Below are positions 1-64,000 of a stretch of 64,000 bases of DNA, piece after piece; within the stretch, counting starts at the first letter, position 1, and every line of letters starts with the position of its first letter. This DNA comes from Eledone cirrhosa (lineage: Eukaryota): positions 101,990,001 through 102,054,000 of the forward strand of contig OZ024741.1 in NCBI GenBank assembly GCA_964016885.1. The letters are read 5' to 3'. The position numbers and the translations under genes were made by a program. Under the pieces are notes generated by a model. That model had not been told where the DNA came from. It saw only the letters and a list, made by a program, of their open reading frames with translations, and searched no databases.

Positions 1-126
1 CTGTATTGTGCAGTATGCTGTAGATGTGAGGTTCGATTCCAGCAGACGGTATTGTCACATTTTTCCCTGTCATACTTCTATGTTTATAAATGTAAATGTT
101 TTAAGTTTATCATAAATATCTTTACC

Positions 127-175
127 TTTTCTGATGATTTCACCACAGAATGAAACAGAACTAAACCTGTAGAAA
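127..175 (+). ncRNA. Type I hammerhead ribozyme motif (Penelope-type)
   Basis: tttt-CTGATGA-t-TTC-accaca-GAA-t-GAA-ACAG-aactaaac-CTGT-A-gaaa. Intact core, stems II and III present, weak stem I. Confidence 0.55.
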
Positions 176-609
176 TCAATTACATTCTCTACTTCATGTA
201 TTAAGTACCTTATTACAATTGTAATTTTCTTCTGTTCATTAACAGAATATGGTGGTCAGTCTACGCGCGCTCTCTCACACTGTTACATAAACGACACTTT
301 ACAGAGAACAGCCCTTCAAGTACGTCATCACGAACTTCATATTCTCAGTTTTCAACACACACACACACACACTAACACGCAAACAGTATACCCAAGAAGT
401 TTATCTTATGATTATTTAATGTATGAGTGCCATTTCCGTTGTATTGTAATGTCTGCGCCATTTTTATTTAACTTATTTATTTATTCTTGTCTCTGTCTCA
501 TCTTTGCTCATGCGTTTGCGTACATGTTTTCTGTTTGGTGTGTGTGTTCGTGTAAATTAAATAAAAATGGCCTAGACATTACATTATAACGGGAGGAAAC
601 ATAATAGTA

Positions 610-650
610 CCACTGATGATGTCAAAGATGTGTGACGAAAGAACTTTCAT
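610..650 (+). ncRNA. Decayed hammerhead motif, same family as 9942-9984
   Basis: CTGATGA-t-GTCA-aagatgtg-TGAC-GAAAGAACTTT. Shares ATGTGTGACGAAAGAACTTT with the motif 3' of the Penelope ORF. Stem I is degenerate. Confidence 0.5.
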
Positions 651-869
651 AGACTATATAATATATTTATATCTGTATTTTTAACCATTGGTCAATCAAT
701 GATAAATATTGATTGCCAGATAAATTAACTATGGAGATATAAAAGATACAAAAACGAAAACCAATCCAAGCCAAACAGTGAGTGTGTTTTATTATTATTT
801 CTGGCAATATTATAACAATATGACCCTCCCCAAGTATAACAATATTTGTTTCAACACGATTTCATATCA

Positions 870-1228
<359 letters not shown>

Positions 1229-1560
1229 GAGAGAAAGACTACCCAATTTTAAAATAGGGTGAAATATTGCATTTTATTGAAAACCGAAACATCAGAAATT
1301 CATACTCTGGGTTTCATGGTTTCAATCTTCATACGAACACTGAAACAAATTATATACTGAGAAGATGATTAAAGGGAATTAGAAACACCAATCAATCAGC
1401 CAAACACTACCGGTGCAGCCCTTACATTGAAATATAGACTGTGGTATCTATTTACATCTAGGTTGACTGGAATATTTTCATTACAGATTTTGAATTATAT
1501 TTTGGCCACAAAACAGTGCATGACATGTGAAGTGGTATGAATATGAAAATAACCGTAAAT

Positions 1561-1720
1561 GCCAGCAATTATCCCAGTGCATTACTGGTACTTTATTTTA
1601 TCGACCCCGTAAGGATGAAAGACAAAGTTAACCTCGGCGGGATTTGAACTCAGACCTTAAACAGCCGTAACTCTATGCTGCAAAGCATAGCGTCCGACCC
1701 TCTACCGATACTGCCAATTG
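1561..1720 (-). mobile_element. tRNA-derived SINE with Nin-like core
   Basis: Reverse complement of TGGCAGTATCGG (A box)...GAGTTCAAATCCC (B box)...CTTTCATCCTTACGGGGTCGATAAAATAAAGTACCAG. Many copies occur in the window. Confidence 0.85.
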
Positions 1721-1789
1721 ATCAGTGCAACACTCAACTAACTCCCTTATTTATTTCCAGATCCAACCCACTCCATTTAAAATAACTTG

Positions 1790-2030
1790 TGTGTGCGCGC
1801 GTATGTATTGGAATATCGTCGGTTTCGACAAGTGATCCAGTTATTCGATTATTGGAACAACCTGTTCGTGCAAGTGGATCGGCGTGTGGCATGTTGGCCC
1901 TTTGAATTACAGGTACATCTCATTTTTTTCCAGCTGAGTTGACTGGAGCAGCGTGCAGCTGTGAATTGAACTCACGACCTTATAACAGAGAGCTGAACAT
2001 CCTAACCCCTAAACAACGTGCCTTCACACA
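1790..2030 (-). mobile_element. Second, older tRNA-derived SINE family (related copy at ~5820-6200, + strand)
   Basis: On the minus strand GGTTAGG...GGTCGTGAGTTCAATTC followed by ctccagtcaactcagctg. The same motifs occur at 5830-5930 on the plus strand. Confidence 0.55.
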
Positions 2031-2389
2031 GTGTAGGGCAGGTGATGAGATATGGATATGAATATGAAGATAAGCGCTGTTAACCTTTTCATTCAATTAA
2101 ATAATCTACTTTAAACTAACGTATGAAAAACATACACACAGACAAGCAAACAGACAGGCAGGCAAACAGCCAAAGAAACAGACACATCGACACTTTTCGC
2201 TCTGCTATGAATTGCTTCGTTTTCTTGATTAATAATTTGGCAACTAATTAATTACTAAAATGGAAATGTTATGGAAACTTTATTCATAGTTAATTAGAAA
2301 TTCTTGCCGAAATCGAAAACAATCAAAACAGACAGATATTATATATATTCACACAGTAACACATACACACACGCGCGCGCGCACGCATT

Positions 2390-2870
2390 TATATATAATA
2401 GAATTTCGAAGATAGCTGTATACAAATATATTTGAATTTCGTATAAACATTTAGAAAGCCATAGCTATGAATAATACACTGACAGCTAACGCCACCAGGT
2501 GGTGCCCGGAAGCAGGGGGGACAATCGTGGATGCATTTCGAACTTGACTGGTCCTCGTCAGGAAGATCTCTTCTGCTCTTGCAACTGTCGGACTTTGAAA
2601 ACAGACAAAAATATATAGATTTTTCGTCTGTGTAAATGAGGTGATTAATCTCATTTGCATATTGGGAGAATTGACGAGAACCAGTCGAGTTCGAAATGCA
2701 TCGACGATTGTCCTCCTTGCTTCTGCCAAGCACCGCCTGGTGGCGTGAGCTGCCAGAGTGTTATTCATAGCCATGGCTTTCTAAATGTTTATTTATAAAC
2801 ATACCGTATTTCTTTAGAAATACGAAATTCAAATAGATATTTGTATACAGCTATGTTCGAAACTAAATCC
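2390..2870. repeat. Inverted pair of Penelope-type terminal repeats, each with a hammerhead motif (2523-2568 minus; 2671-2709 plus)
   Basis: ~170-bp diverged arms. The motifs are CTGACGA-GGAC-cagtcaa-GTTC-GAAATGCATC and TTGACGA-GAAC-cagtcga-GTTC-GAAATGCATC. Confidence 0.7.
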
Positions 2871-2876
2871 TAATTT

Positions 2877-2914
<38 letters not shown>

Positions 2915-2926
<12 letters not shown>

Positions 2927-3844
2927 CTGAGGATGTCTGTCTGTGTGTGTGTGTGTGATTTCGAATCCCTAAAACTCGAGAACCACCCAACCGACTGTTT
3001 TCAAACTTTACACATGCAATACTTATGTTTCAGGGAGTGTTTTGAGCAAAAATAATTTCAAATTTTCAATGCCCTAGGGACCGCATTAGGCAATTTAGCG
3101 ATCTCGCTCTATAATTCTTAGTCTTTCTTTTTTTAGATAGATACATACATATAACGTCGTGCCCTTATAATATCTGTCTGTATGTCTGGCTGTCTGCATT
3201 AGGCCACTTCCCTGAGGATGTCTGTCTGTGTGTGTGTGTGTTCTGTGAGTTTGAATCCCTAAAAATCGAGAAGTACCCAACCGACTTTTTTCAAACTTTA
3301 CATGTGTATTACTTATGTTTCAGGGAGTGTTATGCACATAAAAATTCAACTTTTTTTTAATCTCCTAGGGCCCGCATTAGGTGAAAAACTGCGTTTTAAA
3401 AGATTTTTAGGGTTTTTTTGAGGCGTTACGTCAGACCGATTTCCTTAAAATTGTAACCATGTATTAGTCAGTCTCTTCTTCATACCGTAAGCAAAGAAAA
3501 TCCAACTCTCTTATGGTCTAGGGCCCACATTAGGTGAACAACTTCATTTTTTCAGCTTCTTAGGGCTTTTTGGAAGCGTTACGTCTAGCCGATTTTCCCA
3601 AAATTTAAAGGCATATTATGCACATAAAAAAAATTCATTTTCTTGATCCCCTAGGTGATCATTAGGTGAAAACCTGCATTTTTCCTGCTTCATCGAGGAA
3701 AATCTTAAAGATTATCCAGCTATCAGAGTATTCGGTTTATTTTCTTTACATATTGTTCAGGCATGCAGTTTTTCCACGATTAGGTCTGTTGGCGGCCCGC
3801 GTTCCAAAATACCTTATCCCGTGCAACGCCGGGTACCACTGGTA

Positions 3845-3845
<1 letters not shown>
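2915..3845 (+). mobile_element. Non-autonomous Helitron-like element
   Basis: The 5' part has a gtct/gtgt microsatellite and an internal duplication (2927-3090 vs 3212-3380). There are subterminal repeats (cattaggtgaa). The 3' GC hairpin cccgtgcaacgccggg is followed by a CTAG-like end (ctggtag) next to (TA)n. Confidence 0.6.
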
Positions 3846-3894
<49 letters not shown>

Positions 3895-4487
3895 GTAAGT
3901 ATGCACACGTACACACACATATATATATACACACATATGTATATATACATGCACATACATATATACATATATATATGTACGTATGGGTTATATCGAACAT
4001 TACTAATAATTATAAACAAACGGTTCGATATAACCTATACTTACATATGTATCATGTGTGTGTGTATATATGTGTGTATATATGCGTGTGTACGTGTGCA
4101 TACTTACATTTATGTATCAGCTGTGCTAGGGCGAGAAATAAAATCCTAATTTTATATATATATCTATATATATTATTGAGTAAAATGACAGGAGGCCGGG
4201 TTGATGAGATTCCTTCAAAGATTTATTATAGCAAACACTAAGTACATTTCAATGACCAACTTCCGTAGGATCATGTTGACATCATCGGGTGTTTATTGCA
4301 TAACAGTTATATAATAAAGGAATGATGGTAAACACAATCGAAGAAGATAAAACAGAGAGAAAATGCTTTCAACTCGAAGGCGGTAAGGGCCAGTTGTTGT
4401 CAGTTTGGCTGACCACTTTCCTAATATTACATCATGGTTGACTATACGGAATGACCAGTTCTATCCAGTGGTGAACCACCAAACATA

Positions 4488-4604
<117 letters not shown>

Positions 4605-5506
4605 ATGTATGTATAGTATATTTGGCAATATACCGTATGTTTAATTAAAAACATTTAGAAGACCATACGCTATCAGTTTTAAAGTAGTGACTATGTCACT
4701 TACTTCTTTTCGGCGAAAGAACGAGTGTTAGTATATATAAAGCATTGGTCCGTCGGACAACATGCTTTATTTAGTTACGTCTCTTTTTCATTTGAGTAGA
4801 AATACAGCCGAAATTAGCTTTGACTTTCATCCTTACGAGATCGATGAAATAAAGCGCCAGCAATGCACTGGGGTCGATTTAATCGACTTTTCCTCCTCTC
4901 CAAATTGCTGGCTTTGTGCTTAAATCAGAAACCATTATTATCTATTTCATTTATGTCGTTTTTACAGTAACACAATGGCGGATATATTTCTTCTTCATCT
5001 GTCTTTTTTTAGCGAAATATAAATCAGAGTAGCTTCCTGTACTAATAATTAACGAAGCACAAGGGAAATAGTAATGCTTGCCTGTCTGTTGCACGTTAGT
5101 ATGGCAAACTTTGGTTGTTTAGAAATGAAACATTGAGAGATGTTATCCGTATTCATAATATGCCAATATTGATAAATATGAATATGTACATATATAATTC
5201 TTGAAGTGTCACAGTTTGTTTACTTTACAGTGAAAAGAGATAGGTTTAGACAGACGTATGGACACATACACAAATACATTTATATACATATATACATATA
5301 TACACGATGTGTAAGTGGTGAATATATACATACATATATATATACATATGTATATATATATATATACATATATATATTGTTATACTTTGGGAGGGTCATG
5401 TTGCCAATAAGAAACACACGCAAATTCAGAAACGAAATACTATGTAAGTATATATATGAGAGAGTGAGAAAGAGAGAAAGATAGATAGATAGATAAAGAG
5501 AGAATG

Positions 5507-5545
<39 letters not shown>

Positions 5546-6025
5546 GAGATAGAGAGAGAGAGAGAGAGGGAGAGAGAGAGGGAGAGAGAGAAGGCAGGAG
5601 GAGGAGCGAATGATGACTGGGTAGACAACTTTTATTTTTGTTGTTTAGCTTTTGAATTTTTATTCGAATTAATTTCTATTTGGAAACACACGCCAATCGC
5701 CTGCAAGTGAAGCCAGAAGTGAGAATGATATTTTTTTTTCAAATTCACGTGTTATTGGAATATAAGATATATTAGAATTTGTCTTATGTCTTATCTTATT
5801 TACATGTCTTTAACGTGTGACGGGACAAGCTTAGTGGTTAGGCAATCTGACAACTCAAGCTTGTGGGTTCGATTCCAGGAGTATAGTGCCCACATTCTTT
5901 CACGTTGCTCCGATCTACTCAGCTGAAAAGAATGAAGATTTGCTTTAAATGGATCAGCTTTGAGACACCCCGAATTTCAGTACGTATACCTCTAGCTTAA
6001 TTCTCAGGAAAATTTACCGTGACAC

Positions 6026-6078
<53 letters not shown>

Positions 6079-6986
6079 TAAAGCTGGCTCTTTGAATTAC
6101 AGATAAGTCTATCATGTATTCTAGCGTGAATGATTGAGAATCGACCACACGGCTAGATTGGTATTTTATAAATCAACCGAAAAAGGATGGAAAACAAAGT
6201 TCTTTTTTTCTACTTTTGAAAGAAATCGGCTGTGATCCAACCTGAAGAAGGGTGGTCTCCGACAGGTTTTGATGCCCAACACTGCGCCAATATGATCCCA
6301 TCAGGAGTTAAGGACCCAAAGCAAGACAAGGCAATTATTTAATTGGTATTATATAAAAAATACTATGGAAGGATGAACGAGAATGTAGCCCACGGCATAT
6401 TTTGAACACAAAGCATAAAGAATTGTAAATAACTACCACAAGGTATTTAGCCATTTTACGGTTCTACAAATGTTGATTACTCTATCAATCTTAGCAAGAG
6501 AGGTTTACGGTACCAAAACTGATTTATGGATGGGAATAAATGAAAGTATCTCGGTGAAGCGTATCTGTGCTTAAATTGGGAACATAGATTGAACATACAG
6601 AATATAGATTATAAAGAGTGGGATTGATCTTGGAACCGTATGATTGTTAAGCAAATTTCTCAACCACTCAGCAATGTCAGCATCTATGCCTGAATTACAT
6701 AATTCAGCATTAATTCAGTATGTGTCCATTCAACTTCACTCACAAGACTTTGACCTGAGTCTATGGTACAGTACATTTGCCTAAGATTTCGACGCGAACT
6801 TTTTAACCACTAAGCCATGTCAGCTGCTTTGCCTGGAAGTCTCAGTAATCAGTATGTTTCTCCGAGACTGTATTTACTGTTTAACATATTCACTATATAA
6901 AGGCGACATTTGGTGAACGTGTCTAGTGTTAAAACTGATCACATTAGACGCCATGCTTTTTGTTTATTTTTACGATGTATCACTGA

Positions 6987-7062
<76 letters not shown>

Positions 7063-7601
7063 TCCGGTCATTTAAAGTTGTCAGGCATTACAGTTAACTA
7101 CTTACAGCATTTACTGAAGAGATGCTGTCTCTAATCAACTGAAGATAGACATATAAAAGTAGCAAAGCGATGTCTTTAATGATACGGAGATACACGAAGA
7201 ATACCAGATACACGAAGAAAGAAGATGGCGAAGTTGCAGATTTCCAAGATTAATTGACACTTGAAAAGTTACAAATACACTCCAGGAAAATTTTATTTTT
7301 ACTATCTCAAAACTTTTCACGTTAGTTTTCGAGTGTAACTTTCGCTCATTTGTGTGTCCCTGACGTCATTGATGTAACAACATGACGTCGAAAGTGTGCA
7401 GGCGTTACGCGATTCGTGATTATTAGCTAACATTTTTACTGAACTTCAACAAACACTTGTAATCATTTTAGATAATCTTTTCACCAAGTACAACGTTTAG
7501 GCACATAAAACCAGATCTTCTTAATTTCAGGGCCAGATAACAGATAACAGTGAATTTGTAGATAGTTGATAGTAGTAACGTAGAAAATACATACAGAATG
7601 C

Positions 7602-7672
<71 letters not shown>

Positions 7673-8439
7673 ATAGGAAACGGAGAATCAGTGGTGCGAC
7701 GAATAAAGTTTATTAGTCATATTACAATCGTTTCTCTGGCGACCAGCTCGAGGCACGATCGGTGCGATGATCGAACCTGACTCTGAAATCGCAAGATCCT
7801 CAGATACGTCTCGATTCTACGAAGCAGAGTTTCCAAAAGTCTGCTTCGTAGAATCGGGAAAATGATCGGACTGAGGCACCTATCGATAAAATACGCAAAA
7901 CTCATATGAGATGGAATCTACTTGTAAGCTGGCTAAATTTACACGGTTGAGAACCGTTACACACAAAAAAAAAAAATGAATCATTTCATTTCAATAATCA
8001 GCACCCAAATATTCTATTACCAGTTACACCTCATCATCTTACCGGACAAAATAATTCTTTAAAGAAAAACAATAAAAAATTATCACTATTTTTTATTTCT
8101 TTTTTTTTTTTTTTTTTTTTGAGAAAAATGTATAGATTGAACATGAAATGCGAGTAGAAACTGCGCCAAGATTTGCTCGCATAGTTGCAGACACTTCTTC
8201 AAAGTAAAATCTATAAAATGGAATCTGATAAATAGAAGGATGAATGTTAAGACGGCTTATAATACAATAATCCACTAAGGAAAAATAGATTTAAGTGATG
8301 GTAGACAGACATTTTAATGGCGACATTACTGGAAAATATTTGAAAATAGAGTTGGGCGTACTTAAAGGAGGAATTAGACAAAGACTTAATCAATAATCTA
8401 TAATCTATAAAAATGTGTTTTTCAATTTTCAATGTTATT

Positions 8440-8600
8440 ATAATAGTGAAGGTGGGGAAATTAGAGTCGTTAGGACGTCAGATAGAATGTTTTACGGCAT
8501 TCGTTTCAGCTCTCTGCACTCTGAGTTCAAATCTTACTTCTGTCAACTTTGCCTTTCATCCTTTCGAGGTCGATAAAGAAAGTAGCAGCTCAGTAATGGG
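8440..8600 (+). mobile_element. Diverged Nin-core SINE
   Basis: ctgagttcaaatc...ctttgcctttcatcctttcgaggtcgataaa. Confidence 0.7.
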
Positions 8601-9259
8601 GTAGGCGCTTATTTCTCTTTCTTTCACTTCCTCTCTCACACGCTTATATTGTCTGTTTCTCTGAAGGAAAGAAAGAAGCTATCCTCAAACTTAGAACCTC
8701 AGAATGTCAGAAAGTGATGGACTACATTTGTTCACAAAACTTACAATTTGTTGTTTGCTAACTATCTCCGGAGAAAACAATACCCCCCCCCCCGAAGATA
8801 AGCTCGTGTTAAGCGAAAACCAGGTAGTTACATTACTTTATCTTATTTTAAAATGGATCCCGAATTTATGTGAATTATGTAAATACATTTAAGTGAAACA
8901 ACTTTGTTTTAAAACGCTTAAGTGAAATAACTTTGTTTTAAAACATTTAGAGTATATAAAAGCTTTTAGTGTATTTTGACTTTGTTTATTTTTCCCTATA
9001 TGCATTTTGTGTGGATCTTAAACACTTTCACTCTCTTTATATAGAGTGAAAGGCGTGATCTTTAATTGCATGCAATTTCACCAGTCACGGTTGAACATTA
9101 CTGTTATACATATTTAAAGCCACACATATCTGATACCGATTGAAATCGACATCAGTCGAATGCACAAGAACCCAACACTTGTCGTATGACATATGCACAA
9201 TAGCTAGAGTGGCAGGTCGAAACCGGCGAACCAAACCAAGGCGTCATTTGTAGTATTAT

Positions 9260-9580
9260 GGATAACCTTCAGGCCACCGGGAAAACGTATGAGAGGGCAA
9301 TCCCGAACAACATGCAGTACTGTCTGGTCAGGGTCCTCACAGTCACATGCTGGGCTGTCTTTCATTTTACATCGGTCAAAGCCGGCTGGTTTAGATGTGG
9401 GGGCCTGGTCGAGGTCCTGGTTGACAAATTTGAATTCATTCCATGATCTTCGCCACTCTTCCTTCAGATCAAATCATTGTACTGAAGGGTCTTTATTGAT
9501 TCCCAGAGTGGTTTGTGTAATTTCAAGCACATGTATGAAGGTTTTCCAGGTCTTCTGTAAAGTATGTAAGCACACATAGC
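9260..9580 (-). pseudogene. Non-LTR retrotransposon ORF2 C-terminal fragment (zinc knuckle)
   Basis: The minus strand reads SPACDCEDPDQTVLHVVRDCP, a CCHC knuckle typical of LINE ORF2 C-termini. Confidence 0.55.
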
Positions 9581-9941
9581 TAGGTAGGTAACCAATTAAA
9601 GTTTAACTAGAACTTCAAATATAGATACCTTTTAAAATGATTAATCTCCTTTGTATATATTTCTTTAAATAAAAAATATATTTCACCAATTAATCAGTAA
9701 ATCACAGTAGTCAAATCCTGTATATATATATATTTCGTTTCTGAATTTGTTTAGCAAGATTCTTTATCTGAAATCGTGTGTTGAAACCGATATTGTTATA
9801 CTTTGGGAGGGTCATGTTGCCAATAAGAAACACACGCACCAGTTGCTTTCACTTCAATTTATTATAATAAATTTATAAATTTAGGAATTTATAAATTTCT
9901 GGTTGGTTGGTTCCACAACCAGATAGTTGTTTATATATATT

Positions 9942-9984
9942 GTCAAAGTTCTTTCGTCACACATTCTGTGACCTCTTCAGTGAC
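9942..9984 (-). ncRNA. Minimal type I hammerhead ribozyme in the Penelope 3' repeat
   Basis: GTCA-CTGAAGA-g-GTCACA-gaatg-TGTGAC-GAA-AG-aa-CT-T-TGAC, about 200 nt downstream of the ORF stop on the sense strand. Confidence 0.75.
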
Positions 9985-10187
9985 TGGGGATTCTCTTCTT
10001 TGTTTTTGTGCCTCTCCTTTGTTCTGTCCTACGCCATTTTGTTTCTGTGTGTGTGTGTTGTGTGCTCAGTCTGCGCATGCGCCACATCCGGGTGTCTGTG
10101 TGTGTTTATATTTGTTTATTTATTTGTTTATTTACATGTTACCGGTTGGTTGTTTGTTCTATGTGTGTGTGTGTTTTCATTTTGTCC

Positions 10188-12161
10188 TTAATTGTAAGTT
10201 GTGATGTTGCTGTTCCACTCATATTTTCTATTTAATTTTGGTTGTAATTCTTTTATGTTTATTGCCTCTGTGATTTGTCTAAACATTGCGTCTTTTCTGT
10301 GTGTAGATTCTATTTTTATTTCTATGTTCTCTAATTTACCCTTATGTTCTATTTTAGCATGTTGGTAGAGTACAGATGATTCTTTACTATCTTGAAGGTC
10401 TCGCCAGTGTTCATTTATCCGTTCCCCTACACTACGAGCTGTCTCACCTATGTACACTATATTTTTGTCTCTACATTGTTCTTCAGTACATCTTATGCTA
10501 TACACTACATTTCTAGTTTTACAGTTAATATGGGGGCTTATTTTACAGGTTATACATTTCTTATCTATACAGGGGGGTCTTTGGAAAGGGTATGTCTTGC
10601 TAATAAGTGTTTTTACGGAGGTACCTGGTCTTTCTACTATCTTAATATTGAGTTTATGTTTATCTAGGGCCCTTCTAAATTTGTAAGCTAATTCACCTCT
10701 AGGGGCTGTATCGATGAACATTACACTCTGGTATTTATTGCTATCATACCATGAGTTTATTCTATTAGCCTTATTCCTAGTTCTTTCTATTCTATTCCAA
10801 AATTTGCTCCTATACAAGGAGCAGGTCCCATTTGTGTCATTATTTACCATTTTTTCCTATTTGGTTCTGGCTCCTCTATACACTCTGATTCTATCTCTCT
10901 GATTGTAACCAGAGAACTGCATGTGGTGGATGAAGTGTTGTATGTGTCTCTCTAGTTCTTCAGGGTTGCACATGCGGGACACGTTTCTTATCACCCGTAC
11001 CAAATCCGCAATCAGTATGTTGATTTTGGTATGGTCCGAAACAGCCGAGTTTCGGTTGATCAGATGTTTGGAAGTCATGGGTTTGGCATAATGGGAATGG
11101 AGGATTTGTTTTTTGTTATTAATGGTATCTAACCAGAGCTCTGTATCTAGTACAGGTAATCGATGGTTGGGGTGTTTACTTGGGTAGTCTATAGTAACTC
11201 TAATACTCTGGTGGATGGAGTTAGCTATTTGCTGGATGCTTTCCATGGTGTTTTTCTCTAGTTCCTGACTGTTCTCTAGTGGGGGTGTCTTAACTACGAT
11301 GTTTATATCGTCAACATAGCGGGAGTACATTATCAGGGTTAAGGGGTCTTCTAATTGTTCTTTAAGTTTAAGTTTAAGTCTACTGTCCCCCCATACCATG
11401 AATAAGTTGGCTATGTCGCCTGCAATGCTAACACCAATGGCTGCTCCTTCCTCTTGGGCATATGTTTTTCCATTAAATTTGAACATATGTTCCTTAAGGG
11501 TTAGTTTTATGCTGGCCCCTACCGCATGTGCAATCATTTTCTTCAGTTCATCGTGGTTTTCGGGTGTCCGTATGGCTCTGGTCCACCCGTTCCATCTATC
11601 TGTGTGGGTTTTCTTGACCATTGAGGTAATGGTAGGTGGTCTGCCTCTTGCTGGTCTTGTAGGGCACAGGTTGCTAAGGTCATATGTGTCTAGGTAATTA
11701 TTACTATAGGTAAGTTTAAGTAGGAGTCCCAGCTCACTGGTATCAATCCCACGGAACTCAACATTGCTCTCACTGATCATTTCTACGCATTTCTCCACAG
11801 CAAAATCCACGTCAATAGATGGATACAGGGACACAACATCCATACTACCTATTATGCAGTTTGTTAGGTCCCTAGATCGGTTACTCTCGCCGATTCTGCT
11901 GAGGAGGTCCCCCGTGCTGTCACATACATCTGGGGACATTTCAATGATGGGGCGTATGATCAGGGAGAGGAAGTAGGACAGTCTGTAGTTACTAGCAATG
12001 TTAGCCCCACAGACTGGCCGTGTTGGTGGTCCCGTGACAGGGTCACTGCCCGTTCTGTGGTCTTTTCGAAGCCCATACAACGCCGGCACGTCATTGTTCC
12101 AGGCCTGGAAGTTGTTGGCAGTCCTTTTGTTGGGCTGCATTATATTCGTCCACATCACCAT
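10188..12161 (-). pseudogene. PLE reverse transcriptase + GIY-YIG endonuclease ORF with one in-frame stop at 10857-10859
   Basis: ORFs 10857..12161 and 10188..10850 are in the same frame and separated by TAG (K*EKM). A Cys-rich linker (CxxxxCxxC...C) precedes the GIY-YIG domain. Confidence 0.9.
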
Positions 12162-13591
12162 ATGAGCATTGAGGGCTTTTTCTCTATCCTCATGCTCCTG
12201 TGGTGTTACCTCTCTTGTGTTAGTGATGTGGGTTGCATTGCCTGGATGTAGTTTGGCAGGCTGTCAACCGACATTCTGCCAGACTTGTCTGTTGGAACTC
12301 TTTAATTATCCAATCATGCTTGCAATTATATGAGCAGCAGAAAGTATTAGATACATGTAAAATCGTCAACACAAACATCATAAATGTAAATTATCAGAAT
12401 TGATGCAAATCAAAATATTGCTAGTGATACTTAACTTGAAGACATTGATAACAAGCCAAAATGTTGTGTGTATAGAAGAAGAATAACAACATAAGAATCA
12501 GTGTAAAGATACAACTCTATTAATTATCACACCAAATCAAATAATAGAAACGAAGAGTTATCAGAGGCTTGCAAATTATAACTTCAGAATAATAAGAATA
12601 CCAATCATAACTTTGGAATAATAAGAACGATTGAGATCGACTCGACTGACGTTAAGATGACGCTTTTAATAGAAGAGACATTAAAATGATGTCAGGTGTG
12701 ATTAGAGAAGAATTAGATTATTATTCAAAGAACAAGCAGAGTTGAGAATTTCTGAATTCTAAATGACCTAAGAAGGAAGCCAATTTACACAGGAATAAGT
12801 TCTGTAATCAAACTGAATTATACGGAAATCAAAACTAAAATCTACTATGAATACAATGACTGACGTCAATTCTGATCATTCATTTAAATTTATGTATAAT
12901 GCCAGTCATGGCAAGCATCTTTGCAGCTACAGATTTCTCTAAATATAGATTCAATACCTCGGTGTTTGTTCTGGTTCATCAGTACAAAACTCGCCGAGGT
13001 CATTTGATCCTTTCGGGATAGACAAATAAAATACCAGCCCAGAGAAAGGGGACAGCTGAAATTGTTAAACAGTTTCACAAAATATTTTGCGGTATTTGAT
13101 CTGGTTCTGTTTACCAGGATTTGCGACTGGTAGATAGTATTAACAATATCAAGAAATTGATACGCTATTCATTTATGTTATTATATACGAGAAATAAATT
13201 ATTAAAATATCATTTTTTCTTTAATCCCTTCTACGTCTCTCTAAACACCATAAATTATAGGGTATCTCTTATGCAAACGATAAATTTATCGAAACGCAAA
13301 GTTCCCAGTTTGTATGACTATTCATATATCCAATAATCCTGATATATATCATATACCAATCCTGGACTTCAAAAATTAAATACATTCAACGCTATTGTTA
13401 TCATTATTGAATGCAATAGTCAACTAGTATATTTATGTGTACAGCTGAACTGTGTTGTTATAGCAGTTTCTTCCATTTGCTCTATGTTCATTTTTATATA
13501 CAATATTATATGATCATGTGATTATACCATGCATTCAGACTATATTTTTGTGTAATTATTGTTTGATACATATAATTTAATATAATATAAC

Positions 13592-13675
<84 letters not shown>

Positions 13676-14341
13676 AACAAGTATGACCCCGACGGCAGAG
13701 CTCAAGCCGTTTCGACGGCTATTTCTGGACTAAATAATAATTTTTAGCCTGGTAAATAAATAGCCGAACTTCTCAGGAGGTATTTCCTTATATGGGAAGA
13801 TAGTAATTGTCAAAAGGATTGGTCAAAAATGTGTTGTAAAGACAGATGAATCTATCATGGCATTTGGTGGGTGGTAGGGGTGGCTGAACTTGCCGGTAGA
13901 ACAAAGAGGTAGTGGGGGAAACCCAGTCAAGCGTTGAAAGTGAAATCTATACAGCAGATTCTAAGGATAGTGTATAAAAGGTCGAAAAAAGTGTACTGGA
14001 GAAGAGGAGGGGAGGGGCGGGGCGTTTGAAAGAATAGGTAAATCGAAAGGGAGTAAAAAAAACCCATTATAAAAATAAGGAAATAAATATATAAAAAACA
14101 ATTTCTGGTTACAACTCCATTTCCACAATCACCCAATTTCTTATTGGTATTGCTAAGATATAGAAAAGTTTAATAGGTGGAGAATGGGAAAAATACTAAA
14201 TACGAGATTGTAGTGAAAGAATTTTATAAAGCCGGCTTTACAATGGGTCTAACACCACTGCTATAGATAGTTAGTAATCAGCCAATGCTATCTTACAATG
14301 ACAGGTTAATAAGTTGAGAACAAAAATACTAAAATACTACT

Positions 14342-14450
14342 ACAAAAATACTAATACAAAATATTAATACAAAAATACTAATACAAACATACTAATACAA
14401 AAATACTAATACAAAAATACTAATACAAAAATACTAATACAAAAATACCA
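14342..14450 (+). repeat. 14-bp tandem repeat ACAAAAATACTAAT, ~8 copies, in the PLE 3' UTR
   Basis: Directly visible. Confidence 0.9.
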
Positions 14451-14824
14451 CTAAGAAATTTAGAAACAACAGAAAAGGAGCAGCAACCAGAAAGAAAAAA
14501 AATTACTGGGGTCTAACACATCTGCTATAAAAAGCCTAATCGGCCAATTCTATCTTAAAATTAGGGGGGAAGGGTTACTGAGGCTATAGAGGACCGATGG
14601 GCTGCATCGGGGTAGTCGAAAGGTGAAACAAAGACGAGGAAGGAGATCTGGGGTGAAAGGACTAGGAAGAGATGGAGGGAAGAAGGAAACATAGAGGAAA
14701 AAATAAAAAAAGTTACGTCTACCTTTGTAAGCAGGGGTTACCCCTTACAAAATTGGCAAGTGAAGGGTATCAGCCCTTGTCTACCCCCCCCCCCCCCGGG
14801 ACATTATGGGATTTGAGGGCGAGG

Positions 14825-16250
14825 TAAGTCTACGCAATCTGTGTTTGCATGCGGTTACCAGTTCGTCTTTCTTGTTTAGGAGTTGGTCCTTCGAAAACAC
14901 CATTTGTAATGTTTCCTCCGAGCATAAGTTACACGGACGGCGTCCTCCCGTGTAAGAGTTAGCTCTGGACAGTAAGCTCCAAGTGAGATTGTAGGTTATA
15001 TTATTATCTTTGAGGTCCCAGATGTGGCCCGAAAGTGTAGTGGCATGTCGCCGGGCCGGGTTTCGGAAAGTATATCGGTGTTGTTAGTGCCGGGTCTTGA
15101 AGTCACAAGCGGTTAATCCTATACAAGCTTTGTTGGAGGTGTCCGTCCTCACGTTGTACTGATAGATCACATTACGATCTCGACATCTGTTGTTGAGGGG
15201 GCACATAGATCTATCAGGACAGTTACACCTCCTGTTCGGCACTCCACTGGTGTCTAGGTTATTTCTTCCATAGGGGTTGAGTTTTTTGTTGTTAGAGGAG
15301 ACGATGTTTTATGCGAAGTTAGGTGTGGTGCTGTAGGAGAGTTTGATGGTGTTTTTGTTGATTATATTGTGGTAACGGTGTTGTAGTGGGAAGTGTTTTT
15401 CGAGGAGCCTAAAGAAGATTTTCCCGATAGGTGTTGTCACCTCGACATTGTGGGGAGGATTGAACCGCGTTACATTGCGTGAGCAGCGGTGTCGCCTGCT
15501 GGTTCCGCTAATGGAAGCTGGATAATAGGATATTTCCTCCCGGAAGCCACTCCGCTTGAGGGCCTGGTTGTAATAAGGCGCACGTTCGTCGAATATCTGT
15601 TCATTAGCGGACAAACGAGATATGCGGAGGGAGATGTTTTTAACCAGGTTATTGGTGATGTTTCTAGGCTAGTTCGAGCGGCGGTGGATGTAATGCAGGT
15701 TGTCGTTTGATTTCCTGTATGGGTAGTACAGATCATTATCGAGGTTAAGAGTAACGTCCAGGAAGTTTACTGGGGTTAGGGACGTTTGTAGGGTTATTTT
15801 AAATCTCCAGTCCCGGAAGAAGCTGCTAATTGTTTACGGACCCGGTCTGCACTACTGGGGTTGTACCCTTTGAGGGTGAGGAGCCCATCATCGCGGTACA
15901 ATCCACTGCCGAATGCAGGAAACATTTCGGTCAGTTTAAATAGTAGGAATAATCCTATAAGATCTGTGACCTCAGCCGAATCCGTCGCGCCCATACTGAC
16001 GTCGAAGAGGGAGTCAGGAGCTTCCTTTATCCATTTGGAGTTGTCGAAAAGTAGGACTGCCTTCCTGGCGTGGAGGATGATATTTCTTTCCTGGTCAGTG
16101 ATGGTTGTGAGTGTTTCGGCAAAGTCCAAGGCGGCCGTAAGGAACGGTAAGGTAATTGATGCATAGTAACTCTCTATGTCAAAGTGGATGAATTTTGTGT
16201 CTCGTTTGTCCTTCATATTGTTGAACCATGAGATTACTTCCTGGGTGCTG
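14825..16250 (-). pseudogene. Disrupted PLE RT/GIY-YIG coding sequence
   Basis: ORF pieces 15794..16216, 15470..15736 and 15309..15614 lie in different frames; stops occur downstream. Confidence 0.85.
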
Positions 16251-16531
16251 ACCCATTTTTTTTACTTCCTTTCGATTTACCTATTCTTTAAACCCCCCTC
16301 CCTCCTCTTCTCCAGTACACTTTTTTCGACCTTTTATACACTATCCTTAGAATCTGCTGTATAGATTTCACTTTCAACGCTTGACTGGGTTTCCCCCACT
16401 ACCTCTTTGTTCTAGCGGCAAGTTCAGCCACCCCTACCACCCACCAAATGCCATGATAGATTCATCTGTCTTTACAACACATTTTTGACCAATCCTTTTG
16501 ACAATTACTATCTTCCCATATAAGGAAATAC

Positions 16532-16610
16532 CTCCTGAGAAGTTCGGCTATTTATTTACCAGGCTAAAAATTATTATTTAGTCCAGAAATAGCCGTCGAA
16601 ATGGCTTGAG
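16532..16610 (+). ncRNA. Variant hammerhead-like motif in the PLE-2 terminal repeat (mirror copy ~13700-13780, minus)
   Basis: CTC-CTGAGAA-g-tt-CGGCTATTT...AAATAGCCG-t-c-GAAA-(t/c)ggc-TT-GAG. The core deviates from CUGANGA. Confidence 0.4.
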
Positions 16611-16716
16611 CTCTGCCGTCGGGGTCATACTTGTTCCTATTACCCACTCTACTACCCTAAGTATTGAGTACTTTGGTGCTTTATGGTCCATCTGGTTCCT
16701 TACCACATTTCCTTCG

Positions 16717-16812
<96 letters not shown>

Positions 16813-16878
16813 GTATATATATATGTATAGTTGTTGATGGTTGCCATTTCTCTGTGTAATGCAGTTGTGTTAAATAAC

Positions 16879-17505
<627 letters not shown>

Positions 17506-17933
17506 TAATATGGTATAATATAATATAATATAATATAATATAATATAATATAATGTAATATAATATTTATATACTACAAAAACTCTGTGATTGTGTGCTT
17601 GTCTGTAATGTAATACAGCCAAAACGACACATAATTGGAAAATACTTTGAAAGGAAGTTGCCCCTCAAATAGGAATACAAATGGGATAAAACAAGTTTCA
17701 CGTAAATTGGAGAAGGTGTTTTTTCCGAGTACCCTCATAAATAACCAACAGCTCTGTGATAACCAATAACCCTCTATATATATATTATAACCCCCAAACT
17801 ATATATTTATTTATTTACGTAATTTCGGAGGGTATGTGCATAAACACTTACTCACCGTACTGTATTATTGCAGTATTGTGTTAGCTCAATGTACGTAGAC
17901 AGAACCGTTATATGCAAAAGAAACCAAACAGTC

Positions 17934-17994
17934 TTTATTCACTAACAATGTTTCATCCTCACCTTTAGGCAGGAATCATCAGAGCTCAACAAAA
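17934..17994 (-). ncRNA. Hammerhead motif
   Basis: gct-CTGATGA-t-TCCT-gcctaaaggtg-AGGA-t-GAAAC-att-GTT-agt. Confidence 0.55.
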
Positions 17995-18189
17995 ACCGTG
18001 TTGAGTATAAGCTCCACAATAACTTAGTTACATGAACAATCAGAAAAAATAATATTGGAGATAGCTAACAAAGAGGTTCATGCTTGGGTTACTAAGCATC
18101 ACTGCAAAGTACCAAGGTACAATTGGATTCAACAAGATGAAGACACAGTAGAAGACTGTTTGAGTATGTAAGCGTTCTTTGGTTTCTTT

Positions 18190-18240
<51 letters not shown>

Positions 18241-18304
18241 GTTAGGTAATTTCGAAGGAAAAGTAAAGGAAAAAAGAGTGATGTATGTATAGAACAGAGC
18301 TATT

Positions 18305-18445
18305 TAATTAGAAAGTGAACAACACAAAATATAACTACTCCATTACCAAATATGACCGATCCAGACGTATATTAATATTGTCTGGGATCCAGAAACCTTT
18401 GGTAATGCAGTAGTTATATTTTGTGTAGTTCATTTTCTAATTATA
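18305..18445. repeat. Hairpin / inverted repeat with ~45-bp arms and a degenerate hammerhead-like centre
   Basis: aattagaaagtgaac...cattaccaaa / tttggtaatg...gttcattttctaatt. There is an internal ccagac/gtctgg stem followed by GAAAC. Confidence 0.6.
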
Positions 18446-19686
18446 TATATATATATTAGAAAGTGAGGTTTTTTTACAAAATGAAAAAAAAACGAGATGT
18501 CCTACACGAGTGAAAGTATAATGAAAAAAGATGAAATCGAAAATGCAACTGGAGTCTTTTTAAAAATATTTATTTGGTTCCTTTGCCGGTTTCGCATTTC
18601 TTCTGCTTTTCAAAAGTAGAATTGAGAGGGAGGGTTTGTTTTGTGGTTTTTCTCGCATCTGGTTGGTGTTCGAATGTTACTTCTGTTTTATATGGAAAAA
18701 AAGTGGCTCGAAATGCTAGGTTTTTAGAAAAGTAATTTGGTTGGTTATGTGAATAAGTATAGTAAATTTCGCGCCAGTTCGCGTTACAAAGTTCTTATTA
18801 TATTTGCCTTTAAAAAAAAGAGGTGGGTGAGGGCTCAGATTGTTTTTTCATATATAAGTGAAATTTGGTTGGTTGATGCAGTCACGTGAATAAGCACATC
18901 AACTTTCGCGCCAGTTTGTGTTTGAATTTCTTTTTACTTAAAAAAAGTGGCTCAGGAAGGTTTTTTTTTATAAATGTAATTTGATTGGTTATAAATGAAA
19001 TTATGACTGTAACGTGAACAAGTACATTAAATTTCGCGCCCGTATTTGGGAATTTTTTGGTAGCCATTTAGAGAATTTTGTGCCCCCAAAAAGATAATGG
19101 TCAAGAAAAAAGGGATGGGGAGAATTGTTCTGGTTCAGTGAGTATGGCTGTGCTGGGGTGTCAAAATTCAGACTTTCTATTGATATAAAGAAAGTAGAGA
19201 TATGTATTTGTATTTGTGTGCTCGTGTGTATGTGTGTAGGAAGATGATTCTATTAGTAGAAATGGGGGAGGGAGTTATGTCTGTGTGTGTGTATGGGTCT
19301 TATATATGTGTGTGTATGTGTGTGTGGGAGTATGGTTAGCATGTTAAGATGGCGGGAATATATATTTTATATATACTAACGGAATCATTTTCCTACACAC
19401 ATACTCACACACACAAATATATATTCTCTCGATCTTAACATGCAGACCATACTCCCCCACACACATACACACACACACATAACTCCATCCTCCATTTTTA
19501 CTAATATCATCTTCCTACACACTCACACACACCCGCACACAAATAAAAATACATATCTCTACTTTCTTTATTTCAATAGAAAGTCTGAATTTTGACACCC
19601 CAGCACATCAGCCATACTCACTGAACCAGAACAATTCTCCCCATCCCTTTTTTCTTGACCATTATCTTTTGTTTGGCACAAAATTC

Positions 19687-21618
19687 GGCACTACAACGGA
19701 ATTGGCTACCTGAAGTTAAAGTAGAAAAATGTGACGTCATTCGTCAACCTTCGTTTATTTCCGTATCACCACGCGTTTATTTATGTTTATTTACGTTTAG
19801 CGTAATCGATTTGTTTTCGATTAGTTTTCAAATGAAAATATATTTATTTCTCTTTGTATCAATTTGATAAATTGGCACTACAAGTTAAGTTAAGTTTAAA
19901 AATAAATATAAGTCATGGTTATCAAATTAGAAAACAAATTTATTTCCGCATCACCACGCGTTTATTTCATAGTCATGGTTATCAAATTAGAAAACAAATG
20001 AAGTTAAGTTTATAAATAAATATATGTTCATTTATATTTTCATAGTCATGGTTATCAAATTTTTTTTACCAACATTATACATTTATGAAGAAATGTTTCA
20101 AAAGCATGGATACAGATGACGAATATGTTCCAATAATCTTTGGAAAATTTCACCCTTAAATTCATACCGCCACATGAATTCAATTAGATGGGATTGAAGC
20201 AAATTTCTGGCTTTTCCGTTTTCCCTTTCATTCCTATTCTTTACATGTTTCCACAAGCATTCTATGTGGTTAGTTGTGGCAAATGTTACAGGATCAACAA
20301 AATTGATGGAATGATTTACAGTCAAATGTTGATAGCCTAGCTGATTGATCGTATTATAGGAGCGCCAGAGGTCAGAAATTATTGTCGTACCAGCCAATAT
20401 ACGATCTTGTATAATGGCTAAAAGCGTGTCTGCTGTCCGGTCTTCCACTGCCACTAAAAGACATCTTCTGGTATCTCTCTCCAAAGCACCAAAGACCCAC
20501 CGTGTTTTAACCTGATGGTCAACATTGTATTACCTTCTCACGAAGGCGCTTTCGTCAATCTCGACAATTCGGTTTGGCCCGCCAAGCTTAATGTTTTGTG
20601 CCACATAATATTCTGCACATACATCACGGCAAAAGTTTCGCCAATCTGCTACGGCTACATTCGCGATACGAGATTCCTGTGAAATCCCCTTGGCTAAATC
20701 TTCTTTTGCCCAATAATACAATATGTCAATTATTTGTTGACACTTCAATTTACTATTTTCTAGAAATGTGCCTTTTCTAATAGACACCATTTTTCTACAT
20801 GGCCTTCCACATGACCAGATAATTCCATCTGACGCATTCTTTTTCGCTACTTCCATCATGTGTTCACCACATGAAGGGCAGACCTTTTCAGTATTCAGAA
20901 GTTCATGTTTCAACCAATTAATGCTATCTGCTGTAGTAGCGGTAGCGATGGAAATATCGCGATGATTAATTCCATTTACGCTGGGGTATAATGTAGAATT
21001 CATTATATTTTTCAAGTTGCAAATCCGTGTATTATATACGTGTATTATCCCAAAGTGAAAAACCTAGGTTTGCATCAACGTGGTGATTTCAAAGTTTATT
21101 TGTTTACACGTGGTGGTTGTGGTGGTGCTGATTGGTGCTGATTGGTGGGGATTGTGTGAGAGTCTGGATTGGTGGTGCTGATTGGTATTCTCTGTATGTT
21201 TAGCGTAATCGATTTGTTTTCAAATGTACTCATTTTACTGTATCCATGCTTTTGAAACATTATTGAACATATTATTGGAACAGATATATATTCTTCATAA
21301 ATGTATAAGGTTGGTGAAAACAAAGAACATATACTTATTTATAAACTTAACTTCATTCGTTTTCTAATTTGATAACCATGACTATGAAAATATATTTATT
21401 TTTAAAATTAACTTCATTTGTTTTCTAATTTGGTATACAGAAATAAATAAATATATTTTAATTTGAAAACAAATCGAAAACAAATCGATTACGCTAAACG
21501 TATATAAACATAAATAAACGCGTGGCGATACGGAAATAAACGAAGGTTGACGAATGACGTCAGATTGATATCACATTTTTCTACTTTAACTTCTGACAGC
21601 CAATTCCGTTGTAGTGCC
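19687..21618 (-). mobile_element. Merlin (IS1016/ISXO2-like) DNA transposon
   Basis: TIRs GGCACTACAACGGAATTGGCT / AGCCAATTCCGTTGTAGTGCC, extending imperfectly for ~400 bp. The perfect 8-bp TSD CAAAATTC is at 19679-19686 and 21619-21626. Confidence 0.93.
20098..21015 (-). pseudogene. ISXO2-like DDE transposase with one premature stop at 20530-20532
   Basis: N-terminal CPSC...WSCGRPC zinc ribbon; IVEIDES, IISDLWRSY, HLTVNHS, TNHIECLW. The two ORFs are in frame across RR*YN (expected RRKYN). Confidence 0.9.
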
Positions 21619-22987
21619 CAAAATTCTCTAAATGGCTACAAAAAGAAATCCCAAATACGGGCGCGAAATTTATTGTACTTGTTCATGTGACAGTCATAAT
21701 TTCATTTATAACCAATCAAATTACATTTATAAAAAAAACCTTCCTGAGCCACTTTTTTTAAGTAAAAAGAAATTCAAACACAAACTGGCGCGAAAGTTGA
21801 TGTGCTTATTCACGTGACTGCATCAACCAACCAAATTTCACTCATATATGAAAAAACAATCTGAGCCCTCACCCACCTCTTTTTTTTAAAGGCAAATATA
21901 ATAAGAACTTTGTAACGCGAACTGGCGCGAAATTTACTATACTTATTCACATAACCAACCAAATTACTTTTCTAAAAACCTAACATTTCGAGCCACTTTT
22001 TTCCATATAAAACAGAAATAACATTCGAACACCAACCAGATGCGAGAAAATCCACAAACACACCCTTTCAATTCTACTTTTGAAAAGCATAAGAACTGCG
22101 AAAACGGTAAAGTATTTTTAAAAAGACTCCAGTTGCATTTTCGATTTCATCTTTTTTCCTTATATATATATATATATTTATTTAGTTTTGTTGGTTTACC
22201 ACTGGATAGAACTGGTCATTCCGTATGGTCAACCTCGATGTAATATTATGGAGAGCACTCAACGTAATGCAACTCACCCGTCTTCGTTTGTGTAGTTGGT
22301 GGTGCGAGTACGGAGTTAATTATTATAAAGTAACAGGAGGCTGGACTGGTGTAATTCCTTGAAAGGTTTATTATACAATGATCATTTCAATGACCGGGTT
22401 CAGTATGAATCCGGTGACATCATCAGGTATTTGAAATATAACAAAGGAATATAATAGACAAAATCCATGGGGCTGAAAATCAGAGACATGAGGGCGAGCG
22501 AACATTTTGCAGCTTCTACCCCGGTCGGCCGCCCTCAAGTGGTGATTATAAGGCCTATTTATGTCCATCTGGTGAAGGGGCGTAGGCCTATAATGTATTA
22601 CTACCACCCCGTCAAAGACAGAGGTCAGCGTTGAGATCAGGTCACAATCAAGCTGGTCATGCATGCTAGAAAGTGCCGCGAAAAATATTATTTCAAAGAA
22701 CATATATCTCTTCAACAAAGCTACATATAGTAATATATAGTGGGCGTCTGCATGGTATAATGTATGGACAGAAATTACGATCAACAATTAGAAACGGTAA
22801 ATTTATGTTTAGGTTTAGAAGATGCCATTTAAGATGAAATTAGAAAGATAAGGTTTAGGTTTAAAGTTATGAGATTAAGTTAAAGGAATTTACAGATTGA
22901 GGCTTTTATGAAAAGGTTTAAGTGTATTATAGATAGTCACGATAATGTTTCAGGGTAGAATATAGAGTAAAGATTAGGCCTATGCTT

Positions 22988-23495
22988 AGCGGTCAATAAC
23001 CAGCGACGTTACGGACCCAACGGCGTGTCAGCCGTTCCGAGTATTATCGTCTAGCGAAAGAAATAGAAATTTATTTTTCCGTCTTAAGCGTCTTAAGCGT
23101 CTTAAGCGTCGGGTGTGTTAGCGGGAAGTCCTCCACCACCAGCTGGCTATCGTATATACCTAGCGATTACTAGTTATTCACACAGGTGGGGGATTTAGTT
23201 AAGTGCTAGTAGAAGGAGGCATGATAAGGACAACAGTTATGATTAAGCCTAGAATTTAAAGGTACTGTTTAGCTGTCAATAACCGGTGGTGCGGCGGGTT
23301 CCAAGTCTGACAGGGCCCCAGGGCGAAGCCATTCCGAGTAATTTCGTTTGCCGAAAGAAGGGGAAATTTATTTTTCCAAGCACTCAAGGAAGGCTGATCG
23401 ACCCGAGCGCCTGGCGTGCAGTCGGGAAAGCCGCCATATCCGTCAGACCATCGCGTGTACCAAACGATTATTAGTTATTCACACCCGTGATGTGA
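22988..23495. repeat. Diverged direct duplication (~285-bp period) of a GC-richer, potentially structured ~200-bp unit
   Basis: Shared blocks gtcaataacc, gccRttccgagta, cgaaagaa, gaaatttatttttcc, cgggaa and cgattaYtagttattcacac. Confidence 0.7.
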
Positions 23496-24066
23496 AGTTT
23501 AACAGTGGCAAAATCTGATGAAATGTGCAAATAAACTATATTTAGTCCCCAGTTAGTCCGGGTTATATGTAGTGTGAATCTTGAGTGGGTAGGGGGAGTG
23601 AATAAAGATAAAACAGATATAAAGGGTACAGATAGTAATATTCTAGGGTCGTGTGCTAATGAGTACAATGATAAGTATATAATTGTTTCTACTTTTGGCA
23701 CAAAGCCACCAATTATCCCAGTGTGTTACTGGTAGTATATAATGAGAGTAAAGCGAGTAAATAAATACATAAATAAAAACATAAGTAAAATACATAAATA
23801 AACTGCAGTCATAACTAGGGTGGTGATGTAGGGAGTAAAGAGGAAGTATATAAGAACATATCGAAGAAATCAAAATACAGAAGAAAAATACAGATCAGGT
23901 GCAGTTGGAGAATACAAGGTTATACATATAGATATAGAGGATGGAAGAGTTGGAATGGTATCAGGTGATACCTAGTGTATGTTCGAGTCTTAATTTTCAA
24001 TGTGAATCCCAAAAGCCCTCAAATATAGGATAGAGAATTCAGTCAATACAATACAGGGTATAGTAG

Positions 24067-24177
<111 letters not shown>

Positions 24178-24337
24178 CAAGTAAGAATATTTTCGAAACA
24201 GCGAGTGGGTTTGAAATTATTAGAAATGTAAGCTATCGCCGTATTTTGACTAAAGAAATTAAAGAAATTATTTAGGCTGATAGTGGGGTTAAGAACCCTC
24301 GGAGAAATGGAAAAAGATGAGTATTGACGTACATGTT

Positions 24338-25387
24338 TTTAAATTTGCAAAAGAGATCGCCTCGGCACACTACGGGATAGGGCCACTTTGGAAAAGTGGC
24401 TCACTGACCGCAGACCCCCAAGAGATAAATGAGGCACTGCATGAACAATACAAAAGTGTTTTCACATCTCCAATGAGTCACATGCAAATAAATAAGCCAG
24501 ATGAGTATTGACGTACATGTACGTCAATACTCATCTTTTTCCATTTCTCTGAGGGTTCTTAACCCCACTATCAGGCTAAATAATTTCTTTAATTTCTTTA
24601 GTCAAAATACGGCGATAGCTTACATTTCTAATAAATATATATATATGTATATAAAATATTAAAAAAATAATGAATAAAACAATGAAACAGTTCCTTATAT
24701 TAAACAAAAAAAGTTCATTATTTAACGATCGTTTCTAGGACATATATGTGTTAGAATTGGCATGCATATTCAAAAGATCTATGTACAAAATTATACAAAA
24801 TTATACAAACTATCAAATAGAATATACATACCAACACACACATATGCCGTCTTCAGAAATAATTATTTCTGAAGACGGCATATGTGTGTGTTGGTATGTA
24901 TATTCTATTTGATAGTTTGTATAATTTTGTATAATTTTGTACATAGATCTTTTGAATATGCATGCCAATTCTAACACATATATGTCCTAGAAACGATCGT
25001 TAAATAATGAACTTTTTTTGTTTAATATAAGGAACTGTTTCATTGTTTTATTCATTATTTTTTTAATATTTTATATACATATATATATATTTATTAGAAA
25101 TGTAAGCTATCGCCGTATTTTGACTAAAGAAATTAAAGAAATTATTTAGCCTGATAGTGGGGTTAAGAACCCTCAGAGAAATGGAAAAAGATGAGTATTG
25201 ACGTACATGTACGTCAATACTCATCTGGCTTATTTATTTGCATGTGACTCATTGGAGATGTGAAAACACTTTTGTATTGTTCATGCAGTGCCTCATTTAT
25301 CTCTTGGGGGTCTGCGGTCAGTGAGCCACTTTTCCAAAGTGGCCCTATCCCGTAGTGTGCTGAGGTGATCTCTTTTGCAAATTTAAA
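24338..25387. repeat. ~1050-bp spacer-less palindrome (axis 24862/24863)
   Basis: The arms are essentially identical (2 mismatches seen near 24360). Each arm contains a nested 36-bp palindrome gatgagtattgacgtacatgtacgtcaatactcatc. Confidence 0.93.
24862..25008 (+). ncRNA. Hammerhead motif with long stem II (mirror copy 24717-24863, minus)
   Basis: ATTATTT-CTGAAGA-c-ggcatatgtgtgtgttgg...ctaacacatatatgtcc-ta-GAAAC-GATC-GTT-AAATAAT. Confidence 0.7.
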
Positions 25388-26670
25388 GAAGGCCTTAGGG
25401 TTCGTCTTTATGTTTTTTATAGCCTTGGTTTCTCTTTCTTCCCTCTCCTTTTCATGGGAGAGTTTGAGTTGATTTTCAGTTTGAAACAGTGCCTGCTTCA
25501 AATGGGATCACGTCTTGTTCCTAACTTGTGTATATAGCCGGTTTGAGATCGTTCTTTTTCTTATAAGAATTCTGTTTCTGGGAATAATATTCTTGTGTCT
25601 GTTCGCCTTTCTTTCTGGGGCAAACTTGGAAGATACGGCTTGTATTATTTCCATGAATAGGGCGGGTAGGTTGGTAGTATCAGTGGAAAGTCGGACGCCA
25701 TGCTTTGTAGCATAGAGTTACGGCCCTTTGCGTTCTGAGTTCAAATCCCGCTGAGGTTAACTTAGCATTTCCTCCTTACGAGGTTGGTAAAATAAAGTAC
25801 CAGTCATACACTGGGGTCGATTTAATCGAATTTCCCCTACCCCAAAATTGTTGGCCTTTCGCCTAATAAGGAACCATTATTTCCATGAATTGCTCAAGTT
25901 GTATGTTGGCATCTTCCATAAAGAGACTGTCGGTCCAGTTTTGCTTCAGGATTCCTTCTGAGTCCTTTCCCAGTTAGATTTGAGGAAGTTTAAGCTGCAT
26001 AGAGACCGAGTGCTTCATGGCAGCTATATATCTCCAGTCTTCCTTGGACTATATATTCCTAGTTTTACTATGTCATGATCCGAGAAAATCGTTTGTGTCA
26101 CTTTCATATTGTGGATGAGCTCCGTGTTATTTGTGAAGCAGAGATCCAGGGTATTCTCACCTTTTCTCTTGTGGAGTCCCATTTGTTCCGTGAAGAGTCT
26201 GTTTGTAAGGCCCAACAAGAATTCTGTCTGCTTTTGTTCAGGTGCCGTAATTCCTGAGAGGGACTGACCTTCAGGCCATTTGAGCTTGGGGAGGTTAAAA
26301 TCTCTCAGCATTAGGACGTTGTGACGCTGATCAAAATTGATCAGCATTTCTTCAATCCTTCTGAGGCTATCTTCAATCTATTTCAATGTCTGAGGGCATC
26401 TGGTGGTCGATATGGGACACATAGTACCATTTTGAGTTGCTTTACGTATACTATTAGCGTGTCACAGACCAAGTTGGAATGTGACATCTTCGCAGGTGTA
26501 CAAAGCAACTCCACCACAAGGGCTCTCCCTCCTGTCAGTACGAAATACAACATACTTTGGTTTGTGTATGTCCGCATCTGCCCTGCTAGCTGTCAGGTGA
26601 GTTTCAGTTAGTGCCATGCATATTGCTTGTAACTATGTGTCTTAGGTAGGGGATCTGACATTAAGTAGTA
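25225..26670 (-). pseudogene. CR1/L2-like LINE ORF2 fragment (AP endonuclease and linker), interrupted by a SINE
   Basis: YRPPD, RDFNLP (GDFN), NTLDLCFTN, FSDHDIV, IKTNPKAFFKF; several frameshifts. Confidence 0.85.
25665..25881 (+). mobile_element. Nin-core SINE inserted in the LINE
   Basis: A/B boxes and Nin core. The target attatttccatgaat is duplicated on both sides. Confidence 0.85.
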
Positions 26671-26764
26671 GCACTGGTGTGGTATTTGGGGTGTTAGTGG
26701 TGGCTGCTGATATGGTAGGGGTGGCCACTCTGGGCCCTTTATTTGTATATATATTTATAATAAT

Positions 26765-27750
26765 ATAAAAAAAGAAAATTTTCGCTCTACATGGCTGAAT
26801 ACAATAAATGTAATCTGAGTTTTTCGAATATTAATAATGATTTCTTATATAGGCACAAGGCCAGCAATTTTGTGGGAGGTAAAAGTCGATTAAATCTACC
26901 CCGGTGCGTGACTGGTACTTTATTTTATCAGTCACGCACTGGGATTGATTTAATCGACTTTCCCCTCCCCAAAAATTGCTGGCCTTGTGCCTATATAAGA
27001 AATCATTATTAATATTCGAAAAACTCAGATTACATTTATTGTATTCAACCATTAATAATAACATTCGATTCGTTTGCAATCAGTCATATCTGCATATTAG
27101 CAGATCCACTGATCAGCCAGATTTGCATATCAGCATACCGGCAAGTATGTTTCCTGTATACGAGCGATGAATGACTGGCTTTGCCACATTCAAATAGAAA
27201 TAGAAAATTTTCACTCTACATGGTTGAATACAATAAATGTAATCTGAGTTTTTCGAATATTGATAAAAAGATTCGATTCGTTTGCAATTATGCAAACAAG
27301 CCTCATTTTTATAGCCATGTCAGTAGAATGAACACTTCATTCTTGCTCTTGTGTTGGCATGTAAACAGAACTGCAGACACTAATGTTTATGGGTATTACC
27401 CTTCATCAGTACAGCTCATTGTTCACCTGCCAACTGTCAGAGCTAGTGAAAATATATGCTATTTTCTAAAATATACAGTGACTGATCGGCCTGATTTGCA
27501 TATTAGCAGACTGGCTGATCAGTCAGATCTGCATATTAGCAGATCCACTGATCATCCAGATTTGCATATCAGCAGACTGGCCAGTCAGTTTCCTGTATAC
27601 GAGCAATAAATGGCCGGCTTTGCCACATTCAAATAAAAAAAGAAAATTTTCACTTTACATGGCTGAATACAATAAATGTAATCTGAGTTTTTCGAATATT
27701 AATAGTAACATTCGATTCGTTTGCAATTATGCAAACAAGCCTCATTTTTT
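26765..27750. repeat. Rearranged cluster of the 937-1125 repeat family, with a palindromic SINE-tail segment (26835-27005) and 33-bp octamer-containing repeats
   Basis: Three direct copies of tacatggYtgaatacaataaatgtaatctgagtttttcgaat plus one inverted copy; axis near 26925. Confidence 0.8.
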
Positions 27751-28633
27751 AAATTTTTATTATATTTTTTATTTTTTTATTTGAATAAATATATAGTTTG
27801 TGCAAATATAGATATTTGTATAATAGCATATTTATTATTCCTATCCTGAAAGTAGAACTTATATAGAGATTTAATATAATATAACAAATATTAATTTATT
27901 ATCATAATTCCACATATATATGTATATATATAAGTTGCTGAAAACTCTGCGTTAATCATTATACTAACTACTTGACAATTAATTTTTAGATATTTCTAAC
28001 AATAAGTTCTTCATAAGCTTTACATACCGAAAATGTTGACATTTTTATAGGTAATTTTCATTAAAGATTACATTTAGGAAAATATTCAACAGTGTAAATT
28101 TTCCTTTCGCTGGCCAGATAAATCCTTTAAATTCTATCCTCATAAAATTCAGAAGTTTAGAAATGTTAACACATTTATAGAATTTATAAAATTAATAAAT
28201 ATAAATAACCATCAACTTTAAAAAAACCCTAAAATCTTGATTCTTCACCCTTAAAATAACATAAATTAAATATTTTGAAACTTAACCGTTTAGCTTTTAG
28301 GGAAAAGCAATCTCTTTCTGCATATATTACTCCCCTTTATCTTTCCATCTCTTTAAATCCTCTATAAGCGGCCTTCATAAACAGTTATAATTCATGAAAC
28401 GTTTTCCTAGATAACCATAACTTGTAGTATCCCACATTTTAAAATCTCTATAGCTGTCACATTAACCAACGTTTTTCATACTCACACATTCTCTATTGAA
28501 TTTATTACGTTTTCGCATTATCTCATTATTAGGGTATAAATGTTTAATTTTCTCTTGGATTAATCACTACCTTGATTAAATCTTAACCATTATTTAATGG
28601 TTTAACATCTCAGGGTATGTCATGTATCATTAT

Positions 28634-28687
28634 ATTTTGTCTGATGAGGACGTACTGTTGTACCTCTGAAATATGTATAATAAAATT
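28634..28687 (+). ncRNA. Hammerhead motif (family shared with 34020-34080)
   Basis: ATTTTGT-CTGATGA-gga-cGTAC-tgtt-GTAC-ctct-GAAATATGTA-ta-ATAAAAT. Confidence 0.5.
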
Positions 28688-28832
28688 TAATTGATCAAAA
28701 GAAGATCTATTTTATCAATATTTGTATTTTAATATTAATAACTCTGGAAAATTATTTTTTCCTGTAGAGTGCTTTCAATCTACTGTAAAACTCATTCTTT
28801 GATGTACTCATTGAATCTTGTTTAATTCCTTA

Positions 28833-29013
<181 letters not shown>

Positions 29014-30654
29014 TATTTATGTATACTTATATATATACTATATGTATACATACATACATGGTGGTTGCCAACTCGTTTTCGAGTACGGCCACTACTTTAT
29101 ATCCATGTAGGAGAACCCCTACCGATGCGCTGAACGAGTGTGACTTTCTAGTCCAGCCAGCGACTTGAAAACTCTGGTACGACAATTATTGATACATAGT
29201 GCTGGGCCCATGGTACCATGTGACGACAAGTGCAGAGAGATCTCCAGATATAAAGCAATACCTGTGCCGTGAAGCTTTTATAGTGAGCAAAGGCACTGCA
29301 CAAAGCCAGTCCCACTCTCTTAACCAAGATGATATTTACCAAAAAGAAGAACAAGTCAACATCATTGGATACCATCAGAGTTTCAGGTGTTATATCAGAG
29401 TTTTCCTTCTCCTAGAATTCTGCCTTGACAAAGGCTAAGGGGTCATCTCTCCCAGTACATACATACATACATACATACATACATACATACATACATACAT
29501 ACATACATACACATATATACATACATATATATACATATATATACATAATACATATATGCATACATATATATACATAATACATATAAACATACATATATAC
29601 ATAATACATATATACATACATATATATACACACAAATACATTGCAAAGGCACGTACACGTTTATACAATACTAGTATATATTTACTTATACACATTTATA
29701 TACACACAATTACTGCACACTTACAACAGTTTGTTGGTAACTATGCTAATATTGGGGGGAGAAATTGACAATTTTTCTCGATGAAAGTCGCTAATACTTA
29801 GGTGTCGTACCACGTGACTTAGGGGCGCTGGTTTGCACGTGTTTCCATACGTGCGCCTGTGTGTGTCTAAGTGCGCGCGTGTACATGCGTGAATATATGT
29901 GTGTAAGTGCACGTGAATATACGTCTAAGTGTGTATATATGTGTGTGTCTGTATGTGTGTGTGTGTATCTATGTGTGCATGCATATGTGTGTGAATATGT
30001 ATATTTATGTATATATACATTTTGAGCATGTGTATGTGTGTGTGTGTGTGTGTGCGTGAAAATGCATACGTAAATGCGCGTGTGTGGTCATGAAAGTGTG
30101 TGAACGTACGCTGAAGCGCCGACGTACAGATACATATACATACTTGTGATCATGCATATATATATACATATGCACATACATGCATACATACAATTATATA
30201 TACATACACACATACATATATATACATATATATATATGCATACACACATACACACATACATATATATACACGCACACACACACACACATATATATATACA
30301 TATTTACATGCATACATATATATACAGAGTGTACATATACACACATGCATACATACATACATATATACAAACATATGTATATATGCGTGTGTCTTTATGC
30401 CTTTTTACGATAAAAACTTCATTACTTTTTCTTCAGAGAACCTGAGTTTTTCATCTTTAATAGAAATTAAATTATCCAACATCTTAATCTAATTATCAAT
30501 ATTCTATTTACACTTCAAACTAACTGAAATGAGCTCACTACATTCCCAATTCTTAATACCTTGTGAAACTGCAAGTAACGTTAAAACATTTTTTTTTCTA
30601 TAAAAATAGTTTTGAATACCATTGCTGCAAAAACTGAGATACATGTCCTTTTAA

Positions 30655-31297
30655 GGAAGCCTGCACAGTGTCTCTACATATGAATGGCGTTCCACTAAAG
30701 CTGGTAGAGAAGTTCAAGTATCTTGGGGCTTTCTTCACGAGTGATGGAATGTAGGAGGCTGAATTAAGTGCAAGAATTGCAGAAGCTGGAGCAGTAAAGT
30801 GCCAGCTTCAGCATTCGGTAATCAGAAGAAGGGTAGTAGGCTTAAAAGCCAAACTCGCTATCTTCAATTCGGTATTTGTACCAACCCTTACTTATGGTCA
30901 TGAATCTTGGGTGATGATCGAAAGAATACGATTGTGAATACAAGCAACCGAAATGGTATCCCCCAGAAGGGTCTTTGGAGTAACGTTCCTCGATAAAATG
31001 CGTAGCTCGGAGATCAGATAGTCACTCTAGGTAGAACTGCTACTTCTTCGAATTGAGGGATCACAGCTCCGATATTATGGGCATGTGGTTAGAACGTGTC
31101 AGGAAAGAATCGCTGGACTGATTTTACGGCAAAACCAACCGGCAGGAAACCCAGAGCAAGATGGTTGGATAACATGCATGAACAAGGTTGGTTACGCTGG
31201 GGGTTCGAGCCGGATAAATTGGAGTGGTTGCTTCTGACAGGAACCGCTAGAAGAAGTGTTTGCGGATTTTGCCCCCAGGAATAAGTGGGCGAAGGAG
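30655..31297 (+). mobile_element. RTE-like LINE 3' fragment (same family as 16879-17505)
   Basis: MNGVPLKLVEKFKYLG...FVPTLTYGHESW...YYGHVVR...KPRARWLD. Confidence 0.85.
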
Positions 31298-31626
31298 GTC
31301 GATAAACGATGCTTTTCCAGGAGGTTTGCAGGAACACGGCCACTGACAACAAACTTTCATATTTCCTAGTTTTTTATAATACATGTCGATCATGTTCATT
31401 TGGAATGCCTGTAAATAAATGTGATCATTTCCCCCGTTAGAAAGAGCAGCAAAATCTGTGTTCAATGAATATTTTCTAGCGTAGGTATTTAAATAAGGGA
31501 GGTAGTGTGTATTCACCGATGATATTTAAAGAAAACGAAAAATATTACGAACATGACTATTTTCATACAGTCATTCATACCTAAAATAAAAGCTTTTTAA
31601 TGTAGTTAATAAAAGTAAAAGGAAAT

Positions 31627-31748
31627 GCTTACAGCATCTAGGTTTCCCAAGCGGTCACCCATCTAAGTACTAACTAGGCTGACCTATCTAAGTACAACTT
31701 CAGTGATCGGGCGAGAACCGGTGTTTTCAGCGTGATATGGCGGTAAAC
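31627..31748 (-). rRNA. 5S rRNA-like copy with rearranged internal promoter (probable pseudogene)
   Basis: GTTTACCGCCATATCACGCTGAAAACACCGGTTCTCGCCCGATCACTGAAGTT...GTTAGTACTTAGATGGGTGACCGCTTGGGAAACCTAGATGCTGTAAGC, followed by T runs. Confidence 0.9.
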
Positions 31749-31810
31749 GAAGTCCTACCTTCAATTTAACATTTTTTACTATAAATCAACTCACTATGGA
31801 CTATAACTTC

Positions 31811-32042
31811 CATGAGCTTGGGGATCCAGCTGTATCAATTAGAGACGGTTGCTTCTGACAGAACCCGTTGGAAGGTGTGTTTGATGACTCTACCCCCAAC
31901 GACTCTTTCAGGAATAAGTGGGCGAGGAGGAGCAGGAGGAGGAGGAGGAGGAGGAGGAGAAGAAGAAGAAGAAGAAGAAGAAGAAGAAGAAGAAGAAGAA
32001 GAAGAAGAAGAAGAAGAAGAAGAAGAAGAAGAAGAAGAAGAA
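31811..32042 (+). mobile_element. RTE-like LINE extreme 3' end with (GGA)n(GAA)n tail
   Basis: Matches the 3' end of 16879-17130. Confidence 0.8.
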
Positions 32043-32899
32043 CCTTTGAATGGGTATGAACTTTATTGAATTTAACTTAAAAGCTTAAATTTAAGTTAAA
32101 AGCTTCAACGCGCCATTTCGACTCTGAAAATAGTCTACGTTGGACATATAAAACACTGGAGACGGAAAAATGGGGACAGCGTTGCCAGTAGGGCACGAAC
32201 ACACAACTGCCTTATTACAGATGACTATACTTACCAGTTGCATGAAAGCGAGGCTGGCGAATTTCTGTTAATTTTTAAGCTTTTAATAATCGACCAGAAA
32301 GGAAGCAAACTACCTATTTTTAGAATCGTTGAGTGGATGTGAATTTTGTTGAATTTAATAGTCTAATACGTTGGGCATATAAGCCCCTGGAGACAGAGTG
32401 TATATGATAAAATTATATCTGTATATAAACAGTGCATAGGTAACTGAGACTGCGTAAATCTACACCTTTTTATTATACAAACAAGTAAACGTGCAAAATA
32501 TATGAATTTTCCTGTAAATTGAAAAAGTGATAAATGCTTTTAACCAATTGTCGAACCCAGCTGCTTCCTCATCAGACGGTATGTGTATCATCTAAAAAAA
32601 AACACAATAAAATACATAGCCGAAGGACTTATATGCCCTATCATTTAGAGTAGTGTCCTGGACGTACTAATTTGTATATTATTAATGCTTGTATTTATAG
32701 AAATATAGAAAAATATTGAGACCGAAAATTGATTAGAGGTATCTATCATCTTCTAATTTAGAAGGAAATACGTATGTTTACATGTGTAGATACTAAAAAT
32801 GTGTAAATTTATTTACACATTTATGCAGTCATGTTTACCTCTATACTATACAAATATAACTTTATTGTATATATCGACTCTCACACACATATATATATA

Positions 32900-33530
32900 T
32901 ATATGAATGTATATATAGTGTATTTTTCAATGCACTGTATGCTTAATTAAAAGCATTTTGAAGACCTTACGCTATTCTTTTAAAGTAGTGATTATGTCAC
33001 TTACTTCTTTTTTCAGCAAACAAAGGGAGATAAGCTAAAATTATGAATGTTGGATTCTTATAGAATTCCAGTAATAATCAGGAACTGATTATACAGAGCG
33101 GTTGCCGGTCCAGCATTGCTGAAAAAAAAAGTAAGTGACATAGTCAGTACTTTAAAACAATAGCGTAAAGTCTTCAAAATGCTTTTAATTAAGCATACAG
33201 TGCATTGAAAAATACACTATATATACATTCATATATATATCGCTATTTCAGAACACCAATTCTAATTTTCAATTTTTGCTGGACCGGCACCCGCTCTGTA
33301 TAATCAGTTCCTGATTATTACTGGAATTCTATAAGAATCCAACATTCATAATTTTCATCAAACAAAGGGAGTGTTAAGCTCTGAAGAGTACCAACAGTAC
33401 GAAACAGAGATCTGTCAGCTTATCTCCCTTAGTTTGCTAAAAAAAGAAGTAAGTGACATAGTCACTACTTTAAAAGAATAGCGTAAGGTCTTCAAAATGC
33501 TTTTAATTAAGCATAAAGTGTATTGCAAAA

Positions 33531-33535
<5 letters not shown>
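32900..33535. repeat. Nested inverted repeats of a Penelope-type terminal repeat
   Basis: 32905-33040 is the reverse complement of 33125-33240 and of 33415-33530. 33040-33115 is the reverse complement of 33280-33355. A related fragment lies at 4640-4715. Confidence 0.85.
33365..33430 (+). ncRNA. Canonical type I hammerhead ribozyme, predicted cleavage after GUC at 33416
   Basis: AAGGGAG-tgt-TAAGCT-CTGAAGA-GTAC-caaca-GTAC-GAA-ACAGA-ga-TCTGT-C-AGCTTA-t-CTCCCTT. All core residues and all three stems are present. Confidence 0.88.
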
Positions 33536-33602
<67 letters not shown>

Positions 33603-33607
33603 CACAC

Positions 33608-33692
<85 letters not shown>

Positions 33693-33704
33693 ATATGGGA
33701 TAAC

Positions 33705-33803
33705 CAGTATTCCGATGATTTGATCAGAGATACACACTGTATTTAAGGTCGAGTGACGCAATTTCGAGTGATCATCTGATCAATGAAACAATTGTTAATA
33801 CTG
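33705..33803 (+). ncRNA. Hammerhead motif with CCGATGA core variant
   Basis: CAGTATT-CCGATGA-t-TTGATCAGA...TCTGATCAA-t-GAAAC-AATT-GTT-AATACTG. Confidence 0.7.
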
Positions 33804-34019
33804 TAAATAAAACCCTTTTTGCACAGCCGACCATGTTATTCTTCACTCTTTCACTATTTTCCCATTTTCCTATTACTCAACCCTAAGTATTGAGTACTCT
33901 GGTGCGTTATGGTCCATCTGGTTCCTTACCACACCTCCTTCGTTATATACTATCCAGGTAAAACTTGAACTGTTAAGGTCTCATTCTTGGATATGTCAAT
34001 ATTTATAAAACAAGCTTTG

Positions 34020-34080
34020 TATTTTATCTGATGAGAGCATACCAAAGTTTTGGTACCCTTGAAATATATAGAATAGAATA
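34020..34080 (+). ncRNA. Hammerhead motif
   Basis: TATTTTAT-CTGATGA-gagca-TACCAAA-gt-TTTGGTA-ccctt-GAAATATATA-ga-ATAGAATA. Confidence 0.55.
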
Positions 34081-34299
34081 AATATGGTTTTATAAATATA
34101 GTTTCCATTTATTAATATCATTGATATTATACTCCAGAAAACTTGTGGAGTGCTTCGAATCTGTTATAAATATATATATGTGTTGAATTACCAACAAATT
34201 AAATATCCCTTTGCTTATATTATATATATATATATAATAGTAGAACACTGGAGGGTTATATCCGTAGTAGTAGAGCACCCAGTCCATGGGATGAGTTTG

Positions 34300-34439
34300 G
34301 TAGAAGTTGTTCTACAACAGTTAGTTCACCATACCGAGAATAAATGTTACACCTTATGCGGATCCTCACGAGCTCAGGATCCGCATAAGGTGTAACATTT
34401 GCTCTCGGTATTGTGAACTAAGTGTTGTGGAACTACTCT

Positions 34440-34440
<1 letters not shown>
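34300..34440. repeat. Palindrome with ~65-bp arms (axis ~34370)
   Basis: aaatgttacaccttatgcggatcct / aggatccgcataaggtgtaacattt. Confidence 0.85.
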
Positions 34441-34479
<39 letters not shown>

Positions 34480-35187
34480 CGTGTGTGTGTATATGTATAT
34501 ATACACACATATGAGGGTATGGTTTGGGGTTGCGCAGGTACTGATATCCTTTTTCTGTTTAGGGCGAGGGGGTGGTTTATATGCCTTATACTTTAGACTA
34601 TTAGTCTATAGGCAAGGGTTCTATGGAGATTATATATATATATCCATATAGACATACGAGTAGACCTCCTCTCAAAGAAATTACCGGTACAGTTGAGAAT
34701 ATCAGACAGCGGTGTACTAGAGTCTATATAGAAGTTTGTGGGATTAACGTTTGCTGGAGATGCTTATTTGCATATAGTATATAGAAAACATGGACTAGAA
34801 ATGCTCATTTTCATATAGTGCTAACTTGGCTGGTTATAATTAATTGGCACGACAGCGTTTACGTATAATAGGGGTGTATATAAAAACGTATAAACATATA
34901 CTATATGGTTATATATAATAAATATATGGATAGCCTTGCTACCTAAGAAAATATTTTTTTGCAACGAAAAAAAAAAAGACAACATTTCTTTTCGCTATTC
35001 TACTTTGTGAATATATCATAGAACTGCAAATACGGTTGAAAATATCAGACACCACTATATGCAAATGAGTATTCGCAGCCGATGTTTATTATTTGCTATA
35101 TGCAAATAAGCATCTTCAGCAAATGTTAATCATGCAAAATTCTATATAAACTCTAGTCTATTTCCATGACAGTATGGGTTGAAAGTG

Positions 35188-35235
35188 TGTCACTGATGAA
35201 CAGTTCAAAAATCATGAAACAGCGCTGTCAGACAT
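35188..35235 (+). ncRNA. Decayed hammerhead motif within an inverted-repeat region (34690-35250)
   Basis: tgtca-CTGATGA...GAAACAGCGCTGTC-agaca. Stem III is palindromic; stem II is lost. Confidence 0.45.
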
Positions 35236-36095
35236 TCTTAACCACACTGGCAACTCTGTGATATATTCAGAAGAATATTTTTCGTTTACTTTCTTATAGA
35301 TAAGGGAGATCCCATTGGCTGCTTTTCCGGAAGAATTCAATGTTAGCTTAGATAAGCATGGAGATTTTCTTTGTCTTGGAAATAGTCTGGTGCTTTAAGT
35401 CTGAGGTTATTTGACCATCAATATAAGAGTTTGTATGGCCTTGTATAGCCTTTTAGTTAAATAACCTTGAATTTTAGCGTTCAGAAATATTTCAAGTTGG
35501 TGTTTTATAGGTAAAACATACAATTTACAATTTTATTTTAAATTTTTACGAGACAGGTATCAAGTATTTTTCTTTTAAGTAAGGGTCTAAATTCAATAGT
35601 TCACCTAGACCGGTACTTAGGTTTGCATGGTTTTCGTTGAAAAAAAAGGTAAAATAGCAATGCCTATAAACTACGTTTAAAACACGTTGTGGTATTTAGT
35701 TAATTACATTCACATATATAAATTACAATTAAAGGAAGTAATTCTAAATGGTATATTACGTAATAGGGCAAAAAAATGTTGTAATTAGTATTAAGGGCTC
35801 CAATATATAATTATTATTTGTATGACGTGGGTACAAATAAAACTATAATCGTGCCCAGTATTGACAATTACAGATTTTACAGATTTCAGAATTTAAAGTT
35901 ACCTCCCTTGCATAATTGGGTTTGTAATTAACATGTAACTAAAGTAGATAACATATAATGAAATAGGTACAAAAATATCTAATTAAAAGTTTAGAGACAC
36001 ATAATGGAGTTTTAGGACATTATAGATTGGCTGACAACATAGCAACCAGCAACTGAGAGTGTTGATGTAGTTAAATATAAGAAGTATCGCCAGTT

Positions 36096-36163
36096 GCCTC
36101 GGTAGCGCAGTAGGCAGCGCGTCAGTCTCATAAAGGTCGTGAGTTCGATCCTCACCTGGGGCA
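36096..36163 (+). pseudogene. tRNA-Met(CAT) pseudogene with a 27-nt deletion (intron + 3' anticodon stem)
   Basis: CTCATA-AAGGTCG; ATCTG is missing. Confidence 0.85.
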
Positions 36164-37332
36164 CAATTTTTTCATTTTTATTATTCAATAATATTATCTT
36201 TCACAATTTACTGAACCAGATTTGAGAGCCTACATGTTACAACTAACCTGGTGATTTTAACAACTTCGGGCCTAAATTTCACAATTGGGCTTATAACCAG
36301 ATGTCCTTGTCATTTTAACAGCTTTGGTGTCTTAATCTTACAATTGGGCTTATAATCAGATCTACTGGTTATTTTAATAACTTTGGCTTCCAAAATCTCA
36401 CAATTGGCTTGAGTCTATTACCAGCTTTGGAGGCCTACACTTCACAGTTGTCTTGGGCCTATAATCAGTTTGGGGACCGCAGATTTCGCAACTGATGACG
36501 CCATGCTTTGCAGCAAAGAGTTACGGCCCTTTATGGGCTTACATTTAGCAACTGACGTGGGACTATCACCAACTTTGGGAAACGACATTTCACACTTCAT
36601 CTGGGTCTAAGTTCTGGTTTGCAAAGTCTTGTTTGTAAGTGAAGGAAAATAATATCTGTGAACTCCGTTCAAAATATTCTGTGGTATTTAGTTATGTTAA
36701 AGATTAACGTATATTAATTATAATTAGATGAAGTACTTCCGAATGTAAGGTTATTTCTCTTGGACCATAATGAATTCTAATTTAGGTATAAGGGCAGCAA
36801 TTTGTGGGGAAGTAAAAAACTATAATATCGATCTCAGTACTTTATTAGTATTTTATTCTAACGAACCAGGAACGATGGAAGGCAAGGTTGGAATCGACAG
36901 CATTTGATCTCTTCTATGTACAATAATAAAAACAAAAACACTGTAATAAATATGTTGTATTAACGGTCCCCATATATATTTTATATTTAGATGAAATGCG
37001 CGCAATAAAGATCTATAATCGTGCCTAGTACACACAATAAGTGAATGTAGAGACTTCAGAATTTATGGTTATTTCCCTTGCACAAGAATGTAAATACATC
37101 CAGTTTCGTAATTGACAGGAAATTAAAGTAAGTGATTAACAAATTATTAAGATAGGTAATGTAGGAAAACCTACTTCATTATATTTTTAAAGTATGTACA
37201 GTATAAGGAACTATGTGCAAAAACAGCTCTAATCAAAAGTGAATCAGATATACACATAGTAGATTGTCTGACAATATCGACATTATAAAGTGATAGTGTT
37301 GATATAGTTAAATAGAAAAAGTGCGTCTAGTT

Positions 37333-37427
37333 GCCTCGGTAGCGCAGTAGGCAGCGCGTCAGTCTCATAATCAAAAGTAGTACTTGGAGGAATCTGAAGG
37401 TCGTGAGTTCGATCCTCACCTGGGGCA
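37333..37427 (+). tRNA. tRNA-Met-CAT: Elongator tRNA-Met(CAT), intact, 22-nt intron
   Basis: GCCTCGGTAGCGCAGTAGGCAGCGCGTCAGTCTCATA[ATCAAAAGTAGTACTTGGAGGA]ATCTGAAGGTCGTGAGTTCGATCCTCACCTGGGGCA, followed by a T-run. Confidence 0.93.
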
Positions 37428-38040
37428 CATTACTTTTCTTTCATTTTTATTATTTTTTTTAGTTCAATAATATTATCCTTTGAAGGGCATTTAAAGCTTA
37501 TTTATGAAGCGAGAAGTAGATATTTTCTATATTCAGAAATGATCAACCATACATTATGTGTTCTATTAAACAAAATATACAATGAATTGATTGGCATTTC
37601 GTAATATGGAGTATATTTTACATTTACCAGGTTTAGCGCCTTCATTTCACAACGCACTATTGACCGCCTATATTTCATAAACAAGCTGTGCTTATCACCT
37701 GCCCTGAGACCTATGTTCCAGAACTGACAAAGGAGTATAACCAGCTTTAGCTGTCTACATTTTTGAGCAGGGTGTAATCTCTGGTTAGTTGTGAAATATA
37801 GGCATTAGAGCCGCTACTGGACCCAGGTTGTTTATGTTATGTAGTCACTCAAAACAGGCAATAGGCTTAGATCAGTTGTAAAATGTAGTTATCTAAAGCT
37901 GATAATAGGACAAGGTTAGTTGTGTAGTCTGGGGGCTCAAATTGGTAATATAAACATGTTCGCATTTTAATATAGGCCACGAATCAGGCAAACACGTGCA
38001 ACTTTAAAGATCCATAGCAATTGGGAAATGTAAGCACAAA

Positions 38041-38390
38041 AAATATTTTATAATCTCTGGTAAGTTGTGAAATGTGTGCTACTAAAACTGGTTGCGCTCC
38101 CTGGTTAGTTGTGAAATATAGGCCTCAAAAATATTTTATAATCTCTGGTAAGTTGTGAAATGTGTGCTACTAAAACTGGTTGCGCTCCCTGGTTAGTTGT
38201 GAAATATAGGCCTCAAAAATATTTTATAATCTCTGGTAAGTTGTGAAATGTGTGCTACTAAAACTGGTTGCGCTCCCTGGTTAGTTGTGAAATATAGGCC
38301 TCAAAAATATTTTATAATCTCTGGTAAGTTGTGAAATGTGTGCCACTAAAACTGGTTGCGCTCCCTGGTTAGTTGTGAAATGTAGTCCTC
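38041..38390. repeat. Young 88-bp tandem repeat x4 (dimer of the 44-bp satellite, inverted orientation)
   Basis: Near-identical copies start at 38041, 38129, 38217 and 38305. Confidence 0.92.
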
Positions 38391-38652
38391 AGAGATGGCT
38401 ATTGGCACAGATAGTTTATGAAATATAGGGCCTCAAAGCAGGCAATATGCCCACGTCACTTGTGAAAAGAACGCCATAAAACTTGCTAAATTTTCTAACT
38501 GCCAAATAATCCAGGGCACATTTTGTTTAATAGAACACATATTGTATGATTGATCATTTCTGAATCGACGAGATATCTACTCCTAGATTCACGAAGTACG
38601 GTTTATAATGCATTCAAAGGATAATATAATTGAACCAAAAAATAAAATAAAT

Positions 38653-38746
38653 TTCCCCGGTCAGAATCGAAATCACGACCTTCAGATTCCTGCATGCAGT
38701 ATTTTAGATTACGAGGCCGACGCGATGCCTACTGCGCTACTGAGGT
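38653..38746 (-). pseudogene. Degenerate tRNA-Met copy with intron
   Basis: Many substitutions; the anticodon reads CGT; B box damaged. Confidence 0.8.
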
Positions 38747-40107
38747 AACTATCGGTGTTTTTTTATAGGTAACTACATCAACACTAACACTAAAATATTT
38801 CTAATTGCTATGTTGTCAACCCATGTACGATGTCTGTCTAACACTGTATTGTGTATATCTTATTTTAATTAGAGATGTTTTTACTTACTTCATTATAATT
38901 TATCTAATTGTTAATTACAAGTTAATTACAAGGCTGGTTTTAGTTTCAGTCTTATGCAGGTGGGGGGGGGGGGGGGGGTAACCTTGATTTCTGTAGTCTA
39001 TAATCTCTAATTGTGCATATTATGCATGGTTGCATTTTTTTTAAATATTCACAATGCCGTGTCAAATATCGTACATAGACTAACAATATAGCAAATAGTA
39101 AGAGATAGTGTTGATGTAGTTAAATAAAAGCAGTGAAGAATATTTCCTAGATTCAGAAATGATCAACCATACATTATGTATTCTATTAAACAAATGTACA
39201 CTGAATTAATTGGCAGTTAGAAATGTGGTGTCTATTTCACATTTACCGGGTTTAGGGTCTTCATTTCACAACGGACCTGGGCATATTGCACGCTTTAGGT
39301 GTCTACATGTCGTAAACAACCCGGGCCTATTATCTTACATTCACAACTGACGATAAAGTAAATCCATCTTACAACTGACATGGAATTACCAGTCTTTGTG
39401 CTTCATTTCACAATTATGCTGGTTGGTCCTTTAAGATATTTTCATGCGGGGAGGAGAGTGAGGCCACACAATTTTCCCGTCTTTTATCAGCTTTGGAAGC
39501 CTTTATTAATAGGTGGACTTGAGCCTATTACCAGTTTGGGGTCCCTAAACTTCACAACTAATCTTGTCATATTAATTACCAGCTTTACATGCCTACATTC
39601 CAATTCATCTGGTGTCATTACTAATTTGGGGCCTACATTTCACACCTAACCTGTGACTATTACCATCTTTGTGGTCGTCCTATATTTCACATCTTACCTG
39701 GACCAATTTACAGATTTCTTCACAGAGGGTGCTGCATTCTCCATCCCAAATGTTCTTATATCGTGATTTACAAGGTCATGATTGTAAGTGCGTTGAAGTA
39801 GAAATGAAGTAGGGGGCAAAAAGAATAAAAATAATAATAATAAAAATATCATGCACAATATGCACAATTACAGATCGTAGACTATATAAGATTACCTTCC
39901 TTGAATAAGATTGAAAATAAAACCAGTTTTGCAATAAGCATGTAATTAACAATAAAATTAAGTATATGGAAGAAGGTAAAAATTATCTCTAATTAAAATA
40001 TAAATAGAAATACGCAATACAGTGCTACATGTTGTACATAAGATGACAACAAAGCAATTAGAAAGTGTTAGTGTTGATGTAGTTAAATATAAAAAGGGCC
40101 GCCAGTT

Positions 40108-40202
40108 ACCTCGGTAGCGCAGTAGGCAGCGCGTCAGTCTCATAATCGTTAGTAATACTTGGAGGAATCTGAAGATCGTGAGTTCGATCCTAACCTGGGG
40201 CA
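40108..40202 (+). pseudogene. tRNA-Met(CAT) copy with intron, 3 exon substitutions
   Basis: G1A, variable-loop G>A, T-stem C>A. Confidence 0.8.
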
Positions 40203-40550
40203 CTAATTTTTTTCATATTTCTTTAGCTCAATTACTGGGATCTATTTTTTACATTTGAAATGGATTTTAAAACATTTTAAAGTGTGGATGGGTGCTACAC
40301 AATTTGCTCGCCATTTTACCAGCTTTGATAAATTACTGATTTTGGTCTTCTATTTCACAGCTAACCTGGGACTATTAGGAGTTCTGAGTGCCTACATTGC
40401 CCTGGTCCTTTAAAACATTTTTTGCGGGGGAAACGGTGGGGCTACGCAATTTGACTGCCCTTTCACCAGCTTTTGTGGCCTATATTAAAAACCTGACTTG
40501 GGCTTATTATCAGTTTAGGGTCCTTAGACTTCACAACTGACCTGGTCCTA

Positions 40551-40908
40551 CACCATGCTTTACAGCATAGAGTTATGGTCCTTTACGTCCTGAGTTCAAA
40601 TCCCGCCGAGGTTAACTTTGTCTTTCATCCTTACGGGGGCGATAAAATAAAGTACCAGTAATGTACTGAGTAATTGCTGGCCTTGTGCCAAAAGTAGAAA
40701 CAATTATTATCTATAGATGCCTACATTTCACATCTGATATGTGTCTATTATTAGCCATGCTTTCCAGCATAGTTACGTCCCTTTACGATCTGAGTTCAAA
40801 TCCCGCCGAGGTTGACTTTGCCTTTCATCCTTACGGGGTCGATAAAATAAAGTACCAGTAATGCACTGGATAATTGCTGGCCTTGTGCCTAAAGTAGAAA
40901 CAATTATT
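40551..40908 (+). mobile_element. Two 5'-truncated Nin-core SINEs (40551-40710, 40756-40908)
   Basis: B box, Nin core and aacaattatta tail. Confidence 0.85.
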
Positions 40909-41508
40909 AGTTGGGCGCCATGCTTTGACGCATATAGTTACGGCCCTTGAAAGAAGGTTGGATACACTAATGAACTCGTCTGGTCTCACTTACTGATCCA
41001 GCTGGCGTAACATGGGAAGAAGGAGAAGGTAGTAATTTTTGGGGGAGAGGAAAATCAATGAAATCGATCCTAGTACTTTAACTACGACCGAAGAACGATG
41101 AAAGTCAGTAGGATTATATCTTTCCCTAGCGCATTAATGAAACCATAAAATTGATATGTTGTATTATCAGTATCCATACGTAATTTATACATAGGTGAAG
41201 TGAGTGTAGATAAATATAATTATAATTGTTTCTACTTTTTGGCACAAGGCCAGCAAAATACCCAGTGCATTACTGGTACTTTATTTTATCGACCCCATAA
41301 GGATGAAAATAATTATAATGGAGCCAAATATTCACATTAGAAATCGTGGACTACGAAATTTAAAGTTACCTCCCTTGAACAAGATAACAAATACAACCAG
41401 TTTTGTAATTAACAGGTAGTTAACAATTATACTGACAATTTCACTGACAACATAATAATTAGAAAGCAATAGTGTCGATATAGTTAAATATAAGTGTAAC
41501 TAATGGTT

Positions 41509-41603
41509 GCCTCGGTAGCGCAGTAGGCAGCGCGTCAGTCTCATAATCAAAAGTAATATTTGGAGGAATCTGAAGGTCGTGAGTTCGATCCTCACCTGGG
41601 ACA
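41509..41603 (+). tRNA. tRNA-Met-CAT: tRNA-Met(CAT) with intron, one acceptor-stem mismatch
   Basis: The 3' end is CCTGGGACA (G71A); otherwise consensus. Confidence 0.7.
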
Positions 41604-41726
41604 CATTTTTTTTTCATTTTTAGTTCAACAATATTATCTTTTGAAAGAATTAGAAAGCTTACTTCATGAGGCGAGGAGTAGCTATTTCCTAGATTCAGAA
41701 GTAATCGACCATATAATACATGTATT

Positions 41727-41914
41727 GTGGATTGGCAGTATCGGTAGAGGGTCGGACGCCATGCTTTCCAGCATTGATTTACGGCCCTTGCCATTCTGAG
41801 TTCAAATCCCGCCGAGGTTAACTTTGCCTTTCATCCTTACGGGGTCGATAAAATAAAGTACCAGTAATACACTGGTTAATTGCTAGCCTTGTGCCAAAAG
41901 TAGAAACAATTATT
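41727..41914 (+). mobile_element. Full-length Nin-core SINE
   Basis: gtggattggcagtatcggtagag...gagttcaaatccc...gtagaaacaattatta. Confidence 0.88.
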
Positions 41915-42907
41915 AACCAAAGTGTACACTGTAATAATTGATAGTCAGAAATAGAGTCTAATTTCGTATTCTCCCTGAGCCTATTTCAATTCAGCTCTGG
42001 GTTTTACATTTCACAATTGTCAGGATTCCATTTCACAATGGCTTTATGCCTATTGCTTGCTGTGAGGGCCTACATTTTACAGCTGACCAGGGATTATAAC
42101 CAGCTTTAGGGACCTGCATTTCAAAACTGATATGCAATTATAACAAGTTAATTGGCTGCTTACAATTCGCAATTAACTTGGAGGTTTATTCAAAATCTGA
42201 CATGGACCTATTTCCCTAGACCTCGCAACTAACCTATTCGTATTCTCATCTTTAGATGGCTACATTTCACAACTAACCTGGAGCCGAGGTTGACTTTGCC
42301 TTTCATCCTTACGGGGTCGATAAAATAAAGCACCAGTAATGCACTGGGTAATTGCTGGCCTTGTGCCTAACGTAGAAACAATTAATTATAATTAAATGAT
42401 TTATGAATCTCCCTTGTACTATAATAATTTTTAATTTAGGCACATAGCTAGTCATTTTATGGAGAGAATAAAATCTATTAAATCGATGCTAGTACTTTAT
42501 TGGTACTTTATTTTATTGACCCAAGAACGTTGAAAAGGAAAGTCTAATCAGCAGGATTACATCTCTTCTTTACACAACAATAAAATCATGAAATTAATGT
42601 TAAATAATTTATACTTCGATGAGGTGAGTGCATATTAAAAAAGAAAACAACTATAATCGTGCCAAATACACACAATTAAATATCGTAGACTACGGAATTT
42701 AAGGCTACCTCCCTGGAACATGATTGTTTCATAATAAACTTGTAATTAAGAATTTGATAATGTATAATGATGCAGGTAAAAATTATCTATAATTAAAAGA
42801 AAATGATATATACACAATGCAATGTAATACACCGAACATGCGTTGATAACATATCAATTAGAAAGTGTTAGTGTTGATGTAGTTACATAGAAGGAATGTC
42901 ACCAGTT

Positions 42908-42983
42908 ACGCGCGTCTGTCTCATAATCTAAAGTAGTACTTGGAGGAATCTGAAGGTCGTGAGTTCGATCCTCACCTGGGGCA
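42908..42983 (+). pseudogene. tRNA-Met copy lacking the D arm
   Basis: agttac-gcgcgtc deletion; intron and 3' exon intact. Confidence 0.8.
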
Positions 42984-43253
42984 TGATTATATTTCATTTT
43001 TTTTTAGTTCAATTTAAAGTTTACATCATGAAGCGAGGAGTAGATATTTCCTAGATTCAGAAATGATCGACAAAAACAATATGAGTGCTCTAAAAAAAAC
43101 AGGAGGTATAATGAATTAATTGGCAGGTAGATATGTGGTGCATTTCAGATTTCTAATTAAAATTAGATATACACAATGCAGTTAGATATTGTACATGGAC
43201 TGACAATATAGTAATTAGAAAATAGGGGTTCAATATAAGGAGATCCGACAGTT

Positions 43254-43321
43254 GCCTCGGTAGCGCAGTAGACAGCGCGTCAGTCTCATAATCAGAAATA
43301 ATATTTGGAGGAATCTGAAGG
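43254..43321 (+). pseudogene. 3'-truncated tRNA-Met copy
   Basis: Ends at tgaagg, fused to spacer gcgatcaaatagctc. Confidence 0.8.
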
Positions 43322-43437
43322 GCGATCAAATAGCTCTAATTAAAATAAAATTATATATATACAATGCAGTGTTAGACAACGTAGCAATTATAATGTATTA
43401 GTGTTGATGTAGTTAAATAAAAGGTGTGCTGTCAGTT

Positions 43438-43532
43438 GCCTCGGTAGCGCAGTAGGCAGCGCGTCAGTCTCATAATCATTAGTAATACGTGGAGGAATCT
43501 GAAGGTCGTGAGTTCGATCCTCACCTGGGGCA
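43438..43532 (+). tRNA. tRNA-Met-CAT: Elongator tRNA-Met(CAT), intact, 22-nt intron
   Basis: Consensus exons; intron ATCATTAGTAATACGTGGAGGA; long T terminator. Confidence 0.93.
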
Positions 43533-44847
43533 CTACATTTTTTTTTTTTTTTTTTTTAGTTTAATTATATTATTATCTGAACCAATATTATACTCTGAAG
43601 GGCAGTTAAAGCACACTTCACAAGCGAGGGTTAGATATTTTATTTCCTAGATTCAGAAATGATCGACCAAACAATATGACTCATATTAAAAAAGATTGTA
43701 GACTGAATTAATTGGCAGTTAGAAATATGGTGTATTTCATATTTACCAGGGTTAGGATTCTAATTTCACAAAGGACCTAGGAATATTGCCCGCTTTCAGG
43801 GCCTACATTTCATAAACAACCTGGGCCTATACCAGCTCTGAGGCATACGTTTCACATATGACCAGGGTTTATAACCAGCTTTAGGGGTCTACATTTCACA
43901 CCTGACATTCTGTTATAATTAGTTTAGGTTGCCATTTTACCAGTTTTGTAGGTCTATATTTAAAGGCTGACATGGGCCTATCAGCAGTTTAACGTATATT
44001 AATTATAATTAGACGAATCTACGTACTATAATAATGTTTAATCTAGGTACATGTCTAGTCATGTCTGGAGAGAGTATAATGAATTAAATCGATCCCAGTA
44101 CTTTATTGGCATTTTATTTTATCGGCCCAAGAATAATGAAAATCAAAGTTGATATCTGCAAGATTAGATCTCCACTTTACACCATAATAAAACCATGAAA
44201 TTAATATGTCGTATTAATAGTCGCCTTATATAATCTATATGTAGATGAAGTGGATGAGATAAATAAAGAAGCAAAAAATCTATAATCATCTGCAGTATAT
44301 ACAATTCAGCTCATCAGCATCGCTGCGAGTGTGCTGGCTTGCCAAAAAAATCTTTCGAGCGGTTTCCCAGTACGCGTGACGTTGCTATCTTTTGCTCTGG
44401 TTTTGGCTCCGTTGTTCACCCCTTCCTTTACATTTCTTTAATATTGTAACATTAAAACACTATATCTTTCTGAAAGAATCGCGAGCTATTTATAATGTTG
44501 CCTAAGCATTTGTAATGTTATTTATGTATATATTTAAAACATATTTGTTATGTTATTCTACTGTAAATTTATTTATATGCTCTGTTTATATTTTCATTCT
44601 GAAAGAATTGCAAACGATTTGTAATGTATATACGATTAGAAGTCGTAGACTAGGGAATTTAAGTTACCTCCCTTGAACAAGATTAAAAATCCAACCAATT
44701 TTGTAAATAACATGTAATTAAGAATGAGATAAAATATAATAAAAATGTAAATATAGCCCTAATTAAAATAAAATTAGATACAAACAATATGGGCTGACAA
44801 CATAGGAATTAGAAAATAGTTGTTCAATATAAGAAATTTCGTCAGTT

Positions 44848-44942
44848 GCCTCGGTAGCGCAGTAGGCCGCGAGTCAGTCTCATAATCGGTAGTAATACTT
44901 GGAGGAATCTGAAGATCGTGAGTTCGATCCTCACCTGGGGCA
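44848..44942 (+). pseudogene. tRNA-Met(CAT) copy with intron, 3 exon substitutions
   Basis: aggccgcgag and gaagatc variants. Confidence 0.75.
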
Positions 44943-45492
44943 CATTTTTTTTAGTTCAACAATATTATCCACTTAACAAATTATAAAGCTTACTTCATGA
45001 AGCGAAGAGTAGATATTTCCTACATTTAGAAATGATCAACCATACAATATGTGTTCTATTAAACAAATGTACACTGAAATAATTGGCAGTGAGAAATCTG
45101 GTGTAAACTTCATATTTTGCAGGTTTAAGACCTTCTTTTCACAGCTAACGTGGGTATATTGCTCGTTTTGAGGGTCTATATCTCGAACACAAACTTGACC
45201 TATTACGTTCTCTGTGGCCAACATTTCACAACTGATAAGGTATTATAACCAGTTTTATGGGTATACATTTTACAACTGACCAGGGAGTATTTTGAGGCCT
45301 ACATTTCACATTTACTAAGCAGGTTATAATCACTGGTGAAATGTAGGCCCCAAACGCTGGTTACACATTCTGGTTATTTGTAATATGTAGAACTCAGGAC
45401 TGGTAAGTGGCACAGATTGTTTAAATAATGTAGGTCCTCATAGCAATAAATGTACACGCACACACATATACGTGCGCGCGCACACGCACACA

Positions 45493-45599
<107 letters not shown>

Positions 45600-45814
45600 C
45601 TATCATGCGCAATAAGCATAATTAGAAATTATAATAAGATTGAAATTTGTAATGAACTTCTAATTAACAATTACATAAATTATAATGAAGTAGGTAACAA
45701 ATATCTCTAATTAAAATAAGATATACACAATACGGTGTTAGACACCGTATTGACAATATAGCAATTAGAAAGTGGTAGTGTTGATGTAGTTAAATATAAG
45801 ACGCATTACCAGTT

Positions 45815-45909
45815 GCCTCGGTAGCGCAGTAGGCAGCGCGTCAGTCTCATGATCAAAAGTAATTCTTGGAGGAATCTGAAGGTCGTGAGTTCGATCCTCA
45901 CCTGCGGCA
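45815..45909 (+). pseudogene. tRNA-Met(CAT) copy with intron, A37G and G69C
   Basis: CTCATG, CCTGCGGCA. Confidence 0.7.
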
Positions 45910-46578
45910 CATTTATTTCTTTTTTTTAGTTCAACAATATTACATTTAGAAGCTTACTTCATGAAGCGAGGAGTAGCTATTTCGTAGATTCAGAAGTAAT
46001 CAACTATATAATATATGTATTATTAATCAAAGTGTACACTGTATTAACTGATAGTCAGAAATAGTAATAGGGTCTAATTTCGTATTCTGCCTGAACCTAT
46101 TCCAATTCAGCTCTGGGTTTGAGACTTCACAGATGACTTGGTTGTAATACTAGCTTTGGGAGCCTATATTTCACAACAGATGTGGGCCTGGTACCATTTT
46201 TGGCGGCGTACATCATACATTTGTCCTGAGCCTATTACTTCTTTGTGGGATTACATTTCAAAGCTATCTGGGTTTATTAGCAGTTTCGGAAACCTGCATT
46301 TCACAAATGGATTGGTCTTATCATCAGCTTTATGTGCCTATATTTCAAAACACACCTAGCCCTATTACCATTGTTAGGGTCTACATTTCACAACTAACCT
46401 GGAGCTAGTACCAGCTTTGGGCAAATTGACAAATTTCTTTGAATTCGGCACAGTTTCTTACATCTCACCTGTTCTTATATCGTGATGTACACTGTCATGA
46501 TTGTAAGTGCGGTGAAATAGCAATATCTATAAATGACGTTGTGGTGTTTAGTTAATCCCCTTTATGATAAGATATGTG

Positions 46579-46770
46579 GGTGGAATGGCAGTATTGGTAG
46601 AAGGTCGGACGCCATGCTTTGCAGCAAAGAGTTACGTCCCTTTATGGTCTGAGTTCAAATCCCGCCGAGGTTAACTTTGCCTTTCATCCTTACGGGGTCG
46701 ATAAAATAAAGCACCAGTAACTCACTGGGATAATTGCTGGTCTTGTGCCAAATGTAGAAACAATTAATTA
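46579..46770 (+). mobile_element. Full-length Nin-core SINE (a partial duplicate lies at 42283-42388)
   Basis: A/B boxes, core and tail. Confidence 0.85.
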
Positions 46771-47287
46771 TAATTAAATGATTTATGAATCTCCCTTGTA
46801 CTATAATAATTTTTAATTTAGGCACATAGCTAGTCATTTTATGGAGAGAATAAAATCTATTAAATCGATGCTAGTACTTTATTGGTACTTATTTTATTGA
46901 CCCAAGAACGTTGAAAAGGAAAGTCTAATCAGCAGGATTACATCTCTTCTTTACACAACAATAAAATCATGAAATTAATGTTAAATAATTTATACTTCGA
47001 TGAGGTGAGTGCATATTAAAAAAAACAACAACTATAATCGTGCCAAATACACACAATTAAATATCGTAGACTACGGAATTTAAGGCTACCTCCCTGGAAC
47101 ATGATTGTTTCATAATAAACTTGTAATTAAGAATTTGATAATGTATAATGATGCAGGTAAAAATTATCTATAATTAAAAGAAAATGATATATACACAATG
47201 CAATGTAATAACCGAACATGGGTTGATAACATATCAATTAGAAAGTGTTAGTATTGATGTAGTTACATAGAAGGAATGTCACCAGTT

Positions 47288-47382
47288 ACCTTGGTAGTGC
47301 AGTAGGCAGCGTGTCAGTCTCATAATCGAATGTAATACTTGGAAGAATCTGAAGGTCGTGAGTTCGATCCTCACCTGGGGCA
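47288..47382 (+). pseudogene. Degenerate tRNA-Met copy with intron
   Basis: G1A and several CpG transitions in the 5' exon. Confidence 0.8.
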
Positions 47383-47673
47383 TGATTATATTTCATTTTT
47401 TTTTAGTTCAATTATATTATTCTCTGAAGGCATTTAAAGTTTACATCATGAAGCGAGGAGTAGATATTTCCTAGATTCAGAAATGATCGACAAAAACAAT
47501 ATGAGTGCTCTAAAAAAAACAGGAGGTATAATGAATTAATTGGCAGGTAGATATGTGGTGCATTTCAGATTTCTAATTAAAATTAGATATACACAATGCA
47601 GTTAGATATTGTACATGGACTGACAATATAGTAATTAGAAAATAGGGGTTCAATATAAGGAGATCCGACAGTT

Positions 47674-47741
47674 GCCTCGGTAGCGCAGTAGACAGCGCGT
47701 CAGTCTCATAATCAGAAATAATATTTGGAGGAATCTGAAGG
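47674..47741 (+). pseudogene. 3'-truncated tRNA-Met copy (duplicate of 43254)
   Basis: Identical junction. Confidence 0.8.
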
Positions 47742-47857
47742 GCGATCAAATAGCTCTAATTAAAATAAAATTATATATATACAATGCAGTGTTAGACAAC
47801 GTAGCAATTATAATGTATTAGTGTTGATGTAGTTAAATAAAAGGTGTGCTGTCAGTT

Positions 47858-47952
47858 GCCTCGGTAGCGCAGAAGGCAGCGCGTCAGTCTCATAATCATT
47901 AGTAATACTTGGAGGAATCTGAAGGTCGTGAGTTCGATCCTCACCTGGGGCA
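47858..47952 (+). tRNA. tRNA-Met-CAT: tRNA-Met(CAT) with intron, one D-loop substitution
   Basis: GCAGAAGG instead of GCAGTAGG; stems intact. Confidence 0.82.
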
Positions 47953-48675
47953 CTACTTTTTATTTTTTTTTAGTTTAATTATATTATTATCTGAAACAAT
48001 GATATTATACTCTGAGGGGCAATTAAAGCACACTTCACAAGCGAGGGTTAGATATTTTATTTCCTAGATTCACAAATGATCAACCGTACATTATGTGTTC
48101 TATTAAACAAAATGTACACTGAATTGATTGGCATTTATTAATGTGGAGTACATTTCTCATTTACCAGGCTTAGCGCCTTCATTTAACAACGCTTTGTGGG
48201 CCTATATTTCATAAACAATCTGGGCTTATTACCTGCCCTTAGACCTATATTCCACAACTAATAAAGGAGTATAACCAGATTTAGGTGTCTACATTTCAAA
48301 GCTGCGCCTATTATTATTCTGAAGTCACCTGAGCTCACAATTAACCTGGTCCTATTAACCGCTTTAGATGGCTACATTTCACAACTAATCTGGGCTTATT
48401 AATATTTTGGGGCCTACATTTCACAACTAACTTCTAACTATTTCCATCTTTTGTGACTTGAATTTCACAACTCACTTAAGCAAATACAGAAATTTCCTTA
48501 CGGATGGCACTGCAATTCACCTGTTCTTATATTGTGGATTACAAGGTCATGGTTTTAAGGGCGATGAAATAGCTCTAATTAAAATAAAATCATATATACA
48601 CAATATAGTGTTGACAACATAGCAATTAGAATGTGTTAGTGTTGATGTAGTTAAAAAAAAGACGCACTGCTAGTT

Positions 48676-48770
48676 GCCTCGGTAGCGCAGTAGGCAGCGC
48701 GTCAGTCTCATAATCATTAGTAACAATTGGAGGAATCTGAAGGTCGTGAGTTCGATCCTCACCTGGGGCA
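48676..48770 (+). tRNA. tRNA-Met-CAT: Elongator tRNA-Met(CAT), intact, 22-nt intron
   Basis: Consensus exons; intron ATCATTAGTAACAATTGGAGGA. Confidence 0.93.
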
Positions 48771-50146
48771 CTTATTTTATTTCAATTTTTTCAGTTTAAT
48801 TATATTATCCACTGAAGGCATTTAAAGGTGACATCATTAAGCGAGGAGTAGATATTTCGTAGATTCAGAAATGATCGACCAAACAATATGACTCATATTA
48901 AAAAAGATTGTAGACTGAATTAATTGGCAGTTAGAAATATGGTGTATTTCATATTTACCAGGGTTAGGATTCTAATTTCACAAAGGACCTAGGAATATTG
49001 CCCGCTTTCAGGGCCTACATTTCATAAACAACCTGGGCCTATACCAGCTCTGAGGCATACGTTTCACATATGACCAGGGTTTATAACCAGCTTTAGGGGT
49101 CTATATTTCACACCTGACATTCTGTTATAATTAGTTTAGGTTGCCATTTTACCAGTTTTGTAGGTCTATATTTAAAGGCTGACATGGGCCTATCAGCAGT
49201 TTAACGTATATTAATTATAATTAGACGAATCTACGTACTATAATAATGTTTAATCTAGGTACATGTCTAGTCATGTCTGGAGAGAGTATAATGAATTAAA
49301 TCGATCCCAGTACTTTATTGGCATTTTATTTTATCGGCCCAAGAATAATGAAAATCAAAGTTGATATCTGCAAGATTAGATCTCCACTTTACACCATAAT
49401 AAAACCATGAAATTAATATGTCGTATTAATAGTCGCCATATATAATCTATATGTAGATGAAGTGGATGAGATAAATAAAGAAGCAAAACATCTATAATCA
49501 TCTGCAATATATACAATTCAGCGCATCAGCCTCGCCATCACCCGAGGCAACGCTGCGAGTGTGCTGGCTTGCCAAAAAAATCATTAGAGAGGTTGCCCAG
49601 TACGCTTGACGTTGCTATCTTTTGCTCTGGTGTTGGCTCCGTTGTTCACCCCTTCCTTTACATTTTCTTTAATATTGTAACATTAAAAGAATATATCTTT
49701 CTGAAAGAATCGCGAGCTATTTATAATGTTGTCTAAGCATTTGTAATGTTATTTATGTATATATTTAAAACATATTTGTTATGTTATTCTACTGTAAATT
49801 TATTTATATGCTCTGTTTATATTTTCATTCTGAAAGAATTGCAAACGATTTGTAATGTATATACGATTTGAAGTCGTAGACTAGGGAATTTAGGTTACCT
49901 CCCTTGAACAAGATTAAAAATCCAACCAATTTTGTAAATAACATGTAATTAAGAATGAGATAAAATATAATAAAAATGTAAATATAGCCCTAATTAAAAT
50001 AAAATTAGATACAAACAATGCAGTGCTAGATATTGTACATGGGCTGACAACATAGGAATTAGAAAATAGTTGTTCAAGATAAGAAATTTTGTCAGGTGGA
50101 AAATAAAGAATAATATTATTGAACTAAAAAAGATATGAAATATTAG

Positions 50147-50241
50147 GGCCCCATGTGAGGATCGAACTCACGACCTTCAGATTCCTCTAAGTATTACTTC
50201 TGTTTATGAGACTGACGCGCTACCTACTGCGTCACCGAAGC
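50147..50241 (-). pseudogene. Degenerate inverted tRNA-Met copy (paralog of 54902)
   Basis: Shares GGTGACG and intron AACAGAAG with 54902. Confidence 0.8.
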
Positions 50242-50800
50242 AACTGACGTGTTATTGTATATTTAATTATGAGGGCCTAAATTCAAAATCTGACCTGGGC
50301 CTATTACCAGGCTGGTGTCACTAAACATCGCAACTAACCTCGTCGTATTTTCATCTTTAGATGCCTACATTTAACAACTAACCTGGAGCTAGTACCAGCT
50401 TTGGGTTCCAGCATTTCACACCTCACCTGACCAAATTGACATATTTCTTTGAAGCCGACACAGTTTTTTATATCTCACCTATTCTTATACGATGATAAGG
50501 TTATTATTGTAAGTGCTGTGAAATAGCAAAATCTCTAAACGAGGTTCAAAATATTTATGGTGTTTAGTGGATTCTCTTTATGACAACAATCATGCGCAAT
50601 ATACACAATTAGAGGTTATAATAAAATTGAAATTAGCTTGTAATTAACAATTAGATAAATTATGATGAAGAAGGTAAACAATATCTCTAATTAAAATAAG
50701 ATATACACAATGCAGTGTAAGACACCGTATATTGGTTGACAACATAACAATTAGAAAGTGATAGTGCTGATGTAGTAACATATAAGGAACGTCCACAACA

Positions 50801-50895
50801 GTCTCGGTAGCGCAGTAGACAGCGCGTCAGTCTCATAATCGTTAGTAATACTTGGAGGAATCTGAAGGTCGTGAGTCAGATACTCACCTAGGGCA
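50801..50895 (+). pseudogene. Degenerate tRNA-Met copy, B box broken
   Basis: gagtcagatac. Confidence 0.8.
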
Positions 50896-50920
50896 CTAGT
50901 TTGATTATATTATTATCTGA

Positions 50921-51488
50921 GGGTCGGACGCCATGCTTTGACGTATAGAGTTACGGCCCTTGCCATTCTGAGTTCAAATCCCGCCGAGGTTAACTTTGCC
51001 TTTCATCCTTAGGGGGTCGATAAAATAAAGTACCACTGGGTAATTGCTGGCCTTGTGCCTAACGTAGAAACAATTATTATCTGAGCCAATGGTGAATTGG
51101 CAGTATCGGTAGAGGGTCGGACGCCATGCTTTCTAGCATAGTTATGTCCCTTTATGATCTGAGTTCAAATCCCGCCGAGGTTAACTTTGCCTTTCATCCT
51201 TACGGGGTCGATAAAATAAAGTACCAGTAATGTACTGGTTAATTGCTGGCCTTGTGTCAAAAAGTAGAAACAATTATTATCTGAGCCAATTAGTGCGGTG
51301 GATTGGCAGTATCGGTAGAGGGTCTGACGCTATGCTTTGCAGCATAGAGTTACGGCCCTTTATGATCTGAGTTCAAATCCCGCCGAGGTTAACTTTGCCT
51401 TTCATCCTTACGGGGTCGATAAAATAAAGTACCAGTAATACACTGGGATAATTGCTGGCCTTGTACCAAAAGTAGAAACAATTATTAT
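50921..51488 (+). mobile_element. Three head-to-tail Nin-core SINEs (50921-51080, 51091-51280, 51298-51488)
   Basis: Each is followed by attattatctgagccaat. Confidence 0.9.
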
Positions 51489-51935
51489 CTGAGCCAATGA
51501 TATTATACTCTGAAGGGCAGTTAAAGCATACTTCACTAAGCACGAAGTAGATATTTCCTAGATTCAGAAATGATCAACCATACATTATGTGTTCTATTAA
51601 ACAAAATGTACACTAAATTGATTGGTATTTAGTAATGTGGAGTATATTTCACATTTACCAGTTTTAGCGCCTTCATTTCACAACATACTATTGACTGCTT
51701 TGTGGGCCAACATTTTATAAACAATCTGGGCTTATTACCTGCTCTGAGGCTACATTCCACAACTGACAAAGGAGTATAACAGGAGGTATACTGAATTAAT
51801 TGGCAGGTAGATATGTGGTGTATTTCAGATTTCTAATTAGAATTAAATACACACAATGCATTGTTAGATATTGTACATGGGCTGTCAACATAGGAATTAG
51901 AAAATAGTTGTTCAATATAAGAAATTTCTGCAGTC

Positions 51936-52030
51936 GCCTCGGTAGCGCAGTAGGCAGCGCGCCAGTCTCATAATCGTTCGTAATACTTGGAAGAATCTGA
52001 AGGTTGTGAGTTCGATCCTCACCTGGGGCA
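51936..52030 (+). pseudogene. tRNA-Met(CAT) copy with intron, 2 exon substitutions, anticodon-intron G lost
   Basis: T27C, C48T; the intron ends GGAAGA. Confidence 0.72.
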
Positions 52031-52576
52031 CTATTTTTCTTTTCTTTTTTTAGTTTGATTATATTATTATCTGAGCCAATAATATTATACTCTGAAGGGC
52101 ATTTATAAACAATATTTTATAAACAATCTGGGCTTATTACCTGCTCCGAGGCTACATTCTACAACTGACAAAGGAATATAACCAGATTTAGGTGTCTACA
52201 TTTCAGAGCTGACGTGGGCTTGTTACTAATCTGGGGTCACAAAAGCTCACAATTAACCTGGTCCTATTACCCGCTTTAGATACCTACATTTCACAACTCA
52301 TCTGGGCTTATTAATATTTTGGGGTCTACATTTCACAATTAACCTCTAACTATTACCACCTTTTTGACTTGCATTTCACATCTGACCAAAGCAAATATAG
52401 AAATTTCTTTACAGAGGGCGCTGTTCTTATATCGTGGATTACCAGGTCTTAGTTTCAAAGGCGATGAAATAGCTCTAATTAAAGCAAAATCATATATACA
52501 CAATATAGTGTTAGACAATATAGCAATTAGAATGTGTTAGTGTTGATGTAGTTAAATAAAAGCAGTACTGTTAGTT

Positions 52577-52671
52577 TCCTCGGTAGCGCAGTAGACAGCG
52601 CGTCAGTATCATAATTGAATGTTATACTTGGAGGAATCTGAAGGTCGTGAGTTCGATCCTCAGCTGGGGCA
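52577..52671 (+). pseudogene. Degenerate tRNA-Met copy
   Basis: G1T, D-loop GG>GA, C32A, cagctgg. Confidence 0.8.
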
Positions 52672-53551
52672 CGATTTTTTCTAATTTTATTTCAATTTTT
52701 TAGTTCAATTATATTATCCACTGAAGGCATTTAAAGTTTTCTTCATGAACCGAGGAGTAGATATTTCGTAGATTCAGAAATGATCGACCAAACAATATGT
52801 GTCATATTAAAAAAGAGTGTACACTGAATTAATTGGCTGGTAGAAATATGGTGTATTTCATATTTACTAGGATTAGGATACTAATTTTACAAAGGACCTA
52901 GAGGTATTGCACGTTTTCAGGGCCTACATTTCATAAACAACCTGGGCCTATAACTAGCTCTGGGGCATACGTTTCACAACTGACCAGGGTTTATAACCAG
53001 CTTTAGGGGCCTACATTTCACATCTGACTTTCGGTTATAATTAGTTTTGGTTGCCATTTTGCCAGTTTTGGGGACCTATATTTAAAGGCTGACATGGGCT
53101 TATCAGCAGTATGGGTTCCTTAGACCTTATAAATAAGCTGCTACTACTACCAGCTTTAGCTGCCTACACTTCATGACTGATCTGGCCCTATAACTAGTTT
53201 TACTAGTTTGATCCTACATTTCACAACTAACCTCTGACAATTACCAGCTTTGGAGTCCTACACGTCAAATCATACCTGGGCCAATTTACAGATTCCTTTA
53301 CAGACGGCTATGCATTTTGCACCTCAACTGTCCTAATATAGTGACGTACACTGTCATGATTGTAAGTGCGATAAAATAGCAATGTCTCTAAATTATGTTC
53401 AAAATATTTTGTGGTGTTTAGTTAACTCCCTTTATGGTAACATATGTTATGTTACAGATTAACGTATAGTGTCGGACAATAAAATTAGATACAAACAACG
53501 CAGTGTTAGATATTGTACAGGGGCTGACAACATAGGAATCAGAAAATAGTT

Positions 53552-53645
53552 GCTCGGTAGCGCAGTAGGCCGCGCGTCAGTCTCATAATCGGAGGTAATA
53601 CTTGGAGGAATCTGGAGGTCGTGAGTTCGATCCTCACCTGGGGCA
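53552..53645 (+). pseudogene. tRNA-Met copy with deleted proximal 5' flank
   Basis: aatagttg-ctcggtag junction; two further substitutions. Confidence 0.78.
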
Positions 53646-54901
53646 CATTTCTTTCGTTTTTAGTTCAACAATATTACATTTTGAAGGAATTAGAAAGCTA
53701 CTTCATGAAACGAGGAGGAGATATTTCCTAGATTCAGAAGTAATCAACTATATATGTATTATTAATCAAAGTGTACACTGTATTAATTGATAGTCAGAAA
53801 TAGGGTCTAATTTAGTATTCTATCTGAGCCTATTCCAATTCAGCTCTGGGTGTTACGCTTCACAAATGACTTGGTTGTAATATTATCTTTGTGGGCCTAT
53901 ATTTCACAACAGATGTGGGCCTGGTACCATTTTGGGGGCGTACATCATGCATTTGTCCTGGGCTTATTACTTCTTTGTGGGTCTACATTTCAAAAGTGAT
54001 CTACGTTCATTAGCAATTTTGGAAACTTGTATTTCACAAATGGACTGGTCTTATCATTAGCTTTGGATTTTTGTTTGCACTCACCTAGCCCTTTTACCAT
54101 TTTTGGGGTCTACATTTCACAAATGTCCTCGGCCTTTACCATTTTGGGGGCCTACAATTCACAAATGAGGTGAGACTATTAGTAGCATTGGTATCCACAT
54201 CTCACCTCTCACCTGGGCGTATCAGCTGGTTTGCACAGTCTTGATTGTAAGTTCGATGAAATCGTTCAAAATATTTTCCCCAGTACTATAGTTTATGTTA
54301 CATTAAAGATTCACTTATAGAAATAATAAAACGAAATAATTCCGAATGTAAGTTTATCTCCCTTGCATCAGAATGTAATCTTAAACGTTACAATAACTAT
54401 GTATTCACGGTTTGACACATAATATATAATTTTATGAAGTGAATGCAAATAACAATTTATATTCTCAATTAGAAATCGCAGAGAATGAAGTCTCCACGAC
54501 CTCAATTATGGATTTTTATTTGCACCTTAATTACAAAGTGGTAAACGTTAATACATGTTTCCCGCAAAAATGTTTTAAAGGTCCAGGGCAATTGTGAAAT
54601 GTAGGCTCACAGAACTGGTAATAGTCTCAGGTTAGTTGTGAAATGTAAAACCCAAACTAGTAATAGGCCCACGTCACCTATTTAATGTAAGCATCCCAAA
54701 CCAGTAATATGACTGGAAAATTTTATATCACCCTCACCAACCCCTCCAACCTAAGAATTTTTAAAAGGTCAGGTCAAATGTTGGCTCCAATAACTGGTTA
54801 GAATTCCATATCATATACAGGACTATAAAGCTGGTTATAAGACCTGGTCAGGTCGAAAATAAAGAATAATATTATTGAAGTAAAAATATATGGAATATTA
54901 G

Positions 54902-54996
54902 TGCCCCAGGTGAGGATCGAACTCACGACCTTCAGATTCCTCTAAGTATTACTTCTGTTTATGAGACTGACGCGCTACCTACTGCGTCACCGAGGC
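54902..54996 (-). pseudogene. Inverted tRNA-Met(CAT) copy with intron and altered A box
   Basis: GCCTCGGTGACGCAGTAGGTAGCG...; 3' exon intact. Confidence 0.75.
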
Positions 54997-55443
54997 AACT
55001 GACGGGTTATTTTATATTCAACTATGAGGGCCTAAATTCAAAATCTGACCTGGGCCTATTACCAGGCTGGTGTCACTAAACATCGCAACTAACCTTATCG
55101 TATTTTCATCTTTAGATGCCTACATTTAACAACTAACCTGGAGCTAGTACCAGCTTTGGGTTCCTACATTTCACACCTCACCTGACCAAATTGACATATT
55201 TCTTTGAAGCCGACAGTTTTTTATATGTCACCTATTCTTATACCATGATGTACACGGTTATTATTGTAAGTGCGGTGAAATAGCAAAATCTCTAAATGTG
55301 TATATCTTATTAAAATAAGATATACACAATGCAGTGTAAGACACTGTATATGGATTGAGCAATTAGAAAGTGATAGTGTTGATGTAGTAACATATAAGAA
55401 ATATCCACAGTGATGTAGTTAAATATAAGTTCAACTCCTAGTT

Positions 55444-55538
55444 GCCTCGGTAGCGCTATAGGCAGCACATCAGTCTAGTAATCGAAAGTAATACTAGGAA
55501 AAATCTGAAAGTCGTGAGGTCGATCCTCACCTGACGCA
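55444..55538 (+). pseudogene. Highly degenerate tRNA-Met copy
   Basis: More than 10 substitutions; anticodon loop altered. Confidence 0.75.
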
Positions 55539-56457
55539 CTATTTCTTCATTTTATTTTATTTTTCAGTCCAAATTTATTATCCTCTGATGGCATTTAAAG
55601 CTTCCTCCATAAAACGTGGAGTTGATTTTTTTTCATAGATTCAGAAATGATCAACCATACATTATGTGTTGTATTAAACAAAATGAACACTGAATTATTT
55701 GGCAGTTAGAAATGTGGAGTCTATTTCACATTTACCAGGTTTAGGGCCTTCATTTCACAACATACTATTTACCACCTTGGGGGACTATATTTCATAAACA
55801 ACCTGGGCTTATTACCTGCTCTGAGGCCTACTTTCCACATCTAACCAAGGAGTATAACCAGATTTAGATGTCTACATTTCAAAACTTACGTAGATCTGTT
55901 ACTAATCTGGGGTCACCTGAGCTCACAATTAAATTGGTCCTATTGCCCGCTTTAGATGCCTACCTTTCACAACTGATCTGGGCTTATTAATATTTTGGGG
56001 CCTACATTTCACAACTAATCTCTGACCACCTGTGTGAATTGCATTTCACATCTCAAGTAAACAAATATAGAAATTTCTTTACAGAATGTTGTACATTTTA
56101 CATCTCACCTGTTCTTACATCGTGGATTACAGGGTCATGGTTATAAAGGCGATGAAATAGCTCTAATTATAATAAGATTATATATACACAGATTTACACA
56201 ATCCTACTACCAGATTTAGATGCTTACACTTCACAACTTATCTGTTTTACTAGTTTTACTAGTTTGGATCGTACATTTCACATCTAACCCCTAACAACTA
56301 CCATCTTTGGAGTCTTACATAGTTAGGTCATGGTTTTAAGGGCGATCAAATAGCTCTAATTAAAATAAAATTATATATACTCAATGCAGTGTTAGACAAC
56401 ATACCAATAAGAATGTATTAGTATTGATGTAGTTAAATAAAAGATGTACTGCCAGTT

Positions 56458-56552
56458 TCTTCAGTAGCGCAGCAGGCAACGCGTCAGTCTCATAATCGTT
56501 AGTAATACTTGGAGGAATCTGAAGGGCGTGAGTTCGATCCTCACCTGGGGCT
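56458..56552 (+). pseudogene. Degenerate tRNA-Met copy
   Basis: Acceptor stem disrupted. Confidence 0.78.
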
Positions 56553-57546
56553 CTTTTCTTTTCATTTATTAGTTCAACAATATTAGCCTTTGAAGGAATT
56601 ATAAAGTTTATTTCGTGAAGCGAGCAGTAGATATTTCGTAGATTCAGAAGTAATCGACCATATAATATATGTTATTAATCAAAATGTACACTGTATTAAC
56701 TGATAGTCAGAAAATAGGGTCTAATTTCGTATACCACTTTGAGGCCCTACATTTCACAACTGACGTGGGACTATTAGTAGCATTGGTATCCACATCTCAC
56801 TTCCCACCTGGGCGTATATCCTCGTTTGCACGGTCTTGATTGTAAGTTCGATGAAATCGCAGTGTCTGTCTATACACTACGTTCAAAAATATTCTTCCCT
56901 GTATCATACTTTAAGTTAAAGATTCACGTATAGAAATAACTAAATGAAATAATTCCGATTGTAAGTTTATCTCCCTTGCATCAGAATGTAATCATAAATG
57001 TTACAATAACTATGAATTAACAATTCCATATATAATATATAATTTTATGAAGTGAGTTGAAATAAAACTCTATATTCTCAATTAGAGATCATCGGGAATG
57101 AAGCCTCCACGATCTCAATTATGTATTTTTATTTGCACTCTATGACTTCATATAAACCTTAATTTCAATGTGGGAAACTTTAATACATATTCCTCGCAAA
57201 AGGTGTTCTAAAGGACCAAGGCACACAGAAATGTAGGCACACAGAACTAGTATTAGTCCCAGGTTAGCTGTGAAATATAAGACCCAAACTAGTAATAGGC
57301 CCATGTCACCTGTTTAATACAGACCTCAAAAGCCAGTAAAATGACGGGAAATTTGTATAGCACCCTCACCCCACCACCAACCTAAGAATCTTTAAAAGGT
57401 CAGGTGAAATGTGAAATGTTGGCTCCAATAACTGGTTAGAATTACATGTCATTTGTGATATATTGGATTATAAAGCTGGTTATAAGACCTGGTCAGTTGG
57501 AAAATAAATAATAATATTATTGAACTAAAAATATATGAAAGATTAG

Positions 57547-57641
57547 TGCCGTAAAGGAGGATCAAACTCACGACCTTCAGATTCCTCCAATTATTACTTC
57601 TGATTATGAGACTTACGCGTAGCCTACTGCGCTGCTGAGGC
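57547..57641 (-). pseudogene. Degenerate inverted tRNA-Met copy
   Basis: Intron present; acceptor stem and B box mutated. Confidence 0.78.
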
Positions 57642-58209
57642 AACTGACGTGTTATCGTATATTTAACTATAAGGGGCTATATTCAAAATCTGACCTGGGC
57701 CTATTACCAGGTTAGAGTCACTAAACATCGTATTTTCATAGTTAGTTGCTTACATTTAACAACTAACTTGGAGCTAGTACCAGCTTTGGCGTCCAACATT
57801 TCACACATCACCTGGTTAAATTGACAAATTTCTTTGAAGTCGACAGTTTTTTTTATATATCACCTGTTCTTATATCGTGATGTACACTCATTATTGTAAG
57901 TGCGGTGAAATAGCAAAATCTCTGAATGACATTCAAAATATTTGTGGTGTTTAGTGGATTCTTTTTATGACAAAATATTTGTGGTGTTTAGTGGATTCTC
58001 TTTATGACAACAATCATGCGCAATATGCATGCACAATTAGAGATTATAATAACATTGAAACTAGCTTGTAATTAACAATTAGATGAATTATAATGAAGTA
58101 GGTAAAAAATATCTCTAATTAAAATAAGATATACACAATGCAGTGCTAGACAACAGCAATTAGAAAGTGATAGTGTTGATGTAGTAACATATAAAGAGCG
58201 TCCACAGTT

Positions 58210-58304
58210 GCCTTGGTAGCGCAGTAGGCAGCGCGTCAGTCTCGTAAACGGAAGTAATACTTGAAGGAATCAGAAGTTCGTCAGTTCAATCCTCACCTGG
58301 GACA
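58210..58304 (+). pseudogene. Degenerate tRNA-Met copy
   Basis: Anticodon CGT; multiple 3'-exon substitutions. Confidence 0.78.
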
Positions 58305-59006
58305 CTAGTTTTTTTAATTTTATTTTTCAGTTCAAATTTATTATCCTCTAATGGCGTTTAAACCTTCCTTCATGAAATGTGAAGTTGGTTTTTTCATAAA
58401 TTGAGAAATGATCAAACATACAATGTGTCAATCACCAAAATGTGCCCTGAATTAATTGGTAGTTAGAAATGCGCAGTCTATTTCATATTTACCAGGTTCA
58501 CAACATAATATTGACCTCTTTAGGGGCCTGTATTTCATAAACAACCTGGGTTTATTACTTGCTCTGAGGCCTACTTTCCACGACTGAACAAGGATTGTAA
58601 CCAGCTCTGAATTCTACATTTCCGAATTTACGTGGGCCTGTTACAAATCTGGGGTCACCTGAGCTCACAATTAACCTGGTCCTATTACCCGCTTTAGATG
58701 CCTACATTTCACAACTCATCTGGGCTTATTAATATTTTGGGGCCTACATTTCACAAATAACCTCTAACTATTAACGCCTTTGTAACTTGGATTTCACATC
58801 TCACCAAAGCAAATATAGAAATTTTGTTACAGAGGGCGCTGCATTTTACATCTCACCTGTTCTCATATCGTAGATTACAAGGTTTCAAGGGCGATGCAAT
58901 AGGTCTAATTAAAATAAAATTATATATACACAATACAGTGTTAGATAACATAGCAATTAGAATGTGTCAGTGTTGATGTAGTTAAATAAAAGATCCGGCG
59001 CTAGTT

Positions 59007-59101
59007 GCCTCGGTAGCGCAGTAGGCAGCGCGCCAGTCTCATAATCAAATGTTATACTGGGAGGAATCTGAAGGTCGTGAGTTCGATCCTCACCTGGGGC
59101 A
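59007..59101 (+). tRNA. tRNA-Met-CAT: tRNA-Met(CAT) with intron, T27C only
   Basis: Intron ATCAAATGTTATACTGGGAGGA; T-run terminator. Confidence 0.78.
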
Positions 59102-59396
59102 CGATTTTTTCTCATTTTATTTCAGTTTTTTAGTTAAATTATATTATCCACTGAAGGTATTTAAAGCTTACATCATGAAGAGTAGATATTTCCTAGATTC
59201 AGAAATGATCGACAAAAACAATATGAGTGCTCTAAAAAAAAACAGGAGGTATACTGGATTAATTGGCAGGTAGATATGTGGTGCATTTCAGATTTCTAAT
59301 TAAAATTAGATATACAAAATGCAGTTAGATATTGTACATGAACTGACAACATAGGAATTAGAAAATAGTTGTTCAATATAAGTCTTTTAGGCAGTT

Positions 59397-59491
59397 TCCT
59401 CGGTAGCGCTGTAGGCGGCGCGCCAGTCTCATAATCGTTAGTAATACTTGGAGGAATCTGAAGGTCGTGAGTTCGACCCTCACCTGGGGCA
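59397..59491 (+). pseudogene. Degenerate tRNA-Met copy
   Basis: G1T, A14T and others. Confidence 0.78.
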
Positions 59492-60943
59492 ATAGATTTT
59501 TTTTCTTTTTTTTTTAGTTTGATTATATTATTATCTGAGCCAATAATATTATACTCTGAAAGGCAGTTAAAGCAAACTTCACGAAGCGAGAAGTAGATAT
59601 TTCCTAGATTCAGAAATGATCAACCATACATTATGTGTTCTATTAAACAAAATCTACACTGAATTGATTGGTATTTTGTAATGTGGAGTATATTTCACAT
59701 TTACCAGGTTTAGTGCTTTCATTCCACAACATACTATTGACTGCTTTGTGGGTCAATATTTTATAAACAACCTCGGCTTATTACGTGTCCGAGGCTACAT
59801 TCCACAACTGACAAAGGAGTATAACCAGATTTAGGTGTCCACATTTCTGAGCTGACGTGGGCCTGTTACTAATCTGGGGTCACCTGGGCACACAATGAAC
59901 CTGGTCTTATTAACCGCTTTATATGCCTACATTTCACAATTGATCTGGGCTTATTTTGGGGCCTACATTTCACAAATAACCTCTAACTATTACCACCTTT
60001 GTAACTTGGATTTCACATCTCATCAAAGCAAATATAGAAATTTCGTTACAGAGGACGCTGCATTTTACATCTCACCTGTTCTTATATCGTGGATTACCAG
60101 GTCATGGTTTTAAGGGCGATGAAATAGCTCTAATTAAAATGACATTATATATACACAATACAGTGTTAGACAACATAGCAATTAGAATATGTTAGTGTTA
60201 GGGACTGACATTTAATATTTTATTTGCCGGTTAATATCCATTTCACAATTCTCCTTGGAGGAATGCCATGACCACTAGATTTATTTTTGGGTTGACGGTG
60301 TGCTAATTTTCACATCTCATGACATTTCGTAGTCTACATTTCATAATCGATTCGGGCCTATTTCTAGGTGTTGGGGGTTAAGTTTTCCATCTCACCTGGG
60401 ACGATTATCAATTTCGGTAGCCTACATTTTACACTTCACCAGGTCATATTAGCTGATTTCTTTACGGAGTGGGTGTTGCTACTAAACAACGTATTTTCAT
60501 CTTTAGATGCCTACATTTAACAACTAACCTGGAGCTAGTACCAGCTTTGGCGTCCAACATTTCACACCTCACCTGGCCAAATTGACATATTTCTTTGAAG
60601 CTGACACAGTTTTTTATATCTCACCTATTCTTATACCATGATGTGCACGGTTATTATTGTAAGTGCGGTGAAATAGCAAAATCTCTAAACGAGGTTCAAA
60701 ATATTTGTGGTGTTTAGTGGATTCTCTTTATGATAACAATCATGCGCAATATGCACAGAATTAGAGGTTATAATAACATTGTAATTAACAATTAGATAAA
60801 TTATAATGAAGTAGGTAAAAAATATCTCTATAATTAAAATAAGATATACACAATGCAGTATTAGACACTGCATATGGGTTGACAACATAGCAATTAAAAT
60901 GTATTAGTGTTGATGTAGTAACATATAAAGAACATCCGAAGTT

Positions 60944-61036
60944 GCCTCGGTAGCGCAGTAGGCAGCTTCGTTCTCATAATCAAAAGTAGTACTTAGAGGA
61001 ATCTGAAGGTCAGGCGTTCGATACTCGCCTTGGGCA
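60944..61036 (+). pseudogene. Degenerate tRNA-Met copy
   Basis: Small deletion in the anticodon stem; T arm mutated. Confidence 0.78.
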
Positions 61037-61184
61037 CATTTTATCATATCTATTTTTTGGTTCAATAATATTACCCACTGAAGGAATTAGGAAACTTACT
61101 TAATGAATCGAGGATTAGATATTTCGTAGATTCAGACATGATTGACCATTTAATATACGTATTATTAGCCAAAGTAAAGAATCT

Positions 61185-61429
61185 CAGTAAAGAATCGCCG
61201 GACAGATTTTACGGGCAAAACCAACTGACAGGCTACCAAGGAGTAGACCCCGAGCAAATTGATTGGATAACATTCATGAGCTTGACTGGTCACGCCTGGG
61301 GATCCAACTGGTTTAGTTGGAGACGGTTGCTTCCGATCAGACTCGCTGGATGGAGTGTTTGGGGACTCTGCCCCCACGACCTTCTCAAGAGTAAGTGGGC
61401 ATAGAAGAAGAAGAAGAAGAAGAAGAAGA
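61185..61429 (+). mobile_element. RTE-like LINE 3' end with (GAA)n tail inserted in the tRNA array
   Basis: Matches 17030-17240 (reverse complement) and 31100-31290. Confidence 0.82.
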
Positions 61430-61802
61430 CTATTAGTGCCCTTTGTTCAAACACCAACTTTGCTACTGTTCACATTTGGTCAGGCCGTTAATACCAGTGT
61501 AGGTGACTAATATTTCACGACTTCAACATTTCACATCTCACAGGTTTGGGAGTCTATATTTGAAGTGAGTGCAAATAAAATCCATAATTAGAGATCGTAA
61601 AGACTTCAAAATTTATAGTTAACGCAAGAATGAAACTACAACTAGTTTTGCAAGTAATTAAAGTAGATAAGCTACGAAAATATATCTAATTGAAAGTTAA
61701 TGAGAGACACAATGAAGTCTTAGACCTTGTACATTGGCTGACAATATAACAATCAACAAGAGATAGTGATGATATAGTTTAATATAAAAAGAACTGTCAG
61801 TT

Positions 61803-61897
61803 GCCTCGGTAGCGCAGTAGGCAGCGCGTCAGTCTCATAATCAGAAGAAATACTTGGAGGAATCTGAAGGTCGTGAGTTCGATCCTCACATAGGGCA
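61803..61897 (+). pseudogene. tRNA-Met(CAT) copy with intron, two acceptor-stem mismatches
   Basis: 3' end CACATAGGGCA. Confidence 0.7.
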
Positions 61898-62377
61898 CAA
61901 TTATTTTTATTCATTTTTTTTTAGTCAATAATATTATTATCTGAGGGCATTAGAAAGTCTATTTCGTGAATCGAGGAGGAGATATTTCGTAGATTCAGAA
62001 GTGATTGACTATATATTATGTGTTCTTTTAACGAAATTTTAATCTGAATTAATGTGTACTTAGAAATGTGATGTACATATGATATCTGTTTTGGTTATAT
62101 TACCAGTTTTTCACTAACATGGAGATAATACCAGGATTGGGAAGGGGAGGCTATATTTTACAATAGACTTGGACCTATTACTAATTTTGAAGGCCCACAT
62201 TTCAAATTTGGCCTGGGTCTAATACTTTACCGTGGGCCTACTTTTAAGAATTGATCTTGACCCATTACCAGTTTTAGTGGCGTGCATATCTCAGCTCACA
62301 TGGTCCTATTATTAGCTTTGTGTGCCTAAATTTCATCTCACTTGATTTGGGAGTCTATATTTCATAACTGACATGTC

Positions 62378-62990
62378 CTATGTGGATTCACAGTGGACTT
62401 TTTCGGCCTCCACCCGCTTTCCTGTCACAGTGCCGACGGCCTCCTGCGCCATGCTGCCCTCAACGAACTCGTAAAGCATGGCTTGGATGCTGCAGGCTTC
62501 CTCTCCCAGCTCGAGCCGGTGGGGCTGGACCGAGGGGACGGCAAAAGGCCAGACGGCATGACCATCTTCCCGTTCGGCGGTGGCAAACTCCTCGTCTGGG
62601 ATGCCTCTTGCCACGACACTTTCTCCAGCTGCAACATGGTGCAGTCTGCGACTAACTCAGGTTCTGCTGCACGCCGGGCTGAGGAGGCCAAGCTCTCCAA
62701 GTACAGTTCGCTCTCCGACAGGTTTGCGGTCCTTGGCCCTAGGGCTACTTCCCTACTCACCACCATAGGCGTTGAGCTGGCCAGCCGCAGGTGTGAGCCT
62801 CGCGAGTTGGAATGGATCTTCCAGCGCATCTCCATTATCATCCTCCGGGGAAACGCCTTCTCCATTCTGTTCGTCGGGGCTGTGAGGAGGCCGGACGTGG
62901 TACCCCATTTGCTCACCATACAGAGAGATGAGGAGGGCGAGAGATATGGAGGCGATGACAGTGGGAGTTCGGCTCTTCCACGTTCGGACC
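62378..62990 (+). mobile_element. CRE-like non-LTR retrotransposon 3' fragment (zinc knuckle remnant + restriction-like endonuclease)
   Basis: GC-rich island; ORF 62393..63046 GLHPLSC...RH...LEPVGLDRGDGKRPDGMTIFPF...LVWDASC...K..KY...FQRISIIILRGNA. Confidence 0.85.
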
Positions 62991-63024
62991 ATATCCTTAT
63001 GGTTGAGTTCATTATCTATAGAGC

Positions 63025-63212
63025 GGTGGATTGGCAATATCGGTAGAGGGTCGAATGTTATGATTTGTAGCATAGAGTTACGGCCCTTTGCGTTCTGAGT
63101 TCAAATCCAGCCAAGGTTAATTTTGCATTTCATTCTTAAGGGGCCGATAAAATAAAGTACTAGTAATATACTTGGGTAATTATTGGCCTTGTGCCAAAAG
63201 TAGAAACAATTA
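63025..63212 (+). mobile_element. Nin-core SINE (another partial copy at 63833-63950)
   Basis: A/B boxes, core and tail. Confidence 0.85.
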
Positions 63213-64000
63213 TCTATAGAGTTCATTCTATTATTCAGACTTCCAATATGACTTATAGCCTAACGAACGCTTAAAACAAGTTTTAGGGGTTACTTTTAAC
63301 ATCCGACTTGAGACTATAACCAATTTCAGTATCCTACATTTCACAAATGACCTGTACCAATTATCTGCTTTGTTCGCCTACATTTTCAACTCGCCTGGTT
63401 ATTTTAGCCGATATCTTTAGGAGATGTGTCCTACATTTCACATCTCAACTGGGTGTATAGCCTGGTTTGTGTGGTGAAGTAGCAATGTCTGTACATTATG
63501 TTCATAATATTTTGTAGTATTAAATTAATTTCTGTTATGATAGCAGATGTTAGATCAAAGATTCACGTATACAATATAAATAAAGTCCGAACGCTAGTGT
63601 ATCTCAGTTGCACAATAATGCAACCACTAACGTTATAATTAATATGTATTAAAGTTTCCCTCGTGTAATTAAGATTTATATGATGTAAGTTTGTGCAAAT
63701 AAAAATCTATAATTAGATATCGTGGAGACTTCAGAACTTAAGGTTATTTCCTTAACACAACCAGTTTTGTACTTGAGGTAATTAAAGTAGATAAGATATA
63801 ATAAAGCAGCCCCGAAAAGATAATATTATTATTTAAATCCCGCCGAGGTTGACTTTGCCTTTCATCCTTACGGGGTCGATAAAATAAAGTACCAGTAATG
63901 CACTGGGTTATTTGCTGGCCTTGTGCCTAAAGTAGAAACAATTATTATTTATTTTCCAACTGACCAGGTCTTATAACCAGCTTTATAGTCCAATATAACC

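Follow-up and report, generated by a model that had tools for sequence, protein, structure and literature searches.

The elongator tRNA-Met(CAU) genes of this genome are interrupted by a short intron located between positions 37 and 38. Comparison of sequences makes it probable that this intron is old in animals and likely to be removed by TSEN/RtcB, and that its conserved AUC start likely maintains a 10-bp duplex with a predicted guide RNA, by which C34 would receive its 2′-O-methyl group ahead of splicing.

The tRNA-Met array and its gene family

The window (the whole 64,000-nt stretch of DNA analysed) contains 28 copies of the gene between 36096 and 61897, 24 on the plus and 4 on the minus strand, in agreement with the preliminary description. 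The number derives from a BLAST search of the window with the copy at 37333; from its 30 rows are subtracted one for a copy split in two and one for a 26-nt chance match at 1956–1981. Positions are those of the window.

36096..61897, no strand: degenerate left part of the array, 28 copies (BLAST and structure checks)
To ~155,236, G000:C2:102,026,096-102,145,236: whole array
37333..37369, +: intact gene, 5′ exon (positions 1–37), anticodon CAT at 37366–37368
37370..37391, +: intact gene, 22-nt intron, starting ATC (as mature 38–40)
37392..37427, +: intact gene, 3′ exon (positions 38–73), followed by a T run
36096..36163, +: pseudogene, 27-nt deletion (intron and 5 exon bases) (BLAST)
38652..38746, −: degenerate copy with 6 broken pairs and anticodon CGT (structure checks)
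40108..40202, +: copy with 2 broken pairs (structure checks)
41509..41603, +: near-intact copy, 1 broken pair (structure checks)
42910..42983, +: 5′-deleted copy, retains intron (BLAST)
43254..43324, +: 3′-truncated copy, retains intron (BLAST)
43438..43532, +: intact gene, 22-nt intron (Rfam and structure checks)
44848..44942, +: copy with 1 broken pair (structure checks)
45815..45909, +: copy with 1 broken pair, G at 37 (structure checks)
47288..47382, +: degenerate copy (structure checks)
47674..47744, +: 3′-truncated copy, duplicate of 43254 (BLAST)
47858..47952, +: gene that passes every structure check, with one D-loop change (structure checks)
48676..48770, +: intact gene, 22-nt intron (Rfam and structure checks)
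50147..50241, −: degenerate copy (structure checks)
50801..50895, +: degenerate copy with damage in boxes A and B (structure checks)
51936..52030, +: copy with 1 broken pair (structure checks)
52577..52671, +: degenerate copy (structure checks)
53551..53645, +: degenerate copy (structure checks)
54902..54996, −: copy with 1 broken pair (structure checks)
55444..55538, +: degenerate copy, anticodon AGT (structure checks)
56458..56552, +: degenerate copy (structure checks)
57547..57641, −: degenerate copy (structure checks)
58210..58304, +: degenerate copy, anticodon CGT (structure checks)
59007..59101, +: near-intact copy, 1 broken pair (structure checks)
59397..59491, +: degenerate copy (structure checks)
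60944..61036, +: degenerate copy, 2-nt deletion (BLAST)
61803..61897, +: copy with 2 broken pairs (structure checks)

The genes have a cloverleaf, a CAU anticodon, G1–C72 and a TTCG T-loop. The elongator identity first given to them on the last two features agrees with the elongator tRNA-Met alignment of Vitali & Kiss (Fig. S4). The Rfam tRNA model scores above gathering for 20 of the 28 copies. Stems, boxes A and B, anticodon and A-I pair were scored in the 23 ungapped full-length copies, leaving aside five with deletions or truncations; four (37333, 43438, 48676 and 47858) pass in full, and 19 fail at least one check. The exons at 37333, 43438 and 48676 are identical to one another, and, as originally described, an intron of 22 nt follows A37 in all window copies where the region survives. 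In the intron at 37370–37391, GAG at −5 to −3 can pair with C32-U33-C34, with C32:G−3 as the A-I pair. The copy at 36096 lacks five exon bases as well as the intron, so it is a deletion and was ruled out as a precise intron loss.

The full array covers ~119 kb, of which the 26-kb stretch within the window is the first, decaying edge. The tandem arrangement is not something special, since Tyr and Ile genes also lie in large arrays. Ten high-identity (62–74%) relatives of a retroelement protein in the window were looked up, and all are from Octopus, which makes an octopod source likely. ARAGORN labels Met copies wrongly as Ile, Tyr, Trp, Thr, Leu, Ser or Lys; standard tRNA finders can mislabel intron-bearing Met genes, a warning for annotation.

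In the stretches retrieved from seven contigs, an intron of 21–22 nt is present in 102 of 104 two-exon copies and a 5-nt remnant in the other two; none of the 104 is intronless. All 84 exon-2 matches across the genome were inspected, and every full-length gene has the intron. Structure checks are passed in full by 57 of the 104 copies, 32 copies have identical exons with differing flanks and introns, and intact dispersed Met genes lie also on contigs C5, C7, C8 and C20. Searching the genome for the exon–exon junction with 1 mismatch gave no match, while an exact 17-mer junction and a 27-mer at ≤3 mismatches each gave one, in the same fragment on contig C18 (all search counts being lower bounds, in an assembly that may be incomplete). 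The suggestion that the intron may have spread through the isodecoder family is supported by these junction searches, which gave no intronless gene and nothing but this spliced fragment.

The fragment (C18:1,726,825-872, minus strand) comprises 48 nt corresponding to mature positions 29–76 including CCA, with two mismatches, at positions 58 and 73. It is fused to the tail of a dispersed repeat, and has T67 in common with the intron-bearing genes. Reverse transcription across m1A58 leaves a change at position 58. The fragment is likely to be a retrocopy of mature elongator tRNA-Met. A 7-nt target-site duplication around it is too short to be trusted.

When intact genes from five contigs are compared, their introns have just 10–17 of 21–22 columns in common, and all begin ATC and have GAG at −5 to −3. 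Of the 26 distinct introns that intact genes of this genome carry, 25 have the G at −3 of the A-I pair. C at +3 is found in 25 of the 26 vs 19 of 24 from degenerate copies, a comparison that we dropped as a clean test of selection because degenerate copies are more diverged everywhere. MFE folding of the precursors was inconsistent from copy to copy. The TSEN catalytic domain (PF01974) scores above cut-off at two loci, on C15 and C21. Given the A-I pair, these two loci and the spliced, CCA-tailed fragment, the introns are very probably spliced, TSEN/RtcB being the likely machinery. A search for sequencing runs listed none of RNA from this species; the six RNA runs among those listed, one of them only presumed to be RNA, contained 4–7% of the query words, which does not count as evidence, and runs of two other organisms contained 34% and 29%. 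Since no intronless copy was found and the spliced junction occurs only in the C18 fragment, the supply of elongator tRNA-Met likely needs splicing, as had been anticipated.

The AUC start and a candidate guide RNA

A metagenome scan yielded 132 loci with an intron at the same position and with the same end motifs, from ~64 assemblies as counted by contig-name prefix. Their 97 distinct introns, which are not independent of one another, are 13–35 nt in length (13–24 nt in animal-type genes), with A at +1 in 95, T at +2 in 95, C at +3 in 87, mixed bases at +4, and G at −3 in 95. The two that do not start with A belong to loci with non-animal-type exons, one of them beside an amino-acid permease gene. 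Of the 97, 87 begin AUC, the same as mature bases 38–40, and there the conservation ends; in 68 the identity with the beginning of the 3′ exon spans exactly three nucleotides. The chance of an ATC start from composition is 0.019. Eight Tyr and 14 Ile introns were sampled from this genome as controls, and none copies its 3′ exon start. All 14 Ile-TAT introns nevertheless begin GAC, so a conserved start is not unique to Met.

The AUC would find a partner in the following feature.

C18:42,599,695-848, sense, in an intron of SOSS-B1: SNORD97-like C/D guide candidate

The candidate has a C-like box with one deviation, a D box and a 7-bp terminal stem, and is flanked by two SOSS-B1-like exons; an atlas search with the SOSS-B-like exon gave only OB-fold leads below 0.9. 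An Rfam scan gave no snoRNA match at E up to 1. The 15-letter search pattern matches at chance level (19 matches vs 35 in the control), and the candidate stands out solely by having a box C and a terminal stem and by lying in an intron. The predicted pairing is 12 bp with the mature tRNA and 10 bp with the precursor, placing C34 opposite the fifth base from box D, although the pattern was built on the fifth-base rule, so this placement is not independent evidence. With real intron starts the predicted duplex has a mean of −13.4 kcal/mol, vs −9.0 ± 1.3 kcal/mol for shuffled ones. One clade (8 of the 97 introns) begins AUG, giving 9 bp. From its sequence the candidate may work like SNORD97/SCARNA97 and is at most a putative homologue.

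The AUC would complete the 10-bp duplex of the precursor with this SNORD97-type guide, and C34 would be 2′-O-methylated on the precursor, ahead of splicing. As AUC repeats mature bases 38–40, one guide would fit precursor and spliced tRNA alike; such a double fit would make the intron easily lost, as in humans and C. elegans. C/D RNPs use a maximum of 10 bp, longer pairing being inhibitory (PMC8053127, PMC7229835). Against the proposal, Cm34 in humans is formed on an intronless tRNA. We regard guide pairing as a fairly probable explanation of the AUC.

Alternatively, the intron could be spliced with AUC retained on other grounds, for example the fold of the precursor, the geometry of the 5′ splice site or the needs of an independent modification enzyme; Cm34 would then form post-splicing. 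The fixed start of the Ile-TAT introns and the differing predicted folds among precursor copies fit this reading, and the spliced tRNA pairs better with the guide (12 vs 10 bp), which would allow C34 to be methylated once the intron is out. We nevertheless consider it unlikely. Position +3 is both the last conserved base and the end of the 10-bp duplex, a mature-like stem would require U+4 and G+5, found in only 21 and 22 of the 97 introns, and Ile-TAT and Lys-CTT introns have no consistent A start. Both of the latter are t6A37 tRNAs, so t6A does not explain the A at +1.

Origin of the intron

Hosts were assigned for two of the metagenome cases only. Locus L106 is from a stony coral, its 94%-identical relative clustering with an Orbicella faveolata protein, and L118 is from a house-dust mite of Dermatophagoides type. 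Among ORFs of the other loci, Pfam matches sought for host assignment numbered 0 of 105, and 3 of 10 in another set. The intron quite probably arose once, long ago, and was lost in some lineages afterwards.

Another reading has the intron arise several times when the beginning of the 3′ exon was duplicated locally in tandem, leaving AUC as a functionless relic of that event or of gene conversion. It would accord with the patchy presence across animals, with coral-type introns in which as many as 7 nt agree with the exon beginning (5–7 nt in 11 of 97), and with the internal 7–8-nt copy of that beginning in C8-type introns of this genome. This is improbable, because a relic should decay evenly, whereas lengths and middles have fully diverged and the first three bases are fixed in coral, mite and octopod. 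The gain specific to this mollusc lineage, with later spread through the family, that the preliminary description proposed is very unlikely: the intron is in all copies of this genome and in none of human or C. elegans, but the 132 metagenome loci from ~64 assemblies, coral and mite included, share its position and end motifs, which contradicts such a gain unless their contigs are chimeras. Least credible is an account of the copies as pseudogenes or as repeats derived from tRNA, with the functional genes intronless and absent from the assembly; damage in 19 of 23 scored window copies and the lower-bound counts favour it, but the 57 copies passing all checks, the 32 with identical exons in differing contexts, the dispersed intact genes and the shared T67 of the spliced fragment do not.

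It had been foreseen that the intron might already be widespread and catalogued in molluscs. It is widespread among animals, but in the literature searched no animal was described as carrying a Met intron. Trichoplax Met genes bear no intron mark in PMC2655684. As to the intron circles (tricRNAs) that splicing might yield, very short introns are noted to be missed by libraries (PMC4536317). In passages of two recent papers (PMC13578239, PMC12168002) Met introns are attributed to plants and fungi, and one of the two suggests that animals lost them. The alignment of Vitali & Kiss is no proof of intron absence in the animals listed, as the Arabidopsis sequence is given there minus its intron.

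We put at about even the chance of the fullest account: an intron present in the cnidarian–bilaterian ancestor, still common among invertebrates as a fifth metazoan family and overlooked because model animals lost it, with AUC as an exon mimic, methylation on the precursor and losses that needed no change of guide. This would correct the view that animal tRNA introns fall in four families only and the Met intron belongs only to plants and fungi. In octopods tRNA splicing would be required for every internal methionine. It would also provide a testable account of what decides whether a tRNA intron is kept or lost, in which the constraint on the intron matches the reach of a methylation guide base for base.

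Comparison with known systems

Retroposed copies of mature tRNAs joined to LINE or SINE tails are a known class. The C18 fragment is likewise 5′-truncated, spliced, CCA-ended and joined to a repeat; it differs as a single copy, and provides a genomic record of splicing.

The elongator tRNA-Met(CAU) introns of plants and fungi, as treated in passages of PMC13578239 and PMC12168002, occur in the same isodecoder, at the same 37/38 position and family-wide. The guide candidate resembles the Cm34 guide SNORD97/SCARNA97 (D97/D133; PMC6601510, PMC10576143) in its box C/D character, in a D-box antisense element that puts C34 at the fifth base and in being intron-encoded. The human hosts are EIF4G2 and LARP4, whereas that of the candidate is SOSS-B1, and the candidate has no Rfam match. 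In plants and archaea guide pairing reaches into the tRNA intron, there reported to be a different sequence (PMC10576143); in animals the first bases of the intron read like those of the mature tRNA, and an unchanged guide would serve for precursor and spliced forms.

A further comparison is with the metazoan TSEN/RtcB introns of Tyr-GUA, Ile-UAU, Leu-CAA and Arg-UCU (bioRxiv 10.1101/2025.06.17.660180; PMC10275265; PMC4536317). The Met intron is likewise short and at the canonical position, with an A-I pair, G at −3 and a helix with positions 32–34. Conserved terminal motifs are described as absent from tRNA introns (PMC10275265). The Met intron, as a fifth family, differs in having a 5′ end that different phyla have conserved and that repeats the first bases of the 3′ exon.

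The elongator tRNA-Met genes and their genomic arrangement

The window contains 28 copies of elongator tRNA-Met(CAT), 24 on the plus strand and 4 on the minus strand. A sequence search gives the same count as the preliminary description, and also confirms its 22-nt insert directly after A37 and its three copies with intact exons, which are mutually identical. A fourth copy likewise satisfies every structure check (stems, box A and B, anticodon and A-I pair). Rfam scores 20 of the 28 as tRNA, and 19 of the 23 scored for damage (excluding 5 that are gapped or truncated) are damaged. No further copy was found in the 10 kb preceding the window, which includes:

36096–61897, both strands: the 28 tRNA-Met copies
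31626–31748, minus: one degenerate 5S rRNA copy (Rfam, 60.5 bits)
10188–12263, minus: reverse-transcriptase ORF (468 aa) and adjoining 222-aa ORF, nearest named relatives Octopus proteins; presumably Penelope-like
20098–21063, minus: two ORFs that we take to resemble ISXO2/IS1595-type transposase

The high-identity relatives looked up for the retroelement protein are all from Octopus (10/10), so the source is likely an octopod genome.

A search of the whole genome gave 84 matches to exon 2, and the DNA around all of them was taken for inspection. Both exons are present in 104 copies located on eight contigs (C2, C3, C4, C5, C6, C7, C8 and C20), 88 of them on C2, where the window occupies 101,990,001–102,054,000 and the array is ∼119 kb long. 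Its core is a two-gene unit of 2.4 kb with repeats 98–100% identical, flanked by decaying copies that include those of the window. An intron of 21–22 nt is present in 102 of the 104, and the other two, both degenerate, retain a 5-nt remnant. None is intronless in the stretches covering all exon-2 matches, and 57 satisfy every structure check. The suggested spread of the intron through the Met isodecoder family is thus supported. Tyr-GTA and Ile-TAT genes likewise form big tandem arrays (C1 ∼49.29–49.40 Mb; C2 ∼142.03–142.36 Mb), and the Met array is therefore ordinary for this genome.

In the array core (L032–L036), T66 occurs in alternate genes of the 2.4-kb unit and places two G-U pairs side by side in the acceptor stem; there are 14 identical copies of this type plus variants. 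On C3 (stretches L051 and L052) a 1.4-kb unit pairs one Cys-GCA gene with one Met-like gene; the five Met-like genes of this kind are divergent and have the intron. Five Arg-TCT genes adjoining dispersed Met genes on C8 (L045:5171–5246, L046:1182–5222) have no intron, unlike most human Arg-TCT genes.

Distribution of the intron in animals

Metagenome contigs (51 of 64 parts) were scanned for animal-type Met exons lying 5–35 nt apart. This gave at least 132 loci and at least 138 matches, some counted twice where loci overlap, from ∼64 assemblies by name prefix. The pattern left out intronless genes, so no intron-bearing fraction can be obtained from the scan. Hosts were assigned to two loci from the encoded proteins. 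The mitochondrial carrier of L118 is 91% identical to that of Euroglyphus maynei, with Dermatophagoides relatives close; this is a mite with a 17-nt Met intron. The F5/8 domain encoded by L106 has a relative at 94% identity that falls in one cluster with a protein of Orbicella faveolata; this locus is from a stony coral whose Met intron is 13 nt long. Among carry-over matches in prokaryote genome assemblies the intron is present in one of seven and absent from six, and Trichoplax Met genes lack an intron mark in the Table 1 passage of PMC2655684. We conclude that the intron spans Cnidaria, Mollusca and Chelicerata, yet is not universal. The lineage-specific gain proposed earlier is contradicted by the coral, the mite and the other metagenome loci, unless those contigs are chimeric.

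One and the same Met intron occurs in a contig of a SUP05-cluster bacterial assembly (L211) and in a metagenome contig (L101); the prokaryote genome record here includes carried-over DNA of an animal host. A gene that we read as Lys-CTT-like (L085:1114–1216, minus; L113:145–247, plus; labelled Thr by ARAGORN) has a 28-nt intron at 37/38. Its organism has the Met intron as well, and Lys-CTT may be one more intron family not yet listed. In dense mixed tRNA clusters (L065:87–177, L073:13–101) there are Gly-GCC genes interrupted by an 18-nt intron, in a clade whose Met introns begin AUG.

Passages of PMC12168002 assign introns of tM(CAU) to plants and fungi, and a passage of PMC13578239 gives 'lost in animals' as one possible reading. 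No animal Met intron appears in passages of PMC10275265, PMC4090602 and PMC4536317, and those of PMC7671301 and PMC11014333 contribute nothing further. No report of one was found in the papers searched; such introns are probably present already in automated annotations of invertebrate genomes. On the genomic evidence, a family thought intron-free in animals has a real intron that is widespread, not lineage-specific.

Evidence for splicing

The spliced junction has no match genome-wide as a 25-mer at one mismatch, and a single place by exact 17-mer and by 27-mer at ≤3 mismatches. This is a 48-nt fragment (C18:1,726,825–872, minus) corresponding to mature positions 29–76, its CCA end included. 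It differs at 58 and 73 alone, and is fused to a repeat tail that occurs twice more in the 448 kb of the genome retrieved. We read it as a retrocopy of mature tRNA-Met. Reverse transcription across m1A58 fits the change at 58. Intact genes from different contigs have introns identical to one another at 10–17 of 21–22 positions; the fragment (2/48) is far less diverged, and so is likely younger than the intron.

The A-I pair is preserved in the introns, as is a GAG that pairs with bases 32–34, and the genome has two loci for TSEN catalytic domains. The intron is real, probably obligatory and of a known mechanical kind, with splicing predicted. The dependence on splicing suggested earlier agrees with the lack of intronless genes, the single junction on C18 and the TSEN loci.

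The conserved intron ends and a putative guide RNA

Comparison of 97 distinct metagenome introns, each flanked by two complete exons (from related hosts, and hence not independent), reveals A at +1 in 95, T at +2 in 95, C at +3 in 87 and G at −3 in 95, with +4 mixed. Mature positions 38–40 are also AUC. The match to the start of the 3′ exon is exactly 3 nt in 68 introns, longer in 17 (all 13–14-nt coral-type introns or of that exon group), while 9 introns match over 2 nt and 3 over 0–1 nt; the composition-based chance of an ATC start is 0.019. None of 8 Tyr and 14 Ile introns sampled in E. cirrhosa copies the start of its 3′ exon. All 14 distinct Ile-TAT introns sampled (L231–L242, L256–L260) begin GACA, and metagenome Ile introns have CAGT in common at +3 to +6; the fixed motif is possibly one of enzyme recognition.

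According to passages of PMC6601510, the human guides for Cm34 in elongator tRNA-Met are SNORD97/SCARNA97, and one guide candidate is reported from some invertebrates and plants. When the E. cirrhosa genome was searched for a box D together with the antisense element, there were 19 matches, not above control. Two are identical copies within a 1,828-bp tandem duplication on C18, with a C-like box and a 7-bp terminal stem, lying in sense orientation inside a SOSS-B1 intron; no Rfam match was found for them. Inside the candidate at L202:1369–1522 (second copy 1,828 bp downstream) lies a long UG-rich hairpin that brings to mind the G-U wobble stem of Cajal-body C/D RNA; this hairpin may be a microsatellite only.

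The putative guide is predicted to pair with mature tRNA over 12 bp. Its predicted duplex with the precursor is 10 bp long, and the final three of these pairs fall in the intron AUC. The mean duplex energy is −13.4 kcal/mol for real intron starts and −9.0 ± 1.3 for shuffled ones. Passages of PMC8053127 and PMC7229835 give 10 bp as the maximum used by C/D RNPs, longer duplexes being inhibitory. Conservation within the intron accordingly stops at the end of the predicted 10-bp duplex. Pairing of a putative C/D guide with AUC is thus a likely explanation of the conserved intron start. Counting against it, the predicted guide fits the spliced form better, and a clade of eight introns begins AUG. 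The exon-mimicking 5′ end points to a testable function: a SNORD97-type guide would pair through AUC with unspliced tRNA-Met, and one guide would serve both precursor and spliced forms. Passages of PMC10576143 report covarying pairs between guide and Met intron in plants and archaea, where the intron is part of the guide duplex. In the animal genes, by contrast, the intron start equals the exon sequence, so that a single guide would fit both forms and loss of the intron would therefore be cheap.

What the first reader, a model, noticed from the sequence alone, without database searches (positions are those of the whole stretch)
37364..37397. The intron has the geometry of a splicing-endonuclease substrate, and an AATC direct repeat hints at its origin
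Seen: the intron ends ...TTGGAGGA. Its third-last base G can pair with C32, extended by U33-A and C34-G, then U36-G, A37-U and A-U with A35 bulged. That leaves a 3-nt bulge G,A|A38 at the 3' splice site. Established: this is the anticodon-intron pair plus 3-nt bulge required by eukaryotic TSEN. Across copies the pairing 3' part is nearly invariant while intron positions 4-7 vary freely (AAAA, GTTA, ATTA, AGAA, GGTA, GAAT, GGAG, TAAA), and the length stays 22 nt. The insert is bounded by AATC...AATC, resembling a 4-bp target duplication or slippage event (inference).
Basis: partly seen in the sequence, partly recalled or inferred. Interest (0 to 1): 0.7.

Follow-up and report, generated by a model that had tools for sequence, protein, structure and literature searches.

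The report
Animal methionine tRNA intron mimics exon
Every elongator methionine tRNA gene found in this mollusc carries a short, likely enzyme-spliced intron, although a recent review treats that intron as absent from animals, and its first three bases copy the exon so that a predicted guide RNA in the same genome would likely still methylate the unspliced tRNA.

Summary
The 22-nt insert is real and sits at the canonical 37/38 position of an elongator tRNA-Met(CAT) gene in a mollusc. An exon-anchored pattern finds 103 copies with an insert and none without. Exons are near-identical on five contigs while the introns diverge. G(-3), the partner of C32, is kept there and in 59 of 60 distinct related introns (13-24 nt) from metagenomes, so a TSEN substrate is very likely. 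Splicing itself was not observed.

AATC...AATC is not a target duplication: the last intron base varies (A in 18 of 60), while the 5' AU(C) is nearly invariant (AU 60 of 60). Tyr introns of the same genome never start so (0 of 27).

The genome holds a SNORD97/ceN56-like box C/D gene whose antisense element points at C34. It pairs 12 bp with mature tRNA and, through AUC, 10 bp with pre-tRNA. So AUC is likely a landing site for guided Cm34 methylation before splicing, as proposed for plants and archaea. New variant of a known kind.

The parts
37333..37369 (+). Exon 1 of elongator tRNA-Met(CAT), positions 1-37; anticodon at 37366-37368
   Evidence: ARAGORN and Rfam RF00005; both exons together differ at 4 of 73 positions from human9 eMet in Fig. 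S4 of PMC6601510 (compared by hand)
37370..37391 (+). 22-nt intron at canonical position 37/38
   Evidence: ARAGORN i(37,22); 103 genomic matches with insert, 0 without
37392..37427 (+). Exon 2, positions 38-73
37387..37389 (+). Intron GAG at -5..-3, partner of C34, U33, C32; G(-3) at 37389 is the anticodon-intron pair
   Evidence: 25 of 26 distinct intact-copy introns in G000; G(-3) 59 of 60, purine(-4) 60 of 60, G(-5) 47 of 60 in metagenome introns
37370..37372 (+). Intron 5' AUC that copies mature positions 38-40
   Evidence: 25 of 26 in G000; +1 A 60/60, +2 U 60/60, +3 C 54/60, +4 free; 0 of 27 distinct Tyr introns start with AU
37363..37372 (+). Predicted 10-bp target of the box C/D guide on the unspliced precursor (U31 to intron +3); guide position D+5 faces C34 (37366)
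   Evidence: pairing table; the guide gene lies outside the window at G000:C18:42599695-42599848 and, 1828 bases on, 42601523-42601676 (L222, L223)
37308..37315 (+). TATA-like upstream element about 25 bases before the gene, shared by most copies
   Evidence: low-variation columns in the flank alignment; function inferred
37434..37437 (+). T run, likely Pol III terminator
   Evidence: sequence; T runs follow the other copies
36096..61897 (.). Window part of the tRNA-Met cluster: 23 full copies with 22-nt insert plus partial copies, both strands; the cluster continues to about 91 kb beyond the window
47288..47382 (+). Copy with G(-3)>A and 4 exon changes (likely pseudogene)
51936..52030 (+). 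Copy with G(-3)>A and 2 exon changes
55444..55538 (+). Copy with G(-3)>A, 10 exon changes and altered anticodon (pseudogene)
36096..36163 (+). Copy lacking the intron plus five exon bases of the anticodon stem: a 27-nt deletion, not a clean intron loss

Best explanation
This is a 37/38 insert in the elongator tRNA-Met genes of a mollusc, likely an intron cut out by TSEN, whose two conserved ends likely serve two successive steps: the 5' AUC would let a SNORD97-like box C/D guide methylate C34 on the unspliced precursor, and the 3' GAG would then pair with C32-U33-C34 to set the 3' cut. SHOWN: position, presence in every copy found, conservation of both ends, absence of the AUC start from Tyr introns, and a guide-shaped gene whose antisense element matches. 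INFERRED: Pol III transcription; guide pairing over U31 to intron +3 (10 bp, guide positions 2-11) with fibrillarin making Cm34; release and refolding (the guide duplex and the anticodon-intron helix use the same bases, so they exclude each other); TSEN cleavage; ligation by RTCB. The confidence given is for the whole chain. The intron/TSEN part alone is about 0.95.
For: Intron: 103 matches with an 8-30 nt gap, 0 with 0-4 nt, 0 with a degenerate intron-less pattern. 62 of 140 recovered copies have at most 1 exon change; they lie on C2, C5, C7, C8 and C20, their exons differ by 0-2 bases and their introns between contigs share only 12-18 of 21-24 columns. G(-3) 59 of 60 over lengths 13-24, with U33-A to U33.G one-sided change in 6. 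Human TSEN needs a pair between -6 of the 5' site and -3 of the 3' site (PMC8479045 passages). Selection in the C2 cluster (distinct sequences): AUC+GAG differ at 2 of 132 sites in intact copies, 14 of 132 in decayed ones (Fisher p 0.003); positions 8-17 show no such contrast (24 vs 27 of 220). Controls for AUC: Tyr introns of G000, whose exon 2 also starts AUC, 0 of 27 distinct (counted by hand); Met introns with distant exons 1 of 14 and 0 of 4. Guide: of 39 motif hits only two have a C box plus a long terminal stem (8 bp; all others at most 4), both in one intron, sense strand, of a SOSS-B1-like gene; both ends align with Rfam ceN56, and SNORD97 matches end to end. Conservation ends after +3, where a 10-bp duplex would end. 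Precedent: plant and archaeal eMet introns take part in the guide duplex (PMC10576143 passage).
Against: No RNA evidence for transcription, splicing or methylation was obtained. The guide pairs better with the mature tRNA (12 bp) than with the precursor (10 bp) and does not match intron +4 onward, so it may act only after splicing. Its Rfam scores are far below the gathering thresholds (ceN56 19.2 of 60 bits, E 0.098; SNORD97 15.1 of 45, E 2.7), and the motif count itself is at chance level (39 vs 63 in the control). Six of 60 introns start AUG and would pair only 9 bp with this guide. AUC alone gives p 0.03 and GAG alone p 0.11 in the intact/decayed test, and copies are not independent. ViennaRNA does not favour the C32-G pair in the focal copy (0.24). 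The assembly may be incomplete. The 10-nt limit is known to me from a title in a reference list; the positions 2-11 are recalled.
Confidence: 0.6

Rival explanations
1. A TSEN intron, but the 5' AUC is kept for another anticodon-loop enzyme acting on the precursor (for example t6A37, which needs U36-A37-A38, or pseudouridine synthases), and the guide methylates only spliced tRNA.
For: +1 A and +2 U are invariant while +3 tolerates G in 6 of 60; the guide matches mature 31-42 better than the precursor; intron-dependent modifications are known for other tRNAs (PMC12168002).
Against: The t6A motif (recalled) explains +1 only, not +2 and +3. Met introns with distant exons have the same loop yet free 5' ends.
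Confidence: 0.17
2. The repeat is a relic of the intron's birth by tandem duplication or slippage of the start of exon 2, with no present function.
For: 6 of 60 related introns begin with 6-7 bases identical to exon 2; the four C8 introns hold an internal 7-9 base copy of the junction (6-76 of 20000 shuffles reach it; post hoc); L192 also starts with 7 such bases.
Against: A neutral scar would not stay at 60 of 60 while the neighbouring bases and the length are randomised, and AUC decays in pseudogenes but not in intact copies. The 3' A of the proposed AATC duplicate is A in only 18 of 60. Longer 5' mimicry also lengthens guide pairing, so it does not discriminate. A duplication origin may still be true as history (about 0.35) alongside the best explanation.
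Confidence: 0.1
3. The terminal AUC repeat buffers imprecise cutting: because eMet has U31.U39, TSEN may cut 1-3 bases downstream at both sites, and the repeat makes the product identical.
For: Folding predicts a shifted bulge (U31-G(-2)) at 0.2-0.76 in copies with G(-2); intron placement is formally ambiguous over AUC.
Against: G(-2) occurs in only 1 of 60 related introns; distant-type Met introns share U31.U39 and lack the repeat.
Confidence: 0.07
4. The cluster is a tRNA-derived repeat or pseudogene array and the insert is never spliced.
For: Many copies are decayed (22 of 53 distinct C2 sequences have 4 or more exon changes; all 44 C3 copies have 9-13) and part of the cluster is a 2.4-kb tandem array.
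Against: No intron-less gene to serve elongation was found; exons are near-identical on five contigs with unrelated flanks; the same architecture occurs with 11 exon variants in other assemblies.
Confidence: 0.03

Closest known systems
Canonical eukaryotic tRNA introns cut by TSEN (animal Tyr-GUA, Ile-UAU, Leu-CAA, Arg-UCU)
   Same: Position 37/38, short, pyrimidine 32 paired with purine -3 (PMC8479045); Tyr introns of this genome show G(-3) in 26 of 27 distinct sequences.
   Different: Isoacceptor is elongator Met; the 5' end is sequence-conserved and copies the exon, which Tyr introns here do not do.
Elongator tRNA-Met introns of plants, algae, fungi and archaea
   Same: Same isoacceptor and position; in plants and archaea the intron is reported to join the guide duplex for Cm34 (PMC10576143).
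   Different: [quoted passage not shown] Here the guide matches the exon and the intron imitates the exon, so one guide fits spliced and unspliced forms. Homology with the plant intron was not tested.
SNORD97 / SCARNA97 (SNORD133) / C. elegans ceN56 box C/D guides of eMet Cm34
   Same: D-box antisense element across the anticodon loop with D+5 on C34; intronic, sense strand; C and D boxes in a terminal stem.
   Different: Host is a SOSS-B1-like gene, not EIF4G2 or LARP4; two copies in one intron; GU/AU-rich inner stem instead of a pyrimidine tract; the human target is intron-less; below Rfam thresholds.
Target-site duplications of mobile insertions
   Same: A 4-base direct repeat flanks the insert in most C2 copies.
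   Different: One half is under selection, the other is exon plus a free base; no element ends or coding capacity.

Membership tests
Canonical TSEN-type tRNA intron | Insert between positions 37 and 38 of an intact cloverleaf | tested here: met
Canonical TSEN-type tRNA intron | Anticodon-intron pair between 32 and -3 | tested here: met
   25 of 26 distinct intact-copy introns in G000, 59 of 60 in metagenomes
Canonical TSEN-type tRNA intron | 3' splice site in a 3-nt bulge closed by the 31-39 pair | tested here: inconclusive
   31-39 is U.U in eMet; folding gives 0.24-0.84 for the A-I pair in intact copies and alternative registers
Canonical TSEN-type tRNA intron | Removal is needed (no intron-less gene of the isoacceptor) | tested here: met
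   0 intron-less matches with two patterns vs 103 with insert; assembly completeness unknown
Canonical TSEN-type tRNA intron | Spliced product exists in RNA | not tested
   no RNA reads were laid on the gene
Canonical TSEN-type tRNA intron | Cleavage by TSEN and ligation by RTCB | not testable with these tools
   needs a cleavage assay; TSEN genes were not searched in G000
Elongator tRNA-Met(CAU) | Mature sequence like animal eMet, CAU anticodon, U31.U39 | tested here: met
   4 differences in 73 from human9 in Fig. S4 of PMC6601510
SNORD97-type box C/D guide (G000:C18) | C and D boxes closed by a terminal stem, intronic in sense orientation | tested here: met
   C box with one mismatch, canonical D box, 8-bp stem, between SOSS-B1-like exons
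SNORD97-type box C/D guide (G000:C18) | Antisense element with D+5 facing C34 of eMet | tested here: met
   12 bp with mature 31-42, 10 bp with precursor
SNORD97-type box C/D guide (G000:C18) | Rfam score at or above the family's gathering threshold | tested here: not met
   SNORD97 15.1 of 45 bits, ceN56 19.2 of 60; filed here only as 'SNORD97-like'
SNORD97-type box C/D guide (G000:C18) | Expression, fibrillarin binding and Cm34 formation | not testable with these tools
   experiment needed
Target-site duplication | Identical repeat on both sides that decays neutrally and evenly after insertion | tested here: not met
   5' AU 60 of 60 but last base A 18 of 60; C7 and C20 copies lack the 3' A

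The most novel reading that the evidence does not exclude
The elongator Met intron is an old and widespread feature of invertebrates, missed because model animals lost it. Its 5' end is a built-in exon mimic that lets the SNORD97-type guide methylate C34 before splicing; because one guide fits both forms, vertebrates, flies and worms could lose the intron without losing Cm34. This would be the first guide-RNA-defined sequence element in an animal tRNA intron.
Probability: 0.4. Interest if true: 0.72.

Novelty: new variant of a known kind. Interest (0 to 1): 0.55.

Why it matters
Why tRNA introns persist is an open question. PMC12168002 speculates about undiscovered intron-dependent modifications for Met tRNA, and PMC13578239 treats the Met intron as absent from animals. 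This mollusc appears to depend on splicing for all internal methionine decoding, and related sequences suggest many invertebrates do too. The three conserved bases and the candidate guide make the order 'methylate, then splice' testable with two-base swaps and a compensatory guide. Caveat: tRNAscan-SE based databases probably list such introns already (not checkable here), so the new part is the pattern and the mechanism rather than the bare gene.

Tried and rejected
1. Within-window column conservation as proof of pairing: rejected, the non-pairing middle is as invariant.
2. Extended helix with bulged A35: rejected.
3. Free folding as a test: uninformative; in C8 and C3 copies the intron's internal copy of the stem strand wins the minimum-energy fold.
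4. Intron borrowed from tRNA-Ile(UAU): the recalled Ile motif found nothing in G000, so untested. Two Tyr motifs also failed before worked.
5. Sequencing-run search: 24 runs listed, every holder under 5 sampled words, none laid; no evidence either way. Splicing in RNA remains open.
6. Whole records behind the metagenome loci are not held, so their taxa are unknown.
7. Guide motif scan: 37 of 39 hits rejected for lack of a C box with a long stem. Rfam on 20 whole loci showed microsatellite noise among the 150 of 156 rows listed. A DNA search with the guide found only the two copies and one 45-base partial match.
8. Literature searches without a report of an animal eMet intron: (one search was for TSEN rules). 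Two papers were not held (Yang 2016, Joardar 2011; titles only). Figures S3 of PMC6601510, S13 of PMC10576143 and 5B/S7 of PMC12168002 could not be seen and may bear on novelty.
9. Earlier findings of this scan: none.
10. Rows dropped before the count of 60: of 132 metagenome matches, 54 were set aside (more than 3 exon differences or cut ends); the 78 kept collapse to 60 distinct introns.

Full report
WHAT IS THERE. Positions 37364-37397 are the anticodon loop of a tRNA gene at 37333-37427(+). The exons differ at 4 of 73 positions from the human9 elongator Met sequence printed in Fig. S4 of PMC6601510 (by hand), so it is the elongator. The genome (G000, 3.0 Gb) has 39 matches to the haemocyanin beta-sandwich family PF14830, which I know as mollusc-specific (recalled), so I call it a mollusc. 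The gene is one of 23 full copies in the window; the cluster runs on to about C2:102,145,000 and holds 88 of the 140 copies my script recovered from the stretches fetched.

The C32-G(-3), U33-A, C34-G pairing, the 22-nt length in the window, the eight 4-7 variants, the three G>A copies and the AATC repeat are all in the sequence. But the window does not single out the pairing bases: minor-letter fractions are 0.058 (+1..3), 0.446 (4-7), 0.075 (8-14), 0.087 (15-17), 0.072 (GAG), 0.022 (last two), against 0.235 in the upstream flank. The longer helix has probability 0.06 and the C32-G pair 0.24 in the focal copy; the six intact copies folded from other contigs give 0.25-0.84 with the cloverleaf enforced, and the G>A copy 0.00. 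Position 31-39 is U.U, so the 3-nt bulge is a convention rather than a computed result.

IT MUST BE SPLICED (inferred). An exact pattern over both halves of the anticodon arm finds 103 places with an 8-30 nt gap, none with 0-4 nt, and a degenerate intron-less pattern finds none. The tool warns that absence from an incomplete assembly is not proof. Copies with at most one exon change (62 of 140) lie on C2, C5, C7, C8 and C20; their exons differ by 0-2 bases, their 30-base upstream flanks between contigs match at 6-15 positions, and their introns at 12-18 of 21-24 columns. Of 26 distinct introns in these copies, 25 keep GAG at -5..-3, 25 start ATC and 20 end in A. In the C2 cluster these six bases differ at 2 of 132 sites in intact copies and 14 of 132 in decayed ones (p 0.003); positions 8-17 do not differ (24 vs 27 of 220); AUC alone p 0.03, GAG alone p 0.11; copies are related, so these are guides only. 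The copy at 36096 lacks the intron plus five stem bases and is a deletion. No RNA evidence was obtained.

IT IS NOT PECULIAR TO THIS GENOME. A metagenome scan (stopped at 39 of 64 parts) gave 132 matches in 127 loci. I kept the 78 with complete exons within 3 differences of the window's; they have 11 exon variants and 60 distinct introns of 13-24 nt. G(-3) 59 of 60, purine(-4) 60 of 60 (54 A, 6 G, both pair with U33), G(-5) 47 of 60; positions -6 to -9 and -2, -1 are free. This fits the rule for human TSEN, a pair between position 32 and -3 (PMC8479045, passages). The organisms behind these contigs are unknown; 'animal-type' rests on exon similarity alone, and holozoan protists are not excluded. 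The pattern fixed the downstream ATC, so its invariance there is not evidence.

THE AATC REPEAT. In the 60 introns +1 is A in 60, +2 U in 60, +3 C in 54 (G in 6), +4 is free, and the last base is A in 18. So the repeat is three conserved intron bases that copy mature 38-40, not a 4-base scar. Controls: tRNA-Tyr of the same genome, whose exon 2 also starts ATC, gave 61 matches (one overlapping) on 8 contigs, 27 distinct introns, none starting AT and 26 with G(-3) (counted by hand). Met introns with distant exons start ATC in 1 of 14 and 0 of 4. TSEN therefore does not need AUC. Traces of a longer duplication exist: 6 of 60 introns start with 6-7 exon-2 bases, and the four C8 introns hold an internal 7-9 base copy reached by 6-76 of 20000 shuffles (post hoc). 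A birth by duplication stays possible but cannot explain the invariance.

A GUIDE THAT EXPLAINS AUC. Human eMet C34 is 2'-O-methylated by SNORD97 and SCARNA97, with one homologue in insects, Ciona and plants (PMC6601510, parts 1-3 of 4 and supplement text). The printed SCARNA97 probe shows that the antisense element spans positions 31-41, across the 37/38 junction. I searched G000 for that element next to a D box: 39 hits, at chance level (63 in the control). All 39 were examined; two have a C box 124 bases upstream and an 8-bp terminal stem, the rest at most 4 bp. They are near-identical 154-nt copies at C18:42599695-42599848 and 1828 bases further, in one intron and on the sense strand of a gene whose exon matches SOSS complex subunit B1 (E 1.2e-20). 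Both ends align closely with Rfam ceN56 and SNORD97 matches end to end, but far below threshold. Guide position D+5 faces C34. It pairs 12 bp with the mature tRNA and 10 bp with the precursor in 11 of 13 intron 5' types (9 and 11 bp in the other two); without AUC it would pair 7. With the 60 related introns it pairs 10 bp or more in 54 and 9 in 6; with distant-type introns 7-9 in 13 of 14. A title in a reference list states that C/D guides recognise at most 10 nt (paper not held), which is where conservation stops. PMC10576143 (passage) reports that plant and archaeal eMet introns take part in the guide duplex and that splicing likely follows methylation. Against this reading: the guide keeps two extra pairs for the exon and none for the intron beyond +3.

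COMPARISON AND NOVELTY. It works like, and by the testable features is, a canonical TSEN intron. PMC12168002 (passages, section 12) names Met introns as conserved in plants and fungi. [quoted passage not shown] The Trichoplax table marks no intron for Met (PMC2655684). PMC4536317, PMC4090602, PMC8450103, PMC2888827, PMC2770079, PMC7671301, PMC7994747, PMC6601515 and PMC7038934 were seen as passages and named no animal eMet intron. Nine searches found no such report; subscription papers, unseen figures and tRNA databases are outside this check, and databases probably list the genes. Whether the animal intron is inherited from the plant/fungal one or was gained later is open.

VERDICT. Observation partly confirmed; TSEN intron about 0.95; target duplication rejected as stated; exon-mimic landing site for a SNORD97-like guide about 0.6. 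New variant of a known kind, interest 0.55.

Noticed in passing
window, about 13 to 5 bases upstream of each tRNA-Met copy (e.g. 37320-37328): Hypervariable block (minor fraction about 0.3-0.64) between a conserved TATA-like element and the conserved four bases before the gene; resembles the transcription-associated mutagenesis I recall for active tRNA genes. Intron 4-7 is similarly hypervariable while 8-17 is not, which is unexplained.
   Followed up: partly
G000:C3:199365000-199426300 (L056-L062): Tandem array of 44 Met-derived copies, about 1.4 kb apart, all with 9-13 exon changes that damage the D and T arms, still homogenised and carrying a C8-type 21-nt intron.
   Followed up: partly
G000:C2:102063000-102107000 (L031-L036): Regular 2.4-kb tandem unit with two Met genes of two alternating intron types.
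   Followed up: partly
G000:C18:42599695-42601676 (L222, L223): The guide gene is duplicated within one intron of a SOSS-B1-like gene and has a long GU/AU-rich inner stem, like the Cajal-body signal of vertebrate C/D scaRNAs described in PMC6601510; a possible D' guide has no target assigned.
   Followed up: partly
G000:C1:49290000-49403400 (L236-L238): Tandem array of more than 40 intron-containing tRNA-Tyr genes.
   Followed up: no
window 31626-31748 (-): 5S rRNA copy, 60.5 bits, with several mismatched pairs; possibly a pseudogene.
   Followed up: no
window 10188-12263 (-): Two adjacent open frames that look like a Penelope-type reverse transcriptase and GIY-YIG endonuclease (read by eye; labels recalled, not tested).
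   Followed up: no
window 20098-21063 (-): Two frames that look like an ISXO2/IS1595-type transposase fragment (by eye; label recalled).
   Followed up: no
window 50919-51498: 208-bp unit in about three tandem copies containing a motif I recall from octopod SINEs; not tested.
   Followed up: no
L085, L078, L087, L088, L139 and twins: One exon variant has five distinct introns that all start AUG instead of AUC; a natural test case for guide co-variation.
   Followed up: no
L192: Met gene with more distant exons whose intron starts with seven bases identical to exon 2 and ends in GAG-NN; may mark the edge of the AUC-type intron's range.
   Followed up: no
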